From Psammoneis japonica (lineage: Eukaryota): a stretch of DNA of 64,000 bases. Positions within the stretch are counted from its first letter, which is position 1, and every line of letters begins with the position of its first letter. Positions 1-64,000 of the stretch are shown one piece after another. The stretch covers positions 87,939 to 151,938 of the forward strand of contig QPGO01000038.1 in assembly GCA_008632985.1 (NCBI GenBank). Direction: 5' to 3'. The notes below the pieces were generated by a model. It had not been told where the DNA came from. It was given only the letters and a program-made list of their open reading frames with translations, and ran no database searches. A program made the position numbers and the translations under genes.

Positions 1-42
1 CCCCGATTCTCCCACAACAGCCAGCAATTCTGCATCATCCCA

Positions 43-460
43 TCGTTGTTCTCGCTGGAGTGACCGACACGCAGCTCCCGCCATTTCCAGGCATGCTGCT
101 GCTGCTTCCCCAGGGTCCACTGGCCTGTCTGCCGCCGGTTCTCCCGTGACAGCGACTGATCCTGCAGGACACAATGGTCGTTCCCGCTTGAGTGACCGAC
201 ACGTGGCTCCCGCCATTTCCAGGCATGCTGCTGCTGCTTCCCTGGCGGCCGCTGACTCATCTGCCGCCGGCTCTCCCGTGATGGTGACTGATCCCACAGG
301 ACACAATGGTCGTTCCCGCTTGAGTGACCGACGTGCAGCTCCCGCCATTTCCAGGCATGCTGCTGCTGCTTCCCTTGTGTCCGCTGGCTCATCTGCCGCC
401 GGTTCTCCCGTGACAGCGACTGATCCCACAGGACACAATGGTCGTTCTCGCTGGAGTGGC
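43..460 (+). repeat. 132-bp (44-codon) tandem repeat, ~3.2 copies
   Basis: GAGTGACCGAC at 58, 190 and 322 and GAGTGG at 454 give a 132-bp period. Translates as the repeated peptide TDPxGHNGRSRLSDRxxAPAISRHAAAAS. Confidence 0.9.
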
Positions 461-490
461 TCCCCGTTGCTAGATGGCCCATCTGCAAAT

Positions 491-798
491 AAGACTGGCC
501 ACATAAAAAGGTGCTGACGGAGCTCGAAATAGCTCGAATGGTCGATTTTCAGGTGTGGACACCGATCGAAAGCTCTCGTCGAGCGCTTTTTATCCATGCA
601 TTGTGAGTTTATCAATTCCCATTTCCCAATGAATGGAGGCCGGTAAAACATTTCAATGGTCAAAATAATTTGTTATAAAACACATGTGTACATTGAGAAT
701 GGTCATTTATCATGCGATTGCATTCTGCGCGCTTTTTCTCAATGAACATTTTGGGAGCTCGAGAGCGCCCGTTAGCACCTTTTTATGTGGCCAGTCTT
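491..798. mobile_element. MITE with 30-bp TIRs and a 4-bp AAAT target-site duplication (AWWT, Sola-like)
   Basis: AAGACTGGCCACATAAAAAGGTGCTGACGG (491-520) is the reverse complement of 769-798 with one mismatch. AAAT lies at 487-490 and 799-802. Removing 312 bp rejoins ORF 146..517 to ORF 785..2200 in frame (PSAN-GARR). Confidence 0.88.
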
Positions 799-2101
799 AA
801 ATGGTGCTCGTCGTTTCCATCGGTCTCCGAAGCCCAATGTCCGAAAACAACATGCCACCATTTCTGGTTCATCATCCAGTGGCTCCTCCGCCACTTCTTG
901 TTCGGTTCCATCGACCACATCCACTCCTGTCAGGTCTGCCAGGTCCGTCCCGAGCCATCGTAATTGCAGCTCACGCACTTTAAGGAACACTCTGCTGTCA
1001 AGGCATGACCTCCCACCCCCTCCTGCTGGAAACAAGCGATCTTCCTCTGGTGCCTTAACGTCAAGTCACCATTCGAAGTGCAGTTGTCGAATTGATGTGT
1101 CTGCTTCTGGGTGCGAGTCTACAACCTCAATTTCCTCGTTGTCCACCAGATGCAATGGCAGCCCACCTGGCCAACGCCAGAATTCTGCGTCCGCCTCTTC
1201 CTCGCCCATTTTAGAAGGATGGTTTGGCCCTCCTGTGCATGCCGGGTTGTTCTTTTTTTGTGATGACGAGTCTTGCACATTTGATCCTCTGGAGGTGGGT
1301 GGCGACTCCAACGATTCTACCGACTCAGAAGAATCCGAACCTCCTGTGTTGCAGGCCCAACGACAGGGATGTCAATCTCTGTTGGAATCTCATGATGCAA
1401 ATTTCAGAAGGTGCTGCCAAGTGATTGATTGCTCTTCCTCCGAAAAGCCCAACGTTGCCTGCAAAGACATGTCCGTTGCTTGTTGTGACGAAGACACAGC
1501 GCATTTTCGGAAAGCACTGTTTTCCACACAGATGCGAAACAAGGACCCACCCTCCACTGCACTCAAAGCGAAGCATCCGGGTGAGCACTTTGTTCTTCCA
1601 GATCCTGACATGGCTTTGCTGTTTCCATGTGGGCACACTGGACTGGCTGCAATGACCAAGCCTCGCTGCAATCCCCACGGTGAGGTTAGAATTGAGGACC
1701 GAACTCGCTGCCTGTTGGAGGCCAATCGTCCAGGTGTCGATGTAAAAACTTTGGAACCGGGTCGACTGCATTCCGCAGTGTGTGGCGATCAACGAGTGGC
1801 GGTGGTTGTGGATGATGATGAACGGTGTTCTCGTATCCGCTTGCTGGGTCTAAAGCAAGTTTGGCGCGATTTTTGCCTTCGAGAGAAACCCGGTTGTCCA
1901 GGTCGACATCAGGTGCCCGTCACCGGAGAACGAGGAAATCGTGAAGTGACGGTTGGATCCAGTGGCGACCACAATGGAGTGAGAGGAGAAAATGGCACAT
2001 CGGTGCCCCAGCTCAACAAAGGCACCAAGTGCCAGCACCTCCAATGGCCAAGCTGGGTCAGTTGTTTGAGGACGCATGGGAAAAAGCTTTCCCCGGGATT
2101 C

Positions 2102-3147
2102 CAGTCATCGACAAATCATTGCACCCCAAGCGCCTTGACGATTTTGCCCGACAAATTCGTGAAGACGCACTCACCGAGTGCATGTCGATTGTTCCACTGA
2201 CATTCAAATTGGACGGCAGCATGACACTGACCGAGCACCTGCTCCATCACCTGGGCGGCTTTGGTTGCAAGAAATGGAGTCCGATCATGAGTGTGTGGAC
2301 AACCACACATTGTGAATTGTTGCACACAAATGTGTTGTTTCCGGCAACTGTGTTTTGGAAGGGATCCAACGCGAACTGCTGCCATCGAATGTGGGAGATG
2401 GAGAAGGCTGTCAAGCTGATCGTCGATCGCTGCAACAACGTGCCATTGCCGTGTCGCACAATCACACCCGCCACACATTGTCCACCTGCCGAAGGATGCC
2501 GCCGAGACCACATCCACTTGAATCCCCTGGTGGGCTTGTCCCCGGTGTTTGACATTGTTGACAAGATGTCAACGTGTTTGCATGACGAGCAGTGTCAACG
2601 AATGTCAGAACACCTGCTTGCCAACAGTCATCGACGAATCATTGCACCCCAAGCGCCTTGACGATTTTGCCCGACAAATTCATGAAGACGCACTCACCGA
2701 GTGCATGTCGATTGTTCCACTGACATTCAAATTGGACGGCAGCATGACACTGACCGAGCACCTGCTCCATCACCTGGACGGCTTTGGTTGCAAGAAATGG
2801 AGTCCGATCATGAGTGTGTGGACAACCACACATTGCGAAGTGTTGCACACAAATGTGTTGTTTCCGGCAACTGTGTTTTGGAAGGGATCCAACGCAAACT
2901 GCTGCCATCAAATGTGGGAGATGGAGAAGGCTGTCAAGCTGATCGTCGATCGCTGCAACAACGTGCCATTGCCATGTCGCACAATCACACCCGCCACACA
3001 TTGTCCACCTGCCGAAGGATGCCGCCGAGACCGCATCCACTTGAATCCCCTGGTGGGCTTGTCCCCGGTGTTTGACATTGTTGACAAGATGTCAACGTGT
3101 TTGCATGACGAGCAGTGTCAACGAATGTCAGAACACCTGCTTGCCGA
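2102..3147 (+). repeat. 523-bp tandem duplication (2102-2624 / 2625-3147)
   Basis: CAGTCATCGAC at 2102 and 2625; CACCTGCTTGCC at 2611 and 3134. About 10 differences between the copies. Confidence 0.95.
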
Positions 3148-4806
3148 CATTTGTGTTGCTGCAACTGCTCAAACAAACAACATGGAACGTTTTCATCGAT
3201 TTGGAACTCAGCATTTGGATGAATGGAGGAAAGTTAAATCCAATCCGTTGCCAAATGGATTTTCCAATGGATTTCGATGGTGGCTTTGAATGCACTGTCC
3301 CAGTGCAGACGGCAACGCCCAGCTTGACGGATCTGCCGGGGTTGGCGGCATTCGACACCAAAGCACCAACAGTCAACCAGTTTTGGATGCAACGCATGAC
3401 AGATCCATTTGCAGCTTTCATCAAATCATCTCTTTGCATCAAGGCAACGAGACAACATCTGCGAAGCATCCAAAGTTGGTGAACGAAGTCTCTAATTCGT
3501 TTCAATCCAGCGACAAGTTGAAAACCCAAAAGTTGAACCTCTGCTGTGTTGGCAACCTCAAGCAGCATGATCTGGGAATTGTCGATTCGCATTTGCCCGG
3601 AAGCAAACAATCCATAAAGAAATTCCGACAGTTGGGCACAAACCTTGAACGAAAGGATCAGCTGTGTCAGGTGGTTGCGGCCGCTGCGGCGGAACTGGAC
3701 ATTGCAACGCTGGAAGGCGAGGAGTGCGTGTGTTTGTTCACAAAGGACAGTCCCGACACTGTCGCGGGTGGCAGTGACAGTTGCATTGCAAATTGCAATC
3801 TGTTTGAGTGCAAGCACAGTCCAGGGAAAGCCCCAATTGTCGTCCAGCACCCTGCAGACTTGTCTCCTGCGGAAAAGCATGTGAGGAAAAATTTTGCCCA
3901 ACCGAGTGCGTCCGACAATGACTGTCGTCCGGAATGGGTTGATGCCTTCAATGCATCCACCAAATCCTGTTCTTTTGTTGCAAGGTTGTCCACGAGGAAG
4001 AACTTGGAGTTTATGGTTAAAGCAAAGACGTCTGACAAGGAACGAAACAAGTTGGAACAATCAAAGCTGCACTCTGACAAAATCATTTTGGATCCCATTG
4101 GTGTGGTTCAGACTTTGCCAAACAAAAACCACTGTCTTCCATTGCCCAATGTCATGAGGTTCCCAGCAGTTGATTGCCTGGGAATGAAGAGCGACAAGGA
4201 ATTGCGCTCGGCAATGAACGTCCAGCAAACCAGAGATGGTGGTCACCTCTGTGCGATGGATTGCAACGTCATTCGGTGAAGCGCAGTTGTTGGGGGAATG
4301 GATGCTCTTCATCATCATCGTTTGCCTCCTGCAGGTTTGAAAAGCAAATGCCGTGCATCGTGCCAAAGCAAAGCGGAGGCGTCAACGGCTTTTTTGTTGC
4401 ACTTGCTCTTCAACACGAACTTCGGCCATGGGCGTTCTTGGTTGTGGAAGCATCTCCGGCGAACAAGGGAATTTGTGCTCATGTTGCTGCTCACGAACCG
4501 GAAGGAAAACATCTCCAGCATGAAAGCAGCAGTGTTGGTGCATCGAGAATCAGTTGCCGAGAAAGAGCCAACGGCGCACGTGCAGCATTTGTTGGAGGAA
4601 AAAGGATCCATGCTGCCTCCTCTTGTTGTGACAAAAGATGTTCATGGATTTGTGGGGAACTGTTTGAACTGATCTCAATGTCGGGTCGCCGGCATCAATG
4701 GTTTGATTGTGAAATGCATTTGTCGCCAGTGCTTGCGTTTGCATCACTGCCACTTTCTCCGGCAACAAAAACAATCATGTTGACATTCCACCGGTGTGCC
4801 AACCCT

Positions 4807-7790
4807 TCAAGCTCTTTCCTGCTGACGGTGACACGCACAAAGACACCCTGGAACTCTGCATTGACAAACAACACAAAGGCAACAACTTTCCCCGAGGTGG
4901 GCTTTGTTGGACCCAAATGCATTGTGCACTGGCAACGGCGGTGGAGCGGTCCCGGGGAACGCTCCAGAATGATCTAACGGGATGCCTTGCAGAGCAGTTG
5001 GTTGAAACGGCATGGCCGACATTTGAAACAAAGCAGAAGGAGCAGATGAAACAATGGGCCATCCCGTGGGGCCAATGATGGGTGGTCCAACTGCTGGAGT
5101 TGTTTGGCCGGCATGGCCATTCTTCGATGGTGCAGCCTTGCATCGCTTCTTGGATGCTTCTTCTTTGCGAGCTTCAGTGTCAATCTTCATTTGGTCGATT
5201 CTCTCTTGGCGGGCGCATTTTCTGGTGGGAAGCTTGGTTGACCTTGATTGGATGATGTCTGCATGTTGCAGGATGGCGGCATGTGGGCACTTCATTGTTT
5301 TGCAGAACTCTTCGCAGTCTCCGATGAAGAGTTTCGCAACATCGGCCGACTCTGTCACTGTGACTTTGCACAAACCAGTGGTCAGTTTGTGCAGCGACTT
5401 GTGATCCAAAGCAGATTCTCCATGGGGGAACCCTTTCAACGCATTGTGGCAGTCCATGATTCGAGTTTTGTCAATCGTGTCCCCAACGCAGTCTTGAGTG
5501 TTGACGAGATGCCCACCTTCGCACGTTGCAATGTCGCGTTTTGTGTCTGGTCGGCCGATGTCCACCAACACATTGTTGGTCAGCGCTTTGTCTTCGTCCA
5601 ACATCCCATGCCTCCGTGAAACAGTGGACCGCTCTAGTGTGTGGGTGTGGACCATGGACGGCAGGGATGCATTCAGCGCATGGGAGAGGGTCACGCCAAG
5701 GGGAATCAAGCCGTTGATGGATTGCGAACCCTTCATTTCGAGATTCATCCTGTGAAACATCATGTGTGAGCATGGACCTGAATGATCAAAACTGTCCTGG
5801 GCAACAACGAACACTCACCTCTCGTGAGAGTTGTTCTGTGGAACCAAACAGGGCTCCCAGAAAGACGTGCAGCGCCAGTTTGCGAAGTCATCATCGTTGA
5901 TGCACTGTTCTGCAAACACATCCGCCAATTTGGTTTCGCCCGCCTTCCTCCATGACTCGAGCACCATGCCAGACATGGCATGGAACAACTCTACATTTTT
6001 GCACCGGTGGAGCATCCTCACGTCATGGATGGCAACTCTGGACAGGAAAGTCCTGTCCTTCATGCACTTCTGGTGTTGTCCGTTTCCTTGCCTCATGAAA
6101 TCTGTGCAGAACTTTCGGAGAATGTGAGGATGGCACATGCCTCTGGGATTGTCAGGGTGCAACAGCTTAAAAGCATTTGAGAAGGCTTTCGAGTGATCCG
6201 AGCAAAGTCCGCCTGCAAACTCCAAGTCGGTCATCCCGAACAAGTCCGACGCCGCCTTTTGCAAAGCACAGAACATCAACATGGCACCTTCTTCGTGCTC
6301 TCCGGTGGTCAAGCAGCAGCAAATTGGCTTGAGCATGCTGGAGCAGCAATGCTTTCCAGTTTTCTCTCATTTCGAAAAGTCGCTCACGCCGAATGCGATG
6401 AGAACAAAGTCATTGCAGACGACTCCATGAGTTCCATCTGTTGTGCCAACCACACAGTGCTCCAGGTTGCGACAATCACAGATGTTTCACAACAGACCGA
6501 GGGAGGAAAAACAACCGTGTTGTCCCTCGCTCCCAGGAAGGGACTCTTCGGACCTTTTCTTTTTCAGAACCTGGCTTCCAACTTGCCTTGTAGTTTGGTC
6601 AACCGTTGCTTGACTTTGCTGGGCAAGTCATCCGGCTGGAGCAAGCAGAACATGCACGTGTGTGGCACCCCATTTTTGCTCTGACGCTTGCCTCTCACAC
6701 CCCTCGCGTGCAGCCATTTGGCCTTTTCTTTCATGTGGACTTCCGAAGAAACGGGTTCTGCATCGAAACCCTCTGGAATCCGCAAACCCCATTTCCGACA
6801 GTGCGAAACCAGGTCTTGTGTGTACGAAATTTTGGTGTTGCATGCTTTTCCGTCTTGAAGAGAGTTTTCGGACGCAGGGTGTGCCGTTGTTGCCACCTCT
6901 CTTCGTCTCTGTGTGATGCAGTGGCAAATCTTGTTAGAAACCTTGTCACTGAGATCCTGCGTTTCGAACAACTCGGATGCAGACAGATCTTCCGAATTTG
7001 AAAAGTGGTCCACAGTTTTTCTCTGCATGTCCTTCGGCAGTGCGTTTGGGTTGCTTTCCATCATGAGCTGCACATGCAGTTTCACCACAGGAGGAAGACC
7101 CCTCGAGCCTTTTGCGAGAATGTGCTCCCGCCAAGTTCGGGGATTGTGACCATCATGGCCACATGTCACTTCCAACTTGCAGGGGCCAGTCGATGGTGCC
7201 GCGACAATGTTTGCTTTGAAGCTGCAACCCGGTTTTTTGCAGCTAAATTTGCTGACCACAGGAACAGAAGGATCTTTCTTCTTCTTCAAATTGTTGTCAT
7301 TGCGGTCGGCTTTAGCGTCTGGGCCTAGAAATTGTCGGGCGGCTGCAAAGGAGGGGAACAAATCTCCAGGGTGCGAATCAAGAGCAGGGCTAGAATCATC
7401 GGCTTCAGCCGAACGAGATGCCGTGTTGGTTGAAGAATTGGGCGCGCCGCCCTTTTTGACTTGCTCCACTTGAACAGCATTTGGAGCATGGGATGGCTCT
7501 TTTCCCGGCCGGATGCGTTTGGCTCGCTGGGTCACAAAATTGTCACAAACCGAGGCAACGAGTTGCTCGGCTTTGGGAGAGGGCATGAGCTCTGCAGCAT
7601 CTGTGACAAAGTCGACTCTCTCCATGAAAGCCTTGGTTTGTGGAGAGAGAAAGTCTCTGGGCTCCGTGGCAGCCTTGCGTGCCACTGCATTGAGGCAGGC
7701 ATCCCGGCCACGACCGACAGCCATCCCGGTTGCCACCTTCTCGATCCTTGTGCCCGGAGATGGCAAGGGCGGCTTCCCGCCATCAGGCAT
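4807..7790 (-). pseudogene. Mutator-like (MULE) DDE transposase with SWIM-type Zn finger, inactivated
   Basis: Motifs TTDGTHG (first D), LCSDHSKAFSNAF (second D), GMCHPHILRK (CxxH), PQNNSHER (E) and GDCEEFCKTMKCPH (SWIM-like). Three in-frame TGA stops (~6564, ~6487, ~6367) are consistent with CGA->TGA. Probable intron at ~5751-5818. Confidence 0.85.
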
Positions 7791-8969
7791 GAGGGACCAA
7801 AAGGAGCCGAGTGCAAACACAAACAAGAGACCATGCAACATGGTTGGCAATGAAGAGTTGTGGGAAGGATGCTCAAAAGGTGATGCCGAGGCCGATGCGG
7901 ACAGGGAATCGGGGCCACGTCGGAGGTGAGTTTCCCGCCAAAACCAAAACTTCCCGCCAAAAAACCAAATCCCACAGAAACCGTCGTTGCAGCACATTTT
8001 CAACAGTTCAAACAATTGCTTTGTAGAGTCACTGTGTTTTGCATTGCACGGGAAATTTTGAATTGAGTCCGTTCGGGAAGATTGGATTTCTCCGTCATCC
8101 CAAATGAGCACAGGAAATGAGCGATTGAATCATCTGAGTGGACTGCGATTTGGCGAGTGGCCATCAAACAGAAATGCCAATGCTGTGGTCATGTAAAACT
8201 GCCAATTGTCGGACGGGCGTCCATCTCGTTCAAAAACAAGAGCCAGCAAACTTGGACCCTCACTCATTTCTCGCACTTTCGAGCGAGTTGAACGCCAAGC
8301 CAAAGCTGCAGCACCATGACAACATTCAACAAGAGTGGAGCCAACAGCAAAAGGTGAGAAGGGAGTGGGGAAGAATCTGTTCATTGTGTGATTTGCAAAC
8401 AAAACGCTCACTCTGTCTTGCAACCATTTGCGTCGAACAGACCCGCAGCCGTGTCGAAATGGAGGATTGTCAAGATCTCGAAAGTGCTGAAGCAACCCAG
8501 GCAAAGACCAAGAGCAACCATGGCATTGAGATGTTTGTCAAGGGACTGTGCAGGACGGAAGGCAGTCGCAATGAAGAACCAGAAAGCTCTGGAGGTCTGA
8601 AGGCTGCATCGGCAGCGATTGGCTCAAGGTTTGATTTTGGGTCGCCGGCGAAGACATGGGTGCATGCAATGCAGAACGGGCATTTGTGTGTGATGCATTG
8701 ACAGTTTGTGCTGGGCGAGGAGGAGGCTGGTGTGCTTGTGATTTCACCGGCTGCGGTTGTTGTTGTCATGGTGAGTGCATCATTTTTGGTGGTTTCTGCG
8801 CGCAAAACAAACATGACTCATCTTACATTCATGCCTGGTTTCTTCTTGTCCAAATTTTCAAACATTTGTGCAATGACCAAAATGACCCATTTTGTCTTAA
8901 TTTGTCAATTGTTGTGACGGTTCGCAGTTGCACAAATGACCATTTTGCAGTTGCACATGACAAGCGAAC

Positions 8970-9161
8970 ATTGTTCGAAGTGTTCGAATTTTTGTCGAAA
9001 ACACATTGCCCTCCAAAGATTTTGATTTAAGTCGCCAATTGTTCGAACTTTTCATGTTGCCCTTTTGGTCACTTCGAACTCATTCGAAAAAAGTTCGAAC
9101 TCATTCGAACAAGTTCGAAGTGTTCGAACAAGTTGAACACAAGCTTTTTCGCACCGACCCC
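8970..9161. repeat. Subterminal cluster of palindromic TTCGAA motifs
   Basis: Repeated GTTCGAA/ATTCGAA units, including duplicated TTCGAACTCATTCGAA and GTTCGAAGTGTTCGAA. Confidence 0.7.
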
Positions 9162-9653
9162 AGCAGCATTCTACATGCATCACATGCCAGAATTTTTAAT
9201 TGTTCATTTGGTCATTCATGTCATTGCGAATTGACAACCACTGATTTTTGGCACGTGACACCACCACGATGACACGTTCCGTCGAACGAGTTCGGGCCCA
9301 CCCGGAACAGTCGCCAAGCCATTTGGGTGCAGCCATGTCAATGAGGTGCTTGCGGATCACACATGTCTCATTGGATTGGCAATTCTTCGTGGTTGACAAA
9401 CAAATGACGGCAAAGGATTCACGTGTTGTTTTGTCGTGCTTTGGCATAGAAAACCTGCGCACCGCAGGCCTTGCCGGCATGGCAGAAGAGAGCACGGCAA
9501 AACAACAACGTGAGATGTCACACCGAATTGTGCATGTGTGTGCTGCCAGCAGAACATCATTTGGCTTGGGTGCGGATGTCATCGTGACATCATCATTCGT
9601 CTCCCTGCCTTGCTTTTGTTTGTGAATAAAACAATCCAAGACGCACTCAGGTC

Positions 9654-10499
9654 ATGCACCTAGAGGAGCTAAAACAACCGGACGAATTGTCTTTCACAGA
9701 AATTGACAACAGGATCCTTGCAATCCGCCGGCATCTAGAACATTTCCCACCCAACGCAGGTGAGGATGGAGAGGCTCTGGAAGACCAACCGGAATTCACG
9801 GATGAGCAACATAAACATGCATTGCTTCGTATGGTCAACAATGAGTGGCGCGATCAGCCACAAGCTGGAGGCCAAGATGCCACGACGCTGTCTCTCAACA
9901 GTCTGCGAGAGAGGCTTGAGCAGCTAGAACTGCAAGACAAGCGTAAAAACAACTCGGCAACCAACCGAGATAATTTTCAAGGCGATCAGCCAAAGAAACT
10001 TTGTGAGTGGTGTAAGGACAAGAAACCGCACATAAAACTCACACACAACACCGTTGATTGCAAGTTCTTAAAACGAGCTCTCAAAGAGGCTAAAAAGCAA
10101 AACAACAACGACAATGATCAAAATGATCGCAACAATCGTCACGAGCATAAGCGCAACAACAACAAGCGTGACAACGGATGCCACGAATCGTCATGTGCGA
10201 TGAAGAGAGCAAAAAGAGACGACAGTCGTAGCCGCAGTCGCAGCCGACACAACTCTCGCAGCTCCAGTCGCAGTCCTCAATGCGACAGTGGCGACAGCTG
10301 CAGTGACTGGTTTTTTGATGTCGACACAGTCGAGTCAAGCGAAACCACGAGCAGACCGGGAAATCATAGATTTCAACGGCACTCTTGGGAAACGCATTGT
10401 CAGTGCCCAAAGCAGGCAAACTCGGCTCTCGGTGCAACCGATCCGAGGCGAGAACACGTCGTGATCAGGGAGTCACAGGCTCCTCAGACATGTTCGTGA
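9654..10499 (+). pseudogene. Retroelement gag-like fragment with a Cys/His knuckle
   Basis: Coiled segment followed by LCEWCKDKKPHIKLTHNTVDC and an N/R/S-rich tail, resembling an LTR-retrotransposon gag C-terminus. No pol or LTR pair was confirmed. Confidence 0.45.
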
Positions 10500-11684
10500 C
10501 TCGCGATTTGTGTTTAAAAAATTGATCCATCGATCCATCTCTGGACTCACCACAGATGCCATGCGCAGAGCCAGTTGATGCTGCAACTGTGCCTTGATGA
10601 CACATCATGAGCAAGTTCATTTTAGATGCTGCCGTGTGCGAAAACACGCAGACTGCGACTGCATGATGCATGACAGGACGAGTGCTTTTTGGATGCATGA
10701 CACATGCATTGTCACTGGGGATGCATGGTGCATGCATTGCCGACACATCATTGACAGGAGAGCATGATGCATGCACTGCCACAATGCAACAAACTATAAA
10801 ATTCAAAATGTCGATGGCACCATGACACATGTTGCACACGACCACAACACGTCTTCATAGAATTCGTGCTTAAAAATTTTGCGGCTCGCCTCTGCACGAG
10901 CAACCAAGAATGTCAAGCCCTGGCAGCAACATTCTTGGGGAAGTGAGTGCAATGCGCTCACCTGTGTTCTACAAACATCGGCTCTCAAAGATCCAAAAGG
11001 CATCTTGGAAGCCTGGCTCAGAACAGTTCACCGAAGCTGACTCAGTTTCAGACTCCGAGCAGAACAAACGAGCACACTGCAACTCCTTGTAATTTTCACT
11101 TTTGCACAGCAACAACATCTCACACTCGCTCTAGGATCAGACGTAGAGCTGGCTTGGTTGCTGCTCGGGATCCATTGCAATGCCGAAAAGAGGGGGGAAG
11201 GGGAGAACAAACTATGATGATGACAGGGCCACAATTGTCGTCTATGAGTTCTCTGTCACCAATTCGGGAACTCAGGATCGACTGCAATGCCCTTGTCCCT
11301 TCGAATCTTTTTCCACCTGCGTTGCATTGCATGAGTTCCCATCTCTTTCATGTCATCTCCAATGTTGTGTCCATGTGGCACCTCCCAGTGTGGTGCCCTG
11401 TTGGTGTCCGGCACAGTGCAGCACTCAGCGGCATTTGGCTTGGCCCGTCTGCTGTGGTGCTCTCCTTTTTGCTTCCCACCACAATGGAAACAGCACTGCA
11501 CCTGACGAGCGGAAGCTTTTCTTTTCTTGCTGCTGCTTTCTTGACTTGGGGGAGGTTCCGGCATTCGGGTGTGTTGCCTGTGTTGGACGGACTCCATGAC
11601 AGCTTCATTCCGAGTTGGTCTGCTCATCTGAACGGGTGGCAAATTCACGGGTTGGGACTCCCCTGGCACTCCACATGGCTCAGA

Positions 11685-14600
11685 TCATTCTGGTGGGTTT
11701 GAACGCGGTGATCGAAACGTTTGCTCACGAGCACTCGATTGCATGTCCTTTTGGATTCGCTTTGCCTCGTTGCGCACAACAACTGTCCTGAGTGCACCAG
11801 CGTTGGCAAGAACTGTGCTTGTCTGTCGCATGGTTCTATCCTTGAGTTTCTGTTGCTTGACCTTTTTGCAATGGGCTGCAAGAATCGGGGCTGTCTTTCT
11901 GAATGTTTGACGACGCTCACTGAGGGGTTTCTGCCATTCAGTGTCTACAAGGTCGTCCCAATGGGTGTTCATGCGTGCAAAATCATGCAACCCTCGCTGG
12001 TTTTGGTTGTTCTGACTGCGTTTTGCAAACTGTGGCAGCACTTCCTGAAATGGCTCCGCTTCGCATCCCACAACTTGAGTCACATGAATTCCATCACGTC
12101 CATCACGTTCAGCCAGAAATTCCACAGCGTCAGACATGGCCGTCTCCACTGTTGTTGCAGGTGACTCAAGAGAATTGTTCGAGTTTACAAGAGCCATGCA
12201 TTGATCCTCAATGGGCGTGCAAGCACCTCCTCTGGCGCGCCCAAAGTCATTTGGGTTTACAAGGTCCCCTTGGCACTGGTGCACTCCATGCTCGCAGTTG
12301 GCAGTTTGCATGTTGTGGACGGTTTCGTGGTTGTAGAATTTCTCATGCTCGGACGGAGCGAGTCCCCTTTCCACTGCTCGATCGTGGTTCCATCTGTGAA
12401 CGAATGTTGCCAGAAGGCATGCCGCCAGCAAGGGGGACGAATGACATGCAGCCAGCACTTCTTTGAGGTGCTTGTGGAAACCTTCCAGCTGCAACGTTCC
12501 ATGAATGCATTGCAAAGTTGTCTTTTCGCTTGTCGGGTCGGCTCGGATGTGGCAACAGTCAAAGCCAGGTTTGTCGCTGACGCACCCTTTCTTGATGTGT
12601 CTGACAAAGTTGAAACACACTTTCCACGTCTCCTTAGAAAAGAGCGGTTCACCAGTTTTTGCACACCGGACATTGGCAATGAATCGCACGGCATTCTTCA
12701 TTCGGGATGAAAGAGTGCTTGGCTCAGGTGCAACACTCTCGATGTCTTCCAATGTCTTGGACAATGGTCCACTCATCCTCTGTTTTGCCTCTGTCTTTGC
12801 TTCATCAGGCTTGTTGTGCCACCGACTGTGCACACGGTTTGACAGCTTTTCTGCCAGTTTCTCGACTTCAACGTCAAGCTTCACTTGACTGACCAGCAGC
12901 ATTGAGTCTCGAAGCAGTCCCAAAGCTTCTTTGTAGAACCCGTGTTTCTTTTTCCACGTTTTCTCAATGTCCTTTAGAAAACAGAAGGGATCTCCTTTAA
13001 CTCCGTTTCGCTCGAATGCCTCAGCCGCTGCTTCGTCTCCAGTGAGCATCTCGATGTCGCCGTCCTCGTGATCTGCCTGCAACACCACATGCTGAAGCTG
13101 CTCGTCATTGCTGTCATTGCGATTGCCATGTGAGTCTGGGAACTCAGCAAGGCTGCTGCCTTCTGGCAGATGCTCCCGTTCTTCTTCATCAAGACTGAGG
13201 CCTTCCATCGATCCTTCATGCTGCCCATCACGTTCTGCACTGGGATGACGGCTCTTCCACTGGCAGCCATCTCCCCACTGTCGCCTTCTGCTGCATTGAA
13301 GGTGCTGGTGCCGGTGTTTGTCTCTCTTCCATTGTGGCTGCTTCCAGCATCATCGATGGCATTTCCGGTGGTGCAGGTCATGCTGCTGGAGCCTGCGTCA
13401 TCGCCGTTGTCACTTTTGGCGATTCCACAAAATTTGTGATGAGATGCGGTGCTGGCAACATCCGCCTCCGTTGACATCACCATGCGAGATCTCTTCCAAG
13501 GCACAACTCGGTTGCCCCTGCCGTCAGCTCTGCCAGTGTGTGGACTGCCTTGTCTGCTTTGTTGCAGAAAAGATGGGGCACTCTTGCACTTGAACCGTCA
13601 TGTCCTCAAACGTCCAAAGCTTTCCATCGAAGACCTCTTCCGCTTTCAAATGACGCTGTGTGTCTTTCCGCACGCAACAATGGAGTTTGATGCAAGAGAA
13701 AAGAGACAAACCGGAAGCTCAGGTTTCAAGTCCTCTCCACTCGGCTTTCGATGCATTGATGCCAGCTTTTGCAACTCGTTCCAAAGTGCTGGCGAGAGCC
13801 ATGCGTCCAGTGCAGCATAAATCACAAGCTCTGGTCGCAATTGACGGGCCTCCATTTCAATCTAGCCAGTCTTTTGTCGACGCGACGGCCCAAGAACTTT
13901 TCAACCATTGTTCCCATCTTTCTCCATTCTCCTCGCTGGAACAATCCATGTCGGTCTGCCAGGTGTCGGCAGTCAAGAGTTTTGATTGAGTCGATGCCAA
14001 ACAGTTGTTCAGGACAATGATTTCTGAGCCTCGTGATGTCACCTTTGACATTTACACCCAGCAAGTGAACCTGTGAATGTGCCAGCAGTCGATGAGAATG
14101 CCGTTTGCTGTGCACCACCCACTGACATCGACGAGACCGCATCGACCGTCACTGTTTCTGGTGATGTTCAGAAACACGCTCCACAATTTGACAACACCGA
14201 CACACTTGGGACATGGGCCATCGGTTGCAATCTGCATTACAACCGGCACTTGCTTGTGCAAATCTTCGTTGGTCAAGCTGTCCCACTCGACATCAAACCC
14301 AACATGCACCTCATCCTTGCCAGCAGCTTCAATGGCAATCAACATTGGTGGACAAAAGTCCTTCAGCTGTTCATGCATCTCTGCAACCACAGCAGTGATG
14401 CCTTCAGGCAAGGCGGCCAATGGAATGGTGACAGCTTGAACCGAGTTACTTGTGTCCAACTTGCTGAGAGATGGCACAGCCTGACAATCATGGGGTGCTC
14501 GTGGCAGCAATTGTCCGCATAGAATGACGCGACTTCCTCACAAGCATGCACATGGTGCTGATGCTGGATCGCCTTCAAAATGTTTTCAACCTCTTTGCAG

Positions 14601-16493
14601 TCACCACTGTGAACAAAACGAATGTCCACCACCATGTTGTGCTCATTCATGACCATGTGGACGGAATCATGTGCTCTCACACTGCCTCCGGCAAAGGAGA
14701 CAATGAGTGCAAACTTTACGACCTTGTGCGATTTGTCACTGCAAAGAACCTTTCCCGATGCCATTTCAAGACATCTCTCACAGTGTGGCAACCTGGCAAT
14801 CACGTGATTCACGAAGATGCTTTGGAGATGCTGCCTGGATGGAGGATCACGCACTGTCGCATTTTCAAACTTTGTCATCATCCCTTCTTTGAACGCAGGC
14901 TTCTGCATGCTCTGAATTGTGCCTCGCAATTTTGGGTTCAAGTGCATGGCTTGAAACTGCTCCTTCATCTCAAAGGATTTGTTCTTCTGTTTTGCAGTGA
15001 GCTCGTTGTGAATTGCATTGAAGCTTCTCTTCGTAGACACTGACTCAACAATGTGGTTTGACAACTGCACGGTGACCGCCCATCGTTTTGTCACAACCAT
15101 GTTTGGAATTCCTCTCACATCGGCAATGAGATGAGCAAGCACCTCATCGCAATGCCCGGCAAAATGGCAAGGATGGTTGTCAATGTCATCCTCACAGTTG
15201 TCACCACCCACTTGGAATTCGTCTCCAGCCGCATCTTTTGCTTTCTTTGGCGATTTTATGCTGCAGCAGTGTCGACCAGAAAACAGGCTTCCAATGACCC
15301 ATCTTCATCAATGAGTGTACGAACAAAATTGTTGCAGAAAAGATTTCTACAAGTGCAGGGCTGCTTCGTCTCTGGGTTGTGTCTAAAGCCATGCCACTTG
15401 CATGGCATCTGCCCAGTCGGCAGCATGTGTGGGCCATTCTGTCAGGGGAAAAGAACATTGTGCGACAGAAGCATTTGAGCAGCAAGTCCGCAAAAGTTGG
15501 TGCTCTCTGAAGCCTGAAAGGTGCCACCCATTCATGTTCCTCTGATTTCCAAGGGAAATCCTTTGCCCCCATTGAATGTCAAACGTGTTGGTTGGATTGT
15601 TTGCATCTGCTCTTCACATCTGATCTGAGCTTGTGCATTGCATCTCCAACAATTGTCCGGAACATGTGGGGCATCTGCTCCATGTCAACACCTGGGAGGG
15701 GTTCTTCATCAGTTGGCTCTTGTCGCTGCTGCAGGACTGCAGGTTCTTCTGCCGGAACGACTTCCTCGGAGCTGTTGTCATTGTCGCTGATGGTTTCTGG
15801 CTGAGCAGCTGCAGCTTCCGCAGTGCTGTCCACAACTGCAGCCAAATCCTGATTGTTGGGAGCATCTGTCAATGTCTGACGTCTCCATGGCTCAAAGAAA
15901 TTTTGTGGGGCCCTTGCTTCTGCTCTGCTGGCTGCCAGTTGCCCACTTGGCTCTTGCTCATGAGCATCTTGCTGCTCCCGGTCCTGCCATTCTTTTTCCT
16001 CTTTTTGTTTGTCCCTGTCAATCTGAGCCATCGTCCTTCTCTTGTGGGTGCTTCCACGTGCTCGTCCACGCCCTTTCTTCTTTGGCAATTCTGGTCTTGA
16101 GTGTGGATTTGCCACCGTCCCTCATTGTGGTGCCGGTGCTTGTGTGGTCGTCGGCTGTGGCGCAGGGTTGTTTTCTCCGCCTGCACTCCCTTGCTGCAGC
16201 TCCCTTCTTGTGCATGGATTTGCCACCGTCCCTCGTTGTGGTGCCGGCACTTGTGTGGTTGTTGGCTGCAGCACAGGGTTGTTTTCTTTGCCTGCACTTC
16301 CTTGTGGCAGCTCCCTTCTTGCGCATGGATTTGCGAAGGGATTTGGCACCGGTGCTCGTTGTGGTGCAGGCACGTGCATGGTTGTCTTGTCTGTCACATC
16401 TGATTGCAACACAACTTCTTGGGTGACTTGCTGCAGCATTGGAGGCTGTGGCACAGAAGGATTGGCATCTTCTTCTGACCACCTCATCATCAA
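11685..16493 (-). pseudogene. Large DDE-type transposase with an inserted DnaQ/WRN-like 3'-5' exonuclease domain, frameshifted
   Basis: Ordered motifs: LCSDKSHKVVK, VMNEHNMVV, FYADNCCHE, then exonuclease VGFDVEW / GVNVKGDITRL / IYAALDAW, then VKGDPFCF (DxxH-like position) and HGTLQLEGFHKHL. Confidence 0.7.
16103..16334 (-). repeat. 111-bp tandem repeat (~2 copies) in the transposase N-terminal region
   Basis: GGATTTGC at 16105, 16216 and 16327. Encodes ANPC/ANPH...RRELxQGSAGxENNP repeats. Confidence 0.85.
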
Positions 16494-18624
16494 AAGTCAC
16501 ACCGGTGTGCTTCACATGAATCCTCAGGCGTCTTTGTCAAATTTGCACCAAAATGGACCGCGCACTTCTGCTTGTCCTTGTCAAAATGGAGCTGTGTCCT
16601 CATCAAATTCTGCACAAGTTCCAGCACAAATCCCACAGGTTTTGTGAAGAGCCACCTGCGCAGCTGGACGATTGCATTTTTGCTTGTGTGCAAATGTCTT
16701 GCGACACAATCCTGCAAAATGATTTCCATTGTGACGCGACTGTGACGTTGCATTTTCTCCCTCCGCCCAGCCATTTTTCTGAAGCCAAAAATCACCATGC
16801 CCCCCTCATCATCTGAGCAAAATGCCATCGGCAGTGGATGAGTTGTCAGTGCCTGCTTGCCCCCTTCCAGAGAATGGCCCCACTCCCTTGAGGGTCTTCT
16901 GACAAAAGGGGGCAAGCAGGTGCAAGTGGAGCTTGAGGACATTGAGAGGAAATGTGGCTCAGAAGTGTGCTCTCGTCTTGCCGAATTCTTTCGTGGCATG
17001 TCGAGCAACAAGCCTTGGTTCTTTGCCATCAAAGAGCCTCTTGTTCAGATGGTTAGGACCAGTGTTGGCATTTCATCAAAAAAGAGGTTGTGAAGCCATT
17101 GTGGAAGACCCCAACAATTCCACCGGTGGCAGCAAGGCCCTCCGCCAGCTGCCAGCTGCTCCACTCCAGCCACTGCTCTCCAGCTGGCGCTCTCTGGCTG
17201 GCGCTCTCCAGCTGGATTGTAAAAAGAGCCCAACTGCACTCAATGCACAACCTGTGGCACTCTGCCAGCAGCAACAAGGCCCTCCACAAGCTGCTCTGTT
17301 CTGGAGCAGATGCTGCACAGAGGGCAGAGCTCACTGCGGCTGTCCATTGATGTGCATGTCATGTTCATCATGTCAACCAGGCAACAATGGTCTGCTTGCC
17401 ACCCTGTTGCACCTCCGTTGTTGGGCTGCATTCACAGACTCTAGAGTTGGACATGCCAGCAACTGCACTTGGATGTTCTGGCCAGCAGAGGGCCCTCTGT
17501 CACTGGAGATGCTTTCTCTAAAGAGAGCAGAGCCCTTTCTGTCATGGCCAGCTAGACTCTGAGCACAAGCAGCTTTGAAACAGACAGAGGTTGAACGTCT
17601 GCATCTGGACAGAATTGCAGGACTGGGGGTGATCTGCTGGAGCCACAACAAACAGCAACTCATTGCTCATTTTCTCCACCATCAATGCAGCAGACACCCA
17701 AATTCCAAAATGCTGAGAACCACTGGAGCGCCAATCTCATCTCGACACCATGCACGACAGAGGTGGAGGAGCCTTTGCCAGATGTGCAAATCCTGCACAG
17801 AGAAATCTTGTGGACAAGGCCAAGCAACTGCGTCCTGGAGGTTCCAATGTCATGACAGAGAAACGTGTCAATGTCACCACGCTTGTCTGGAGCGCCATGT
17901 TGATCTTGGTTTCATCTTCTAGTTCATCATTGCTGCTGTCACTGACTTGACCTTGGCTCCACTCTGCATGTGTGTGGTTGCCACCAAAGAGCATGCAAAG
18001 AACATCATGCTTGACATCATCCATTTCCCAAATGCTGGGATTGAGAGATTTGGTCAAGAGGTTGTAAATGCCCGGCCCTTGCGCAACAATTTCATGAGCT
18101 CTTCAACATGTTCTGGAATGAAGCAAGTCGCTAGAGAGTCCACCACTGTGTGTCTTGTTGTTGGCATGAACAGGCCTGAAATCAATCACCTTGACCCATG
18201 TCTTGCACACAGAATTGAGACCCAGCTGATCTTGGGGATTGCCTGTTGAGGCTGGGCTCGCAGCACCCCAATGATTTCAATGCAGTCTCCCGGCTGAGCC
18301 TGAAAGAAAGGCAAGAATCGAAGCCAGTGTTTGTCCAGCTGGCACTTGATCATGTGTCTCTTGAATGCGAAGAGCTTGCTCATCAGAAAAATGCACCGCA
18401 GCAAAGGAGTTGTGGCAGTTGCAGACACGGCAAAGCACTCCACGTTGCCACAAATGCGGCATTCAAAGTGCACCACCTTGAAATCAGGGATGACAGGTGA
18501 GCTTTTTTACCAAGAAACCTTGAATGCCTCCAGTTGATGGGGTGGGTCCAGTTGCCACAGATGCAACAACTCCGTGAGACGAAACGGACTGACTTGAATG
18601 TTAAAAAAAAGCACAATCTTGCTG

Positions 18625-18853
18625 CAGACAACGAGAAGGACCAATCCTTGAATGCATCATTGATGGCTGTTGTTTTCGTGTGTTGTTGTTGCAATTTTAA
18701 CATGGCACTTGCCATGGTAAATTTGATGACTTCTTCCACGAGCGTGACATTTGATTTGTCAATTTTGGGATGCAAACACTTTTTAGAAATGCGTGGTTGA
18801 ATGCTGCATTGCAGTGCAAGCAGCAACATGCACACAACCGCCATGGGTGTCAT
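18625..18853 (-). pseudogene. Fragment of an SLC35A-type nucleotide-sugar transporter (N-terminal TMs)
   Basis: MAVVCMLLLALQCSIQPRISKKCLHPKIDKSNVTLVEEVIKF fits the LLAxQxxxQP...ExxK pattern of UDP-Gal/CMP-Sia transporters, with Cys at probable Tyr positions. Truncated. Confidence 0.6.
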
Positions 18854-19904
18854 GGTGGCTGATTTGAGAGTGGAAGAACAAAAGATGGCTGCACCTGCAC
18901 CGACAAGAGCCGTGGGTGTAAAAGCAGATGAAGTGGTGCTTGTTGGAAAAAACAACAAGGAGCCTTGCAGTGGTGTTCTCGGTTGTTGTTGTTGCTGTTT
19001 GTGTTGTGAAAGATCTTTTTCATCCTCGTCGTTGTTGAAATCATCCATGGTTTGTTGAAAGAGCACATGATTCTTTTCTGACAAGCACGCCAAAGCCAAA
19101 ATGGCTCTTGTGTGTGGAGCCATGGTTTGTCGGTGTCACGGCACTCCAGCAGCAGCAGCAGTTTGTTGAAAGGATGATGATGCATGCACGCAAGGCACAA
19201 CAAGACAATGGCGGTTGTTTCGGCATGCATCAGAAGCTCGTGTGTGTCATCGGTCATCGGTCGTTGTCCAAAAGATCTTGCACCACAAAAACTGTGTAGA
19301 ATTCTACGCAGCATCTTTTGAGTGCACCACAATTTGCTCCCAAAACAGCCAGATTTTTTGCACCTTCGTCCAAATCTTTCTGCAGAGGAACTGGTGGCAT
19401 CTTGTGCAGGCAAATGACAGCCATCAATCATTGGAAGATGAAAGGCATCAGGCATCAGCACCTCATCCAACACATCATCGCTCAAAACTGCACACATCAA
19501 ACATCATTGCACCATGTTGTTGTTGTGTGTCGTTCATTGGCAGTCGCCTTGTTGATTGCTGTGCTGCTGCTTTGCAGTCACGCCTTTGTGGTTCCATCCA
19601 CAAAATGCATCAGCAGCATTGCCACAACTGCTGCTGCGTCTCTCAAGGTTGCCGCTGAACCGGACAAGCTCAATCTTGCAACTGCTGAAGCCAACGTGAA
19701 GCCTGCACATCATGCAAAACCCACCAAGGATCCCCATTGAATCCCAACTTTGTTGACGTCATTCAGGGCATCCCATGCAACAATGCCTTTCCCAAGTCCA
19801 CCAAGGAGCATTGTGCAAAATTGTGCACAATGAAACAGGACATGTGTTGAAAGTTCCATTTTGCCATGTGCATCTCAAAGATCCTGACGAGCCGTGCATC
19901 AACT

Positions 19905-20839
19905 TGTGTGACACGTTGGGGCCGACACATTCCAGCTCTGGGTGGGACCTTGCACTGCTGCACTGTGACATCAACAGTTTTTTGGATTGCATCGCATGTC
20001 ACGCATGCACATTTCTGCGTGTCACATTCTTCGAAATTGTTTCATGCTCCCTGTTTTGCGAAGCCAAAGGCTTTCCATTTTCAACATTTGTGAGAATGAA
20101 AGTGCATGCACTGGGTGCATTCTTTAATGTCTGCAGAATGTGCTTGGGCAAACTGCCAATGATGCACTCCAAGTGTGAAGGAGGAGATGCATTTTTAAAA
20201 TTGCCTCTGTTTCTGTTCGCACGCAGAATTCTGCGGGCCCAAGGTCACACGGAGTCCCACCCAGGACTGGAACCCGTCAACCACAAGACATTGACCTCAA
20301 AGAGGGAGCGACCAAGATTTGGTCCAAGTGGGTCCAAAAGCGTGAAGGCAACTGTGAGCATTGGACACAAGTGCACTTTGCCAAGCAGGGCATTGTCACG
20401 GAAGAAATGCAATTTGTTGCCAAGTGAGAGGGCGTCAAACCGGAATTTGTGTGTTGTGTTGGCATCAGTGCTGTGCTCATCCAAAGAATTGTGACATCGT
20501 TGATGACGCATTCCAGCTCTGGGCAGGACCTCGCACTGCTGCACTGTGACATCAACAGTTTTTTGGATCACGTCGCATGTTGCGCACATGCATTTCTGCA
20601 AGTGACATTCTACAAAATTGTTTCATGCTCCCTGTCAATGTCTGCAGAATGCACCCGGGCAAACTGCCAATGATTTGCTCCAAGTGTGAAGAAGGAGATG
20701 TGTTCTCAAAATTGCCTCTTTTTTTGTTGGCGATGATTTGCATTTTCATTGCTTGATGAATTCACTGTGGAGCTCCTCGCACGCAGAATTTCATGGGCAA
20801 CAAAATGTCACACTGAGTCCCACCTGGGACTGGAACCCG
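19905..20839 (+). repeat. Pair of ~350-370-bp diverged direct repeats (~19905-20276 and ~20490-20839)
   Basis: Shared blocks CATTCCAGCTCTGGG, GCACTGCTGCACTGTGACATCAACAGTTTTTTGGAT, GGGCAAACTGCCAATGAT and terminal GAGTCCCACCxxGGACTGGAACCCG. Confidence 0.85.
20281..20454 (+). pseudogene. THIC: Captured fragment of phosphomethylpyrimidine synthase (thiamine biosynthesis)
   Basis: Translates as PQDIDLKEGATKIWSKWVQKREGNCEHWTQVHFAKQGIVTEEMQFVAK*EGVKPEFVC, matching the ThiC segment GPQ...TQMxYAKQGIITEEM..A.RE...PEFVR. TGA stands where Arg is expected. Not present in the ORF track. Confidence 0.85.
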
Positions 20840-20974
20840 AATGATTGAGAACTTGCTCTTGGACTCAATTTTTTGTTAGAATGAATGTCCAAACACGCCA
20901 ACATTCTGAGTGTTGCAAGATGGGAAGTGGTCCAGAACATCATTCAAAAACAACAACATTGCAGCCACACGCTT

Positions 20975-21295
20975 TCCAGAAAAACGGAAACCCAAAAATC
21001 CGGAAATGCGGAAACCCAGAAATCCGGAAAAACCGAAACCCAGAAAACTGAAAAATTGGAAATCCAGAAAAACAAAAACCCAGAAATCCAGAAACCCGAA
21101 AACCCAGAAACCCGGAAATCCGGAAAAACAGAAATCCAGAAAAACAGAAACCCAAAAACGGAAACCCTGAAATCTGAAAAAATGGAAAACAGAAATCTGG
21201 AAAAACAGAAACCCAGAAATCCATGAAAACGGAAACCCAGACATCCGGAAATGTGGAAACCTGGAAATCTGGAAATCTGGAAAAACAGAAACCCT
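20975..21295. repeat. Degenerate 8-9-bp short-unit array (CCAGAAAAA/CGGAAACC/CCGGAAAT)
   Basis: Dozens of imperfect C(A/G)GAAA(A/C/T) units, resembling DNA-transposon subterminal repeats. Confidence 0.75.
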
Positions 21296-21543
21296 GTTTT
21301 AAAGACAAAAACCTCTGTGTGGAATTTTTTTCTGTTGAGATGCCTTGTGACAAGGTCAGAAAAGTTGCAAAAGTCACCCTGGAGAAACAGAGCTGTGCAA
21401 GAAAGCACACATCACAGATGATGTCTCCTTTGGTGGCAGTGCGAAACAGAGCTGTGCAAGAAAGCACACATCACAGATGACATCTCTCCTTTGGTGGTTG
21501 CACAATGATTTTCAACACTGTCCATTTCATCATCATCATTGAG

Positions 21544-22130
21544 TCATGCCGCACTCCACATTGTGACTTCTTGTCTCAAAAAGATGGCATTGAGTCCTTG
21601 CCAATCGGCATTTCCACAGTTGCCGCTGCAAACCTTGAGCCGCTTCATTTCCGGTTGACAACCCGGGTTGTGTGTCCAATGAATCAGCGTCAATTGGAGG
21701 GATGGACTCATGCTCCAATCACCAACAGATGCATCAAAGAGAGCCATCCATTCTCCATCATTCATTGCTGCAGGCATTGGTGACAGTCAAACGCAACCCC
21801 GGCGTGGCACCCCAACAACTGGCTTCTTCCTCCTTGCTGGGTGGATCAACGAGAAAACAAAGAGTGCCTTGGGATTGGCATTGCCCACCACAATGACAGA
21901 AACTCCGATCACAATCGCAGCAACTGCAGTGAGCATGATGGCAACAATGCCAAACGTGCGACGTCTCCAAAAGGGTGTTTTGTTGTTTTCATCAGATGCC
22001 GACACTGCAGCAGACTTGTTTGCAAAAACATCTTTGTCGAAAGTTCCTGACTCCAGCGTTGTTTCATTGCTGATTTCCACCTCGTCAAAGGGACCACTCT
22101 CATGTTTGTTGCAAGGACTTGCGGTGCCAT
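21544..22130 (-). pseudogene. Decayed fragment of a host-type single-pass membrane/secreted protein gene
   Basis: Contains KTPFWRRRTFGIVAIMLTAVAAIVIGVSVIVVG (type II TM). A downstream segment, NDGEWMALFDASVGDW...LKVCSGNCGNADWQGLNAI, resembles (from memory) a diatom protein family with a KVCNGNYG.T.W.G.N motif. Confidence 0.45.
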
Positions 22131-22219
22131 GATTCAATTGGCAGAGTGCGCATGTCTTTTTTGAGTGTTTGCGGTGCGTTGAATTTTGTGAGAGGGATTG
22201 GAGATTTTCAGATGTCGTT

Positions 22220-22712
22220 CCCGTCTCGTTTGTTCTCCTGCAGCTCTCTAGCCAACTGGTGAGGTGCAGTTGCAGTTCTAAGTTGATGGACTGGAATGGC
22301 TTTGCTGGCGGATGCACAAGCCTCATTCCCAAAACCCAAGCTGGAACGGCAGGGCCAGAGGGCGGGAGAGGTGGGAGCATTGAGAAAACTGTCTTGCGGC
22401 TGTTGCTCTTGGCTGCTCTTCGGAAGAATGAGAGGAGTGAGTGGAAGAGCAAATGGCCGTTGCTCTGGTCTTGCGAAAGCGCGCTCAAATTGTTGAATGG
22501 CTAGAAACGACCCACAACGGCCAGGCGTGGGTCATTTCGCTTCGTCGAACATCGCAAGGTTGGCGGCTAGCGCCGCCCGTCTCGTTTGTTCTCCTGCAGC
22601 TCTCTGGTTAACTGGTGAGGTGCAGTTGCAGTTCTAAGTTGATGGACTGGAATGGCTTTGCTGGCGGATGCGCAAGCCTCATTCCCAAAACCCAAGCTGG
22701 AGCAGCAGGGCC
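22220..22712 (-). repeat. 3' split repeats B2 (22220-22356), A2 (22377-22563) and B1 (22576-22712)
   Basis: The 137-bp B copies are offset by 356 bp. A2 matches 28441-28657. Confidence 0.92.
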
Positions 22713-22740
22713 TTCCAGCGCCACCCACAGTGCCATGCAC

Positions 22741-23982
22741 TTAAGGGCATGCACCATTGGGAGGGTGGGTGGGTGAGGCTGGAGGGCTGTGGGAGATCCA
22801 GCCCTGGGGATCTTGAGGATTCACAGGGACGTCGGCATTTGGATGGAGGACGAAGTCACCACCAGCAAGCATGTCACGAGCAAAGTTGCGCATGACGGGC
22901 TTGGCTTGCAAGTGAAGGCAGCACAACATTTCATCAGATCGCCAACGGCCCAAGAGCCGGACAAGGTCGGTGTCAACATTGGCGCGGAGAAGCGCCATGG
23001 CGCCAGTGGCGCGAAGACAGCGAGCAGTGACATCTCGGGTGTTGAATCCGAGATTCGCCGGACCACAAGCAATTGCAGCAGTGTGCAGTGCACCAGTGAT
23101 GTCGGCAGGTGACACACGTTGCCAGGCGCCATTTTGAAAATGGACGCCCAGAGGGGTGTCGGGGAGTGCACCATGCATCCGAAGATGCTGGGCGCCACGG
23201 ACGAGTGCCTTGGTTGGGCACAGGTTGGGGTGCCCCGAAAGGCCGAGTCCCAAAACTTCTCTGTGGATGCCATTCTTTTGTGTTGTGAAGGCAAGAGTGG
23301 CGAATGTGGCAGCATCAAGCTGAGCATCGGGGGCTTGGAAGGTGTTGAGGTGGACGTTTCCAGATGCCAGGCAGACATCGGCGAGACGGAACGGCGTGGT
23401 GTCGGATGGGGTGGCGGTGCATTTGCCAGGGCGCAGCAAACAAAAGAAGGCAATGGCAATCATGTCGGCAATGGCATTGGTGCCAGGATCGTTGCTGTTG
23501 GCTGCAGCATGCATGATCCAGGTGAGGACGACGACGGGGACCGGTTTGATGCGGTCGGGCGGTGGATCCTCTTTCTTGTAGAAACGGACTTGGCGGGTGA
23601 GGCGGAAATCCATGCCGCCTTGGGGTGTGCAGCGCAGGTCCGAGGACCCCACGGCAGCGAACGTTTGGCCAACTGACCGCACGGCATCCTCAGCGGTTTG
23701 TCCACGGACGGGATTGCCGCGTGGGGCAATGGCTCCTGTTTGGCATCGGTGGAGGAAGACTTGCAAGAAGACAATGGGGTCATCAACGTCTTGGAGCAGA
23801 GGGTCGAGGGCCACAGTGGTGCAGAGCTTGCGCCATTCATCCCAACGGGTGTTGGCGGTGGCGGCGCACGAATTGGTGACACCGTGGGCAACGGCATGCT
23901 GAGCAGCGTTGAGGTCACGAAGGAATTCAGCTCGGGTGGTGGCGTCCAAAGGCGCCAGGAGAGTTGCTGTGGATGACAACAA
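22741..23982 (-). pseudogene. Tyrosine recombinase of the DIRS-order element (catalytic Tyr mutated)
   Basis: AFFCLLRPGKC (expected FFxLLRPGEY), TTQKNG, ARCLRATGAMAL and LLGRWRSDEMLCCLHLQ (expected GRWxSD.MLRYL). Confidence 0.9.
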
Positions 23983-26050
23983 TTGAAATGGGTCAAAAAT
24001 TGTTTGTCAGTGAGAGACTGGAGGCGGGGTGCGTCATCAGCGGCAGAGTTGAGGCATCCGGGCCTGCAATCATGGAGTCCAAGGCAGCGGTGACAGCTTT
24101 GATGGAAGGCTTGGTGCCGGAGAAGCTTGGAGGCGGGTTTGATCGTTGTGGCCGATCCTTTGCGTTGCCAATGCATTGTGCCGGAATTGTCGGTGCGGGA
24201 CAGGACAGTGCGCTCGCGCATGTCGAAACACTCGGCGGCGGCATGGGATTGCATGATGCTGCCTGCGAGTTCGAGGTCGGTGTCAGTGATGGGACCTCCA
24301 GGGTTGGCGCACGTGGCTGGGCGGGATGAGACGCACTTTGGAAAGGGAAGTCGCCACACCACGGGGCCTGCATCACGTTGAGTGCAGTGGCGGCCGTTGC
24401 TGAAGCGGAGGGTGGCGGCGCGCAGGACAGCAGTGTCGGTGGGCAGGAGCATGCCGCCGGCACCGTGGCCGGCTGCATCATGGCAGCCTGCAAGAGTTGG
24501 TTGTGATGGAACCAGTTCATGAATGTGAACGGGTCGCGAGTCGAGGGTGGCTTCAAGCTCGCGAAAATCGTCCAGTGCTGAATGGGCATTTTGAGCAAGG
24601 CAGACTCGGGAGTCTGGAGCAGTGTGTTGGAGGTTCTCCTGAAGTTCTGAGTGCAAACTGCGCAAGCCTGGGATGGCAATGCCAAGGGAGCGCAGTTTGC
24701 CTAGAAGCTTCTGGTGTTCGGCAGTGGTGGCATGCTTTCTGGTGCGAGGAAAATCCTTGTAAAGCGTGTTGTGAAGTCGTGCACGCCTGCGTGGCGTGAG
24801 ACGGATGGTCATTGATTGTGTGTCAATTAGCCACCCTGGCACTTCTTTCTGTGTGGACCAGGTGGCGTCACCCTTGCGGAGCTTCTTGACAGAGGCTGGC
24901 TCCTTGCTGGTGGCTGGATCCTGGGAATCAAGGGGACAGAAGATGTCGTCTAAAGCACACAGAGAATGACTCGATGTGCATTTCGGCGGGACCGTCGCGA
25001 GCCTTGCGAGGCTCCAATGAAGTCGTCCACATAGATTTCGACGCATTGCAGACGACGACGGCAGTGTCGCCTGAGATGTGGGTCGTGCGCCTGTGGCACT
25101 GGCACAGTTTGCGTGGTGCCATCGTCTGGTGGTGGTTGGTGTGGCGGCAGCCTGCTGTTGAGCAATCATTCCAACGGGTGTGCTGGAGCTTTTACGTTGC
25201 GCATGAGGTCCAGGTTGGCCATGTCCGCCACAGTTTTGGCAGCAGTGCAAAACACAGGTGGCGAGTTGGCCCATCCCACAGGCAGACGTGTGGGGAAGGC
25301 AACAAGTGGTGGTTCGCCTGGCAAGCTTGGGAAAACCACTCCCAAGGTGGGTGCTTGGTCCGGGGCAAGTTGCATGCGACAGCAGCCATCTGCAAGATTG
25401 ATCTTCATGAGGTGGACCTTGCCTTTTTGCGGGTTGGCCAACAGGATGCGACGCAACAATCTGTCCAGGGCTCGACCAAATTGCATGGCTTCCACTGCGG
25501 CGTTCGGTTGTGTCAAAGGGTTGACGCCATAGAATGTGCAGTCTGCGATGGGGCGTGGGTGCCTGCCACATTGTGGCACCACACCAATGGGGCCAAGTCG
25601 AAGCCCCAGCGCATTGCGGACTTTGTGGTGCGGAACCACAGTCCAAAAACCTTTTTCCACCACATCGGCCACATCTTCGCGCAAGAACTTGATGTGTTCG
25701 TGTGCGGACTTGTGTGGTCCTCTTTCAACACTGGTGTCTAGCTCAGCGTGCGTCCAGGGTGCGTCGGTGACGGTGATCAGTGCTCCATGGTGCTTGCACT
25801 GTTTCAGCAGTCGATGTGCTGGATGTCGTTGGCTTCTGGCCAGGGGGCCCCAATCGCCTCTGCCGCTGCGGCGACACAACAGGTGGCTGAGTCCTTTGCG
25901 ACGCAACAAACCAGTGTCATTTGAAATGTGCTCACCCAATTTGTCATTGTAAATGGCAGCAGCCACATCCTGTCCACGTGCAGTGGGGCGGGTGTGCTGC
26001 CGCTTCAAACTCTCCACAGTCGGGGGTTGTGGATGCGCTGGCCGCTTGGC
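23900..26050 (-). pseudogene. Reverse transcriptase / RNase H of the DIRS-order element, frameshifted
   Basis: GVVPQCGRHPRPIADCTF, KINLADGCCR, RLPVGWANSPPVFC and EIYVDDFIG (~25020-25040). RNase H motifs HDAAGHGAGG, DLELAG, TDNS and NSAADDAPRL. Confidence 0.88.
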
Positions 26051-26107
26051 CGACGTGAGAATGGGCTCTTGGCACCAAGTCCCCGAACTTGGGCCATTGC
26101 CGAAGAC

Positions 26108-28363
26108 CCATTTGGTCTTCCAATGTTCCTCGCCCCAAGCGAGGAAGCGCTGCTGCTCATCCTCTGTGTGGTCATTGCGATGGTCGTAGCTTGAGCCGCA
26201 GTTGGAGTTGCACTGTCCCTTGATGTGGTGGGGGTTGCAACGGACGCACCCTTGATCGTCCTTTGGGAGCTCGACATTGTCTTGGGCGCATCGGTTTTTG
26301 ACGTCCCGTGACCGCACGTTGGGACAATCACGCAACCTCGCGAAGCGCGAGTCGCAGGCGGGGTTGCAAACGATGCTGTTGGTGCCCACTCTCACATCGT
26401 CGCCCGACCCTGTAACAGGAGCAGGGGGTGCTCCGGACCCAGTGGCAGGCGTGACAGAGCCCGTGGCCTGCATCAAAGGTGGGAGGCTGAGACGCCAAAA
26501 CATGGTGCCCTTTGCCGCTTCATGCACAACATTGTGTGCCGTGAAGGGCACTTCCTGGTGCGTGGTGGCTTGAGACAGGAACCAATGGCACACTTCCACC
26601 TGGGCATGGCATTGTAGATCCACGGGGAGCGTCGGGTGCAAGGTGTGCTGGTGCATGAGCTTGTTGGCACACCGATCCATGTTGGTGCACTGAAGGGTGA
26701 GCCACTGCACGACGGGGTGCTGATCTCCGAGGGTGGCCGAGAGGATGAGACGGCAACCGTCGTGGGATTGCTGTGCTGCTTGCACAGTGGTCGCGACGAG
26801 TGCCTTGTCGGGCGCTTCCAGGAGCTGTGTGTCTTGGAGGGACGGAACACCGGCACCTCCGTGCATCTGTGCATACATTGCATTGTGACACACGATCTGT
26901 TCGGCTGCTTGTGGAGCAGTGAGCCTGAACAAAAATGGGTTGATGCCTTGTGTCGGCTCCTCCTGATCATGGCCGGCGAAATCGAGTTGCACCAACTTTG
27001 CAACAAGGCTGACAGTCACTGGGAGGTCGAAATGCACTTGCAAGGCTTGACACTGCTCCTCAATGGAATTTTGAACGACAGCGAGGCGTCCCGTCTTTGG
27101 TGCTGTGGCAAGTGCTTGCCAGAAAGGTGGGAGTGCAGCCTCGTTGTAGACCTGGCACCAGTGCAACAACTTGGTGACGCCAAATGCGCCCCAAAACTCC
27201 ATGGGCGTCTTCCCCCGGCTAGCAGCATTGTGCCTTGCCTCTTCGTCCAACCGCTGTTGCCGCTGCTTGGTGGTGAGACCTTCAACGGCGGCAACAACGG
27301 GTTGAAAGTGCTGCGCCGGCACTTGAGTGCCGGCGTTGCGACCCAGCAGGTCTCGCTCAACCTTGTGGTCAAAAAAGTGCATCAAAGCATCATTGGGCGG
27401 CCGTGTCATGGTGGGCCAAGGCTGAGCCACAGCGGGTTGGAGCTGTGCATTTGCTGTGGCACAGCATGCGACTCTTAGAAAGTCCAGAAGCGGTGCCAAG
27501 GCCATGACTTTGTTTGCTGCTGTGGCTGCCCCGTGGAGCCTCGTGCAAGCGGCTTTTGGGCCAAGCGGTGTGGGCAAGAACAGGCGGACGAACTCGAAGG
27601 GGACGCACATGGCATTGCACGTCCTCACTTCTTCGGTGTCTTGTGCACTGGCTTGCACATGAGGATGCAAACCATTCGGAGCAGCCGTGATGTGCGCGCG
27701 CAAGGCGTCATGCATGGGCACCCACGTGCCTTGGTTGGCTAAAGCAAACGCGTTGTCTGCAAACTCGACGAGGGTGAACTGTCCACGTGTCAAGTCGCCA
27801 GTGACAACGAAGGTGGCATTGTCCCAAGGCTGCGCGGGACCCACCACAGCAGTGGGGCACGTAGAGACGCAGTGCAAAAGCTGCACTTGCCCCTCGTCCA
27901 CCATGCCTTGTGCCCGACAATGAATGACAATTGCCATTGGAAGGTCGTGGCTTGAAGCGGCTGCCACTCTGTCGCGCAATGCCCCGGGATTGCATCGTGA
28001 GGCACCCTGAACCGGCGCCACAAAGTCCAACACAGCTTCGGTGTGCTCCCCATGATGCAGATCCTTGGAATCCATCGCGCGGCAATCTTGGCAAGTGCAA
28101 AGCACGGGTGGAGCCGGAGGCATGACAGGTGCTCCGGCTGGTTGCGGCGGCTGTGGTTGACCCCCTCCGGCAAAATGAACACCTGGTCCGGCTGGTGGCA
28201 CCGGCACTTGCGGCGGCGCTGGTGCTTGAATTGGTTGCTGAGCTGCTGCGTTCGCTGCCGCCCCATTCTGAACTCCTTGCGCCATGGCTGCTCCTTGTGC
28301 TGCTGCAGCTCCTTGCGCCACCATGGCTCCTTGCACCGCTGCGGCTCCTGGTGGTTGATTCAT
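26108..28363 (-). pseudogene. gag-like ORF1 of the DIRS-order element
   Basis: Starts MNQPPG (ATG at 28363), with an A/Q/P-rich N-terminus and a C-terminal Zn-finger-like CNPHHIKGQCNSNCGSSYDH. The 3' end is inferred. Confidence 0.75.
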
Positions 28364-28440
28364 GACACATGAGAGGGGAGGCTCTTCCTGCGAACGATGA
28401 AAACAACAAATGGCGGATGGTGTCCTGCGCCAAATCGATG

Positions 28441-28657
28441 GCATTAAGAAAACCATCTTATGGCTGTTGCTCTTGGTTGCTCTTCGGAAGAATGAGAGGA
28501 GCGAGTGGAAGAGCAAATGGCCGTTGCTCTGGTCTTGCGAAAGCGCGTTCAAATTGTTGAACGGCTGAAAAAAAAAAACGACCCAACGGTCAAAAACGGG
28601 CCACAACGGCCAGGCGTGGGTCATTTCGCTTCGTATCGTCGAACGTCGCGAGGTTGG
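28441..28657 (-). repeat. 5' split repeat A1
   Basis: Near-identical to 22377-22563 apart from indels and TA/CG-site substitutions. Confidence 0.9.
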
Positions 28658-28932
28658 TCATGAACATATATTTTTTTATTCACATGTAGAATGCCAGCGC
28701 TTTTTGATCTTGCGGCGCGACGGTGATCATCGCAACACGACCGCTCATCAAAAGCATGTGCCGTTGTAGCTCGCAGTGAAGCTTAACTTTGAGAAAACGA
28801 GCCATGTTGAACAAGCGGCATTGTCATTCCATCAACAAGACTAGTGGAGCTATCTTAGCAGACGACTCGTATGCTCATGGGTAAGAGTTACAGTAAGAGT
28901 TAACGTCCATGTACAAGTAGATTCGGAACCAT

Positions 28933-30030
28933 CTATTCTTCGAGCGATGAAGCACTAGAGTCTTCCTCTTCTTGAGGGTCGTACTCTGCGAAATGTGAAA
29001 GCAGAACATCCCCATAAAGTTGTTCATTTTCAAGCAACCCGTAATGTGAACAACCCGCCAGTACCATTGTTTGGCAATCATCAAGAATGGCGTGCCATCC
29101 CTTGATGCATTTCTGAGATACAAAGTCGTGCTGACCTCGCAACAACAGCGCAGGCGGAAACGCACAATCATCGGAACACGTTGCAACGTAGTCCGGGATA
29201 GCCTTGGTTCCAAACCAAATATCTGATGTTTGAGAATACGCATCCAAGAGAGGTACGGGGATTGGTACCACTCGGCATTCATGAAGTTGTCTAAAGGTCT
29301 CCATTGTGCGACGGCTTTCGATCTCTTCTGTATCCTTGTCGTCTAATCTGTCCTCATAATCAATATCCTCCTCCTTTTCATTATCGTCTTGATTCTGAAT
29401 GATTGCTTCCAGAAGCTTTCTCGATTCCTCTTCCACCAAGGCGATGCTGGTAGGAGTACTTGACAAGATGAGGGAAAGACACTGGTGCTCGCGGCTAAAT
29501 TCGACATCGTTGTAGTTCTTCTTGAGATATTCAAAAGCCAAAATACCCCCAAAGGAATGCCCGTACAGATGAAATTCTGATAGATTCAATTCATCATGAA
29601 TCAGTGCCTCGAGATCTTGAACAAACAACTCGATTGAGTACGCGGATGCATCTTTTGTTCTGGAGGACCGCCCACATCCCAATTGATCATAAAATACCAA
29701 CGCTCGGTCAGTCACGAGGTGTACCAGCGGATGCAAGTAATTCGATGGGACACCTGGTCCGCCATGTATGACCACCAGAGGCGGTGGCGGTTGCTGCTTA
29801 ATGATCTTGTCGTATTTCAATAGTCGAGGTCGAAAGACTAGATACCGAATCGAGCAAGACATGTTTGTTCCATCCGCAAGCGTTCGATGCACCGTCAGGG
29901 TTGAATCTTCACATATAACTCCTGTAAGGCACAGTGGTGGCGTTGGTGCTAGTTGTGCAGCCTGTTGTCGCTGAATATCGTCGTCTCGGCGAAGCGAGCC
30001 ATACGGAGTGAAGGACGACAACAGGGGCAT
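28933..30030 (-). CDS. Proline iminopeptidase-like alpha/beta hydrolase (peptidase S33)
   Basis: Intact 365-aa ORF with IHGGPG, YDQLGCGRS, GHSFGG nucleophile elbow, RGQHDFV and CSHY. Confidence 0.9.
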   Translation of the reverse strand: MPLLSSFTPYGSLRRDDDIQRQQAAQLAPTPPLCLTGVICEDSTLTVHRTLADGTNMSCSIRYLVFRPRLLKYDKIIKQQPPPPLVVIHGGPGVPSNYLHPLVHLVTDRALVFYDQLGCGRSSRTKDASAYSIELFVQDLEALIHDELNLSEFHLYGHSFGGILAFEYLKKNYNDVEFSREHQCLSLILSSTPTSIALVEEESRKLLEAIIQNQDDNEKEEDIDYEDRLDDKDTEEIESRRTMETFRQLHECRVVPIPVPLLDAYSQTSDIWFGTKAIPDYVATCSDDCAFPPALLLRGQHDFVSQKCIKGWHAILDDCQTMVLAGCSHYGLLENEQLYGDVLLSHFAEYDPQEEEDSSASSLEE

Positions 30031-30265
30031 GTTACAAAGTGCTTTGTACTTGTAAACGACGAAGAGGAGAGCTCTTCAGGAATTTCTGTATTCTGTTTTC
30101 TGCAACGCGCAGTGCCTTCTAAGATGTACGGATGCTGCTTTTTGTTCTTTCTCATCACCGCACTCTCGCTCCCGTTTTGCGGCGGCGCAGCAACAAGTAC
30201 GGTATGCGGCCATGTCCATCACCATCGATGCACATGATGCGGCCGCCGGCCGCATGGATGTTGAG

Positions 30266-30448
30266 CGAGGTCTGAGGTCCACATAAAAACCGTTAGAGGT
30301 CTAACACTTCTTTTGAAAAAACCATTAGACCTCGAGGTCTGAGGTCTAGATAAAAACCATTAGAGGTCTAATGCTTTTTGCGAAAAAACCATTAGACCAC
30401 GAGGTCTGAGGTCCACATAAAAACGGTTATAGGCGGTCTAATGCTTTT
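30266..30448. repeat. 67-bp tandem repeat (~2.7 copies) with internal GGTCTAA/TTAGACC inverted motif
   Basis: CGAGGTCTGAGGTC at 30266, 30333 and 30400. Confidence 0.85.
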
Positions 30449-30720
30449 GACAGTTTCTCTACAGTATGGCGCATCGTACTATACAGTACAGTAGCTGGAA
30501 AACGAACAAAACAGGGGCTCAGAAATAATTATAAACCAAATCCCTATCTACCGGTAGAGAAGAGTAGGCCCTATAGTTCTAGAGACTAGAATACGTGTCA
30601 TCGCATGTCTCGTCTACAGTCTTGATTCCAATGGACCAGCGAAAGATGTACTATACCGGGTTGCGTGGACAGCAACAGACAAGCAGCAATAAGGAATGTT
30701 GACAACACCAGTTTCATGTC

Positions 30721-32229
30721 TCAATCAAGTCGTATTTTTGTTTTCCCCAATTTCCACGTGTTTACCGATGATCCTTGCCCTCCTGCAGAGGAAGAGGTGG
30801 CCAGTTGATCTGTCAAGTTTCCTTCTCGTTCCTGACCAAGTCGACTGAGTTTATGGTACGAGCTCGAGTTTGCATGCGCAGTAACCAACCACGCTAGAGC
30901 AACCAGCGACGAAGTTTGAAACAGGGCGGCACCCCACGCTACGGCTGGATGGCGCTGATAGTATGGAAGGGCCCATCCGCAGAACCAAGTAATCAGTGGC
31001 AAACTTTGAAACCAAAGCGTTCCGACTAGAGCAAGTTTCCCATAAAAGCGCTCCAGTCCAACGTTAGGGCATGATTTTGCTGTCTGGACGCAAGATACAA
31101 CAAGAAGAACTCCCAATAGTATACGGAAAATCATGAGAAGCCGTCCTGGCCGATGCTCCAACGCGTGATAGGAATCAAAGTCGTCATTGTATGATCGTCC
31201 CCATTGCGCGAGAGCCACATGAACAGTAATAATCGACAGTGCTAGCAGTCCTGCCGCATTGTGATTAACCAATGATCCCACTGGTGAACGCAAGCCTTGA
31301 AGCAATGATTGCAGTTTACCACCGGACGCTGTCGAGGATACGTGTACCGCATCCGAGGGCAAGGTCCACCCAGCCGCAATCGACAATAAGAGAAGCGCAA
31401 CGAGTGAATCGCACACGGCCTCAAAATGAGTCGACATGGCATCCAATGTGTAAGAGCCATATCCGTTGCTTTCGTAAATGTTCAAGTGAACCAATTCACA
31501 AAGGGACGCAACAGCGTCACACCCGGTCGCCGCCATTACAATCAACAAGGCCATGTGAACCGTCGAGCTTTCAGTCAGCAAAATACCAACACGCATTCCC
31601 AACAACCCTGTCAGTAGCAATGAAATCACAAGTGTAATCATATGAAGCGTCTTCATGCCTGTTTCGTCGGCTGATAGGTGGGTAAGCACAACTCCGTCAT
31701 TATCCCAATCCCCATTCGCATTCCTTTGTTTCCTGTTCCCACCAACATCATTGAATATCTCCACGTCATAATTCAACACCGGTATTGCATTGTCATGGTA
31801 CCGCCGCTCCAATGAACAGTCATCAATCACAACATACCAATAGTGCGCCCGTTCTTCCCGTTGTTGCCACATGGGTCCTTCGATACGGGCTTTCCATTTC
31901 TTGTCGTTTCCATAGTCAAACGATACGCCATGGGTGGAATGAAAAAGCCGAGTTCTTGCTGTACAAAGCGTCGCCTTTTGATATCGTTTCCAATTAGTGT
32001 CGAGAAACAAGTGTACTTTGAGCGAAGATTCATCCTCATACATATCTTTGGACCAAAGGTCCACTTTGAACTTGCCCCTCGCAAAAGGTCCTAATGCAAA
32101 CTTTGTCAGCACCACGTCCGAGTTTGCTCCCGTCAATCGAACTGTACCAGAGACTTTTTTCCCTCCAACAAGAGCGAGCAGAAAAGAAACGAAGCATATA
32201 AAGTACCCAAGAAGAAGACGACAATCCAT
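30721..32229 (-). CDS. GPR180/TMEM145-like (GOST family) seven-transmembrane protein
   Basis: Signal peptide after ATG 32229, lumenal domain with RAHYWYVVIDDC and HLSADE, then multiple TMs including HLNIYESNGYG and IAAGWTL. Confidence 0.85.
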   Translation of the reverse strand: MDCRLLLGYFICFVSFLLALVGGKKVSGTVRLTGANSDVVLTKFALGPFARGKFKVDLWSKDMYEDESSLKVHLFLDTNWKRYQKATLCTARTRLFHSTHGVSFDYGNDKKWKARIEGPMWQQREERAHYWYVVIDDCSLERRYHDNAIPVLNYDVEIFNDVGGNRKQRNANGDWDNDGVVLTHLSADETGMKTLHMITLVISLLLTGLLGMRVGILLTESSTVHMALLIVMAATGCDAVASLCELVHLNIYESNGYGSYTLDAMSTHFEAVCDSLVALLLLSIAAGWTLPSDAVHVSSTASGGKLQSLLQGLRSPVGSLVNHNAAGLLALSIITVHVALAQWGRSYNDDFDSYHALEHRPGRLLMIFRILLGVLLVVSCVQTAKSCPNVGLERFYGKLALVGTLWFQSLPLITWFCGWALPYYQRHPAVAWGAALFQTSSLVALAWLVTAHANSSSYHKLSRLGQEREGNLTDQLATSSSAGGQGSSVNTWKLGKTKIRLD

Positions 32230-32578
32230 GGTGACGATACAGTAGTTACTATCCGGGCGGTGCTGCAATTCATGTGATTTGCGATTTGCGAAGGATCGCG
32301 AGGCGAAATAATAAGAGGAAAAATCTTTTTACGTCACTTCCGGGTATCTCAGATCACTGCGTGTAACACAAGCTTCTTCCGTACCAACAGACCTCCCAGT
32401 TGGGAGTGACATAAGCTCGTTCTCGACAACATGATAACTACAGGTACATGATGACTAAAAAGGACTAATGCTTTTTTGAACTGCTAACGTAGAATCAATC
32501 CTCATTTTGTTTCGACATCGGCAATGCTAGAGTTTTACTTTTTGCGAACGCCGAACTCTTGCCAGGTGCCATGATCCT

Positions 32579-33370
32579 TCAAATCACACCATTTCCGACA
32601 AAACGGTTGCACTGCCAGAGCTTCACAGTCGAAGCTACCTTCAAACTAACAAAGGGCTTACCCTGCACCACCTTTCTCTCTTGCTCCTGGCGACAAAGTA
32701 GTTGGCGTCTCAACAACAGTTGTTGAGCAAGCAAGACCTCCATCGCAGATCGAGCTTGGAAGGGATGAAGCTTTCGCGCATACGCCTCGAGATAAGGTGT
32801 TGCTACCCTGGGAGACAATTGATAGCTTGACGTGGCATTGAACTCATTCGATAACGCAATGAGTTCCTTTTGGGGGTCATCCGGTTGCTTGGTTCCGGCA
32901 CGAAGTCTCCAGACAAAGCCAATGGATTCAAGACGCGCTCGACGGTGGGTAGAAAGATTCGATCTGTTCTTCCTTTGTTCTCTTACAAAAGAGCCGAGCT
33001 TTGGGTCTGCCTTGTGTCGTTGAGGCACAAGACAATCCCCGTGCATTTCCTTGTACGCGACAAGCCTGTCGAACATTGTGTCCCACGGTTCGCGTTTGAC
33101 AACAGTCCAGACGAAACCAATGGAATCAAGTTGCTTTCTCCTCTCGGGAGAAAGGCTGTCTTTGTTCTCTCGTTGTTTATTCACCCATCGACCCAAACGC
33201 GGGTCCAAACTGTACCTCTGTGGTACTAGACAGTTTCCGTGTTTCAACTTGTATTGGACCAATCGCTTCGTCATATCATCCCAAATCTTGTTCCATTTCT
33301 CAACGGATGGGCTGACTTTCCCTCCTATATTCTCATCGGTACAAATCCTTCTCTTCTTGAGAGGTGCCAT
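32579..33370 (-). CDS. Helicase-associated (HA) domain protein, two HA repeats
   Basis: WDDMTKRLVQYKLKHGNCLVPQRY..DPRLGRWVNKQR...LDSIGFVW, followed by a second copy. Confidence 0.9.
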   Translation of the reverse strand: MAPLKKRRICTDENIGGKVSPSVEKWNKIWDDMTKRLVQYKLKHGNCLVPQRYSLDPRLGRWVNKQRENKDSLSPERRKQLDSIGFVWTVVKREPWDTMFDRLVAYKEMHGDCLVPQRHKADPKLGSFVREQRKNRSNLSTHRRARLESIGFVWRLRAGTKQPDDPQKELIALSNEFNATSSYQLSPRVATPYLEAYARKLHPFQARSAMEVLLAQQLLLRRQLLCRQEQERKVVQGKPFVSLKVASTVKLWQCNRFVGNGVI

Positions 33371-34169
33371 CTTCTCTAGAGCTATGACAAGACACTGAAT
33401 CGCAGATTTGTAGTCTACGCGTGTGCTGTGCCGTTTTGCTTTGTTGATTGTGTGAGTGAAACGCTACCGAAAAATCAGCAATGACTCTCCGGTTCCGAGG
33501 TAGAAACACCGCCATAACAAAGATTCCCTCAAGGGTTACAAATTATTGGTCTTTGCTAGAATGGACACTCTTGCGAAACCACTGCGTTCGTGCTGCCCTC
33601 TATGTACTCTCCAGTAGAGCGAATGCTGCGTAGCTAGAATATCTCGCTCGTGATATTTTTGTGTGACCAGATCAAACCAGACATTCTTGCATCAATGACC
33701 TTGGACAAATCTAATGAAACGTTTATGTGCGTGAATAGCAAAGAAGAGATCGATTTAACCCCTAGAAACAATTATTATCAATGACAGTTACAAATGACCA
33801 GTTGTTCAAGATAAGCCCCTTTTCCTCGTCCAGCGCACCACTGTGGAAAACAAAAACTGCATGATCACCATACTTAGCACTACCGTACTATAGCTACTGG
33901 TAGCATTGGGACTACTCTAGAGAAATCATCATCTTTAATCTCTACCAGCTACGGCACACCTGACGGAAGAACGCATTATGTAAGATAAGCATCTCGTGGA
34001 GATAGATCCTGTTTTTGTGCACTCGCAGTGTTGTGCCGGCAGAGAATGGCGCACAAAAACTAGATGCAGTAGTAGAAGTGTAGTACAATCGCACAAGGTG
34101 TCTGAAGTCAGAAGTAGGCTACTGTAGTCTAGTTTCAAAGTATCTTTACTTCCTTAGGTAACTCATGCT

Positions 34170-36859
34170 TCAATCTTCATGGCAGATTAGAGCCAATCGT
34201 TTAAGAACATGGTGAGGGCATCTTTCGCTCCATGTTTTCCATGCCAACGACGATGAGCAACCCTCCTTACCAAACTTGGAAACTCCCAGTGTCGCTAGCT
34301 CTGCAATTCTTACGCTACAATCCCGTCTAATGAGTTCTATTTCTCTGTGGGTCAGATGCTCTTCATGCCTGTCAAGGAATGATGCTTCCAAGTCGACCAG
34401 CAACTCAGCCGCGACGTCTAATTCGCCGACAGATCCAGAATTCTGTGGTTGTCTGAGAATGGCCACTGTGTGTGATTCGTAACATACTTCTTCCTTATTC
34501 GCTTGTCTTGACTTCAATATATCCTTGATAGCGGCGACGCTCGCCTGGAGGGACTCTCCAGCTTGTTTTGAGACTTTGATATTTTGTTCAGGGGCAGTCT
34601 GTGAGCTGTGTTTTCGGTGCCACAACCCAACTGCGGGGAACGATGCAACAGAGCGACAATCGTTTTGTACCAGTCGTAGCCAAAGATCGTAGTCTTCGGC
34701 CGCTCGAAGGCTCTCGTCGTAGCCTCCTGCTTGGACAATCGCGTCCTTTCGAAACATTGCCGTTGGATGAGCTAAACAACAAGAAAAGAACATGCACCAA
34801 GCTGTAAAGCCAGGGGAAGCTTGGTATATTGACGGGCGTACGTGGAATGAATTGACCGAATCACGATTCCTGCGGTCTCGCAGCGACTCTTTGTCTGTGT
34901 ACGGCAGGCACTCTGGCGATAGCTCCACCACTTCTCCCTCATCGGATTTAAAATCATAGGCTGACGATGTCTCTCTGAAAACCAACGCATTCGTTCCAAG
35001 AACGGCAAGGTGTGGCTGACTCTCGATAACACGTTTCTGTAGATGTAAACGTCCTGGACAAGAAACGTCGTCCGCATCCATTCGCGCAACAACATCAGCC
35101 TCGCAATGGCCGAGTCCAATGTTTAACGCAGCGGATATACCAGGACGGGAAGAGGCGTGTACATCGAGGCGGATCTGAACACCTTGAATGTGTTCCTTGG
35201 TATTCCCGTAGGCTTGCTTACAGTTTGTTCGACGGTCATTGACTGAAAGCGTGACATACTCGTACTTCTTGAGAAGACTGACAGCCGTGCCCATCATGGT
35301 ATCGATACTTCCGTCGTTACAGTGGTCGTCCACCAAGACTATCTGCAAAGGAGACAAGCTCAAAGATACACTATCCATAGAGTTGGCGCGTTCGGCATTG
35401 GCATTACCATGTTCGAGTAGCAACTTCTTTCTTTGGAGATTTTCCCATTCGTCAATAGGCTGCATGATGATTGATGTTATAGCGTGAGCTGCTGCGTAAG
35501 TCGGACCTGTCCGTACCGGAATCAGAATGCTGAGTGATGGTTTGTTATCTTGGATGCCAATTGTAGTTGCTTGAGAGAAGTTGGAAACATTGTCTGTGTT
35601 GTCGGGTTGATTCATCCACACACTTCCGATATGGGATGAATCGAATGCGGCAGCCTGATACTTTTCTAAATCCAAATTCTGTTGGTCTGTCATATGTTTA
35701 ATCAAAGCTTTTGGTGTGTATTTTTCCTTGCTGTCTTGGCATGCTAATGGGGCCTGGTAGAGTGTTTGAACACGATTGACAGCCAAAACAACGAGAAATG
35801 GACGGCTCGGGATTGCGCACAACAAGGGTTGATTCGACTTGCACAATACATTGTTGCCGCCTATTTCAAAAGGATTCGGATGCTTGAGACTCGGTGTTCC
35901 CTGCAGCTCCCTCAAAATCAAACGAAAAGTAGAGTCATGATACACACCGCCTGCATGTTGTCAAAGGGATCGTTGAGGACGAAGGGTACTTACAAGTAGC
36001 AAAGGCGCAAACTTCGTTGCAACGATGGTAACTACGCACCTGACAAGTCAAATGGATACGACCAATCTTGGGCACCGTCCACCTTTTGAGCTTTATTGAG
36101 CGCATACAAAAAGATACCATCCGTGGACTGACCAACACGAGTAGTCGTTTCAATTGGCATGTACTGAAATAGCCGGCTTGGAGCGGGCGATGGTTGCTGT
36201 TTTGTTTGACACCAGCATATTCCAGGATGCAGCCGTGACAGAAATACTGTATCTTGTCGTCGATTCAATGATTGAATAGCAGTGCTTAGCAGTTCCCACA
36301 GTGAAACTAAGAGTAAACAGTCGTCTGTCAGGAGAAACCAAAAAGAATTGTATTCACTCTTGTCTTCATCATCGTTCTTGGCTACAACAAGGTTCATCAT
36401 ACAAGCTTGAAACGAAAGTTCGTCATCCGCACCCTCTTCCACGTAGTTCAGAGACAGCTTGGAATTTTTGAAAACCGCACGCTGTAGATCCGTTATAACC
36501 TCGTCATAATAGGTAACATACTCTTCACTTGGTTTGCAAATCACGTCAAGTTGAATCTTTGAGATGGCATCTGCGTCGTCGTCTTCAAGCTTCATTGAGC
36601 GAAGCAGTTGCTGTAGCTGCCACGGGCGATCCTTGGTAAATACAACAACCCTAACCATAGCCGGCTTTGCGGGTATCTGATGTTTCGTCGAGAGATCGAC
36701 ATGCTTTTCTCGAGTTGCATCACAATCACTTTTGGTGTTCTTCTCAACGCCCCAATTAATCTTGTTCGAAGTTCCTGCAAAAGACGCAACAAGGTCAAGA
36801 ACAGACGAACCAGGGTCACCATCCCCGGAAGTTAAGCCGATAGACAGTATTTCTTCCAT
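34170..36859 (-). CDS. Glycosyltransferase family 2 protein, two exons (36040-36859, 34170-35950)
   Basis: GT-AG intron 35951-36039 joins YPFDLSG-GVY. GT-A motifs SILIPV, VLVDDHCNDGS, ALNIGL, ARMDADD, HPTAMFRK and AEDYDLWLR. Confidence 0.88.
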
Positions 36860-36907
36860 GCAGTCCGTCTCTATTGTTGGTCCTTTCTTACCGGTAGCAA
36901 TGTATGT

Positions 36908-37158
36908 TCATCGTGAGACCCCACAAATACGGAGGGACCCTCCTGTAGAGCTCTACGCGAATTTTTGTATGTGGTACTGAAACATGTAGCCTACATACGC
37001 AAAACTGGTACAGTTTCTACGACAAAAATCCGAAAAAACGCCTAGTTCGCGAGATAGCTCTGGTACAAAACCTACGTGAACAGTCCCCATACATTCACGT
37101 AGAACTCTACACATTTCCGGGTTGCGGGTCCCTCCGTATTTGTGGGGTCCCACGATGA
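36908..37158. mobile_element. MITE with 33-bp TIRs and a 4-bp ATGT target-site duplication
   Basis: TCATCGTGAGACCCCACAAATACGGAGGGACCC (36908-36940) matches the reverse complement ending at 37158 with one mismatch. ATGT lies at 36904-36907 and 37159-37162. Confidence 0.8.
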
Positions 37159-37219
37159 ATGTGGACGCCATTTTGCCATTTTGCTTTGCTAGTAGGTGCG
37201 ATGATTGCTATCTTTTGTG

Positions 37220-40200
37220 GCTTGGCGTGCTTTTCGTCTGCTTGTCGCTCGATCGATCCAATCGAGCTTCCTCCCTGTGCCCTGTTGTTTTGTGTGCTGA
37301 CAGACACACAACTGCAAATCAATTCAGTTCCACTGCAGAGCCTCTGTCATGGTGGAGGTGCTCTTCCTCCATGCAATGCCTGCAATTGTCCTCATTGTGG
37401 GTGATGCCAAGAGCAACAACTCTGGCTTTGTTCTTTTGTGCATGTGGCCACACCTGGCTGGTGGATTTTCAAAAAACGTCAGCACCAGAGCCTGAGCAAG
37501 GGCGAGTGTCGATGCTGGACAGAGAGCTGCACTGGGAGGCACTGCATGAAGCAGCTCACAAAACTGTGTCAGAAGCTGGCTCCACAGACTGATGATTTTG
37601 TGGGCAACCATTTGTTCTCTGTCATCACCTTGGGGCGCCACTTCAAGTTGTGCACGACATGATGTTTGGTTGACTTGGAGCCCCAAAGAGAGAGAGAGAG
37701 AGCTTGTTGGTGAGTGAGACATGACCACAAAGCCATGGCTGAGAGCAAAGTTGCAGAACAAGGTTGTGGAAAGAGCACTCACAAGCAAGGGTCAACATGC
37801 AAAAAACTGAAGCTTCTTTTCCTGCTCACCACTTCTTGCCCAACCTTTTTGTGGCTCCCATTGCTTGGCACAGGCCTGTTGTCAGCACTCCATTTGGTGC
37901 TTCTGGTGTGACCAAGATGCAGAAGAGCCCCCAGCATCTGACAGCACAGATGTCTGCTCTTTGGCAATTTCAGCAAAACCACAGATGTGCTCTTGGAAAA
38001 GCAAGTGGCTGGGGAAAGTCATCCAATGGAAAACTGTCAAGTCAAAGGAAGAACCTTCTTTGCTCTTGCTTGCAGCAGTGCTCAGTCAACAAAGCAGCAA
38101 TGTGTGTTGAGGGTGCTGCATGGTGCACATTGCACAAAGAGGCTGTGCTGTTTGCTGGCCAAAGTTGTTTTAAAAGCATCAGCTTTGATGTCGCCAGAGA
38201 AACACTGCGCCAGTTTGTGAAGAGCAGCCAATCATTGTGGAGTCACAGAACAGAGCTCCACATTTTTGGGTGGCTCAAGATCAAAGACAGCAAAGGTTGG
38301 TCAAAGCCACCCCACAACAGCTCTGAACAAGGGCCACTCAAAACAAAACATGATCCCCAGCTGTGTCAACCCCCGCCCCTGTGGCACAGAGGAAACGCCC
38401 CACCAGATCACCATGATTTGCACATCATTTAATGCCAACCTGTGATGTGTCAATGTTGTTCCAACATTGAGCACTTTTGCCATGCATTTTGTTTGTCTGC
38501 CACATTTTTCAGGGGCAAAGCAACATGTGGCAGAAGCACTGGTTTGTCTGGCAGGCTGCTGTTGCTTTGTTTTTTTTGCCACATCACTTGCCATGATGGA
38601 TTTCCATTTTTTGGCCCCATCTCTCCTCACCATGTGGTCGATTGTTTGTGGATTGATGAGGTTTTTCTTTGTTTCCTTTGGCAATGTGCTTTTTGCAGAG
38701 CAGCACACAAGTGATGAGAAATGGCCAAATTGCACAGAATGTGTGTGTGTGACTCTGTCAAAAATCTCAGAGAAATGGAATGTGAATGACAAAACAAGAT
38801 GGAAAATGAGCTCATGTTCCATCATCACATGCCAACACATGAACCCATGTTGTGTCCAAATTGCCTTTTTTTTCACATTCCATTGCCTCGTTCCAAGAGC
38901 CAAGAAAAGAGGCCGTGCTTGTTTCATTTTCTTTCTTTTGCTTTTGTCACATTCTGTTTGCACAATGTTGTGCACTCCATGCCTCCAAAAGAGAAATGGA
39001 GTGCAAATGTTTTTAATTCCATGGCATTGCAGTGGGAATGTGGCATGCTGTCTGCTGTCTTCCAGAGCAATGGAAATGGAGCACAGAGTGGAGTGCGCAA
39101 AAGTCTAAAATGGGATTGTCGCCACTCAGCCAAGTTTCAAAGGCTTTTCGTGGATCTTGGGAGTGCACCTGCCAGCAGGAGCTGAGGGGCATTTCAACTC
39201 TGTTCTCTTCTTGCAAAAACCTGCAGCACTCAGCTTGTGCTCCAGAATGACAAAATTTGGCATCATGCTGAAAAAACTCTCATCTCAAATGATGCAAAGA
39301 AACCAACTTTGTGGCAAGTTTCACACAAAGGGTCAGTGCATGATGGTGTGCAAGTTCAACAATGACAAACCATGAGGAGGCTCTGCCATGCAAGACATGA
39401 CATGAAGTGGGCGGCCATGTGGTGTGCAGCACTGCAAACAAGAAGAATGACAAACACCACAATGGGGTGCATGATTGTTGCTTGGTGGCAGCAGCCCAAC
39501 TTCCACCAGCAGATGACCATGCCCACCTCCCAAGCCTGCCCATTTTGTTCCAACCTCAAAAGATGCCTGCATGAAAGCAAGACTCTCATCCCATTGCAAC
39601 CAAAAAGAGAGCTGAAGAGACAAGGGAGTCAAGCCAAACTGCTCCGTCAGTGCATCAACAATGCATGCAGAATCCATCAAAAAAGCCCAAATGTCTCCAT
39701 CCTGCTTGTCAGAAATCATCCAGACAGCAACATTTCAAGAGAGTTTGGGAAGTGCAGAGCCTTGGCAAGTGTTCCTCCCCAGTTGAGCCCCTTGACCAGA
39801 GTGCATGCAACAAGATTCTTGTGAGCCATTTGTGCTCCAAGACTGCAGTGCACCAACAGCCACCAATGCTGCAGCTCCCCAAGACAACCCAACACTCTCT
39901 CCCACATGAGAGCACCCTGACTGCCTCTGAACACCAGCTGCATTTGCTGGATGACCCAGCAGACACCACTGCTCAGCCTCCCTGCATGAGTGGCACAGCA
40001 CAGTCAAAAGCTTAAAAAAAACACCAAACCCAATTTTAAGTGCCACCAAACCTTTGCCCAGCAGCTGGAACAACAGGTGCCGCTGAAGGGCAAAGCCCTG
40101 CTGGAACAGTCAAAATGGAGGAGGAAAAAAATGGATTTTGCTGGGGTCTTTTGGGGATCTTTGTTTCAGTCATGCACACATTGGGCACACTGCAAACCAC

Positions 40201-42010
40201 AACAGCATTGCACACCCACTGTCATTGACAGCTGCTCTCCAAGAAGTCATTCATTCCGTTGATTCATGACATTGTGTCACAACCAACTCAGCTGCTGAGC
40301 AAACCTCTTTTTGGCTTTGATGAACCAATGGCTCTGAAGCAGCAGAGACAAACTGGCAAATCTGCAAACAGCATTTCAACCTTGACCTTGAAGCAGCCAT
40401 CTGAGCTCAAAAGATGTCAGCACTGGAAAGTGGCTCCAAGTTTTGACTGGTGGATCAAGTCACCCCCTTTTTCAGCATCATCCTCTGTGGAACAATGCAT
40501 CCAGTGCCCTGTCCACAGGTGCACAAAATGTCTGCTGCTGCAGCCTGTTGACTGAGAGGCATGGCTGCAAGACATCCAAGATGCTCTGCAAAGAGGAGCT
40601 CACAATTTGGCAGTGAGAAACTCTTCAGCTCCACTGCAGAAACTGCACATCAAAGTGCAAAATGGCTGGGAATTCCCACTGCAAATGTGGATGAGATCCA
40701 TCTGTCATGGAAGGCTCTCATTTTTTTCTCATTCATCCCTCTCAAGTTTTGAAAGAAACCATGTCCGTGGAAGTGGGTGTCCTGACAGAATTGTCTTGAG
40801 TCAATCTTGGTGAGCTCATGCTCGCACCACCCACCATGATGTTTTGCATCTCACCCTGGTTCTGGGGCACAGGAGGAGGTCTTTGGAATGAAAGCAAAGC
40901 AGTTGCAGGAACATGAAATTTTTGTGGACCAATTGTTCTCTGACATGTCATGGCTGGATTGGTGTGCTTGCTTGTCTCACAAAGCATTTTCTCAGCTCTT
41001 CTCTGACCCCCTTTTCATCAAACACACAGATGTGGATGATTCTGTGTTTGAGCCCTTGTTCAAACCTGGCAGTGTTTTGTGAGTGCAGCGCCAGTCCATG
41101 CCAGTGGCTGACTGCATCAATTGAAACACAGCATCAACAGGAGAAGTCTTGGTTGATGAGCAAGACAATCATGGAGATCACCTTGAAGCAGATCATCTGT
41201 GTTGGTGCTCTCAGAAGGTCGCTGCATTGTGTCACACAAGGTTTTTCTGTCAAATCCATTGACGATCCCAGAGCTGTCAGCTTCAATTGAGACACGCAGC
41301 TTTTGCAGCACAATCTCAACCAAAAGAGCTAAAAAGAACAAAGGCGCAAAAGCAAAATTGGTGTTGTCGTGCATGACCTCGAAGATCAAGATTGTTGTCC
41401 CGCGGAAACCACAAACCACAGCCACTGGAGAAAGAGGTGCAACATTTGTGAGGCTGGAGACAGTGCCACTCTCTTTGAGTCAATGGATGATGATGAACAT
41501 CTGGCTGCACCCATTTGAACATTGGGCAAATTGTTGGTGTGCAGACAAGAACAAGAAGGTGCAGCAACAGAGACAAAAACAGCTGCGGAGATGGCACATG
41601 GGGCACCTCACACAGCAACAGATCACTGGCAGAATGAAGCCTCTTGACAACACACTGGGGCATCAAGCCTCAACATTGAACAAGCAGCACAACCTGAGAC
41701 CCAATGCTTTTGCATTTGCCAAGTTTTTCTCAAGAACAAACACAACGCAGCAAAAGGAAACTGGGGGAATGTGGGGGCTTTTGCACTGGACGAGCACCGC
41801 GCTTGTTGGTGATTGTTTTTTCTTGTTTGCCAATGATTGCTCCAAATGCCAGTCGCATGCACACCCTCTAAAGTGGCTTAAGGAGATCACATGTGCAGTG
41901 ACCAATGACACTGCCTGCACAGCACAGATGACCCCACATGAACGGAACTGTAAAGCAGGTCCGCTGCTTGCCGGTGGACAAGCAGCGCATCATGCGCGTG
42001 CGCTTGCGTG
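37220..42010. mobile_element. Heavily decayed repeat block (TpA- and CpG-depleted), including a possible DIRS-type gag Zn-finger remnant
   Basis: No credible intact gene. QLCGKFHTKGQCMMVCKF at ~39300-39360 resembles the gag finger of the element at 26 kb. Confidence 0.5.
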
Positions 42011-42202
42011 ATCTCAGTCGTGATGTCTGATGTGATGAGGTGTCAATAAGACTCAAAATAGACTGCGCTGTGAAACCGAATCCCAACACTTCTTACCACA
42101 ACACGATCAAAAGGCTTCCGGCATTATTCCTGGAGTGTGGCGCTCTTTACATGCAGCACTCCCGTGCGACTATTGACAGCTTATTGTTTCCTATTCAATA
42201 TC

Positions 42203-43179
42203 ATGCATTCAGACGACCTCTTCAACCATCTAACTCTACGGCAGATATTTGAGCGTACGCTGAGTATCTTTTCATCTCAATGGATAATCTTTCTTGCTTT
42301 GACAGTGACGGAGATACCTACGGCATTTCTGGTTGTCCTTGTTGGTGTCGCTAATTTGTTTATCGATGATCCAAATGTCACAGATGCTCAAGTTAGATTC
42401 CTCCGTCTACTTTTTCTGCTCACATTGACAGTTCACATTTGCATCGACGTGATCCTGCGCGGTGCCAGAATACGAGCTGTTGCTGATGTCTATGCGGGCG
42501 AAACACCGCGCTACTGCAATACAATGAAGAAGGCTTCAAAGAGAGTCGGTTCTCTCTTCTGTATCACCCTTCTTTTTGGGGTCCTTTGGCAACTTGTAGA
42601 GACTCTCATCGAATTCACCAGCTATGGACTTGACATGAACCTCATCGTAATTATCGTGGCTTTTGTCTTCATCGCCGTTTTCATCCTTTTCCTTCTCTAT
42701 CTATTGGCACCATTTGCAAGTATCTTGCCATTGATCGTGGTGGAGAATGAGACGATTGTAGGCTCTTTCCGTCGTTCTTGGGAGTTGGCGTACGGCAGTC
42801 GCGGCTTGATCTTTTGTGCATGGCTTTTCTTCATGATTGCCAGTGTTGCCTTGTCATTCTGCCTCCCACTGATATCGCTGGTCATTATTATCCCCTTTGG
42901 TGACATGTAAGTCCTGTATCGGATTTTCCAAAATGCCGTATGCACTCCTCCTTGTACCAACTCATTCGCGTTTCCTCGTCAACTTCATTCGACAGACTTA
43001 TAACCGTCATCTACATTGCCTTACGAGTAGAAAAGGAGGGACTAAACCGTTCTGTCCTCTGTCACGAACTGGAAATAATAGAGCACTTACCAATTCCAGT
43101 GACGGATGACGAGGAATACGTACCGTATTCGGACAAGACTGGAAACGCCCAAACTGCGGTGGCTACGGGTACCGTGTAG
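42203..43179 (+). CDS. Multi-pass membrane protein, two exons (42203-42906, 42996-43179)
   Basis: GT-AG intron 42907-42995 gives PFGDILITVIYIALRVEKEGLN. Several TMs and a PLIVVENETIVGSFRRSWEL motif (GDPD-membrane-domain-like). Confidence 0.8.
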
Positions 43180-43429
43180 ACACCAAACCGAGGTAGCTCA
43201 GAACGAATTGCCTTTGAGCTTCGATGTTGCGCAAACCTACCTTAGTCTCTATTTTTGGATATTGCATCTTCACCTTCACATTAATTGCAGCAGAGATAGT
43301 ACATAGACTAGCTAGATAATTCATAATTCATTCATTTTAGCTTTTTTTCAAATCAATGCGCGAGGCTAGAGGGTTAGGGTTAGCAGGCGAAGACGACGAG
43401 TTTTGAAAATTTGCCTTGACGTCACGAGT

Positions 43430-46400
43430 CACGTAGAATTCCACGCATCATTCTGGTGCGAACAGGTGCACAGCATGAGACGACGATGGCGATGACTGCA
43501 GGATGCAGGGCAAGGCAGGTCACGGTGAGGAGCGTTGCTGCTCAATGCGGAGCAGTGTCTGCTTAAGAAAAGGAGGCTGACCAGTTGTTTGGCAGAGATG
43601 CCCAGACTTTCAATTGCAACGCGCGCTGGCTTTTGGGGGACAAGATGGTGTGGCAGAGCTTTTCCTTGGACCCTGTCCAAACACTGTCATGCGTGTGATC
43701 ATGCCTGACATCACAGGGCCTAAAATGAGCCTCTTCAAAAGAAGCCAAACCACCAGCAGGCATTCGTCATCAGCGACGACAATGACACAGCAAACGAACA
43801 ACCCCTTCAACATCATGAGCGGCAGCCACAAGTGCTCCTGTGGAGGGGGCTCTCGCAAGCATGTGTGTGATCAACAAGCAGGCATCAAAGCAAACAACGT
43901 GGCAAGTTTGCTTGCTTCAAGATTTCTGCCATTTTGGAGGTGAGCTGTGGAAGCTGCAATGTGCGACGTGCAACTTGCACCTCAAGGGAGGGATGCGTCT
44001 CCCGCCAGGCCCAGTTCATGACAGGTGAAATCATGTCAGCACAATGCATTGAATCTTTTCTTGATGTGAGCAAACTGGCAGAAAAGGAAAGGGTTTGCCA
44101 TCCAGCCAATGCTGGCTGCGAAACTGTGCACCTCAACAGAGGAGAGATGGGGAACCGGTCACACTCAATTTCATGTGCAGATCGCCCGATCAACACCCTG
44201 ACCACCTGCATGATGCTCTCCATGAAACGTCAGCCACAACATGGACTCAAGAATGACTGGAGAACATGTCTTCAACAAATCAAGAGTGGGGATGTTGCAA
44301 TCTCTTCTTTCCAGCACATGCTGAGAAGAGCCGACATGTTGCGGGCATTGACTGTGTGACAGAAAGAGCAACTTGGCCGCACAAATGTCAGCAACTGCTC
44401 TGATTCTCCAAGAAGCCAATCTTGACATCTGTCTTCTTCATGAAGTGCAGTTTGAGACTTTGTCAGAGGCATGAAGTCTCCTCTCCTGTCAATGACTGTG
44501 CTGTCATCCTTTTCTCACGTGGGGACAACATTCAGTTGCAACGTGTCCGTGTTCTACTTTTTTTTTGAGACTCCCACGCAAGTTCTAATTTTTCCATTTC
44601 TGGGGGAGAAAAGAATGCTCTCCTCCTGCAGCACCTCAGCCATGTTCTTGGCAGTGACAAAAGAAGTGACTTCAATTTGGCTGGTGTGAGACTGTCACAA
44701 CCTTCTCTGTGACTGGATTGAGTTGAGCAATTTTCTTAAAAGGGGGTTCAGAGGGAAGAAACATGAAGACCCATTCTGCCATTTCACCGTTGATGATGCA
44801 CCTCTCTGAAATTGGAGTGGTTTGTTGCAGCTCCAACCAGCCCACCACGTGCATCTTTGACCCTGTTCGGGTCATTGGTGGGCTCTGTGTGCAACAGGTT
44901 TTTGAAAAGACCTCAGCACAAATTTGGAGTCAATGCAAATGTTGCCAAGAGCAGGGATGTTTGGGATTGCATCTGGCCTTGTTCTGTTGGAAAGTCTGGG
45001 TTACAAAGTGCACGAATGAGACCCAACATTTGACTCTTTCAAAACACCCTCCAGCTCAATCTCTCCACCAGCCTTGTTGGGACAAAAGGAACTTTCTTGA
45101 TTTTTCTGATTGCTTGCTGCTGCTTTGGGGGAGATGCCAGCCAGTGCCATCTTCTGCGAAGTTGTCTCTAAGCTCTCTTTCTGCACCAAAGATTTGAACA
45201 TTGTTTTGTGTTTTGCAATTGAAAAACTGACGCAGGCACAACCCATGTCTGTGCCCACAATCTTTTGCCAGCAAGTGCAGTGCCTCGTCAAGTCATGTCA
45301 GCCAGCAACACGCTTTCATTGAAATTGTGAGTGGGCAGAAAAGTGAGGGTGAAAAGCCATTTAACTCTCTCTTCTCTTTGTGGACCTGCTTTCACGTGTT
45401 TTGACAAACACTGTTCAAAATGGCACTTGCAAATTGAACAAGATTTGAACAATCCCCCACAGTTTGCCAAGCTCTGTGATGCAGCCATGCAAACAGCCAA
45501 TTTGGTTCCTCTTGTTTGATTTTGGAACTCCAACTCTGGACTCATGTTCTGTCATGCAGCATGAAGCTGCTGCAGCAGGGGGGTTTTTGTGCATGGAAGC
45601 ACCACACAATGGAACAATTCTTGGAGCAAGCCTTTTGACACCATGTGATTCTGGCATGCTTTCAAGGCACATGGCAGAAACTGGTGCTGCAGCTGAAAAA
45701 ACACAGAAAGACAGAAATGTTTGTCAGTGCCTTGAACCCCAACATGCTCAACTCACTGCACTGACCTTCTGCAAGAGAGCATCAGTGCACATGCCATTTT
45801 GATTTGGTGCTCTTGAACTTCAAAGTGCCGCCAGCTTTGTTGAGCACTTGCTGTGCTGAACAAAACAATGTTGTCTTTGCCAGCACACTTGTTGATGAGG
45901 ACCCACAAAGAGGCAGGAGAGGTTCTCAGCAATTGTGGAGATCTCTGAGCTGGAGACCAAGAGTCAGTTGGGCCCCTGAGTTTCATACAAACCTGCTTTT
46001 GACAAAGCTGGCACATTTCTTCTGGAGGCAAGCAAAGCAAATGCTCATGTGCAAGAGAAAGTTGGGGTTTTCAGAGCATTGTTTGCACAAACAAAGGTTG
46101 CTCAAGTTGTGGCAATGACACCAGAGAGCTGCCCTGTTGCAGGCAGAGATGTTTTGCAGCTCACAGCAGCAGGGCTTTCAAGGGTGGCAGCTGCCTGCTG
46201 TGAGGTGGCTGCTCTGATGAAAGCACTGGGGTTTGCTCCCAAGCACACCATGTCAACTCCTTGACAGATGTTTGTGGTTGAAAAAAATGAAAAAAAATGA
46301 TGCTCGCGGATTCTTGTGTTGTTTGCAATGCTTTGGGCCTGGGTGCCCAATCCAAACATTGGCCAAATCAGTCTGTGCACCAACCCCATGCAGGTCTGTG

Positions 46401-47340
46401 CTGGGCTGCAAGCACACAAGCCAAACTTGTGCTGTCTGGAGCTTTCCTGTTCAAAAATCTGCACCAACACCTGGGCGGAGCCCCATGAGAAAGTTTGCAC
46501 CCAGTTTCCAAGAAAGCAGACGGCAACAAGAAGTGCATGGAATGACAGCAGGGGGCAAAATTTGGCAAGCACAAGAAGTTTTGTGGAGCTTCAGAACCCC
46601 CATGATTTTTTGTCTCGTCCAAAAATGCAAATTAAAAAAGTTTTTGCCAGCAGAGTGTCAGGTTTGACCCAGCCATGCTGGACACATGGCACTTGCAACA
46701 CCAAATCTGTCAAACCCCACGTGTGGACTCCAGCACCCAGAAACACTGTTTGGCGCACACTCCAGTTGGGAGACTCTTCTGCTTTCTTTAGTGGCATGCA
46801 GGATTTTGTGCTCTAACCTCACACTTGTGCAAAAAATGACACAGGAGCAGATGAAAAATGCACAGCCAAGGTCACACAGGAGCACCCAGCAGCTGTGCAG
46901 TGTCTGACAAGGATGAGGCAGTCATGCTCATGTTGACCACATCAACTCTGTCAGCTGCATTTTTGCATTGTGTGTTGTTGACAGTGCTGATGAGCATGCA
47001 GAGTGCTGCTGGCTGCTCAGCATTTGTTTGCAAAATTGCACTGCTCACAAGTGATCTTCTTTGTTCAACTGCACAAGCTTTTGCATTGTTTTTGGCACAC
47101 ATGCGTTTTGGTTGGAGATTTAAAAACTGGCATTTGACTTGACCGGAGTCATGCATCATGCATCATCTTGGCTCAAGAGATTGCAGATGTTGTGTCTTTT
47201 TGTCTTTGCTCTGGTGTTAATTTGTTTTTTTTTTCTGCAGCAAATGCATCAGTGGCTGCAGCAAGGTCAGATTGAATTGCTTTTTCATTGTACGGAAGAG
47301 TGTCAAAATGTTGGTTGCATCGAATCCAGAGGTCAACGGT
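43430..47340. mobile_element. Heavily decayed repeat block (TpA- and CpG-depleted), family not identified
   Basis: Abrupt compositional shift on both sides; only fragmentary Tyr-poor ORFs. Confidence 0.45.
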
Positions 47341-47675
47341 GGTGAGAGAAAAAAAATGTCACATCTCTTAAGTGCCGGATGAACGACCAATGAGGGATGC
47401 GCACATAGGGCGTGATTCAACAATAAGTTGTGGTCTGATGCATGGTTTGGTTTCGCCGCAGGATTGCCATGTTCCGCAACCGATAAATTTGCTGGAGAAC
47501 GTGTTTGCACTGGCTCTAAGTGGCTCTGCCTGGAGAAGAAGAACAAGAACTCGGGATTGTCGGCGAGGCTACTAATTACAGTTCTCGTTTCCAAGACAGT
47601 TATTTAACTCTTTCTCGAAACCCATGACCATTTCATTACCATCGTCAAGTCTCCAACAAATGGCCAAGCATCAAC

Positions 47676-50600
47676 CTAGATTAGCATGAACGCAACGCTA
47701 ACGATTACACCAAGCGCAAGAACCATGGAATGACGGCTTGCACCCGACGAGCCCCCGCCAGACCTCGACCTGTGATTGAGGCAACCAAACACAGTAGAAA
47801 TCGCATAGTTCTGACTAGGACCTTCAAGATGAGCCGCCGTCACTGTAACAACAAATGAATCACCATTGGCGGCCTTGAACCTTACGCGCTCCACATTGTT
47901 GACACGGTCCTTTTCACTACGTCCATTTGGATAATGAGTAATCTTTTCTCCAGAGACAGTCGTTTGTTCGACAAGGAGATCCAAGTCATTCATTAGACAG
48001 TCCAAACATCCGAGCGGACCAGGCAGGTCAAACCAAGTGATTGTGGCGGAGAGTTCCGCATCGCTGCACGTCTTGTTACCTGCCTCTAGCACAAACGAGT
48101 ATGTTTTGGTTTCTCCCTGATTGACGGTTTCACGATCGACAAAACCAGCAGTCAAGTCATTCTTTCCCGCAAGAGGCAGAGAATCAATCAAGCTGAGCCT
48201 TCCAAAACCTTGGCGGGCGTCTACATCGTTCAGACCGTAATTCTCTAGAGGTTGCGCTCCGTTAATCAAAACGGCCTTTGTAAAAGCAAGAAAACAGACG
48301 AGGTGCGTCAATGAAATCAATCGTACAAGTAGCATCATTTAACACGTTGCACCATACCTTGACCAATACACCAGATGGCTCAAAGCCAGACGCGCTGCCC
48401 TTACTTCCGTCTCCATGCCATCCTTCCATAAAGTATTGACGAACCAATGCGGCGCTGCCAGCCAAAACTGGAGTGGCCATGCTCGTTCCCTGCTTGGATG
48501 TGATTCCGTAATCAGGATTTCCCGCTTGACCCGGGCCTGGAAGATCTCCCTTGTTTGGAGGGTCGCACGATGGATCGACACGAGCACCAGCAGACAGCAC
48601 GTGTGCACCCGGCCCTACAATGTCCGGTTTGATTCTCTCGTCCATGGTGGGTCCCACGCTCGAAAACGACGCCAGGTCGTCAACTGCGGTCTTACCACTG
48701 GACAAAGACGTGCCTGCGCTATTGCTTGCACCAACTAGAGCGAGCCAAGCAGCAAAAAAAGAATAAAAGGAAACACGCTCTTTTAGGCACACGGCACCAT
48801 GGGGAACCAATACCGCGAAGAATACAAAGCCATTGACTTACCCGAGAGAACATTTTTAGACGATGCTGGAGAACCCACAGTTTGCGGATCGGGCCCAGAA
48901 TTACCTGCAGCAATGACAAGCAAAAAGGATTCGTCTGAATAGAGAAAGGTATCAAAGTCGCGGGCTTGAGATGTGTAGAAAATCGAAGCGCTACCCCAAC
49001 TAGCAGAATGAATTCTTGCGCCAGCGTCTTTTCCAGGTTGCAAGAGAGTACTAGCACCAGGAACCGAAAGACGTCCTAAGATATAAAATAGAATCGACAA
49101 GTCAGCATTGAACACATTGACAACAAATAAGAACATATGCTAATGCATTCATTCAGAACACCACACACTCTTACCTTGCTCATCATCCAAGCCAATGTCA
49201 AAGAACGCCAATTTCGCATCTTTGGCAATACCATCCACAAATCCGTCTAAATTGGTTACGCCATCGTCCGACCTGCGTCCCGCAATGGTTCCACATACAT
49301 GTGTCCCATGCCCATTCACTACCTCGCCAGCATTAATGTAGTCCACGTACTGCACGACCTTGCGCCTATCCGGGTCGAAGCCCTATGTATGGTATAAGGA
49401 AACAAGACGGATTTTAGAAACACCAAATTGAGAACTCTTCCCATATACAACAGCACAACAGCGCAACTGTCAATACATTGCACTCACAGTTCCAAAATCA
49501 ATTGTTTCATCATCTCGAAAGTAGCAATTGTCTAAATCAAGACCCGTGTCGGACACGGCAATCACCTGTCCGTCTCCGGTAATGCCAACATCAAAAAAGG
49601 GCGTATCACCATCGGTACCCGACTGTGAAATCCACTGCGCTTCTTCGTTTCGAGTACGAAAGGCTTCTCGACGTTCGATATAACACGTTTCCGGCGCGGC
49701 CGCGAGTGCAAACGTGAGGAGAATAAAGCACGTTTCCGGAGCCGCACCCGCCTTGGCGGCATTGAGAGACAAAATACTGTAATCGGCTCCTCCCTGTTCG
49801 ACTTGAACATTGTTGACCAACAAATCGTCGCAAAAGTTGGGTCGAGTCTGTAAAATGCCTTGAAGAGTCAACAGATTATCCTTGTACCCCTTGGCTTCGG
49901 GCAACAACACAAGTTGCTCAATGTAGGGGACGGTACCGGCTAGAGCATCGAGTGCCAACTTGGTATAATTGGTACTCTCATCCAAACCTGGACAAAAGTA
50001 AATGGCATACTGAAGTACGTCGCCTTGCTCAAAGTCCGTAAAGGAGACTGCGCCCGAACTAATCTTCATGAGAAAACTTACGGGCTGTAAAATGAAATCA
50101 CCAAGTTCTGCGGCTCGTGTTCCATTAAAGGAACCGAGATAACAGGTAATGTCGGGTTCGTTGTAAACCGTAGCCAGATAGTCTTGTAGATTGGCCGTGG
50201 CTGGATCGATTCCAAGTGCTTGGGCCACAACGTTGACTTTGCGATCGGCAGAAGAGGTTGGGTTTTCATCACAAATGTAAAAGGGCCAGGTCTTGCCGAC
50301 AGTTTGGTCGAGCGCAAACGCTTTCTCCCAATTATCACTTGCGTGCTGTTGCCACTCTGTATAAGATATAGTATGGTTGTGTGTGTGTGTAAGGTATTGA
50401 ATCAAAAGCAAAAAAAGCAAGATTGGTGAGCATACATACGATATTGTAAGGTTGTATGAGAGAAAAAAAGCGCAGATGAAGTGTATGATGTAAACATACA
50501 ACATCATATAACAACAACCCCCTCTACAGTAGTACACACCTTCCTCTGTAACACCACCCGTCGTTCCGTCCTCCTCTGGACTGACAAGACTGACAATCAT

Positions 50601-50738
50601 TTGTTGGAAAAACTCGAGCTTCATGGGCTGGGCAGCACGATCTGTCTGCGCCATGGCAACACCAGACAAGTGATGCAGGAGCCCTCCTGCAAACGCGAGA
50701 AGCAGAGAACGACGGCGAGACGAATACGATACCATCAT
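47676..50738 (-). CDS. Subtilisin-like S8 serine peptidase (KP-43/TagC-like), six exons, signal peptide and hydrophobic GPI-like C-terminus
   Basis: Catalytic VSDTGLD, GHGTHVCGT and QGTSMATP; also AAGNSG, IKPDIVGPG and NNVERV. GT-AG introns at ~50357-50539, 49383-49487, 49076-49174, 48735-48841 and 48276-48357. Confidence 0.92.
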
Positions 50739-51185
50739 GATGGCTCCACTTCCTTGTCTCGGTTTTCTTCTTATAACCGAATGAGATACTTTGTACCAAA
50801 CAGACTCTTTGCAACAAATAGTCTAAAATGGTATCTTTGGCTTGCAATGCGACAGCGCAGAAAAAATCGGGAATACGAAAATCAATCTTGCCAAAAATGC
50901 CGATCGCATATCTTTGATTCCTTCGATTGAAACGACCAGATTTTGTTTTTTCGTCCAGATTTTCTTTTTTTCTTTTTTTTTCGAAAATGCTATTTTTTCG
51001 ATTTTGGACGGACGCCGTTCAGACCACGCGCACACAACATAAACAGCCAGCCAGCCACACAAAAATGCCGCTCGTCTGTCGCAACAACGCACACCGCACA
51101 GCCGCACAACAAACAACAGCGGCAGCAGCAGCAACATCACTAAAACATACAACCTATCTGTAGCAACCACCCACAATTCTATACC

Positions 51186-53064
<1,879 letters not shown>

Positions 53065-53302
53065 GGATAAATAATATTGCATCAGTATAATAGTATAAGG
53101 CAGGCTTATTGATTCGACTATGAACAAGGATTGTAGACTACTTGGTTCTGGAGAATAGAGATAACAGCGAACCCAAATGGTGCGACATTGCGTCCAAAAA
53201 GATAACTACAAAATCGGTCTACAATCTTTCGAATGCAGTGGTGCATGGAACTCCATCGCAAAGTGCTTTCCTTTCGTGCTGCACATTATAAGCAATCGCA
53301 CT

Positions 53303-54895
53303 TTATTTGATACGCAGGACGGTCATCTCGCGCTTGTTCAAGGAGGCAAACTTTGGCTTGTTGGAGTATTTTTCAAACGTTTCAAGTGCAGCATCTCGGA
53401 CCTCTTCATCCTCTAACTTGCTAAAGGCTCTGTATTCGCATGGATAAATTGGACCCAAGAGACGTCGATTGAAATCCATGACAATAGAGCACGCATTGGA
53501 AGTGATGCCCAGTTCGTGTGCGATATCTTCATTCACCTCGGTGAGCAGCGCATACTCATTCAATGGACAACTCGTACGCTTTGCTTTCCATTTCTCAATT
53601 GCATCGTGCATGATGGAGCGATCAGGAAGAGATAGTTGCTTTGAAAAGATTTGGGCAATCCACCTGGATTGAATTTCAGCAGTCGGAAAGGCACCGCCAA
53701 TCATTCGAAACATGCAAACAAAGGCAATGGTTGAATCGGAAGGAACCATTGTGTGTTTGTAAAGCGCAAGAAACTTGTCTTTGCCAGTATCCACCACGAT
53801 ATTTTGGACTATCGAGTCGGGAAGAAAGCTCAAGTTGAGTTCATACCCAGTAGCGCTTATGATGATATCAAATTCTTGGCTAGATCCATCTGTAAAGGTA
53901 ACCATGCGGCCCTTGGAAGATGCAGGCAGAGGTTTCAATGTTAACTCTCCGGATTCAATATATTTGTTGTATGGAAGGCGGCTTATGGATGCAGATGCCT
54001 TTGAAATGTCAGGATCAGGATTGAAGCAGTCATCTACATTGGTTGGTTGCCTCCAGTACTGCTCTACAAGCGATTTGAGTCCTTGGGCATTCATTGACTC
54101 GGGTAGTACTTTCCCTAGCCAGACTGGGAGGCGTGAAAACATTACTTCATCTGCCGCACGGTACTTGCCGTTCTCGGTCAAAGCAAGAGTCTCAATGTTG
54201 TACCGTGGCTTGCGAAACGAGTGAGTCACATGGCTTGCTCTATGAAGAACGGCTTCGGTAGCAATTTCGAGACCTGAAACATTGTTTCCAATCACAAGCA
54301 CTCGTTTCCCCTTGATCTTGTCAATGACCTCTTTAAACTTGGAGCTATGAATTTTGACTGCATCACAGTTTATCAATGGACCTCCTTTCTCATTAAGCGG
54401 ATCGTGTGGATATTGATTCATGCCTTTTGCAACAACCATAAAGTCAAACGCGAGAGTTTCCTCGCCATTCTTGTCCGAGTATACCAACAGGTGCCACTTG
54501 TTATCCTCCTTCTTAGTAGCCTTCTTTACAAAGGTATTAAATTTAATTAGCCGACGAAGACAAAACTTGTTTGCATATGCATCCAAGTACTCCTTCGCTT
54601 CGCTTGCTGATGGATACAGTCCGGCGAAATCTTTTTCTGCGGGCGATGGGATTGCCGCTTCCCATGGGAAGTCGCTAAACTCCATAAGCCGTCGACTCTG
54701 ATTCATGTACAAGGACGGCCACACTGCACTCCCTGGAGACTTTAAGTTCCATTGACCACCAATATCACTGCTTGCTTCAAATAATTGTGCGTCAAGACCG
54801 CATTCGTGCAACGCCTTGGCAGCGGTCAAGCCGCTCGCTCCGGCCCCAATCACTGCAACTCTTGCTCTCGTCGTCGTACTCTCAGTGTCTGCCAT
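53303..54895 (-). CDS. Flavin-containing monooxygenase (FMO)
   Basis: VAVIGAGASGL, FEASSDIGGQW, KIHSSKF (FMO-motif variant), VLVIGNNVSGLEIA and IISATGY. Confidence 0.92.
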   Translation of the reverse strand: MADTESTTTRARVAVIGAGASGLTAAKALHECGLDAQLFEASSDIGGQWNLKSPGSAVWPSLYMNQSRRLMEFSDFPWEAAIPSPAEKDFAGLYPSASEAKEYLDAYANKFCLRRLIKFNTFVKKATKKEDNKWHLLVYSDKNGEETLAFDFMVVAKGMNQYPHDPLNEKGGPLINCDAVKIHSSKFKEVIDKIKGKRVLVIGNNVSGLEIATEAVLHRASHVTHSFRKPRYNIETLALTENGKYRAADEVMFSRLPVWLGKVLPESMNAQGLKSLVEQYWRQPTNVDDCFNPDPDISKASASISRLPYNKYIESGELTLKPLPASSKGRMVTFTDGSSQEFDIIISATGYELNLSFLPDSIVQNIVVDTGKDKFLALYKHTMVPSDSTIAFVCMFRMIGGAFPTAEIQSRWIAQIFSKQLSLPDRSIMHDAIEKWKAKRTSCPLNEYALLTEVNEDIAHELGITSNACSIVMDFNRRLLGPIYPCEYRAFSKLEDEEVRDAALETFEKYSNKPKFASLNKREMTVLRIK

Positions 54896-56488
54896 TTTGT
54901 ATGAGTGGATCTTCCTCAATCTAGAGAAACGCTCTCTTGCTTCCTCGCGTTCAAAAGCGTTCCGAGCAAGAGCGATGATTCTGCCATGGTGCGGAGACGA
55001 TAAGCAGAACGAACAACTTCTTCAACTTCAACTTTCCCGCCAGTTTCCCGCGCATTTTTGTCTGTTTGGGGGGCGTCTTTGGAAGTGAGATCGTCGAAGG
55101 CGGTCTGATCGCCAGTGCGTTTGGGGTTTTTTCCAGTACAATTTGTACGCACAAGAAAACACGTAGGATCTGTCCAGAGGTCCCAAATACCCAATCGCAC
55201 TGATTGACAGACTGTTTTAGTACAAATTCTACGTAACTTTCTTCGACAGTCTCACTTCCGAAGACGTAGCCCATGTTGATCTCTGCGCCAATCTGGGATT
55301 GGAAACTGACCCGGGAATGGCGACTGACTCGTGACTCGAAGTTTGTGAGATCATGGTGGTCTCTACCATCGCATCAGCGAGTGGCTAGAGAGTGGTTGAC
55401 GACAGCTTTTTGTCCACCTTTTATCACGACAAGGCAACACCAAAGCTTGCATTGTAACGACGTTTGTGGGAGCAGTGAATTGAAGCCAGTTGCAAGTCAG
55501 AAGAATTGTGGCACAAGCACGATGAACAAAGATCGGCTCAACAGCGAATGCTCTCCTCTCCCTCAACCATTGTGAACACTTGGACAACATCTTCTGTCAC
55601 CATGATTGTTGCCACCCATGACCTGTAAGAAAATGGGAGTGCATTTCCAGGCGAACCAAGACAATCTGGAGTCTGTTGCTTGTGTGGCATCATCAGAGAA
55701 CCTGACAGGATTTGAACAGGATTTGGGTGCACGCGAAATGTCGCGCGCTGTTTAGTTTGCCGCGCACAGTTTTGTGTGCTTTAGTTCCGCGCGTTCGCGC
55801 GCGAAGCAGTTTGCTTTCGAGCCACAAGGCTCACAAGAACAATGACAGTGGCCCGATTGTGCCGACTTGCACGTCTTTCGGCTCCTGTGACGGTCTCTGA
55901 GCGGAGACTCATCTGCCATTTAGACAGCAGCAAGGAGTTGTTGTTTGAATTCTTGCCATTTGCCTTCAATTTCTGTCAGATTGACAGTCTTGCTCATTGT
56001 CAACCCATTGAGCAACCGCCATCGTCGTCGTTGATTTGCCGACGACGCCACTTCAATTCTGCGTGGACCTCCGCATGCACTCTACATGCGTCGGCAAGTC
56101 TGCGCGTGTTCAACACCAGGCATCGGCAGGAATTTAACGTCGCCGTCAAGTCTCCTTGCCGCTGGACATCTGGATTGATTGTGCTGCCTTTCAGTGCTGA
56201 AGACATGCATTCAACGGTCACATCCAAGTCCACCCTTGATCCTCATCCCTTGATGTGCCCATTCATCAGTTGACGGTCAAGAACCCCACATGTTCAAGGA
56301 TCTTTGTCGCTGAAGACATGTGTGCACACATGTCTTCACGAAAAGGAGAGGATTTCCCAGCTGGAAGTTGCTGCTGGCTGCAAAGCTGTGTGCCCTGACA
56401 GAGATGTGAAACCAGCCACACTCGTTTTTGTTTGCAGATCACCCAGACAACACCCGACCACCTGTGCAATGCTGTGTGCAATGCTCTC

Positions 56489-57104
56489 TGTCAGGATTTG
56501 AGCAGGATGTTTAGTTCACTGCGCACAGTTTTGTGTGCTCTTCAGTTCTGCGCATGTGCACGCAACGCAGTTTGCTTTCGAGCCACAAGGCTCACAAGAA
56601 CAACAACAACAGCAGCCAGATTGCACCGACTTGCATGTCTTTTGGCTCCTGCAACGGTCTCTGAGCAGAGACTCATCTGCCATTTAGACAGCAGCAAGGA
56701 GTCATTGTTTGAATTCTTGCCATTTGCCTTCAATTTCTGTCAGATTGACAGTCTTGCTCATTGTCAACCCATTGAGCAACCGCCATCGTCATCGTTGATT
56801 TACCGACGACGCTGCTTCAATTCTGCGTGGGCCTCTGCACATGTTCTACACACATCGGCAAGTCTGCGCACGTTCAATGCCAGGCATCAGCAGGAATTTA
56901 ACGTCACCGTCAAGTCTCCTTGCCGCTGGATGTCTGGATTGATCATTCCACCTTTGATCGCTGAAGACACACATTCAACGGTCACATCCAAGTCTGTCCT
57001 TGATCCTCATCCCTTGATGTGCCCATTCATCGGTCAATGGTCAAGAACCCTGCATGTTCAAGGATCTTCGTCGCTGAAGACACACACATGTGCATGTCTT
57101 CACG
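56489..57104 (+). repeat. Second copy of LTR + 5' leader (duplicate of 55703-56340)
   Basis: Offset 764 bp, with a ~22-bp deletion near the LTR start. Confidence 0.9.
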
Positions 57105-57695
57105 GCTGAGAACTTGTGCCCACTCTTCGGACTGCGGTTTTGCTGCCACTCTGCAAGCACACCGAGTCCATTGCACCTGATCTACCCCGGACTGCTGGTG
57201 CTCCACAGTTCCACCAGGTCCACGAGGACAACTGTGAGAGCAAGTGGCCATGATTGCAGCCTGCGTTGGGGCGAGGGTGTTTTCCCGCGTTTGTTTGTTC
57301 GTCCACAGTGCCTGACGCCTGCGTCAACTGGCCAGCCTGATCGGGAAATCCAACCGACATAAAACAAGAACGGTTCGGGGGTCTTGTCCACCTCTGGTCA
57401 GCTCACCTGCAGGGGTTTACAACCCGCTGCTCCGCTTGCAAGCAACCCAAAGCGCCGCCAGCTGCGGGTTCGGACGTGCCGGCACAACTCTACGGACCGG
57501 ACAGGAAGTTTGGCACTTGACAACGAACGGGATGGCACAACCCGGCGACTTCTGATTTTAAGATAGTCCAAGATTTCAAGTCAAGTCCAGCTCAAGTCAA
57601 GTCTTTTTCAAGCCAACTTCCAAGTCAAAACTCTGAGTCAAGATCGCGCTCTAGATTGGATCCTGTCTTTTGTTTCTACTGCACCGTCCTCCGTC

Positions 57696-59450
57696 ATGGT
57701 TCTCACGCGACAGCAACAAACCAAAAGCTTCAAATACATTCTAGGCACTGTGCTCAATCAAGACGATGACAGCCCTCTTCGTTCTGCCCTGTCCATCAAC
57801 GGGATTGAATCGTGCGAGGAATTGTTCACGTTCTCACCCACCCAAATTGACGCCCTCACTTGCAGAGACGGCGCCAATGTAGTGCCTTTGCCACGGACCC
57901 ACAGAAACCTCCTAGCAGCTTTGATCAGCTTCTGCTTTCTCAAAGTTTGCAACGGTGATGATGTGACCAATGAACCCCAGTTGCTCACACCCGAGGAATT
58001 TCGCAACTGCCGCCTTGGTCCAGACTGCTTGACCTCTCTAGCCACTGGCGCAGCACCCTCCGCACCTGTGCCGAGTCCCTTGCCATCCAAACCAGGTGAA
58101 CCCAGTGCCATTTTGACACCAGCCTTGCACTGTGCCACCACTCAGGTGTCCCCCAGAAGTGGTGTCAGTCGCGCCCCGCATGTCTTGACCAACCCGCCTG
58201 CAAGCAACCACGGCCCAGTGCAGGATTGCAGCCCTTGCACAGGCCCGCACTTCGAGACCAGTTGGGACACTCCACCCATGGCTTCCAAAGCTGCAGTCTT
58301 TGCACCCCGCAAACCACGTGCTGCCAACCTTCACGTGTCGACCACTGTCACCCTTCACAGTCTTCGTTTGGGAAGTGATGGAGATGACAACTTGCTTCTG
58401 ACATCTCCTGATGGGGAGCCTCCTTTTCCCATCATTGAATCTGTTCACAACAGTTCAACCGGTTCATCAGATGGGGAGTTCAGGACATCCAAGCAGCTTC
58501 GTTGTCTTTGGATGCCTCAAGTCTCGTGCCTCGAGACTGGGCCTCCTGATTGGATGCCTCAAGTCTCGTACCTCGAGACCAGGCCTCCTGATTGGATGCC
58601 TCAAGTCTCACACCTCGAGACTGGGCCTCCTGATTGGATGCCCCAAGTCTCGTACCTCGAGACCAGGTCTCCTGATTGGATTTCCCAAGTCTCGCACCTC
58701 AAGACCAGGCCTCCTGATTGGATGCCTCAAGTCTCGTGCCTCGAGACTGGGCCTCCTGATTGGATGCCCCAAGTGTCGCACATCAAGACTGGGCCTCCTG
58801 ATCGGATGCCACAAGTCTCATGCCTTGAGACCAGGCCTCCCAAATGGACTCTCCACGTCTCGTGCCTCAAGACCGGGCCTCTGGATTGGATCCCCCAAGT
58901 CTCGCACCTCAAGACTTGGCCTCCTGATTGGATCCCCGAAGACTCGTGTCACAAGACTGGCAAGTCCTTTTGGATCCCAGAAGTCTTGCAGCACGGGACT
59001 GGTTGCCCCAATCAGACATCTGCAGCCTTGCACCACAAGATGTCTTGCTCCAACCCGATCCCCGAAGGCTTGCACCTTGAGACTCGTTTCTCCAATTGGA
59101 TCAGTCTCTCAGGAGATGCAGCTGAGCTTGCAATCGGATTGGTGGAACACAAGACCACCGCTTGTGCCTTTGAACTCATGCTTGCTCTGTTCCCCGAGTC
59201 GTGCAAACGCCATGCCGCCTGCAATGTTGCCCCGCCGTTCAACATTGTCAACCAGACCAAGCTTTGCTCCTTCCATTGCAAGTGCGGATGTGGAATCCCA
59301 CAAGATCCCAAGTGTGCCTTGAGCTTTGAAAAGCACAACGGCATCTGCAATTGGGGAGACGCAGCTCATCTCAAGATGACCCACTTGGAGAATGCAACGT
59401 TGCTCTTGGATCTTGATCCTTTCTTGTCTCCTCATGTTTTGGTGCTTTGA
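57696..59450 (+). pseudogene. Copia gag N-terminus fused, via a 14-aa repeat array, to a short pol remnant
   Basis: MVLTRQQQ..FKYILGTVL..DDDSPL..AL...GI resembles a CoDi gag start. C-terminal KCGCGIPQD...HNG..NWGDA..LKM resembles the KYGYEIPRD...NGN.KW.DA..LEM integrase-RT linker. Integrase, RT and RNase H are missing. Confidence 0.75.
58508..58975 (+). repeat. 42-bp tandem array (~11 copies) encoding WMPQVS(Y/C/H)LET(G/R)PPD
   Basis: Unit TTGGATGCCTCAAGTCTCGTACCTCGAGACCAGGCCTCCTGA; exact 42-bp period, no spacers. Confidence 0.95.
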
Positions 59451-59792
59451 CTCCAAAGTTCTTTGGTCAATCCGAAGTCGAATCTGTTTGTGTGACTCCT
59501 CAAGCAAACTGGGGAGTGACAGGATTTGAACAGGATTCAGGTGCGCGCGAAATGTCGCGCGCTGTTTAGTTTGCCGCGCACAGTTTTGTGTGCTTTAGTT
59601 CCGCACGTTCGCACGCGATGTAGTTTGCTTCAGTGCCACAAGGCTCACAAGAATGACAACAGCAGCCCGATTGTACCGACTCACACGTCTTTTGGCTCCT
59701 GGGACGGTCTCTGAGCAGAGACTCATCTGCTGTTTAGACAGCAGCAAGGAGTTGTTGTTTGAATTCTTGCCATTTGCCTTCAATTTCTGTCA

Positions 59793-60420
59793 GAACCAGC
59801 TGGCTGCAGTGATCGAGGCTGCCTTTCTCACAGTGATTTTTCCTCCTTTTGTGGGTAAAAAATCTTTGCTGGAACAGGACATGAGTTGTGTTTGTGGTGA
59901 TGACATGTTGGCTGTCACAGATGAACATTTTCATGCTGTGGGGTCTGACCCCCGCCCCCTCCTGTGTGAGGAAAACATGTTTCATGCTTCGAAACAGCTG
60001 CCAGTTTTCCCCGCGAGAGTTCACACCATCCATCCCCACAAAACTGCAAATTGAAGTCATTTGCATTGTAAAAGTTTTATTTTTTTGTTTGCTGGGGCTT
60101 GCTGGCCTGGCAGAGATGCAAGCTCAGTGGTGGAGATGCTGCTGACAGCACTCAAGTGTCCACACCGGCATTGGGAGTTGAGTGGCATCCCTGCCCTCCC
60201 CTTGCCATCAAAGAGCAACTGGCAAGAAGCTTCTCAACAAGACCCAGGCATCAAACTGTGCATTGATGCATTGAAAGCAGGTGCCACTCTCAACAAGTCG
60301 AAGCTGTTGAGTGCTGAATTCAGCAAAGAATTCCAGCATGGAAGACTCGGGACCAAAGAAGGCATCCTGCGCTGGTGCAAGGGAAGAAGAAAAGCACGTT
60401 GAGACAAATGCAGACAAAAG
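59793..60420 (+). pseudogene. Possible older LTR-retrotransposon pol remnant interrupted by the Copia
   Basis: WQEASQQDPGIKLCIDAL...EGILRW resembles an RNase H-integrase linker. Weak similarity only. Confidence 0.3.
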
Positions 60421-61699
60421 CAGGGCCAAAAAGACATGGGCGAACCATCTTCTCAACCACACATGTCTCGCCTTGTGTGGGACATTCAAGCTGCGAAAAT
60501 GCCTGCTGGAAGATTGCTGCAATCTTCTGGTGGCCAGCAATGGTTTGCCCCACACCTCCCATGCTGTGGAGGGTTCATCAATCACCACTCATGCTGCAGA
60601 GGGTTCATCAATCACCAGTTGTGGCCACATGCTGCATGCTGTTCAAAAACAACATGCACAATCATGCTGCCAGATCTCCTGAACACAAGTCACCAACAGA
60701 GCTTTTTGCAAATGTCCAAGTCAAGCCCCCAAGTTGCATCACCTCCACTCCTTTGCTGGATGCCCTGTGCATGCAACAAAGAACAAGTTGCAGTCAGGCT
60801 CTCATCCTCTAAAGTGGGAAACAAGAGCACACATGGGTGTGTTTGCCTTGGACCTTCACTCAGACACACCAGATCTGGCACTTGTCCTTGACCTCAAAAC
60901 AGAGGGCTTGCTTCTCCACAATGTCATGTCAAAATTGATGACCCATTTGAGGCTGTCAAAGGCTCGTCAATCATTCCTCAGAGTGCCTGGCAAAAAATGG
61001 TGTGTTGCTTCAAGAAAAAAGCATGAGTCAGATTCTCTCCATGAACATTGAGACACAAGGCAACTTCAGCTCCTTCTCAAGATGTGTTGGACTTGCCACC
61101 AACTGATGGCGGGGGCAATGCCAATGATGCAGACTCACCTCTGAGCCACACAGAGTGAACAACAACCTCTGCTTTGCCAAATGAGGGAGGCTTGTAAACA
61201 ACAAGTGCCACTTCTGAAGCTTCTGCAGCTGACTCAGGATCACCAACACCACCAATGGTCACAACACACTCATGCTGCAGATGGTTCATTGATGGTGCAT
61301 TTGCAGCATGGACCAGAAACAGTGGAGAGAAACTCATGCATCCTCCAATGGGTCCCCCCCCACCTCCACTCTCTGCCTCTGCAGTCTTTCTGGATCTAGA
61401 CATGAAAAACTGAGAATTCAAATGTCAACAAACACATCAAAAACCAACAAACCTCTTTTTTTGCACATGCCTTGTCTGAAGAGTGTCATTTGTGGCAACT
61501 TGTGATGACCCCAGATGATGCAAAATTCTGACATGCGTGATTGCACCAGCACTGTGGAAAAGTTTGCAATGTGTCTGTGCACACACAACAACACAACAGC
61601 TCAGCATTCAGGATGGATTTGCAACAGCACACTCGAGACAATGAAACTCAAGATGCGCCCCAATCAAAACCCATCTTGACCAACCAGAAGGACAGCAGG

Positions 61700-62520
61700 T
61701 CTCACCATGCAACGTTTGCAGGGCACACATGTGCACAATGTTTGAAAGATGCACATGAGGTGCGTGTGAGGTGTGCAAGATGTGTGCATGTGGTGAGAAG
61801 CGCGTGTGTGAGGTGTTTGTGAGGTGTTTGCCAGGAGTGTGTAAAATGTGCATCATGTGTTTGCAAGACATGTGTGCAAGCTTTGTGCAAAATGTTTGAC
61901 AGATGGGTGCAAAACATTTGAAATGTTGCATGCAAGAAGCACCACAAATGTGTGTGAGGTGTTTGCAAAATGTGTGTGCAAGGTGATTGCAAGATGTGTG
62001 CAGCGCATGTGTGTGAGGTGATTGTGAGATGTTTGCCAGATGTGCACAAAATGTGTGAGATCTGTTTTTGAGGTGTGCACAAGGTGCGCATGAGATGTGC
62101 TCATGATGTGTGTGAGATGTTTTTGAGATGTGTGTGAAGTGGTGCATGTGAGGGGTTTACAAGATGTGCACAAGATGCACACAAAAAAGTTTGAAAAATG
62201 TGTGCAAGGTGTGCAAGAGGTTTTTGCAAAATGTGCGCAAGGTGTGTGCGTTGGCACTTGTGAGATGTGTGCAATGTGTGTGTGAGGTGTTTGTGAGATG
62301 TTTGTGAGATGACATGTGAAACACTCAAAAGATGTGTGAGATGTGTGCAAGGTGCTTGTGAGACATGTGCAAGGCATTGGCCAGAGGTGTGTGTGCAATG
62401 TTTGAAAGATGTGTGCAGAACATTTGGGAGACATGCGGGAGCTTTCTGCCAGACATGTGCAAAAGTGTTTGTGAGATGTGCATCTGGTGTGCAAGGCACA
62501 TGTGTGAAGTGCTTTTTCAA
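61700..62520. repeat. Degenerate TG/CA-rich low-complexity array (GTGTGCAAGATGTGTG-like units); similar sequence at 63760-64000
   Basis: Imperfect repeats of TGTGTGAGGTG / TGCAAGATGTG / TGCAAAATGTG. Confidence 0.75.
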
Positions 62521-64000
62521 GAGCCCTGTGCAAAAGAGCTGTGACACAAACTCCCGTTGGAGCATTTTGTGGTCACTGTGCTGAGCTTTCATCTGCTTTC
62601 TCATCCAATGCATGCCCAACCACTGATTTGCAGGTGCACTCTCCATTGTAAACTCTGGCACTCATTTCCATCTCAACAACATTTGATGGCATGGCATGTG
62701 TTTTCACAAAATTCTTTTGGCTGTTTTTCATTCTCAGACAACAGCCAAGGACCAAAGAATGCATGTGAAGCTGACAACAACTCCAGCAAGCATGTGGACA
62801 TTGACTGCAAGCAAGGTTTTCTGTGTCTTGCACCCCAGCTTCCTTTGCTCAGTGTCAGAGGTCACTCTGGGACAGGCACAGAGCTGAGATGGAGAGAGAT
62901 GGGTGTTTGACCTCCTCTGTTCTCCAGCTTCAAAAGTGCCCAACTCCCCTGGGAGAGCAGCTTCTCACACAGCAATGGCGCTTGCATGCATCAGCCCTTT
63001 TCTTGGATTTTCTGGCATTCCTTTTGCAGCTGCAAGCATGTGTTGCTTTGACTTCCACTTCTGCCATGCCAGCAAGGGATCGCCCCAAATGTGCTCAATG
63101 CACAAGATTGAGCATGCCTTTCCAAATGCTCTTGTTGCACAACTCGTTCATCAAACAAAAAGTGCGCCACATCACAGGCTTCACACTTGCACACTCCCTG
63201 TGCACCCAAAACAGGATGGGACAATTGTCTGCCAGATCACCTTTGCAGATGAAAATGGCAGGCCCTTTCCATGATCTGACCTTCAAAAAATCAGCAAAGC
63301 CTTTGTTGGGTTGACCCAAGAACTCCTGATGTGCTTGAAACATGCTCTCATCACCGTCAATTTTCTCCAACACAAAAGAAGCTGCCAAGAGCATGGCACA
63401 GCATTTTGTTTGTCTTTCAACACAGGTCCAGCCAAGGAGGGCATGCTGTGTGCCAGCGTGCCATGGTGTGCTGAGCTGGACAAACTGCAGCGCTTCTGGA
63501 GCATGACGGAGGCAGTCTTGGGACCCATGCCAGCAGGGAGTGTGGAGCAATTTTTTGGAATTTTGCACGCAGAAATGTGCGCGCAAAACACACGATGGAT
63601 GACAAAAACAATTGTGTCACAGATCAGCACTGTGAGCTCCCACCTGGGGCTGGAGCGCATCATTTCCACGTGTGATCTTCAAAAAAATTGTTCCAGACTC
63701 ACTGTTTTGCAAAACCCCAGATGTTTTGTTTGCAGCAAAATTGCAAGACCATCAATGCTCCAGGTGTGCAAGATGTGTGCACAAGATGCAAGCAAGATGT
63801 GTGTCAAATGCATGTGAGGTGCTTGGGTGAGATGTGTGCAAAATGTTTGAAAGAAGCGCGTGGGATGTGCGCAAGATGCACACAAACAAAATGTGCATGA
63901 CACACAAGACACACGCAAGGTGTTTGTGAGATGTTTGCAAAACATTTGTGAAGAAGTGTGTGTGAGGTGTTTTGCCAGGTGTGTGCACTGAGCATGTCAA

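Follow-up and report, generated by a model that had tools for sequence, protein, structure and literature searches.

Nearly all TpA dinucleotides have been lost from the transposon blocks of a 64,000-nucleotide stretch of the genome of the diatom Psammoneis japonica, which we call the window. This depletion is confirmed, and the data point to a host process, not described before, by which A:T is mutated to G:C in mobile elements alone. Such a process has probably converted nearly all TpA to TpG or CpA in silenced transposon copies, acting in place after insertion or duplication, independently at each site and on either strand. All counts below refer to this single 64-kb window of one diatom genome, and a literature search found no description of such TpA hypermutation of transposons. 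The features of the window are as follows, with the strand named where one was assigned and dinucleotide ratios given as observed/expected.

1-28657: TA-poor block 1; TpA 0.06-0.11 by sub-element, CpG 0.44-0.77
3-458, plus strand: 132-bp tandem repeat of about 3.5 units, which differ by CA/TG and CG/TG-type changes
471-798: normal-TA island within block 1, with 15 TA
2102-3149, plus strand: tandem duplication of about 524 bp; copies 98% identical, 0 TA in both
5818-6366, minus strand: faint MULE transposase match (E 0.032, 15.1 bits; below the Pfam cut-off)
9627-10148 and 10795-11243: smaller normal-TA islands within block 1
11259-16073, minus strand: degenerate element of an exonuclease-domain family, aligning in several frames to residues 12-1555 of a 1568-aa homologue (P0112)
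17740-18506, minus strand: short fragments resembling MCM, with P-loop and OB matches (E 6.6e-6), inside the TA-poor block
22377-28657, minus strand: DIRS-like retroelement copy; terminal direct repeats 22377-22563 and 28441-28657, 81% identical
23541-25948, minus strand: DIRS-like RT/RNase H region, with a frame change near 24960
28700-37150: genic control region A; TpA 0.65, CpG 0.99
36900-37199: short high-copy repeat adjoining block 2; normal TA, 21 in 300 bp
37250-42000: TA-poor block 2; 10 TA, TpA 0.03, CpG 0.16
42050-43380: genic control region B; TpA 0.73
43450-47300: TA-poor block 3; 15 TA, TpA 0.06, CpG 0.25
47400-55450: genic control region C, with NKAP/S1 and FMO-like genes; TpA 0.58
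55550-59800, plus strand: TA-poor block 4a; contains a three-copy repeat (copies from 55703, 56462 and 59517)
58508-59095, plus strand: 42-bp tandem array inside block 4a
59800-64000: TA-poor block 4b; 9 TA, TpA 0.03, CpG 0.19
60318-60809: faint Integrase_H2C2 zinc-finger match inside block 4b

A sequence-only reading of this DNA had named several element families. Its DIRS-like and exonuclease-domain elements are both confirmed by homologues (relatives of the latter bear a 3′-5′ exonuclease domain), its MULE corresponds to one faint Pfam match below the cut-off, its captured gene pieces to the short MCM match, and its Copia label falls, with no Copia match and only the faint Integrase_H2C2 match. 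In blocks 2 and 3 no element family was recognised from sequence. The normal-TA islands inside block 1 were counted against the reading preferred here.

The four TA-poor blocks (1-28.6, 37.25-42.0, 43.45-47.3 and 55.55-64 kb) together hold 212 TA against about 1709 expected at the neighbouring genic ratio, and their overall TpA observed/expected is 0.08. When 1-kb windows are compared, this ratio is 0.00-0.33 in 43 of 43 block windows and 0.50-0.87 in 17 of 17 genic ones (Mann-Whitney p = 2e-9). TG and CA reach an observed/expected of 1.64 in the blocks vs 1.17 in genic DNA, G+C is 0.51 vs 0.47, and TAA and TAG stops are gone from the TA-poor sequence. The edges are sharp, the regime switching within about 100 bp at 28.6, 37.2, 42.0, 43.4, 47.3 and 55.5 kb, and depletion occurs in every block regardless of element family, non-coding parts included. 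The earlier distinction between TA-poor, TG/CA-rich blocks and normal interleaved genes is borne out by these totals, and the TA counts then made by eye are exact, namely 0 in 2102-3147, 5 in 27001-28380, 2 in 39001-40000 and 14 in host DNA at 28861-29160 (59.7, 56.3, 62.1 and 21.8 expected from base composition, respectively).

The TA-poor sequence is also found in reads. From the public read run X1, contigs were built reference-free from 31-letter words (k=31), and those over 37131-38626, 38598-39471, 39473-43430 and 43669-48000 differ from the window by 0, 1, 1 and 5 letters, respectively, although X1 is a single sample and study, of unrecorded library type and possibly the source of the assembly, and is not an independent confirmation. 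Contig depth is 62-68 in the TA-poor pieces vs 58.9 in the gene piece 31817-36936, and the run also contains diverged paralogues of the affected blocks. It is very unlikely that modified TpA bases were called as G or C while the true DNA is TA. The unrecorded library type, and the possibility that X1 is the assembly's own data, would allow such an artefact, but TA-poor contigs with 0-5 differences over 0.9-4.3 kb and gene-like depth would be unexpected from noisy long reads. Moreover, a symmetric modification called G on both strands predicts all-TG and all-CA forms at half depth, whereas TG and CA alternate randomly at full depth, and the copies have decayed in other ways too, with frame changes and, at conserved columns, 15 transversions and 16 CpG changes.

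The direction of change can be read from conserved residues. In a comparison of the DIRS-like copy with 58 homologues over 367 conserved columns, none of 7 conserved Tyr is kept (5 are Cys and 2 His) vs 282 of 360 other conserved residues (Fisher p = 3e-5). Its codons hold 58 assignable single-base changes, which comprise 18 TpA>TpG/CpA, 16 CpG>TpG/CpA, 9 other transitions and 15 transversions; 18 of the 24 A:T>G:C changes fall in TpA. Of 38 positions where P0112 has Tyr, 17 are His and 10 are Cys in the exonuclease-family copy, and 3 are still Tyr. Since Tyr (TAY) is conserved in the homologues and is here Cys (TGY) or His (CAY) in two unrelated families, the polarity is TA to TG/CA, and the earlier claim of such a change on both strands holds. 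We give next to no credence to an intrinsic composition by which the elements avoid TA through codon usage, origin or selection. Beyond the depletion itself nothing further was found in its favour, and it is contradicted by the replacement of Tyr conserved across 58 homologues, by the disagreement of copies among themselves at former TA sites, and by the depletion of non-coding repeats as well. Related DIRS-like elements at metagenome loci have normal TA as well: TpA observed/expected is at least 0.25 at 79 of 79 loci and below 0.2 in 0 of 1140 1-kb windows, in a sample biased against mutated copies by one of two search patterns that demanded Phe/Tyr. With such relatives elsewhere, the earlier statement that element codon bias is not the cause stands.

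Copies within the window preserve the change at different states. Across 11 paralogous pairs, CA in one member faces TG in its partner at 48 sites, and TA faces TG or CA at 10, as had been described for paired copies. One column of the three-copy repeat reads TG, CA and TA, while in the 42-bp array the units read GTA, GTG, GCA, ACA or ATG at one column (translated as Tyr, Cys and His) and show CG decaying to TG/CA at a second. Three adjacent conserved Tyr columns read CCH, HCC, CHC and CCC in the window's copy and in three Tyr-free proteins of the library. At four sites of block 3 (43703, 44177, 44426 and 46081) TG or CA in the window corresponds to TA in other X1 copies, and the opposite is seen at 1 site. 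Because copies and repeat units differ at the same sites, each copy was mutated independently and in place, once duplication had occurred. Adjacent TG/CA agree in state in 0.497 of pairs vs 0.500 expected, with no runs. Read along its coding strand, the DIRS-like copy has 12 TpA>TpG and 6 TpA>CpA, and conserved Tyr codons have turned to Cys in 14 cases and to His in 11. The tandem duplication at 2102-3149 has 10 differences, 8 CpG-type and 0 CA/TG doubles, and the lack of such doubles indicates that it was duplicated later than the TA loss.

RNA-editing deaminases produce A-to-G hypermutation in RNA with a 5′ U preference, and retroelement transcripts might have been edited A-to-I at UA by an ADAR- or ADAT-like enzyme, then reverse-transcribed and inserted. 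A retroelement is indeed among the two polarised families, and a fungal tRNA deaminase is reported to edit mRNA (PMC11087585). We nevertheless judge this route highly improbable, given that the strands are affected about equally in both counts above, that tandem units and terminal and internal repeats carry post-duplication changes, and that all blocks are depleted whichever family they contain, non-coding sequence included. ADAR-type editing of one strand, in runs and in RNA-intermediate elements only, is not the pattern found.

The loss has a flanking signature. Relative to genic DNA, TA survival is 0.019 at RTAY, 0.095 at mixed sites and 0.316 at YTAR, on a baseline of neighbouring-gene composition that may differ from the elements' true ancestors; an additive two-strand model predicts 0.077 for the mixed sites. 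The product excess is 1730 for YTGY+RCAR vs 762 for RTGR+YCAY. Over 33 conserved Tyr codon sites in all, Tyr is kept at 0 of 16 where a purine precedes vs 5 of 17 where a pyrimidine does (p = 0.044), and the Cys:His split at these sites does not differ significantly by context (p = 0.43). The single-strand signature is 5′-T-A-Y-3′ to 5′-T-G-Y-3′, with R-T-A to R-C-A on the opposite strand, and it fits the additive two-strand model. From sequence alone, mutation aimed at A looks identical to mutation aimed at the T of the complementary strand, and the R-T-A reading is equally valid. Error-prone repair or replication of heterochromatin with the WA>WG signature of Pol-eta, formerly a candidate, is disfavoured and now seems most improbable: WA comprises TA as well as AA, but ApA is undepleted (observed/expected 1.25 in blocks vs 1.12 in genes), ApG is unenriched (0.95 in both), and a 98% loss of RTAY that depends 3.5-fold on the 3′ base fits poorly. 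We know of no low-fidelity polymerase that causes a loss of about 98% with so strong a 3′-base dependence.

CpG has decayed in the same blocks, with an observed/expected of 0.16-0.77 vs 0.97-1.04 in genes and an excess of TG/CA, of which this decay explains only part. In each element TpA is more depleted than CpG, elements with only about 23% CpG loss having already lost about 85% of TA, and CpG loss is without flanking preference whereas TA loss is strongly RTAY > YTAR. The TpA process is distinct from, and ahead of, the CpG-to-TpG/CpA decay, and it is not decay of 5mC, since deamination of C cannot remove TA. Both processes share the blocks, the TG/CA products, a site-by-site course on either strand and a self-complementary pyrimidine-purine dinucleotide; unlike 5mC decay, TpA loss has its own flanking preference and runs further.

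The 98% loss of RTAY and its context specificity suggest enzymatic action, direct or by way of a deposited base modification, at TpA in silenced elements, rather than background mutation. The chemistry that we tentatively prefer is DNA adenine deamination. A deaminase recruited to silenced elements, reading a 5′ T and preferring a 3′ pyrimidine, would convert adenine to hypoxanthine in chromosomal DNA, and the hypoxanthine would pair with C and fix A:T to G:C. The A>G changes follow a 5′ T with a preference for a 3′ pyrimidine, as at TadA/ADAT-type sites, and a TadA/ADAT-like adenine deaminase is a candidate compatible with this T-A-pyrimidine signature; no deaminase or other candidate mutator gene was found among the genes of the window. 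The changes remove Tyr, many Ile codons and TA-containing signals, with conserved Tyr in the DIRS-like RT/RNase H region among the losses, which would disable the elements. The putative process may act in genome defence, hypothetically with the targeting by repetition or homology implied by the earlier label 'reverse RIP'. It is conceivable, and we put it forward with reserve, that a natural enzyme system writes A:T-to-G:C at T-A-Y in chromosomal DNA and is guided to transposons. If true, this would be the first genome-defence hypermutation via adenine deamination (or an equivalent thymine-directed chemistry), a mirror image of fungal RIP and the natural counterpart of laboratory adenine base editors.

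A passive route is possible though doubtful, in which TpA in silenced elements bears a modified thymine (oxidised 5-methyl) or adenine, and mispairing or faulty repair yields CA/TG with no dedicated mutator. It would parallel the change of methylated CG to TG/CA, but faster. Such mark decay would agree with the site-by-site independence on both strands, with the sharp overlap with CpG-decayed blocks, a sign of methylated DNA, with the validity of the R-T-A reading, and with the sparing of short high-copy repeats in genic DNA (the one adjoining block 2 has a summed X1 contig depth of 1437-1859 vs about 60 for unique DNA). It would also accord with the preference of 5-hydroxymethyluracil in dinoflagellates for TpA and TpC, and with the mispairing of 5-formyluracil with G. 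Against it, the literature on 5-hydroxymethyluracil and diatoms is, among the matches listed and in the available parts of those papers, all on dinoflagellates, about 85% TA loss vs about 23% CpG loss would demand a very high passive rate, and a process following chromatin domains would not readily leave normal-TA islands within a block of 28 kb.

The proposed mutating process in silenced transposons has likenesses among known systems. Fungal RIP is a C-to-T process with CpA as its main target, and its products include TpA and stop codons; it depends on homology above a length threshold, takes place premeiotically and requires a DNMT of the RID type. As with RIP in Neurospora and other fungi, there is dinucleotide-specific point hypermutation of mobile-element DNA, in place, on both strands and near-saturating, with genes intact; unlike RIP, TpA is destroyed, G+C goes up and TAA/TAG stops vanish, the opposite direction. 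C:G-to-T:A change at CpA that creates TpA is not what the DIRS-like spectrum shows, with its TpA>TpG/CpA (18) and CpG>TpG/CpA (16). TadA, ADAT2-ADAT3 and TadA-derived base editors turn A to I (read as G) at an A after U or T, and the natural site of bacterial TadA, U-A-C, matches the T-A-pyrimidine signature; the natural enzymes, however, act on tRNA, and here the change is in DNA. To our knowledge, DNA activity of TadA/ADAT is confined to engineered or in-vitro cases. ADAR and APOBEC likewise cause deaminase-type transition hypermutation of mobile genetic elements, but on a single RNA or cDNA strand in strand-biased runs, whereas the present changes are neither strand-biased nor clustered and postdate the duplication of the chromosomal copies that bear them; the C-to-T direction of APOBEC is also contrary to A:T>G:C. 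Diatoms have DNMT4 enzymes, relatives of the fungal RIP factor RID whose function is unknown (PMC9998398). In basidiomycetes, transposons reportedly undergo TpCpG hypermutation (Horns et al., 2012, PMC3318451), which is similarly lineage- and context-specific, directed at transposons and outside the classical RIP species, but is C-to-T, unlike the A:T to G:C change at TpA described here.

As to the interleaved genes, control region A contains those for an alpha/beta hydrolase and for GPR180/TMEM145-like, HA-domain and GT2 proteins, and the named relatives of the NKAP/S1 gene in control region C are all from diatoms, among the 120 matches listed.

Gene and transposon DNA alternate in this stretch of Psammoneis japonica, and the genic DNA between the transposon blocks serves as the composition baseline for the ratios given here:

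1-28.6 kb: block 1, TA-poor transposon stretch
37.25-42.0 kb: block 2, likewise
43.45-47.3 kb: block 3, likewise
55.55-64 kb: block 4, likewise (4a, 55550-59800; 4b, 59800-64000)
between the blocks: genic DNA, with alpha/beta hydrolase, GPR180/TMEM145-like, HA-domain, GT2, NKAP/S1 and FMO-like genes

In this data set of one 64-kb window and one sample's reads, with the composition of the neighbouring genes as baseline, every one of the 43 one-kb windows of the blocks has a TpA observed/expected of 0.00-0.33, and every one of the 17 from the interleaved genic DNA a value of 0.50-0.87. The four blocks hold 212 TA against 1709 expected at the genic ratio, the regime switches within about 100 bp at each block edge, and the four TA counts made by eye in the sequence-only reading proved exact on recount. 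TG and CA reach an observed/expected ratio of 1.64 in blocks vs 1.17 in genes, and dinucleotides other than TA, TG, CA and CG change little. The blocks have lost CpG too, but unevenly: blocks 2, 3 and 4b stand at 0.16-0.25, and the DIRS-like element, the exonuclease-family element and 1-11 kb at 0.61-0.77. Elements that have lost only about 23% of their CpG have lost about 85% of their TA, and therefore the TA process must be much faster than CpG decay, or proceed in bursts. As to the host genes, the NKAP/S1 protein has at least 120 matches, and of those listed all that are named come from diatoms, the best named ones from Bacillariaceae; the best matches of the FMO-like protein are only 36% identical.

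The TA-poor sequence is present in accurate reads at single-copy depth. The public sequencing run X1, which has no recorded library type and is possibly the assembly's own data, hence not an independent replication, contains 96% of sampled 31-letter words from 37001-47000. Its reference-free contigs (k=31), 0.9-4.3 kb long where they cross the TA-poor blocks, show 0, 1, 1 and 5 differences at a depth of 62-68, the same as that of a 5.1-kb gene piece (58.9). It is very improbable that sequencing or base calling merely made TA look like TG or CA, since a symmetric base modification called as G should yield two half-depth forms, one all-TG and one all-CA, whereas TG and CA actually alternate at random at full depth. 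No RNA run was among those listed as matching the window. A second run, X2, looks RNA-like, though it is not recorded as RNA; its cover lies chiefly on the genic parts, with most of the TA-poor blocks uncovered, and is no measure of expression. One X2 contig joins 34150-35949 directly to 36039-36879, leaving out the 89 bases between, as would be expected of spliced RNA from the GT2-like gene region.

The direction of the change can be read from conserved tyrosines in two unrelated element families:

23463-25724 (-): DIRS-like frame, with 109 relatives (identity up to 61%) that are RT/RNase H proteins of DIRS-like elements
11259-16073 (-): exonuclease-family element, aligning to residues 12-1555 of P0112, a 1568-aa homologue with a 3'-5' exonuclease domain

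Median Tyr and Cys contents of the DIRS-like relatives are 1.96% and 0.84%, against 0.1% and 4.8% in the window frame, where His makes up 5.2%. At 367 columns conserved in 58 relatives, this frame retains 282 of 360 non-Tyr residues and none of the seven Tyr, which have become Cys five times and His twice (p = 3e-5). The 85 differing columns comprise 58 explained by one base change, 18 that need at least two and 9 ambiguous ones; the single-base changes are TpA>TpG (12), TpA>CpA (6), CpG>CpA (11), CpG>TpG (5), other transitions (9) and transversions (15), so that 18 of the 24 A:T>G:C changes fall within TpA. At the 38 Tyr positions of P0112, the exonuclease-family element has His 17 times, Cys 10, Tyr 3, Phe 3 and other residues 5 times. 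Tyr is encoded by TAY, Cys by TGY and His by CAY, and therefore the direction is from TA to TG or CA, as the sequence-only reading had proposed.

That reading had also denied that the TA poverty is a codon bias of the elements, and the same holds for intrinsic element composition in general, a disfavoured explanation contradicted by the relatives elsewhere. TpA observed/expected is at least 0.25 in all 79 metagenome loci carrying DIRS-like relatives (median about 0.63), and none of their 1140 one-kb windows falls below 0.2, one of the two search patterns being biased against mutated copies. TA poverty therefore belongs to the copies of this genome and not to the family, and the 79 loci contain no independent second TA-poor example. 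Two of these contigs (L061 and L073) show moderately low TpA (0.37-0.38), low CpG (0.48-0.49) and high TG/CA (1.5-1.6); another organism may here be undergoing this process in a weaker form or at an earlier stage, or CpG decay alone may be at work.

The change occurred in place and independently in each copy. Eleven paralogous pairs within the window differ as CA vs TG at 48 sites, as CG vs CA or TG at 58, as TA vs CA or TG at 10, the kind of pairing that the sequence-only reading had described, and by transversion at 31. Because CpG has been lost only to about 1/4-1/2, CpG decay supplies just a few of the CA/TG doubles, and by our own arithmetic the ratio of doubles to TA singles is roughly that predicted by about 95% TA loss per copy. 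One site of a three-copy repeat in block 4a reads GTGC, GCAC and GTAC. In the 42-bp array at 58508-59095, one column reads GTA, GTG, GCA, ACA or ATG, giving Tyr, Cys or His in the repeated peptide, and a second shows the decay of CCGG to CTGG or CCAG; the array encodes a repeated 14-residue peptide, MPQVS-Y/C/H-LETGPPDW. For 28 X1 variants located within TA-poor blocks or at their edges (117 others lie outside this tally), the comparison with other copies gives four sites with TA there against TG or CA in the window, backed at one of them by 887 of 1020 depth units, and one site of opposite polarity. At nine sites the other copies have CG, again with one site of opposite polarity, and one further case is complex. 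In the exonuclease family, 4 of 145 relatives are Tyr-free, and three conserved Tyr columns lying side by side read CCH, HCC, CHC and CCC in the window and three of these relatives. The public proteins P0120, P0123, P0132 and P0170 of this family resemble the window copy in combining 0-0.3% Tyr with elevated Cys and His, and protein predictions elsewhere therefore include TA-stripped copies. In the tandem duplication at 2102-3149, 98% identical, both copies lack TA and CA/TG doubles are absent; the duplication must therefore postdate the TA loss.

The residual TA carries a context signature. Relative to genic DNA, survival is 0.00 for ATAT, 0.015 for ATAC/GTAT, 0.037 for GTAC, 0.055-0.14 for the mixed contexts, 0.26 for CTAG, 0.27 for CTAA/TTAG and 0.48 for TTAA, or 0.019, 0.095 and 0.316 for the classes RTAY, RTAR+YTAY and YTAR. 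A model in which each strand is struck without regard to the other, and the base 3' of the adenine determines how often, makes the mixed class the geometric mean of the others; it predicts 0.077 for this class vs 0.095 observed and implies a 3.5-fold preference for a 3' pyrimidine. On this model mixed sites should mostly end as YTGY or RCAR, and YTGY+RCAR exceeds the genic baseline by 1730 vs 762 for RTGR+YCAY, a difference of 968, near the approximately 1040 that we calculate for 1856 lost mixed sites. The polarised Tyr codons agree with this: they were retained in 0 of 16 cases after a purine (6 Cys, 7 His) and in 5 of 17 after a pyrimidine (8 Cys, 4 His); the difference in retention has p = 0.044, and the Cys:His split is not significant (p = 0.43). 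The signature is T[A>G]Y, equally R[T>C]A on the opposite strand, the attacked base being ambiguous from sequence. A processive single-strand model was dropped because like TG/CA neighbours are not in excess (0.497 vs 0.500 expected, with no strand runs) and over-dispersion equals that of the genes.

The analysis shows a transposon-restricted, in-place, both-strand and site-independent T[A>G]Y transition process that operates alongside CpG decay. An enzyme-driven step would lie behind these changes. Our preferred chemistry, put forward only tentatively, is adenine deamination in DNA by a deaminase preferring 5'-T and 3'-pyrimidine; the tRNA site of bacterial TadA presents a similar neighbourhood around its adenine. 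Its main mechanistic rival, a mutagenic base modification placed on TpA in silenced chromatin, is likewise possible though doubtful. A Pol-eta-like signature, one of the candidates of the sequence-only reading, was not borne out and is disfavoured, as the dinucleotide ratios of blocks against genes reveal no ApA depletion. RNA editing fixed via retrotransposition is disfavoured too, being contradicted by specific results.

To our knowledge, transposon-directed point-mutation systems all act through cytosine deamination, namely RIP, CpG decay, basidiomycete TpCpG hypermutation and APOBEC. The process in the window resembles fungal RIP in target and outcome but differs in the defining chemistry, the direction being reversed (TA to TG/CA), and therefore we class it apart from RIP. 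The DNMT4 enzymes of diatoms, which one article presents as related to the RIP factor RID and without known function (PMC9998398), are a lead and not evidence. Searches in the main text of open-access papers and preprints gave no account of transposons losing TpA, in diatoms or elsewhere. A near-saturating, transposon-restricted A:T-to-G:C process with a defined trinucleotide signature would add a new mutational chemistry to eukaryotic genome defence, T[A>G]Y would be a concrete signature with which to search other genomes and look for the enzyme, and the enzyme itself might prove interesting as a naturally occurring editor of adenine in DNA.

Not every repeat is TA-poor. A short high-copy repeat beside genic DNA at 36.9-37.2 kb (36900-37199; summed X1 depth 1437-1859 vs about 60 for unique sequence) and a genic 67-bp tandem repeat of three units at 30.27-30.47 kb (30266-30466; X1 depth about 1715) both have normal TA, and these may be miniature elements that escape TA loss. 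Block 1 also contains islands with normal TA at 471-798, 9627-10148 and 10795-11243.

The loss has consequences for annotation. Block 1 contains, over both strands, 110 TAA and 96 TAG vs 1086 TGA, and with TAA and TAG nearly absent, long spurious open frames abound in the blocks: 183 of at least 100 aa in six frames, one of them reaching 1163 aa, so that a gene finder would probably over-call genes there. Pfam yielded weak matches only on these 183 stop-to-stop frames, five of them under the cut-off (E 0.0007-0.0064) and one, to an MCM P-loop, barely over it (E 6.6e-6, 25.8 bits). The MULE label of the sequence-only reading obtained a faint match in a laxer scan of 19 frames, and nothing stronger was found for it. 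Standard domain models thus miss TA-stripped copies, though one is about 60% identical to intact homologues. The proposed process would account for G+C-enriched, Tyr-codon-free dead elements full of spurious long open reading frames, and would be relevant to gene prediction and transposon annotation in diatoms.

Several smaller repeats were also observed. Block 1 has an array with 8-bp periodicity at 20917-21316 (22 overlapping copies), and the largest local TG/CA asymmetry of the window lies at 21001-22000, where TG observed/expected is 1.97 and CA only 1.22. Degenerate short repeats at 61814-62429 and 63534-64000, with units of about 22 bp, consist nearly entirely of TG/CA-rich words and translate to Cys/Val/Lys/Met-rich strings, and 19979-20053 forms an inverted match with 63534-63608 (71% complementary).

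Follow-up and report, generated by a model that had tools for sequence, protein, structure and literature searches.

The stretch of DNA analysed here (hereafter the window), 64,000 nucleotides of the Psammoneis japonica assembly (GCA_008632985.1 QPGO01000038.1:87939-151938), is composed of blocks poor in the dinucleotide TpA and blocks in which TpA is normal, and one of the poor blocks carries on its minus strand an element (Table 1) which, judging by its frames and repeats, appears to be a dead copy of a tyrosine-recombinase retrotransposon of the DIRS order (Ngaro/PAT-like). Elements of this order (DIRS1, Ngaro, PAT; Goodwin and Poulter) encode reverse transcriptase (RT) and RNase H and, downstream of these, a tyrosine recombinase (YR) in the place of an integrase. 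The four terminal repeats are all direct and are arranged as A1-ORFs-B1-A2-B2, that is, as split direct repeats, and the repeat search found no inverted repeats of at least 40 nt. A1 and A2 are 92% and 88% identical in two ungapped repeat families and 81% identical in a gapped match of 217 columns. The length of the element is in line with its relatives, metagenome contigs with a YR match being commonly 6.0-6.5 kb long.

Table 1. Features of the window, with positions counted from its first nucleotide
Feature	Position	Strand	Basis or remark
TpA-poor block holding the element	11171..28656		~4 TA per kb
Other TpA-poor blocks	1-410, 1162-9612, 10234-10671, 37301-41894, 43568-47224, 55587-57364, 57878-64000		TA density
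Host-gene block with normal TpA (internal control)	28667..37200		~45 TA per kb
Whole element (putative DIRS-order)	22217..28656	-	~6.44 kb; bounded by split direct repeats; TA density switch at right end
Terminal repeat A1 (element 5' end)	28441..28656	-	alignment to A2
Open frame of 1163 codons	25169..28657	-	gag-like N-terminal part of unknown kind, then RT fingers/palm; 5 Tyr
LADGCCR in the 1163-codon frame	25376-25396	-	translation
In-frame TGA stop within RT	25166..25168	-	three-frame translation; alignment to pol homologues
RT palm, continued in the frame of the 1163-codon ORF	24958..25165	-	three-frame translation, pol alignment
RT thumb and RNase H-like part, next frame	23463..24962	-	translation, homologue alignment
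Tyrosine recombinase ORF, 421 codons, 1 Tyr	22744..24006	-	689 homologues
'KC' codons, 'EY' (PGEY box) in homologues	23419..23424	-	E->K CpG-type; Y->C TpA-type
'CC' codons, 'RY' in homologues	22918..22923	-	R362C by CpG->TpG; presumed nucleophile Y363C by TpA->TpG
Repeat B1	22576..22712	-	96% identity with B2
Repeat A2	22377..22563	-	alignment to A1
Repeat B2 (element 3' end)	22220..22356	-	alignment to B1

The pol gene of the element is broken by the TGA stop and by a frameshift near 24950-24965, after the RT palm part, which was located by three-frame translation. Its RT gave no Pfam match at E<=1; pol homologues numbered 151, of which the 120 listed are 40-65% identical to the RT of the window, and RVT_1 was matched at E<=0.01 in all seven pol homologues scanned, in one of them above the curated cut-off. 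The RNase H-like part agrees with its homologues at the level of motifs only (HDASGxGxGG, TDN and ADDASR in the consensus). For the recombinase, sequence comparison by itself gives weak support (4 of 95 alignment members match Pfam Phage_integrase, and the profile has no match in the PDB), and its identification draws on structure prediction: the AlphaFold model of the ORF (pLDDT 88.7) has its best Foldseek matches in Cre recombinase (E 4e-6, target TM 0.66-0.72), followed by Xer, phage and Tn1549 integrases, the fold being that of a tyrosine recombinase and not of a DDE integrase.

The first-pass annotation had proposed that Tyr is systematically replaced by Cys or His in these frames, and the motifs it quoted are all present, namely GRWRSDEMLCCL and LLRPGKC in the recombinase ORF, LADGCCR in the frame upstream and CHRCLGLHDC in the RNase H-like part (about 24066-24090, minus strand). 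Of its description of a 1152-aa ORF with about five Tyr, the count of five was right and the length was not, the frame measuring 1163 codons from stop to stop. At the corresponding places the homologue consensus reads FFLLRPGEY and GRWRSDEMLRYL in the YR and KxDISDGFYR and HRYxPxHDY in pol, and DLADGYYR is the reading of the closest intact pol homologue among the matches listed; HRY...HDY has therefore become HRC...HDC (Cys codons 24084-24086 and 24066-24068) and LRYL at the catalytic site has become LCCL. The stop-to-stop frames contain 1 Tyr in 421 codons, 1 in 754 and 5 in 1163 (7 in 2338 together), as against 17 in 380 for the neighbouring host hydrolase ORF.

Columns at which at least 50% of homologues have Tyr were taken as Tyr columns, using 94 YR and the 120 listed pol homologues, and they number 17. 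The window copy reads C, Y, C, H, C at those of the YR, C, H, H, C, H, C, C at those of the RT part and K, C, C, H, C at those of the RT thumb and RNase H, so that 15 are Cys or His, one retains Tyr and one is Lys. All of these Cys are encoded by TGY and all of these His by CAY, as had been predicted from a TAY->TGY/CAY change, and Cys and His outcomes occur in the ratio 10 to 5, the 5' base being without effect. Intact homologues have Tyr at the columns concerned (57 of the 94 YR homologues read YYYYY at the five), and substitution there is not random. At the catalytic column 93 of 94 YR homologues have Tyr and the window copy has Cys (TGC); the residue lost lies 8 positions past an invariant Trp near the C-terminus of the Cre-like fold, and we take it on this ground to be the nucleophile. 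Since the family has the catalytic Tyr and the window copy has lost it, the latter is a dead member. Tyr is kept in the YVDDF motif of the RT palm (codon 25031-25033, context CTAT).

Among columns conserved in at least 80% of homologues, Tyr was changed at 7 of 8 and other residues at 64 of 394 (Fisher p = 2.9e-5). The 71 changes at these 402 columns include 15 of TpA type, 7 of them at Tyr, and 23 of CpG type, one CpG-type change being the replacement of the Arg beside the catalytic Tyr by Cys (CGY->TGY); CpG decay thus runs alongside the TpA process and has the larger share of conserved-column changes. The cause is not specific to Tyr, which is just its most conspicuous target; the rule also yields I->V, M->V, T->A, N->D, S->G, V->A and L->P. 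It was further claimed that the damage is done by missense rather than nonsense, and the stop triplets bear this out: on both strands the element has 17 TAA and 25 TAG against 181 TGA, the genic block having 143, 184 and 313 respectively. With two of the three stop codons removed by the process, long open frames are left.

This loss extends far beyond the element. The odds ratio of TpA is 0.06 in the repeat blocks (42,937 bp) and 0.61 in the genic blocks (18,450 bp), with densities of 2-7 and 39-46 TA per kb, and that of CA/TG is 1.65 versus 1.18 and that of CG 0.55 versus 1.01 (about 0.1 at 38-41 kb), AA, AT, AC and AG being nearly unaltered; by our own arithmetic the gain in CA+TG, about 5.9% of dinucleotides, equals the losses of TA (3.3%) and CG (3.0%). 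The process is therefore dinucleotide-specific and leaves repeat blocks with TpA down 10-fold, CpA/TpG enriched and GC raised. It is at saturation in the window, where the odds ratio of 0.06 holds over about two thirds of the length, it affects both coding and non-coding repeats, and it has a flank preference, RTAY being erased and YTAR spared, with a 3' neighbour order of T>C>G>A.

Within the window the loss of TpA is confined to selfish or foreign DNA and host genes are spared: all ORFs with a Pfam match above cut-off lie in TA-normal blocks, and none of the ORFs in TA-poor blocks has such a match. The border is sharp, the last TA of the element being at 28634 and the next ones at 28667, 28669, 28677 and 28687, with the host-gene block beginning about 11-30 bp past the element end. 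Similar replacements had been reported from a Copia, a MULE and a group of repeats, and the strings KCGCGIP (59280-59300, plus strand), GMCHPH (6124-6141, minus) and NPC/NPH (16107-16329, minus) do exist; TpA loss was verified at all three loci, and the ORFs containing the strings have no Pfam matches.

The family to which the element belongs has a named relative in a diatom, and in 80 of 80 related metagenome loci the odds ratio of TA lies between 0.38 and 0.87 (median 0.63), so TpA depletion is not a family trait. These relatives are natively GC-rich (median 53% in the 80), and Tyr makes up about 2% of homologue proteins (median). In other public data, 9 of 147 RT-RH representatives fall below 0.8% Tyr with Cys+His raised, and the closest protein homologue (P0001) is likewise hypermutated, with the pattern HCHYC as against CYCHC in the window copy.

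Repeat pairs within the window, from which, together with protein homologues, ancestral states were inferred, indicate when the changes occurred. In 11 pairs (3117 aligned columns; non-independent, as 3 of the 11 set the three copies of a single repeat against one another) there are 61 adjacent CA-vs-TG doubles, where CpG decay would account for about 6.9; adjacent double differences of every other type total 35. This excess shows that the change of TA into TG or CA took place on DNA, after duplication and separately in each copy, and the 61 doubles put the ancestral TA at about 130, a normal density of 42 per kb. By our own estimate from the pairs, each copy would have lost about 87% of its TA, against a background divergence between copies of 3.5%; per site, TA loss would exceed background roughly 100-fold and CpG decay about 7-fold. 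The terminal repeats of the DIRS element itself contain 1 CA/TG double in 354 columns (about 5-7 expected), together with 4 TA-vs-TG/CA singles and 1 shared TA, and TA may have been scarce in this copy before its repeats began to diverge; so few doubles are less easily reconciled with decay purely in place than with pre-integration editing or copying from a mutated master.

We consider it likely that the Tyr->Cys/His replacement is the coding footprint of DNA-level TpA->TpG/CpA hypermutation of repeated or foreign DNA, with host genes spared. Such a process would convert TpA in this DNA to TpG or CpA; because TAY codons always contain TpA, and Tyr is the sole amino acid of which this is true, Tyr would be erased as TGY (Cys) or CAY (His) regardless of codon choice or flanks, and since TAA and TAG would be erased likewise, frames would stay open. 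In the DIRS element it would have removed the nucleophilic Tyr of the recombinase and conserved Tyr of RT and RNase H, inactivation being presumably completed by CpG->TpG/CpA decay, the TGA stop and the frameshift. The process may serve to defend the genome, with homology, small RNA or chromatin marks directing it to its targets. Its chemistry is probably the deamination of adenine to inosine, which is read as G, on one or the other strand of the TpA. The agent may be a TadA/ADAT2-like enzyme; enzymes of this kind naturally act on A34 of tRNA, a base invariably preceded by U33. T->C and A->G chemistry are indistinguishable, because TpA is palindromic.

A by-product of base modification in silenced repeats (e.g., N6-methyladenine or 5-hydroxymethyluracil at TpA), arising by miscoding or deamination with no dedicated mutator, would agree with the CpG decay in the same blocks, which makes the repeats appear to be modification targets, with the sharp borders, which suit marks placed on defined elements, and with the equivalence of T->C and A->G. 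We nevertheless regard it as unlikely, as the estimated rate of TA loss, relative both to background and to CpG, is much greater than one would expect if a stable mark decayed spontaneously, and the process in Bigelowiella natans is on or off between lines, more like an induced activity (10.64898/2026.01.13.699255).

It is also quite unlikely that an ADAR-like or other deaminase edited element RNA, cDNA or circles, and that edited copies then integrated, as with APOBEC3. The DIRS terminal repeats, which share most edits, speak for it, and one contig of the public run X1 joins the element flanks, hinting at a recent, non-fixed TA-free insertion, although one side of that join is only 30 letters, below the bridging threshold. 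TpA loss is, however, also found in non-coding repeats, in the block earlier labelled MULE and in old relics with no second copy at >=80% likeness, and the direct repeats around 55.7-59.8 kb that flank the 57.6-59.4 kb ORF, as well as other pairs, have 5-18 CA/TG doubles per pair, so that in each pair both copies started from a normal density of TA and underwent decay in the chromosome independently of each other. ADAR has a 3'-G preference, unlike the 3' order found here, and favours 5' U. In B. natans the mutations arise de novo in integrated DNA (10.64898/2026.01.13.699255).

A base-calling or assembly artefact, in which the real DNA keeps TA and long reads miscall a modified base by strand, is very improbable. 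If a symmetric modified site were miscalled according to strand, one would indeed expect TG or CA at random per site and a limitation to silenced repeats, but in Logan k-mer contigs of X1 (word depth about 60; possibly the assembly's own data) the TA-free sequence recurs over several kb, 27873-28365 and 37131-42000 matching with 0-1 differences, and such a depth of exact 31-mers is beyond noisy long reads. The low-Tyr representatives and the separate Cys/His pattern of P0001 also argue against it, and the B. natans result is based on Illumina data (10.64898/2026.01.13.699255). A native family property or selection (GC-rich codons, avoidance of TA nucleases or of TA/TTAA-targeting transposons, GC-biased gene conversion) might be suggested by the GC-rich relatives and by the universal mild under-representation of TpA, seen also in the host genes of the window, but is refuted by relatives with normal TA and Tyr at the columns, by loss in non-coding DNA and every frame, by undepleted AT and AA, hence no general AT->GC drive, and by dead repeat copies that differ in outcome at the same sites.

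Compared with known members of the DIRS order, the element has the split direct repeats of Ngaro and PAT but differs in being broken and in having no catalytic Tyr. Methylation-driven CpG decay shares the TpG/CpA products and the blocks affected, but accounts for neither the TpA loss nor the Tyr pattern and is about 7 times slower per site by our estimate. The likeness to fungal RIP (Neurospora) lies in repeat-confined, saturating, dinucleotide-specific transitions, acting copy by copy with sharp borders and killing transposons; RIP, however, converts CpA to TpA (C->T), raises AT content and TpA, makes stops and has a premeiotic homology trigger, whereas in the window TpA is destroyed, GC is raised and stop codons are removed, and RIP is thereby ruled out as the process at work. 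APOBEC3 (C->U, cDNA) and ADAR (A->I, dsRNA) are similar as deaminase-type transition hypermutation of selfish elements but work prior to integration, on cDNA or RNA, and with strand bias, whereas the window copies diverged in the chromosome after duplication and non-coding repeats were also hit.

The closest parallel is the hypermutation, restricted to TpA, that Mettrop et al. described in NCLDV and virophage DNA integrated in B. natans, a rhizarian with a genome of 6.0% TpA, in whose mutation-accumulation lines de novo mutation occurred only at TpA, to TpG/CpA, in integrated viral DNA, and whose low-TpA coding sequences are enriched in RT and DDE domains and mostly unannotated (10.64898/2026.01.13.699255). 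In both systems TpA alone is hit and becomes TpG/CpA, selfish or foreign DNA is affected with host genes spared, and, as in the window, where repeat ORFs have no Pfam match, the sequences escape annotation. They differ in that the evidence is direct in B. natans and comes from sequence comparison in the window, in that TpA makes up about 4-4.6% of genic DNA in the window, where genes are long and intron-poor, and in that the signal is saturated in the window but partial in B. natans, with an odds ratio of 0.45 for NCLDV and 124 clusters across about 95 Mb; the words 'context', 'trinucleotide' and 'tetranucleotide' are absent from the main text of the preprint (10.64898/2026.01.13.699255). Repeat-targeted TpA erasure is rare, this one unrelated alga being the only organism in which it is known to have been reported before (2026 preprint 10.64898/2026.01.13.699255), and the window presents such a process at saturation and with its flank preference, the DIRS element having been damaged by missense at Tyr with frames kept open, and its recombinase having lost the presumed nucleophile.

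The scarcity of Tyr in the tyrosine-recombinase (YR) retrotransposon at 22217-28656 is best explained as one outcome of a repeat-targeted hypermutation of TpA to TpG or CpA, which operates alongside CpG decay. The element is a dead copy whose direct repeats are split around the ORFs, an arrangement known from the DIRS-order elements Ngaro and PAT.

Reading frames and terminal repeats of the DIRS-order element
Feature	Position	Strand	Remark
Stop-to-stop frame	25169-28657	-	1163 codons
Stop-to-stop frame	23463-25724	-	754 codons, coding in part only
Stop-to-stop frame, last ORF (recombinase)	22744-24006	-	421 codons
Direct repeat A1	28441-28656	-	first in the order A1, ORFs, B1, A2, B2
Direct repeat B1	22576-22712	-	after the ORFs
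Direct repeat A2	22377-22563	-	between B1 and B2
Direct repeat B2	22220-22356	-	last in the order

A homologue search with the recombinase ORF returned 689 proteins of about 380 residues each, and its AlphaFold model (pLDDT 88.7) is matched best by Cre recombinase (E 4e-6), followed by Xer, phage and Tn1549 integrases; a profile search of the PDB with the YR alignment gave no matches. The pol region upstream aligns with 151 pol proteins, each about 800 residues long, one of them named from the diatom Cyclostephanos tholiformis, and Bacillariophyta is the commonest known phylum in the YR cluster of the Atlas protein resource, which is a lead only. All seven of the pol homologues scanned matched Pfam RVT_1 weakly, and the element's own ORFs had zero Pfam matches even at E<=1. 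The YVDDF box is kept in a pol that is interrupted by an in-frame TGA (25166-25168) and by a frameshift near 24950-24965. The pol homologues begin only about 100 residues ahead of the RT, whereas in the 1163-codon frame the RT is preceded by an N-terminal stretch of about 800 codons in which no domain is recognisable; gag and pol frames may have become fused when a TAA or TAG stop was lost to the TpA process. Immediately left of the element, at 20917-21316, lies an A-rich array with an 8-nt period, in which a 131-nt unit occurs 22 times in overlapping copies set 8 nt apart; it translates to FRISGFP-like repeats in two frames.

Tyrosine is nearly absent from the three frames (1 of 421, 1 of 754 and 5 of 1163 codons), as compared with 17 of 380 codons in the adjoining host hydrolase ORF and a median of about 2% in homologues. 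Tyr is the residue of 50% or more of the homologues at 17 alignment columns. The element has C, Y, C, H, C at those of the recombinase (94 homologues); with 120 homologues, it has C, H, H, C, H, C, C at those of the RT and K, C, C, H, C at those of the RT-thumb/RNase H. Cys or His thus stands at 15 of the 17, always through TGY or CAY codons. The consensus motifs PGEY, LRYL, DGFYR and HRY..HDY accordingly appear as PGKC, LCCL, DGCCR and HRC..HDC, the closest intact pol having DGYYR at the third of these. The five recombinase columns read YYYYY in 57 of the 94 homologues, and the column taken as the YR nucleophile is Tyr in 93. Among columns conserved at 80% or more, Tyr was altered at 7 of 8 and other residues at 64 of 394 (p = 2.9e-5). 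Sorting the mutated Tyr codons by their 5' base (R-Cys 5, Y-Cys 5, Y-His 3, R-His 2) gave no signal of T-to-C versus A-to-G. The first-pass annotation had claimed that the replacement of Tyr by Cys or His destroys the nucleophile and other conserved motifs of the element by missense rather than nonsense. The motifs it quoted are correct, the scarcity of Tyr is confirmed and the substitutions are not random, homologues having kept their Tyr; its reading is therefore essentially right, except that the Tyr change is only one face of a broader process acting on TpA in repeats. The catalytic residues of tyrosine recombinases and the Tyr-rich motifs of RT and RNase H are in this way struck without any nonsense mutation.

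Damage to the element extends beyond Tyr. At 402 conserved columns 71 differences from the consensus were counted: 23 of CpG type (R to C/H/Q, E to K, V to I and others), 17 transversions, 15 of TpA type (7 of them at Tyr), 11 multi-step changes and 5 other transitions. The Arg adjoining the catalytic Tyr was itself lost through CpG decay. The closest intact homologues, P0002 and P0003 (66-68% identity), were ruled out as progenitors, since their differences from the element are mostly transversions and multi-step changes.

The origin of the Tyr pattern becomes apparent when the dinucleotide composition of the whole window is considered. The TpA odds ratio is 0.03-0.12 at 1-28, 37-42, 44-47 and 55-64 kb and 0.55-0.70 at host genes. 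Pooling the TpA-poor repeat blocks (42,937 bp) gives odds ratios of 0.06 for TA, 1.65 for CA/TG and 0.55 for CG, as against 0.61, 1.18 and 1.01 in the pooled genic blocks (18,450 bp), all other dinucleotides being nearly equal between the two; by computation, the CA+TG gain of about 5.9% of dinucleotides balances the loss of TA (3.3%) and CG (3.0%). Poor blocks contain 2-7 TA per kb and genic blocks 39-46, and the change at the right end of the element is abrupt, with the last internal TA at 28634 and the next at 28667, 28669, 28677 and 28687. The Tyr pattern thus stems from a dinucleotide process and not from one specific to Tyr. Nor is TpA scarcity a trait of the element family: in 80 related metagenome elements (median GC 53%) the TA odds ratio ranges from 0.38 to 0.87, with a median of 0.63, although one of the two search patterns used contained an intact PGEY box and so disfavoured mutated relatives among them. 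A Pol-eta-type WA mutator was dropped because AA is not depleted, GC-biased gene conversion because neither AT nor AA is, and UV photoproducts at TA because UV damage is not known to be repeat-specific.

Two islands of near-normal TA content (411-984 and 9613-10233, with 30 and 24 per kb, respectively) lie amid TA-free repeats. Possibly they are remnants of unique sequence left between neighbouring insertions; if so, they would show how closely the process keeps to element borders. CpG content varies among the TpA-poor blocks, those at 37301-41894, 43568-47224 and 59768-64000 being nearly CpG-free (odds ratio 0.08-0.3), while the DIRS element and 1-14 kb have 0.7-0.8. TpA loss therefore saturates well ahead of CpG decay, and the CpG level may be usable as a relative age of hypermutated repeats; the region at 37.3-42 kb, which is near single-copy depth in the public sequencing run X1 at a likeness of at least 80%, accordingly consists of old relics.

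The same process alters the appearance of open reading frames. On both strands the element has 17 TAA, 25 TAG and 181 TGA, compared with 143, 184 and 313 in the genic block, and because of this stop-codon usage, frames of 200-1163 codons are abundant in the repeat blocks without being genes. In a scan of 43 ORFs all six that passed the Pfam cut-off were host-gene ORFs in TA-normal blocks, and no ORF of at least 200 codons in the TA-poor blocks reached it. With Tyr and the TAA/TAG stops removed, dead transposons look like long ORFs matched by no profile, but they are found immediately when sequence is scanned for low TpA combined with high CpA/TpG.

Aligned copies of the same repeat allow the course of the process to be reconstructed. 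Eleven repeat pairs within the window (3117 columns; the counts are not fully independent, since one repeat with three copies supplies three of the pairs) contain 61 adjacent double differences in which CA in one member faces TG in the other, as against about 6.9 predicted from CpG decay (based on 113 CG sites common to both copies and 79 with CG in one and TG or CA in the other) and 35 double differences of all other types together. Their simplest reading is an ancestral TA that turned to CA in one copy and to TG in the other; at equal odds for the two outcomes, this implies about 130 TA in the ancestral repeats, a normal density of 42 per kb. TA was retained 11 times in both copies and 13 times in one only, and other transitions and transversions, taken as background divergence, occupy 109 of the 3117 columns (3.5%). 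We estimate from these alignments that TpA would have been lost at about 100 times the background rate and at about 7 times the rate of CpG (p = 0.26), and the process appears to have acted on DNA, in each copy separately.

Other repeats of the window and relatives in public data may be considered alongside. A tandem duplication at 2102-3149 (525 bp, 98% identical) has zero TA in either copy, zero CA/TG doubles and 8 of 10 differences of CpG type; it was therefore duplicated only after the erasure of TpA, when the process had no further targets there. A second element (55703-59794) has a repeat of about 0.3-0.6 kb in three copies (55703-56333, 56508-57091 and 59517-59794) around a 627-codon ORF (57567-59447, plus strand), which had been called Copia and is without a Pfam match; its repeat pairs show 5-18 CA/TG doubles each. 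The closest protein homologue, P0001, is itself Tyr-poor (0.51%) and reads H, C, H, Y, C where the element has C, Y, C, H, C. Among 147 representatives of RT-RH drawn from other data, 9 show less than 0.8% Tyr together with raised Cys+His. Tyr of 0-0.7% and Cys+His of 5-12.6% were recorded in the YR/RT-RH relatives P0001, P0493, P0445, P0447, P0432, P0362, P0398, P0462 and P0475. Judging by such low-Tyr relatives, further public samples seem to preserve traces of this hypermutation.

The loss depends on flanking bases. Survival, defined as the NTAN frequency in poor blocks divided by that in genic blocks, rises from ATAT (0.00), ATAC/GTAT (0.01), GTAC and ATAA/TTAT (0.03 each) and ATAG/CTAT (0.04) through CTAC/GTAG (0.09), GTAA/TTAC (0.12) and CTAG (0.19) to CTAA/TTAG (0.27) and TTAA (0.40). 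Loss is favoured by a purine 5' of the T (equivalently, a pyrimidine 3' of the A), so that RTAY is erased and YTAR spared; 9 of the 11 TA kept in both copies lie within TTAG, CTAA or TTAA, and a pyrimidine precedes 7 of the 8 surviving in-frame Tyr codons. This preference and the rates relative to CpG decay are concrete constraints on the identity of the enzyme.

Whether the element was mutated before or after its integration is a separate question. Across 354 columns its own terminal repeats have 1 CA/TG double, 4 single differences and 1 TA common to both; about 5-7 doubles are expected. A contig of run X1 that matches 28668-29466 with 3 differences has beyond this 16 letters of different sequence, followed by 30 that match up to 22216, one under the bridging threshold, and an exact-match X1 contig inside the element has a word depth of 27 compared with about 60 for single-copy contigs, a hint only of one haplotype without the element, i.e., a hemizygous insertion. 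The few doubles and the junction contig hint that the copy was already TA-poor at integration, in which case either an intermediate could have been edited or a mutated master mobilised in trans, and Tyr-less, catalytically dead DIRS copies may still have been moved in this latter way. Alternatively, the doubles may be few because DIRS-type replication does not homogenise repeats as that of LTR elements does.

The X1 contigs (from Logan) differ from the window at 0-1 places over each of 27873-28365, 31817-36936 and 37131-42000, and their word depth on single-copy parts is about 60. This depth of exact 31-mers points to accurate reads, X1 being possibly the assembly's own data. Other copies in X1 show CpG-type and TpA-type changes and two CA/TG doubles among the 40 listed of 1219 differing places, too few to polarise. 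The 89 bases at 35950-36038, which separate the GT2-like ORF from the one upstream of it, are skipped by a contig of a second run, X2. They are probably a spliced intron, and X2 would then be RNA though it is labelled 'DNA?'; its contigs have no match on most repeat blocks, which is not evidence of silence. The host genes are long, intron-poor ORFs, including one HA-domain gene. These two features, together with the pol homologue named from Cyclostephanos and the Atlas phylum of the YR cluster, are the four grounds for regarding the host as probably a diatom; the FMO protein has closest homologues of 36% identity at best and no close relative with a name, and the S1-NKAP protein only weak animal NKAP clusters in the Atlas (at 0.75).

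The same TpA signature has been described in mutation-accumulation lines of the chlorarachniophyte Bigelowiella natans (bioRxiv 10.64898/2026.01.13.699255), where two integrated regions of viral DNA yielded 231 mutations, 230 of them A-to-G or T-to-C, all of these changes being on TpA and arising at about 6e-7 per site per generation; RT and DDE domains are enriched in its low-TpA coding sequences, and an ADAT2-like adenine deaminase is proposed. Our full-text literature search found TpA-targeted hypermutation reported only in this preprint, the main text of which does not contain 'diatom', 'stramenopile', 'other species', 'context', 'trinucleotide' or 'tetranucleotide'. We regard it as an evenly balanced proposition that a stramenopile, probably a diatom, represents a second supergroup besides the rhizarian B. 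natans with a TpA-erasing genome defence, one saturated on every repeat family, chromosomal, acting copy by copy at about 100 times background and faster than CpG decay, bordered to within about 30 bp and with RTAY>YTAR as a possible fingerprint of the enzyme. If true, this would explain why repeat 'dark matter', with its long open frames and no recognisable domains, is so abundant in such genomes; if confirmed genome-wide, it would carry a just-described and mechanistically unexplained mutator beyond its single chlorarachniophyte into another lineage of algae, one that dominates ecologically, with the window displaying the end state of the process. B. natans is an unrelated alga with a TpA share of 6.0% of dinucleotides, as against about 4-4.6% in the genic DNA of the window, where the signal in repeats is saturated. 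This difference, the long intron-poor genes and the diatom relatives of the element family make B. natans an unlikely source of the window. Relative to fungal RIP the process is a mirror image, which, if the proposition holds, would be either ancient or convergent.

Follow-up and report, generated by a model that had tools for sequence, protein, structure and literature searches.

Fungal RIP changes C to T, mainly at CpA, in duplicated DNA and enriches TpA. In animals, APOBEC and ADAR enzymes, which convert C to U on DNA and A to I on RNA, respectively, act on retroelements before or during reverse transcription and on one strand, and the changes are copied into both LTRs. For the signature described in this work, the conversion of TpA to TpG or CpA in chromosomal DNA, the only known precedent is a 2026 preprint on integrated viruses in Bigelowiella natans (Mettrop et al., bioRxiv 10.64898/2026.01.13.699255), and a literature search for a TpA signature in diatoms found no relevant paper. 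In mutation-accumulation lines of B. natans, 230 of the 231 mutations in two integrated viral regions are reported as A→G or T→C, every one of the 230 at TpA, and low-TpA coding sequences as enriched for RT and DDE domains; the events were seen as they arose, intermittently from line to line (10.64898/2026.01.13.699255).

We analyzed a 64-kb stretch of diatom DNA (the window) that carries an LTR element in a TpA-poor domain. As in the B. natans preprint, TpA→TpG/CpA changes were found on both strands of chromosomal DNA, restricted to particular regions where they exceed the background by orders of magnitude, and TpA-poor, CpA- and TpG-rich clusters are the result (10.64898/2026.01.13.699255). 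The A:T→G:C change confined to TpA, its presence on both DNA strands, its regional confinement and a mobile target were thus all observed at this locus. The two cases differ in the host (a rhizarian there versus a diatom, a stramenopile, here), in the target (a giant-virus/virophage insert versus an LTR retrotransposon and transposon relics), in the TA observed/expected ratio (0.45 in the B. natans NCLDV region versus 0.07 over 43 kb here) and in the evidence (mutation-accumulation lines versus an LTR pair with a common target duplication). They also differ in that a flanking preference, T-A-Y, was found here, while no extended context is given in the Results and Discussion of the preprint (10.64898/2026.01.13.699255).

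The other described systems are less similar. Fungal RIP likewise acts after integration and at the DNA level, hypermutates mobile DNA by transitions at particular dinucleotides, destroys its coding capacity and makes its copies look more diverged, but the direction here is the opposite, with TpA destroyed (0.07) and TG/CA enriched (1.65); RIP was rejected for the element on this depletion and on the TA→TG/CA polarity. APOBEC and ADAR also hypermutate retroelements with a nearest-neighbor preference, whereas the two LTRs of this element are not alike and carry changes on both strands. CpG decay of methylated transposons yields the same TG/CA products and occurs in the same domains, but it fails on the number of swaps, on the TA states of the family and on the loss of TA.

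The element and its surrounding domain

The stretch 55703..59792 is a single LTR element with exact ends, and the window holds no other copy of its family; all of its features given here lie on the + strand. Its 5′ LTR (55703..55978) and 3′ LTR (59517..59792) are 276 nt long with TG..CA termini (TGACAG...CTGTCA), and the same GAACC 5-bp target-site duplication adjoins them on the left (55698..55702) and on the right (59793..59797), so that the direct LTRs, TG..CA ends and short target-site duplication that identify an LTR retrotransposon are all present. A first leader copy (55979..56345) aligns with a second one (56743..57110), which follows an extra, internal LTR (56489..56742, TGTCAGG...CTGTCA) that has lost a short segment close to its 5′ end, approximately 27 to 30 nt as read by eye from the sequence and the alignment. 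The duplicated block comprises 597 nt (part of the LTR plus leader), and some family contigs are without the internal duplication (joint 56079→56851). The sole long sense ORF runs from its first ATG at 57696 to 59450 (57696..59450; the stop-to-stop frame opens at 57567) and contains a tandem array of 42-nt (14-aa) units at 58508..59095, given as 58508-58947 by TRF. A polypurine-tract-like, purine-rich tract, AAACTGGGGAG (59506..59516), abuts the 3′ LTR, and in other contigs of the family, loose ends show it ahead of the LTR as well. The element contains 363 TG and 397 CA in total.

None of the element ORFs had a Pfam match, with no RT, integrase or pol among them, and a PDB sequence search with the element ORF gave nothing significant (best E 0.15). 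Since neither an RT nor an integrase was recognized, the element is either non-autonomous or decayed beyond recognition. An Rfam search of the 64-kb window returned no family; a metagenome scan with peptides of the element ORF gave 65 pattern matches, 0 of them confirmed, and one with an unchanged 32-nt LTR stretch gave 0 matches.

The 1-kb TA profile of the window was bimodal, with domain borders sharp to within ~100-200 nt. Over the depleted domains (43.3 kb of the window), observed/expected ratios were 0.07 for TA, 1.65 for TG, 1.64 for CA and 0.55 for CG. The gene islands gave TA ratios of 0.55 in ORF-covered sequence and 0.75 in spacers and a CG ratio of ~1. Because genes and intergenic spacers are both spared, the loss is domain-targeted rather than a genome-wide bias filtered by selection. 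In some depleted kilobases the CG ratio falls to 0.07-0.3, and kilobases with a CG ratio of 0.7-0.85 are already at TA 0-0.14. Relative to normal regions, TA density was lowest in ATAT (0), GTAT (0.014), ATAC (0.019) and GTAC (0.029) and best kept in TTAA (0.43), TTAG (0.36) and CTAG (0.27).

The element lies in a depleted domain that spans 55460..64000 in the dinucleotide profile and includes older flanks. On its left, the single-copy flank (55460-55702) holds 1 TA, and the right flank, with much lower CpG, carries an integrase relic (a weak Pfam match to Integrase_H2C2 at 60318-60809). The depletion belongs to the domain and is not special to the LTR element. A multi-copy sequence of ~200 nt at 55068-55264 (summed depth ~9,000-10,000) keeps 8 TA; with multi-copy DNA spared and a single-copy flank depleted, repetition is neither sufficient nor necessary, and a RIP-like dependence on duplication is unsupported. 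The LTR element is a target of mobile origin. Pfam gave 2 weak matches among the 148 ORFs of the depleted domains and none for the other 146, so that a mobile or viral origin is recognizable for only a small part of the depleted DNA. The genome itself appears gene-dense and intron-poor, with intron-free domain matches for five genes of the window, and the organism-named homologues of the S1+Nkap_C gene near the element were diatom sequences in 10 of 10 cases. Both observations speak against a dinoflagellate as the host, and against B. natans, which is intron-rich.

Differences between repeat copies and their direction

The terminal LTRs differed by 24 mismatches over 278 aligned positions, 20 of which were transitions. 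All 24 touched a YpR dinucleotide, and the 131 positions that belong to no YpR were free of mismatches; 19 of the 24, like 68 of the 80 mismatches in the internal duplicate pair, fell in aligned YpR/YpR dinucleotides, and five mismatches of the LTR pair were complex or transversions. The LTR pair contains 6 TG↔CA double swaps, where 20,000 simulations of the null gave 0.23 on average and never more than 4; the internal duplicate contains 23, where the simulated values averaged 1.66 and did not exceed 8. The TG/CA pattern is thus far beyond chance. From a few sites, the first-pass annotation had claimed that the changes arose after integration and that dating by LTR divergence would be inflated. 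Both claims held, as LTRs with one common 5-bp duplication differ from each other and show both TG and CA derived states, and the divergence of 8.6% overall stands against 0 mismatches in 131 non-YpR positions.

When the pairs were fitted with TA as the ancestral state, p was 0.92 for the LTR pair and 0.98 for the duplicate pair, with ~17 ancestral TA per LTR (6%; the spared non-coding spacers of the gene islands hold 5.4% TA among their dinucleotides). The per-site loss in the LTR pair was ~2.5 for TA versus 0/131 elsewhere, and, per site, CpG decay ran ~17 times more slowly there than the loss of TA. All copies had three or four TA sites intact (mostly TTTAG), which indicates that not every TA is susceptible. 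There was no evidence of strand-coordinated tracts (the number of TG-versus-CA runs was 4 against 3.7 expected and 12 against 11.4 expected), and TG/CA heterogeneity per 500 nt was not raised in the depleted domains (chi2/df 2.12 versus 2.41 in normal ones). For comparisons between copies, the window offers a single LTR pair, a single internal duplicate and a single tandem array; a self-BLAST of the window found one further repeat pair (22377-22563 versus 28441-28657), which has 1 swap and is too small to be of use.

The sites from which the claims had been made were all recovered and represent a small sample of a far larger pattern. In the alignment of the three LTRs, a single site with the context GATTG-xx-CCGAC reads TG in the 5′ LTR (55860), CA in the internal LTR (56624) and TA in the 3′ LTR (59674). 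Similarly, G-TA-GTTTG in the 3′ LTR (59621) corresponds to G-CA-GTTTG in the other two LTRs (55807 in the 5′ LTR), and GATT-TA-CCG in leader copy 2 (56801) corresponds to GATT-TG-CCG in leader copy 1 (56037).

Other copies of the family provided the polarity. The comparison covered 5,861 contigs of at least 80% likeness from a single run of a public DNA sample; copy number in the family is very high, as LTR bins reached a summed depth of ~280,000 versus 60.5 for a single-copy gene. Among the 40 variant places listed of 201, 23 were TA in other copies and TG (13) or CA (10) here, as judged from summed contig depths in a single sample, perhaps the same as that of the window's assembly. The rest of the 40 listed comprised 3 TG↔CA swap place pairs, 5 places of the CG type, 1 reverse case, 1 CG>CA, 1 GG>GA and 3 transversions, a tally in which adjacent rows were re-paired by hand. 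Many TG/CA places of leader copy 2 were TA in other family copies. At 55850, TG in the 5′ LTR (55849-55850) faces CA in the other two LTRs, and 70% of the family depth has TA. In the reverse case, at 57184, the element has TA and 28% of the family depth TG, and at 56870-56872 the ancestor may be either CG or TA. Together, these data establish TA→TG/CA as the direction of change, on both strands and after integration. That both strands are affected had also been claimed, and the 13 TG and 10 CA among polarized sites agree with this and are incompatible with sense-strand RNA editing or RT error as the source of the differences. Because interleaved CpG decay yields the same products, assignment of an individual TG/CA site requires an outgroup.

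Alternative explanations

It is highly improbable that ordinary decay of methylated CpG explains all of the TG/CA variation, with each copy going from CG to TG or CA and TA uninvolved. Such decay is real: the LTR and duplicate pairs have 5 and 20 CG/x sites, CG is lost from some depleted kilobases, and the 5 CG-type places among the 40 listed (of 201) are CG in the family. However, the CG/CG and CG/x counts (16 and 5 in the LTR pair, 21 and 20 in the duplicate pair) give q = 0.135 and 0.32, from which a CpG-only model predicts ~0.2 and ~2.3 swaps, against the 6 and 23 observed. In addition, the 23 listed places with TA in other copies are not CG there, the TA ratio lies far below that of CG in the same DNA, TA is lost where CG is still largely kept, and the three-way TA/TG/CA site costs 4 steps from CG versus 2 from TA. 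The TA ancestor implied by the first-pass annotation is thus backed both by the family TA states and by the excess of swaps over the CpG-only model. Changes made before integration and then inherited, by ADAR-like A-to-I editing of element RNA or by reverse-transcriptase error, are hardly more credible. ADAR prefers a 5′ U, according to the preprint (10.64898/2026.01.13.699255), and edited retroelement RNA can become fixed as A→G; but one template for both LTRs predicts identity where 24 differences were found, and the depletion is just as strong in the single-copy flank, which lies outside the element. Editing of the sense strand, moreover, yields TA→TG only, and 10 of the 23 polarized places changed from TA to CA (T→C on the sense strand). 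ADAR-type editing before integration was rejected on these differences and polarized changes.

We also give very little credence to an artefact in which modified TA in silent chromatin is miscalled as TG or CA by a long-read basecaller. Modified motifs do cause systematic nanopore consensus errors. However, contigs from accurate reads, a run that may itself underlie the window's assembly, matched the window, for example with 0 differences over 2,094 nt of a gene, 1 over 447 nt of the depleted single-copy flank and 0 over 243 nt of the element, and the same run has TA at those places in other copies. A bias toward AT→GC across the genome, or GC-biased gene conversion between the thousands of copies, would suit the AT→GC direction and the very high copy number if selection preserved TA in genes alone, yet the TA ratio of 0.75 in gene-island spacers and the sharp borders make it most improbable. 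Furthermore, the changes are confined to TpA and do not extend to A/T in general (0/131 non-YpR positions changed), and gene conversion cannot make two different derived states at one site. Oxidation of the thymine in TpA by a TET/JBP-type enzyme in silenced transposon domains deserves more weight, though we consider it unlikely; 5-hydroxymethyl- or 5-formyluracil would mispair with G or be misrepaired, giving T→C. 5-Formyluracil favors A:T→G:C and, TA being palindromic, T→C on one strand is indistinguishable from A→G on the other. The T-A-Y preference observed here, on the other hand, recalls the U33-A34/TAC preference of tRNA adenosine deaminases and so counts against thymine oxidation. In dinoflagellates, 5hmU is reportedly tied to transposon silencing (PMC11572971, PNAS 2024), and for B. 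natans the authors of the preprint prefer adenine deamination, with an ADAT2-like candidate (10.64898/2026.01.13.699255).

A proposed course of events and its implications

Post-integration, domain-confined TpA→TpG/CpA hypermutation of chromosomal DNA remains our preferred account, and we put its probability as a whole at about 0.8. An LTR retrotransposon, non-autonomous and from a family of very high copy number, would have inserted into an older, decayed transposon relic, making the 5-bp target duplication. After integration, the A of T-A was hit on one strand or the other across the whole domain and A:T became G:C, nearly to saturation in the element (~92-98% of the susceptible TA lost per copy). 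Each copy would settle independently on TG or CA, which would produce the TG↔CA swaps and the rare three-way TA/TG/CA sites. T-A-Y contexts (RTAY, when both strands are considered) show the most complete loss, and YTAR the best survival. A second, slower CpG→TpG/CpA decay proceeds in the same domains, most simply by deamination of 5-methylcytosine. The data above show that the process acts on DNA, after integration, on both strands, specifically at TpA and within a bounded domain. As for the chemistry, enzymatic adenine-to-inosine deamination of DNA at T-A, with an ADAT/TadA- or ADAR-like deaminase as the candidate, has a chance a little short of even, and the process may be a genome defense that heterochromatin or small RNAs steer toward transposon domains.

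The LTR pair with its common target duplication offers a clean natural experiment for TpA-specific, two-strand, post-integration hypermutation. Together with the Bigelowiella preprint, the window suggests that an A:T→G:C genome-defense mutator is widespread in protists. More speculatively, and with the odds somewhat against it, diatoms and perhaps many SAR-clade protists might possess a dedicated, chromatin-directed DNA adenine deaminase system that erases TpA from integrated transposon and viral DNA and needs neither meiosis nor duplication. If so, fungal RIP would have an A-to-G counterpart in this system, which can wipe out >90% of TA sites before ordinary substitutions build up and incidentally rids silenced DNA of TAA/TAG stops and TATA-like motifs. 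Diatoms are ecologically dominant, several species are genetically tractable, and a natural DNA adenine deaminase with a T-A preference would be of interest to base-editing research.

In genomes of this kind, dating by LTR divergence, the clustering of repeat families, gene prediction and homology searches will go astray. As TAA and TAG stops vanish, spurious ORFs of up to 1,163 codons result, and Tyr codons become Cys or His codons. In the units of the tandem array of the element, TG, TA and CA alternate at columns 20-21 (Cys/Tyr/His codons), and TG and CA at columns 31-32.

Differences between copies within the element

The element, an LTR retrotransposon at 55703-59792, comprises exactly one LTR retroelement, in which a 5′ LTR (55703-55978) and a 3′ LTR (59517-59792), each of 276 nt, start with TGACAG and end with CTGTCA, and the same five bases, GAACC, lie on both sides as the target duplication (55698-55702 and 59793-59797). 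An additional, internal LTR (56489-56742), shortened by a small deletion close to its start, and another leader copy (56743-57110) together repeat 55749-56345, displaced by 764 nt. The sole long sense ORF of the remaining interior (ATG at 57696, stop at 59450) contains a 42-nt tandem array (58508-59095), and the purine tract AAACTGGGGAG, which adjoins the 3′ LTR, is also found 5′ of the LTR in other genomic copies (contigs of the sample used below). None of the element's ORFs matched Pfam families or solved structures, indicating that the element is either non-autonomous or decayed past recognition. Each leader copy ends with a short inverted repeat, GAAGACATGTGTGCACACATGTCTTC (56301-56347 in the first), whose centre in the two copies reads TGTGTGCACACA versus CACACATGTGCA, as expected if an alternating TA run had decayed independently in each.

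The first-pass annotation had pointed to a homologous site occupied by TG (55860), CA (56624) and TA (59674) in the three LTR copies, to a second at which the 3′ LTR has TA (59621) and the other two have CA, and to a leader site with TA at 56801 versus TG at 56037. All three sites were present, and they are a small visible part of a far bigger pattern. An ungapped alignment of the terminal LTRs revealed mismatches at 24 of 278 positions, including 20 transitions; 19 mismatches fell in aligned YpR/YpR dinucleotides, all 24 touched a YpR in at least one copy, and 0 of the 131 positions outside YpR were mismatched. Six double substitutions were swaps, with TG in one LTR and CA in the other, and random placement of equal numbers of transitions and transversions gave a mean of 0.23 swaps and a maximum of 4 in 20,000 trials. 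The internal duplicate yielded 80 mismatches over 597 aligned nt and 23 swaps (null, 1.66; maximum, 8), with 5 of 277 non-YpR positions mismatched. Variation of this type was also found between units of the 42-nt array, where columns 20-21 read TG, TA or CA, so that Cys, Tyr and His codons alternate at one position of the repeat, and columns 31-32 read TG or CA.

The LTRs of a retroelement are identical at integration. Since the common target duplication denotes one integration, the LTR differences arose in chromosomal DNA, and the post-insertion origin proposed from the sequence alone was borne out.

Ancestral dinucleotide, strands and rates

The occurrence of TG and CA at one site requires an ancestor one step from each, namely CG or TA. 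The CG hypothesis was assessed from the surviving CG sites of each pair. For the LTR pair, 16 CG/CG and 5 CG/x sites (per-copy loss q = 0.135) predicted ~0.2 swaps versus 6 observed, and for the duplicate pair, 21 CG/CG and 20 CG/x sites (q = 0.32) predicted ~2.3 versus 23, which makes CpG decay alone a weak explanation. The TA-ancestor hypothesis fits the swap counts, with 2 TA/x sites per pair giving a per-copy loss p of 0.92 (LTR pair) and 0.98 (duplicate pair). Under this model, the original LTR had ~14 susceptible and 3 resistant TA, or 6% of dinucleotides, comparable to the 5.4% found in adjoining unaffected spacers.

Polarity was examined by aligning contigs of one public DNA sample (runs X1-X4), possibly the one behind the assembly itself, to 53000-58400 at ≥80% likeness. 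Run X1 gave 5,861 fitting contigs, whose summed depth reached ~280,000 in LTR bins versus 60.5 over the adjacent single-copy gene; thus, the family is of very high copy number. Transitions made up 178 of the 196 X1 variant places. Among the 40 places listed of 201, with adjacent rows re-paired by hand, this copy had TG where other copies have TA at 13 and CA where others have TA at 10; TG/CA swaps accounted for 6 (three pairs), CG-type places at which the family reads CG for 5, and transversions for 3, and there were single cases of CG>CA, of GG>GA and of the reverse, in which this copy keeps TA and 28% of the family has TG. At 55849-55850, TG stands in the 5′ LTR and CA in the remaining two, and 70% of the family depth reads TA. 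The polarity in the family thus indicated that the direction is TA to TG or CA.

Both derived states occurred on the sense strand, with 13 TG versus 10 CA outcomes among the 40 listed places and with 363 TG and 397 CA in the element as a whole, so the two strands were affected about equally. Two-strand action, also claimed at first pass, was therefore upheld, together with the argument built on it, since it rules out sense-strand RNA editing and reverse transcriptase error as the source. Editing before integration is likewise a weak explanation, as LTRs sharing a target duplication differ and both strands are affected. Long strand-coordinated tracts, sought via runs of outcomes, were not seen (4 versus 3.7 expected; 12 versus 11.4 expected), and TG/CA heterogeneity per 500 nt was not above that of normal DNA.

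The LTR pair implied ~2.5 events per site per copy at susceptible TA, 0.145 at CG and none in the 131 other positions, so that TA mutation was roughly 17 times faster than that of CpG and at least ~200 times faster than that of the remaining positions. The naive LTR divergence was 8.6% versus 0 at non-YpR positions; hence, dating from total divergence is badly inflated, as had been anticipated.

Extent, possible chemistry and precedent of the TA loss

Over the whole window, TA observed/expected was 0.25, and TG and CA were at 1.5. The 1-kb TA profile was bimodal, with depleted domains at ~1-28.6, 37.2-41.9, 43.7-47.3 and 55.46-64 kb (43.3 kb combined; TA 0.07, TG 1.65, CA 1.64 and CG 0.55). 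Gene islands retained TA at 0.55 in ORF-covered DNA and at 0.75 in non-coding spacers that separate the ORFs, with CG at ~1. Borders near 28650, 37210, 41900, 43700, 47100-47500 and 55460 were sharp to ~100-200 nt; for instance, TA occurred each 10-20 nt until 37209 and was absent from there to 37800. Because spacers within the islands are spared, the loss is domain-targeted and does not reflect a bias of the entire genome that selection has corrected. Although the left flank (55460-55702) is a single-copy stretch (depth 56.4; covered by one contig with one difference), it holds just 1 TA, whereas a multi-copy stretch of ~200 nt (55068-55264; summed contig depth ~9,000-10,000 versus 60 for single copy), situated between the depleted domain and the FMO-like gene, keeps 8 TA. 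Being repeated is thus not enough by itself to bring about TA loss.

Among depleted kilobases, CG observed/expected ranged from 0.07 to 0.85 independently of TA, which was always ≤0.15, and this spread fits a fast TA process with a slower CpG decay. The CG level of these domains may be usable as a relative clock, or it may indicate a separate methylation state. The CG values also suggest a younger age for the element (0.68) than for the flank on its right (0.13-0.3), where a weak Integrase_H2C2 (integrase zinc finger) relic (60318-60809, + strand; E 2.9e-4, below the Pfam cut-off) was found, and the element seems to have landed in a Ty3/gypsy-like relic that is older and in a more advanced state of decay.

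The survival of TA depended on its neighbours. With a mostly coding reference that makes the values indicative only, TA density in depleted domains relative to normal regions was 0 for ATAT, 0.014 for GTAT, 0.019 for ATAC and 0.029 for GTAC, versus 0.21 for CTAA, 0.27 for CTAG, 0.36 for TTAG and 0.43 for TTAA; strand-symmetrised survival was 2.9% (TAT/ATA), 6.7% (TAC/GTA), 16% (TAG/CTA) and 18.6% (TAA/TTA). Read on a single strand, the preference is for T-A-pyrimidine, again as an indication against mostly coding DNA. TA kept in every LTR copy lay mostly in TTTAG, consistent with this bias.

The DNA has undergone a post-integration, DNA-level, two-strand, TpA-specific and domain-restricted A:T→G:C process alongside slower CpG decay. 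Our leading guess for its chemistry, at a probability of about 0.45, is adenine deamination to inosine at T-A. tRNA adenosine deaminases act on U33-A34, a target with which the need for a 5′ T and the bias towards T-A-C/T found here would be in keeping. Oxidised thymine mispairing with G would yield the same change and is a serious, if distinctly less probable, alternative, as TA is its own reverse complement and the two chemistries leave the same sequence. A basecalling artefact is a weak candidate, as are biased gene conversion and a bias acting genome-wide, the latter being at odds with the spared island spacers (TA 0.75). An enzyme would presumably carry out the TpA mutation, which may serve as a defence against mobile DNA.

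A precedent comes from a 2026 preprint on mutation-accumulation lines of Bigelowiella natans (10.64898/2026.01.13.699255), in which two integrated viral regions accounted for 231 of the 302 new point mutations; 230 of the 231 were A→G or T→C, every one of these at TpA, and the rate in the two regions was ~1000 times background. Genome-wide, it describes 124 TpA-poor, CpA- and TpG-rich clusters and an enrichment of reverse transcriptase and DDE domains in low-TpA coding sequences, and its authors suggest deamination of adenine in DNA, for which they name an ADAT2-like candidate. The element's domain shows the same mutational signature, but in a different eukaryotic supergroup-level lineage of host and a different target class, an LTR retrotransposon within transposon relics; the two cases also differ in how far saturation has gone and in the type of evidence, ours resting on one element in one window of a single species and on DNA only. 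Fungal RIP runs in the opposite direction to the change from TA to TG or CA. Our searches on diatoms and TA-specific transposon mutation retrieved no report of a TpA signature in diatoms, and the other matches to dinucleotide terms were fungal RIP papers. The first-pass observation is confirmed and its interpretation supported, for a kind of hypermutation otherwise described only in 2026.

Genes, relics and repeats along the window

The gene islands at 28933-36907 and 47676-55021 are compact and apparently intron-poor. Uninterrupted domain matches were obtained for the alpha/beta-hydrolase, the GPR180/TMEM145-like protein, the HA (helicase-associated) domain protein, the GT2 glycosyltransferase and the FMO-like monooxygenase, whose feature-based neighbours are largely bacterial; a subtilase fragment and an S1+Nkap_C protein are also encoded. 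For the S1+Nkap_C gene (51652-53064), 1,925 relatives were obtained at E ≤ 1e-10, of which 120 were listed; the 10 of these with a named organism all come from diatoms: Cylindrotheca (two species), Bacillariaceae sp., the truncated names 'Pseud...' and 'Chaeto...', Cyclotella (two species), Stephanodiscus, Amphora and Discostella. A pennate diatom, rather than Bigelowiella, is the most probable host.

In the depleted domains, 2 of 148 ORFs of at least 110 codons matched Pfam, both weakly. Stop-free frames of 754 and 1,163 codons occupy GC-rich (0.58), TA-erased DNA at 23460-28657 (− strand) and gave no Pfam match. Many of the long ORFs of these domains, among them those of 754 and 1,163 codons, probably result from TAA/TAG stop loss and are not genes, and such frames in TA-erased DNA would mislead gene finders. 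A short MCM P-loop fragment (17740-18102, − strand; E 6.6e-6, 42 residues), also in a TA-erased domain, may be what is left of a mobile or viral element that carried a helicase. The stretch at 61700-64000 is a TG-rich degenerate repeat of 11-nt periodicity, GTGAGATGTGT-like, with 33 copies of a 52-nt register; its TG observed/expected is up to 2.3, and TA and CG are nearly absent. Strand skew across the window peaks in the 500 nt at 61960, with 109 TG versus 39 CA.

Follow-up and report, generated by a model that had tools for sequence, protein, structure and literature searches.

A three-state TA/TG/CA site in the 42-bp tandem array of a retroelement from a TpA-depleted diatom genome compartment

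Composition of the locus

The window, by which we mean the whole 64-kb stretch of DNA analysed here, contains gene blocks at 29-37, 42-44 and 48-55 kb with a TpA observed/expected ratio (O/E) of 0.49-0.82 and CpG at about 1; the FMO, NKAP/S1, glycosyltransferase and GPR180-like genes all lie in blocks of this TpA range. The named relatives of the NKAP/S1 gene are diatoms. A dinoflagellate origin was rejected: the spliced-leader motif of that group gave no match at up to three mismatches, its 13-base core occurring twice against 3.7 times expected by chance. TpA-depleted blocks (defined by 1-kb composition, no strand) cover positions 1-28000, 37001-42000 and 44001-47000, and a further one, 55001-64000, contains the tandem array described below and has a TpA O/E of 0.00-0.28 and a CA+TG O/E of 1.36-2.08 per 1-kb window. 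With the cut-offs taken from a preprint on Bigelowiella natans (TpA O/E ≤0.43, CpA+TpG O/E ≥1.52; 10.64898/2026.01.13.699255), 47 of the 64 1-kb windows are TpA-poor and 32 of those pass the second cut-off as well. Runs passing both include 2-6, 14-21, 25-28, 37-42, 44-47 and 59-64 kb, which is the long-term signature of the B. natans type (at least three consecutive windows within both cut-offs).

The depleted blocks contain an LTR element, arrays and open reading frames (ORFs) that belong to no family: of the 152 frames in these blocks that stay open for at least 110 residues, the Pfam scan covered 136, and 134 of them had no match; one of the other two matched an MCM P-loop fragment and the second, weakly, an integrase zinc domain, too few hits to polarise further changes from proteins (the unscanned frames include 14 at 55.8-62.7 kb, five of which were covered in a separate Pfam scan). 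Within the window, it is thus mobile or foreign DNA that is affected and host genes that are spared. TpA stands at 42.4 per kb in gene-like blocks and at 4.6 in depleted ones (-37.8), and CpG at 55.1 and 35.4 per kb, respectively (-19.7); on the presumption that the depleted blocks began at gene-like dinucleotide frequencies, this loss of 57.5 TA+CG per kb is matched by a gain of 58.0 TG+CA per kb. The same balance appears in the trinucleotides, TAC losing 12.1 and TGC gaining 12.2 per kb, and G+C rises from 0.472 to 0.508. AA and AG frequencies stay nearly constant between block types, arguing that the target is TpA and not A generally. WA is the motif of error-prone polymerase, and the same frequencies give no support to such a polymerase acting at WA motifs.

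The depletion depends on context: GTAC, down to 0.04 of its gene-like level, belongs to the most strongly depleted settings, and TTAA (0.58) and CTAG (0.32) survive best. In several TpA-poor blocks CpG is largely kept (O/E 0.59-0.94 at 1-14 kb and 0.65-0.85 at 22-28 kb), and CpG decay is therefore not the source of the TG/CA excess there. A conversion of TpA to TpG or CpA, the process put forward in the original prediction, is strongly indicated in the window.

A gag-only, LTR-flanked element

The array is hosted by a gag-only, LTR-flanked, multi-copy retroelement of the diatom genome, whose features all lie on the forward strand. There are three LTR-like repeats. All three start with TGACAG and end with CTGTCA. 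The 340 bp behind copy A (55703-55978) are homologous to the internal sequence that follows copy B. Copy B (56489-56742), deleted internally close to its 5' end, is likely the 5' LTR of the array-bearing unit, and copy C (59517-59792), preceded by the purine run GGGGAG at 59511-59516, is likely its 3' LTR; identity to copy C is 91.4% for copy A and 86.6% for copy B. The element shows both the TG...CA ends and the purine tract before the 3' LTR that are characteristic of LTR elements of the Ty1/Copia kind, but no primer-binding site was found. Between the LTRs, a gag-like ORF runs from ATG to TGA (57696-59450) within a stop-to-stop frame that begins at 57567 and stays open over 627 codons, with residue shares of 0.5% Tyr, 4.4% Cys and 4.3% His. 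This ORF has no Pfam family, and pol, which in Copia elements has the order protease-integrase-RT-RNase H, is absent between the LTRs, so the earlier label of Copia is unsupported; a weak Integrase_H2C2 match at 60318-60809 (E=2.9e-4, below the cut-off) lies outside the LTR-bounded unit.

The N-terminal domain of the frame (residues 44-180; 57696-58106) is common to many short and gag-like proteins: about 65 of 130 library matches cover query residues ~44-180, starting from their own residue 1, at ~24-37% identity, the other half being unrelated proline-rich 14-residue repeats. For a gag homologue, the Atlas gives weak leads to zf-CCHC and gag_pre-integrs clusters (scores 0.80-0.82), and the Atlas clusters nearest to P0060, the one homologue queried, are mostly diatom. 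Close copies of the array protein were absent from the library matches (0 of 130 with E≤1e-30), and a word-index search with residues 20-300, covering near lengths only, returned nothing. A 17-base unit junction, searched in metagenomes, matched 71 loci once each, none of them like the element, the recurrent ones being bacterial insertion-sequence ends. Within the sequenced sample, by contrast with the ~3,400 summed contig depth of a single perfectly matching contig elsewhere in the stretch, the segment of highest copy number (57300-57595) reaches 75,000-171,000, and its copies differ chiefly at YR steps.

The 42-bp array and its three-state site

At 58508-58947 TRF reports one array with a period of 42, 10.5 copies and 81% matches, free of indels and scoring 537. 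A layout by unit and column resolves it into eleven 42-bp units (58508-58969) encoding the 14 residues W-M-P-Q-V-S-[C/Y/H]-L-E-T-[G/R]-P-P-D, followed by three degenerate older units, 12-14 (58970-59095), in which columns 18-19 are always TG and columns 20-21 always CA. Columns 20-21 (58527-58948) form a three-state site in the context G-YR-C: five units have TG (58527, 58737, 58821, 58863, 58947), four CA (58611, 58695, 58779, 58905) and two TA (58569, 58653), the last lying in GTAC. The dinucleotide occupies codon positions 1-2 of the frame 57567-59450, giving TGC, CAC or TAC and hence Cys, His or Tyr. The original prediction had read each of the 11 dinucleotides correctly; the Tyr/Cys/His alternation that it described is real, as is the lack of CG, found in 0 of the 11 units and in 0 of 14 once the degenerate units are included.

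Other columns of the same unit look like ordinary CpG decay. At columns 31-32 (58538-58959) CG remains in one unit (58874), with TG in five, CA in four and TT in one; the proposal that CpG decay had acted at this second site stands, and its tally needs a single correction, TG having been counted four times. Part of the units thus retain CG and others carry TG or CA, the pattern expected of methyl-CpG decay. Columns 18-19 read CG in nine units and CA in two, and columns 25-26 CG in five, CA in five and TG in one. These three sites, with CG left in 9, 5 and 1 of 11 units, give some weight to a CG ancestor of the three-state site itself, namely an Arg codon CGC in a local CGCG, deaminated completely at methyl-cytosine to TG or CA, with the TA units as double mutants. 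It would, however, take at least three events, one of them into TpA, the dinucleotide most strongly removed in the window, and CG is seen in none of the 14 units. Taken alone, this lack of CG is only weakly significant (Fisher test of columns 20 by 21, with a two-sided p of 0.061 when 11 units are counted and of 0.021 with 14, on units that are not independent). The surrounding composition speaks both ways: blocks such as 37-42 and 60-64 kb have lost most of their CpG, whereas around the array CpG O/E is merely moderately reduced, at 0.48-0.89.

The array does not consist of 11 independent records, because it contains duplicated dimers and identical units, and to say that it records the mutation directly was an overstatement. 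Unit 6 repeats unit 1 without a change, the two TA units, 2 and 4, differ in just two columns, units 1 and 3 differ only in columns 19-21, and units 1-2 and 3-4 resemble a duplicated dimer. The TA of units 2 and 4 may represent one lineage, and the states seen along the array may go back to as few as two events. Differences are concentrated at YR steps: units 1-10 depart from the consensus 46 times, 33 times within the 16 YR columns and 13 times within the other 26.

Nor is an ancestral TA the one most parsimonious solution, as had been argued: the paths CA to TA to TG and TG to TA to CA cost the same two steps, and, given that the units are not independent, the array alone does not fix the ancestral state. 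TA could then be a short-lived intermediate, the site having started as CA or TG, passed to TA by a C-to-T or G-to-A change and been hit at TpA into the opposite state, with duplication and gene conversion spreading the result. The degenerate units 12-14, the oldest, are all CA at columns 20-21; turnover of units is evident from the identities and dimers just described; and columns 20-21 and 31-32 show every one of the four possible pairings of TG and CA, which requires recombination or recurrent mutation. Against this, the TG/CA steps at columns 2-3 and 11-12 are constant in 10 of 11 units, and the composition of the depleted blocks (4.6 TA against 205.8 TG+CA per kb) implies that TG or CA turns into TA much more slowly than the reverse.

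The two products are balanced between strands, with five TG to four CA at the array site and, within the ORF before the array, an O/E of 1.50 for TG and of 1.49 for CA. This symmetry fits hits on DNA and not on sense RNA.

Direction of change in other copies and in protein relatives

The stretch was found in four sequencing runs, all of one sample, with no RNA runs listed. States in other copies of the element were taken from read-built contigs of that sample, which is possibly the assembly's own, with changes listed at a share of at least 5%; in such contigs rare variants may drop out and the register inside the array may be wrong. Among seven sites at which TA competes with TG or CA, TA is the majority state of the contigs at six (57360, 57396, 57492, 57512, 57735 and 58528, with 58343 as the exception), a result that counts against TA as an intermediate; CG is likewise in the majority at all six sites of CG versus TG or CA. 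At six CA/TG sites taken as paired within contigs, the TA-making change is in surplus at four and equal at two, and the CG-making change is in surplus at none. The array itself is represented by unit 1, where TA makes up 52.7% of the summed contig depth (58528 G>A). The original prediction had named CG in younger copies as the observation that would overturn it; in these contigs no CG-making variant reaches a 5% share at the site, and this, together with the TA share of unit 1, weighs against a CG ancestor.

The protein relatives point in a similar direction. The N-terminal domain was aligned with 60 of the ~65 homologues. At three positions where this ORF has a TGC Cys codon, homologues have mostly aromatic residues: Tyr in 46 of 60 at position 99, Phe in 41 and Tyr in 14 of 57 at position 148, and Tyr in 25 and Phe in 11 of 56 at position 154. 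The domain has six Cys (homologue mean 1.12; none of the 60 reaches six) and one Tyr (mean 3.59). Residue 57 is a counter-case, being TAC in this ORF and His in 52 of 60 homologues, as a TA intermediate would allow. Taking both sides together, we regard TA as an intermediate as unlikely.

The LTR copies are less one-sided. Copies A, B and C differ at 21 variable YR sites, of which 11 involve CG, which would suit a CG ancestor, three involve TA and seven are TG/CA flips that cannot be polarised. A single-rate decay with CG or TA as the sole source was tried and rejected, the 18 flips between A and B comparing with ~2.5 predicted from CG and ~0.1 from TA. Overall, we consider a CG ancestor of the three-state site to be a poor bet.

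Finally, the three states might carry no mutational history: they could have arisen artificially in assembly or sequencing of a modified motif, or result from selection for Tyr, Cys and His variation in a functional repeat protein. Repeats are indeed difficult to assemble, and a frame open over 627 codons could suggest a working gene. The same types of difference, however, recur in independent read-built contigs, and YR-restricted variation is found in the non-coding LTR copies too. In the ORF region a second frame is open as well, and so is part of the opposite strand, as one expects of DNA that lacks TAA and TAG. Many conserved positions in the N-terminal domain carry another residue, so that the gene looks decayed, and the gag-like ORF is probably decayed. 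Artefact or selection is accordingly very improbable.

Discussion

We propose, with a probability of roughly 0.58 for the explanation as a whole, the ancestral TA at the array site included, that the element resides in a compartment that has had almost all of its TpA turned into TpG or CpA. The change would be an A:T-to-G:C transition at TpA on either DNA strand, with decay of CpG to TpG or CpA proceeding in parallel. The ancestral array unit would have carried TAC (Tyr) within the palindromic GTAC; after expansion of the array, units or small groups of units would have been hit, on the top strand to give TGC (Cys) and on the bottom strand to give CAC (His), one lineage, that of units 2 and 4, having so far escaped. 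The states of the array, the loss of TpA across the compartment with its equal TG/CA gain, the symmetry of the strands and the majority states in other copies are observations; that this one site began as TA is inferred.

A TpA-targeted process is already known, so far from a single unrelated alga and not from diatoms. Experiments on the chlorarachniophyte Bigelowiella natans have demonstrated hypermutation of TpA to TpG or CpA: according to the available text of a 2026 preprint, 230 of 231 mutations in mutation-accumulation lines were A to G or T to C, every one at TpA and within two integrated viral regions (10.64898/2026.01.13.699255). Compared with what that text describes, the source dinucleotide and both products are identical; both cases are strand-symmetric, affect only foreign or mobile DNA next to ordinary genes of normal composition and push G+C up, and the combination of low TpA O/E and high CpA+TpG O/E is clustered in 1-kb windows (32 of 64 here). 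The differences, again as far as the available text goes, are that the B. natans host is a rhizarian and ours a diatom, thus a stramenopile; that the targets there are single-copy giant-virus and virophage inserts, here an LTR element, arrays and unrecognisable repeats; that depletion approaches saturation here (TpA O/E 0.0-0.2, against 0.45 in a B. natans viral region); and that de novo mutations were measured there, the diatom process being deduced from sequence alone. The enzymology of the diatom process we infer, DNA adenine deamination being the proposal made for B. natans. Diatoms are unmentioned in the available text of that preprint (10.64898/2026.01.13.699255), and our literature search found no report on TpA-specific hypermutation or TpA-depleted transposons in diatoms.

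Other known systems resemble the diatom pattern in part. Methyl-CpG decay also yields TG or CA depending on the strand and is clearly active in the array and in several blocks of the window, but its source is CG, and it leaves unexplained both how TpA came to be 9-fold rarer and why TG/CA is in excess where CpG is kept. Fungal repeat-induced point mutation (RIP) likewise strikes repeated or mobile DNA through dinucleotide-specific transitions only, and can come near saturation and ruin reading frames. It acts, in the available text of one source, by C-to-T change mainly at CpA, and thereby makes TpA and lowers G+C (PMC2621366). In the diatom blocks, in contrast, TpA is 9-fold lower and G+C higher. 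ADAR-type hyperediting of repeat-derived dsRNA is an RNA-level system of animals. Its A-to-G change with a 5' U/T preference, as quoted in the available text of the B. natans preprint (10.64898/2026.01.13.699255), is similar to what we describe. Retrocopying of edited sense RNA, however, would add TG and not CA, and no sense-strand excess of TG is present in the ORF or at the array site, where the two products are equal or nearly so; moreover, in the diatom the LTR copies have come to differ from one another, as have the units of a single locus.

On balance, we lean towards diatoms possessing a DNA-level, strand-symmetric hypermutation of transposons and repeats from TpA to TpG or CpA, which, running almost to saturation, has taken away some 90% of the TpA in 43 kb or more of the window with a preference of the GTAC type and is the same process as in B. 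natans. If so, this would be an old and widespread genome defence of the SAR lineages, the mirror image of fungal RIP. Setting TpA O/E against CpA+TpG O/E would then offer a simple composition test to map silenced or foreign DNA in other algae, and tandem arrays and LTR pairs could serve as clocks for dating TpA hypermutation, the array described here being, if the reading is true, a natural in-situ recorder of it. Diatoms are among the most important primary producers. A true reading would also explain the long spurious open frames of diatom repeats (TAA and TAG stops being missing), the escape of diatom transposons from family searches and the richness of diatom repeat compartments in Cys, His, Trp and Gln codons; TpA hypermutation would then be not the curiosity of one chlorarachniophyte but a major shaper of diatom genomes.

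TpA depletion across the window

The composition of the window is sharply bimodal at the 1-kb scale. In the gene blocks (29-37, 42-44 and 48-55 kb) the observed/expected (O/E) ratios are 0.49-0.82 for TpA, 1.02-1.34 for CA+TG and about 1 for CpG, and outside them TpA is at 0.00-0.40 and CA+TG at 1.28-2.08; TpA is at or below 0.43 in 47 of the 64 1-kb windows, 32 of which also have CA+TG of at least 1.52. The depleted blocks span 1-28000, 37001-42000, 44001-47000 and 55001-64000. CpG is also lost in some blocks (O/E 0.07-0.39 at 37-42 kb, 0.12-0.28 at 44-47 kb, 0.13-0.30 at 60-64 kb), whereas 1-14 kb and 22-28 kb keep CpG at 0.59-0.94 with TpA almost gone. TpA loss is independent of CpG loss, and given these two kinds of block the TpA and CpG processes seem separately targeted or timed. 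Between 17 kb of pooled gene-like DNA and 43 kb of depleted DNA, TA drops from 42.4 to 4.6 per kb and CG from 55.1 to 35.4, while TG+CA rises from 147.8 to 205.8: a TA+CG loss of 57.5 per kb against a TG+CA gain of 58.0, on the premise that depleted DNA began with gene-like composition. AA and AG are almost constant, and G+C goes up from 0.472 to 0.508. The TpA that remains in depleted blocks is mostly TTAA, CTAG and CTAA/TTAG; ATAT, ATAC/GTAT and GTAC, the last being the context of the array site discussed below, are down to 0-4% of their gene-like level. This survival pattern, together with the balance of TAC (-12.1 per kb) and TGC (+12.2 per kb) in CpG-keeping blocks, gives a hint that the process prefers certain flanking bases.

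The four Pfam-matched genes of the window each occupy one uninterrupted ORF. One of them (51652-53064, plus strand) encodes an S1 RNA-binding domain joined to the C-terminal domain of NKAP, an architecture common to most of its 120 listed relatives; the named ones (Cylindrotheca, Bacillariaceae, Pseudo-nitzschia, Chaetoceros, Cyclotella) are all diatoms, and the host is therefore taken as a diatom. Across the window there are 49 stop-to-stop frames of at least 200 codons, often overlapping across several frames, which mostly follows from the lack of TAA and TAG stops. Pfam searches of 136 depleted-block frames left 134 without a family. The stretch 22000-28700 (G+C 0.57-0.59, G+C skew +0.17 to +0.19, TpA-depleted, CpG-rich) has minus-strand frames of 1,163 and 754 codons without a Pfam family. 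Within a TpA-depleted block, 42 residues match the MCM P-loop domain (17740-18102, minus strand, E=6.6e-6); this match may be a gene fragment or a piece of a mobile or viral element. At 61500-64000 (CA+TG O/E about 2.0-2.1, TpA 0.00-0.04, CpG 0.13-0.30) both strands translate into His/Thr/Cys/Leu-rich frames.

The element carrying the array

The 42-bp array lies in a frame of 627 codons (57567..59450), the sole long frame crossing it, for which no Pfam family was matched. Residues 44-180 of this frame, the first of them encoded by the ATG at 57696, share about 24-37% identity with the N-terminal ends of numerous proteins; such matches make up about half of the 130 found by protein search, and some of these homologues extend into a gag-like core. 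The Atlas clusters closest to one homologue (P0060) come mostly from diatoms, and its Atlas search gave zf-CCHC and gag_pre-integrs clusters as weak leads only. A repeat of about 276 bp flanks the ORF in three copies (55703-55978, 56489-56742 and 59517-59792), all starting TGACAG and ending CTGTCA, the third directly preceded by GGGGAG. The ORF and these repeats make up an element bounded by LTRs, about 3.3 kb long, with gag only and no pol, and the original prediction's label of Copia is not established. The element is multi-copy: when 1,874 contigs of one run were aligned to 57300-59500 at a likeness of at least 80%, their summed depth peaked at about 50 times the depth that a single contig with a perfect match gives. 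Neither the metagenome scan nor the protein searches returned other copies of the array.

The order at 55703-57082 (LTR, 340 bp of internal sequence, LTR, full internal region, LTR) suggests recombination between two element copies or tandem insertion. Just 3' of the third LTR copy, a weak Integrase_H2C2 match below the curated cut-off (60318-60809, plus strand, E=2.9e-4) may be a remnant of another retroelement. Three unrelated proteins from other sources (P0008, P0010, P0016) have 14-residue repeats with the P-x-D-W-x-P core of the array unit, probably by convergence or chance, and their HMMER scores are inflated by repetition.

History of the array site

Tandem Repeats Finder places the array at 58508-58947 (period 42, 10.5 copies, 81% matches, 0 indels); aligned in register, it comprises 11 recognisable units and three degenerate ones reaching 59095. 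Columns 20-21, positions 1-2 of a Cys/His/Tyr codon, read TG in five units, CA in four and TA in two, exactly the states originally listed, and CG, claimed never to occur, is absent there and from the degenerate units, all three of which read CA. At columns 31-32 the predicted counts of CA (4), CG (1, at 58874) and TT (1) hold, and TG occurs five times rather than four. Columns 18-19 (CG in nine units, CA in two) and 25-26 (CG in five, CA in five, TG in one) are two further sites with CpG-site behaviour. In units 1-10, the 16 pyrimidine-purine (YR) columns hold 33 of the 46 differences from consensus. Absence of CG at the array site is weak as sole evidence (Fisher two-sided p=0.061, for 11 duplication-related units). 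A CG ancestor would have to undergo a pair of CpG events and a slow change into TpA and to leave no CG in any unit; we consider it improbable.

Other copies, protein relatives and a published experiment appear to polarise the change. The copy evidence comes from contigs of one sample, possibly the assembly's own, with changes scored site by site. Most of the depth is TA at 6 of 7 sites varying between TA and TG/CA (58343 being the exception), and CG at 6 of 6 varying between CG and TG/CA; at six sites where a CA or TG of the window gives way to the opposite pair, the surplus falls on the TA-making change at four, on neither at two and on the CG-making change at none. Among homologues, a conserved aromatic is replaced here by Cys (TGC) at positions 99, 148 and 154, and the N-terminal domain has six Cys, a number reached by 0 of 60 homologues, and one Tyr against a mean of 3.59. 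Residue 57 counts against this direction, being TAC here and His in 52 of 60 homologues; TA also has 76% of local copy depth there. The LTR copies differ at 11 sites by CG-involving and at 3 by TA-involving changes, and their seven TG/CA flips are not polarisable. Nearly all divergence between LTR pairs consists of transitions at YR steps; the first two copies differ by 61 transitions and 6 transversions, with 18 flips, 20 singles at CG and 2 at TA, and arithmetic on these counts shows that a single-rate model fails to account for the flips, whether it starts from CG or from TA.

We favour an ancestral TA struck on either strand in two fast events (probability about 0.58), because TA turns into TG/CA much faster than it is regained, as implied by 4.6 TA against 205.8 TG+CA per kb, because further TG/CA steps within the unit are stable in 10 of 11 units, and because of the copy data. 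The array units are kin through recent duplication (1 matches 6 throughout, 2 departs from 4 at two columns and 1 from 3 only at columns 19-21) and hence not independent, and the oldest read CA at columns 20-21; both points keep alive a CA or TG ancestor passing through TA by one slow and one fast event with unit turnover, which the slowness of TG/CA to TA and the stability of those further steps nonetheless make unlikely. The proposed comparison with other copies agrees with ancestral TA, within one sample: at unit 1, TA replaces TG in 52.7% of depth, and the changes listed at a 5% share include none that makes CG at columns 20-21.

Mechanism and comparison with known systems

Both DNA strands would have been struck after integration. 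Equal gains of TG and CA, the 5:4 split at the array site and the differences between units and between LTR copies argue for hits on DNA and against editing of sense RNA. For Bigelowiella natans, the enzyme proposed in a preprint is an ADAT2-like adenine deaminase that acts on DNA (10.64898/2026.01.13.699255); a thymine-modification route would leave the same footprint. Fungal RIP, described as creating TpA and lowering G+C (PMC2621366), is the mirror image of the process here, which destroys TpA and raises G+C. Literature searches turned up no diatom case of TpA hypermutation, and diatoms are absent from the preprint. B. natans is the closest known case: its mutation-accumulation lines were reported to carry 231 mutations in two integrated viral regions, 230 of them A to G or T to C, with the GC-biased ones all at TpA (10.64898/2026.01.13.699255). 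The window shows, in 32 of its 64 1-kb windows, the composition described there (TpA at most 0.43, CA+TG at least 1.52), but the host is a diatom, transposons and arrays are hit here in place of viral inserts present in single copy, and TpA O/E is 0.0-0.2 as against the 0.45 given for B. natans.
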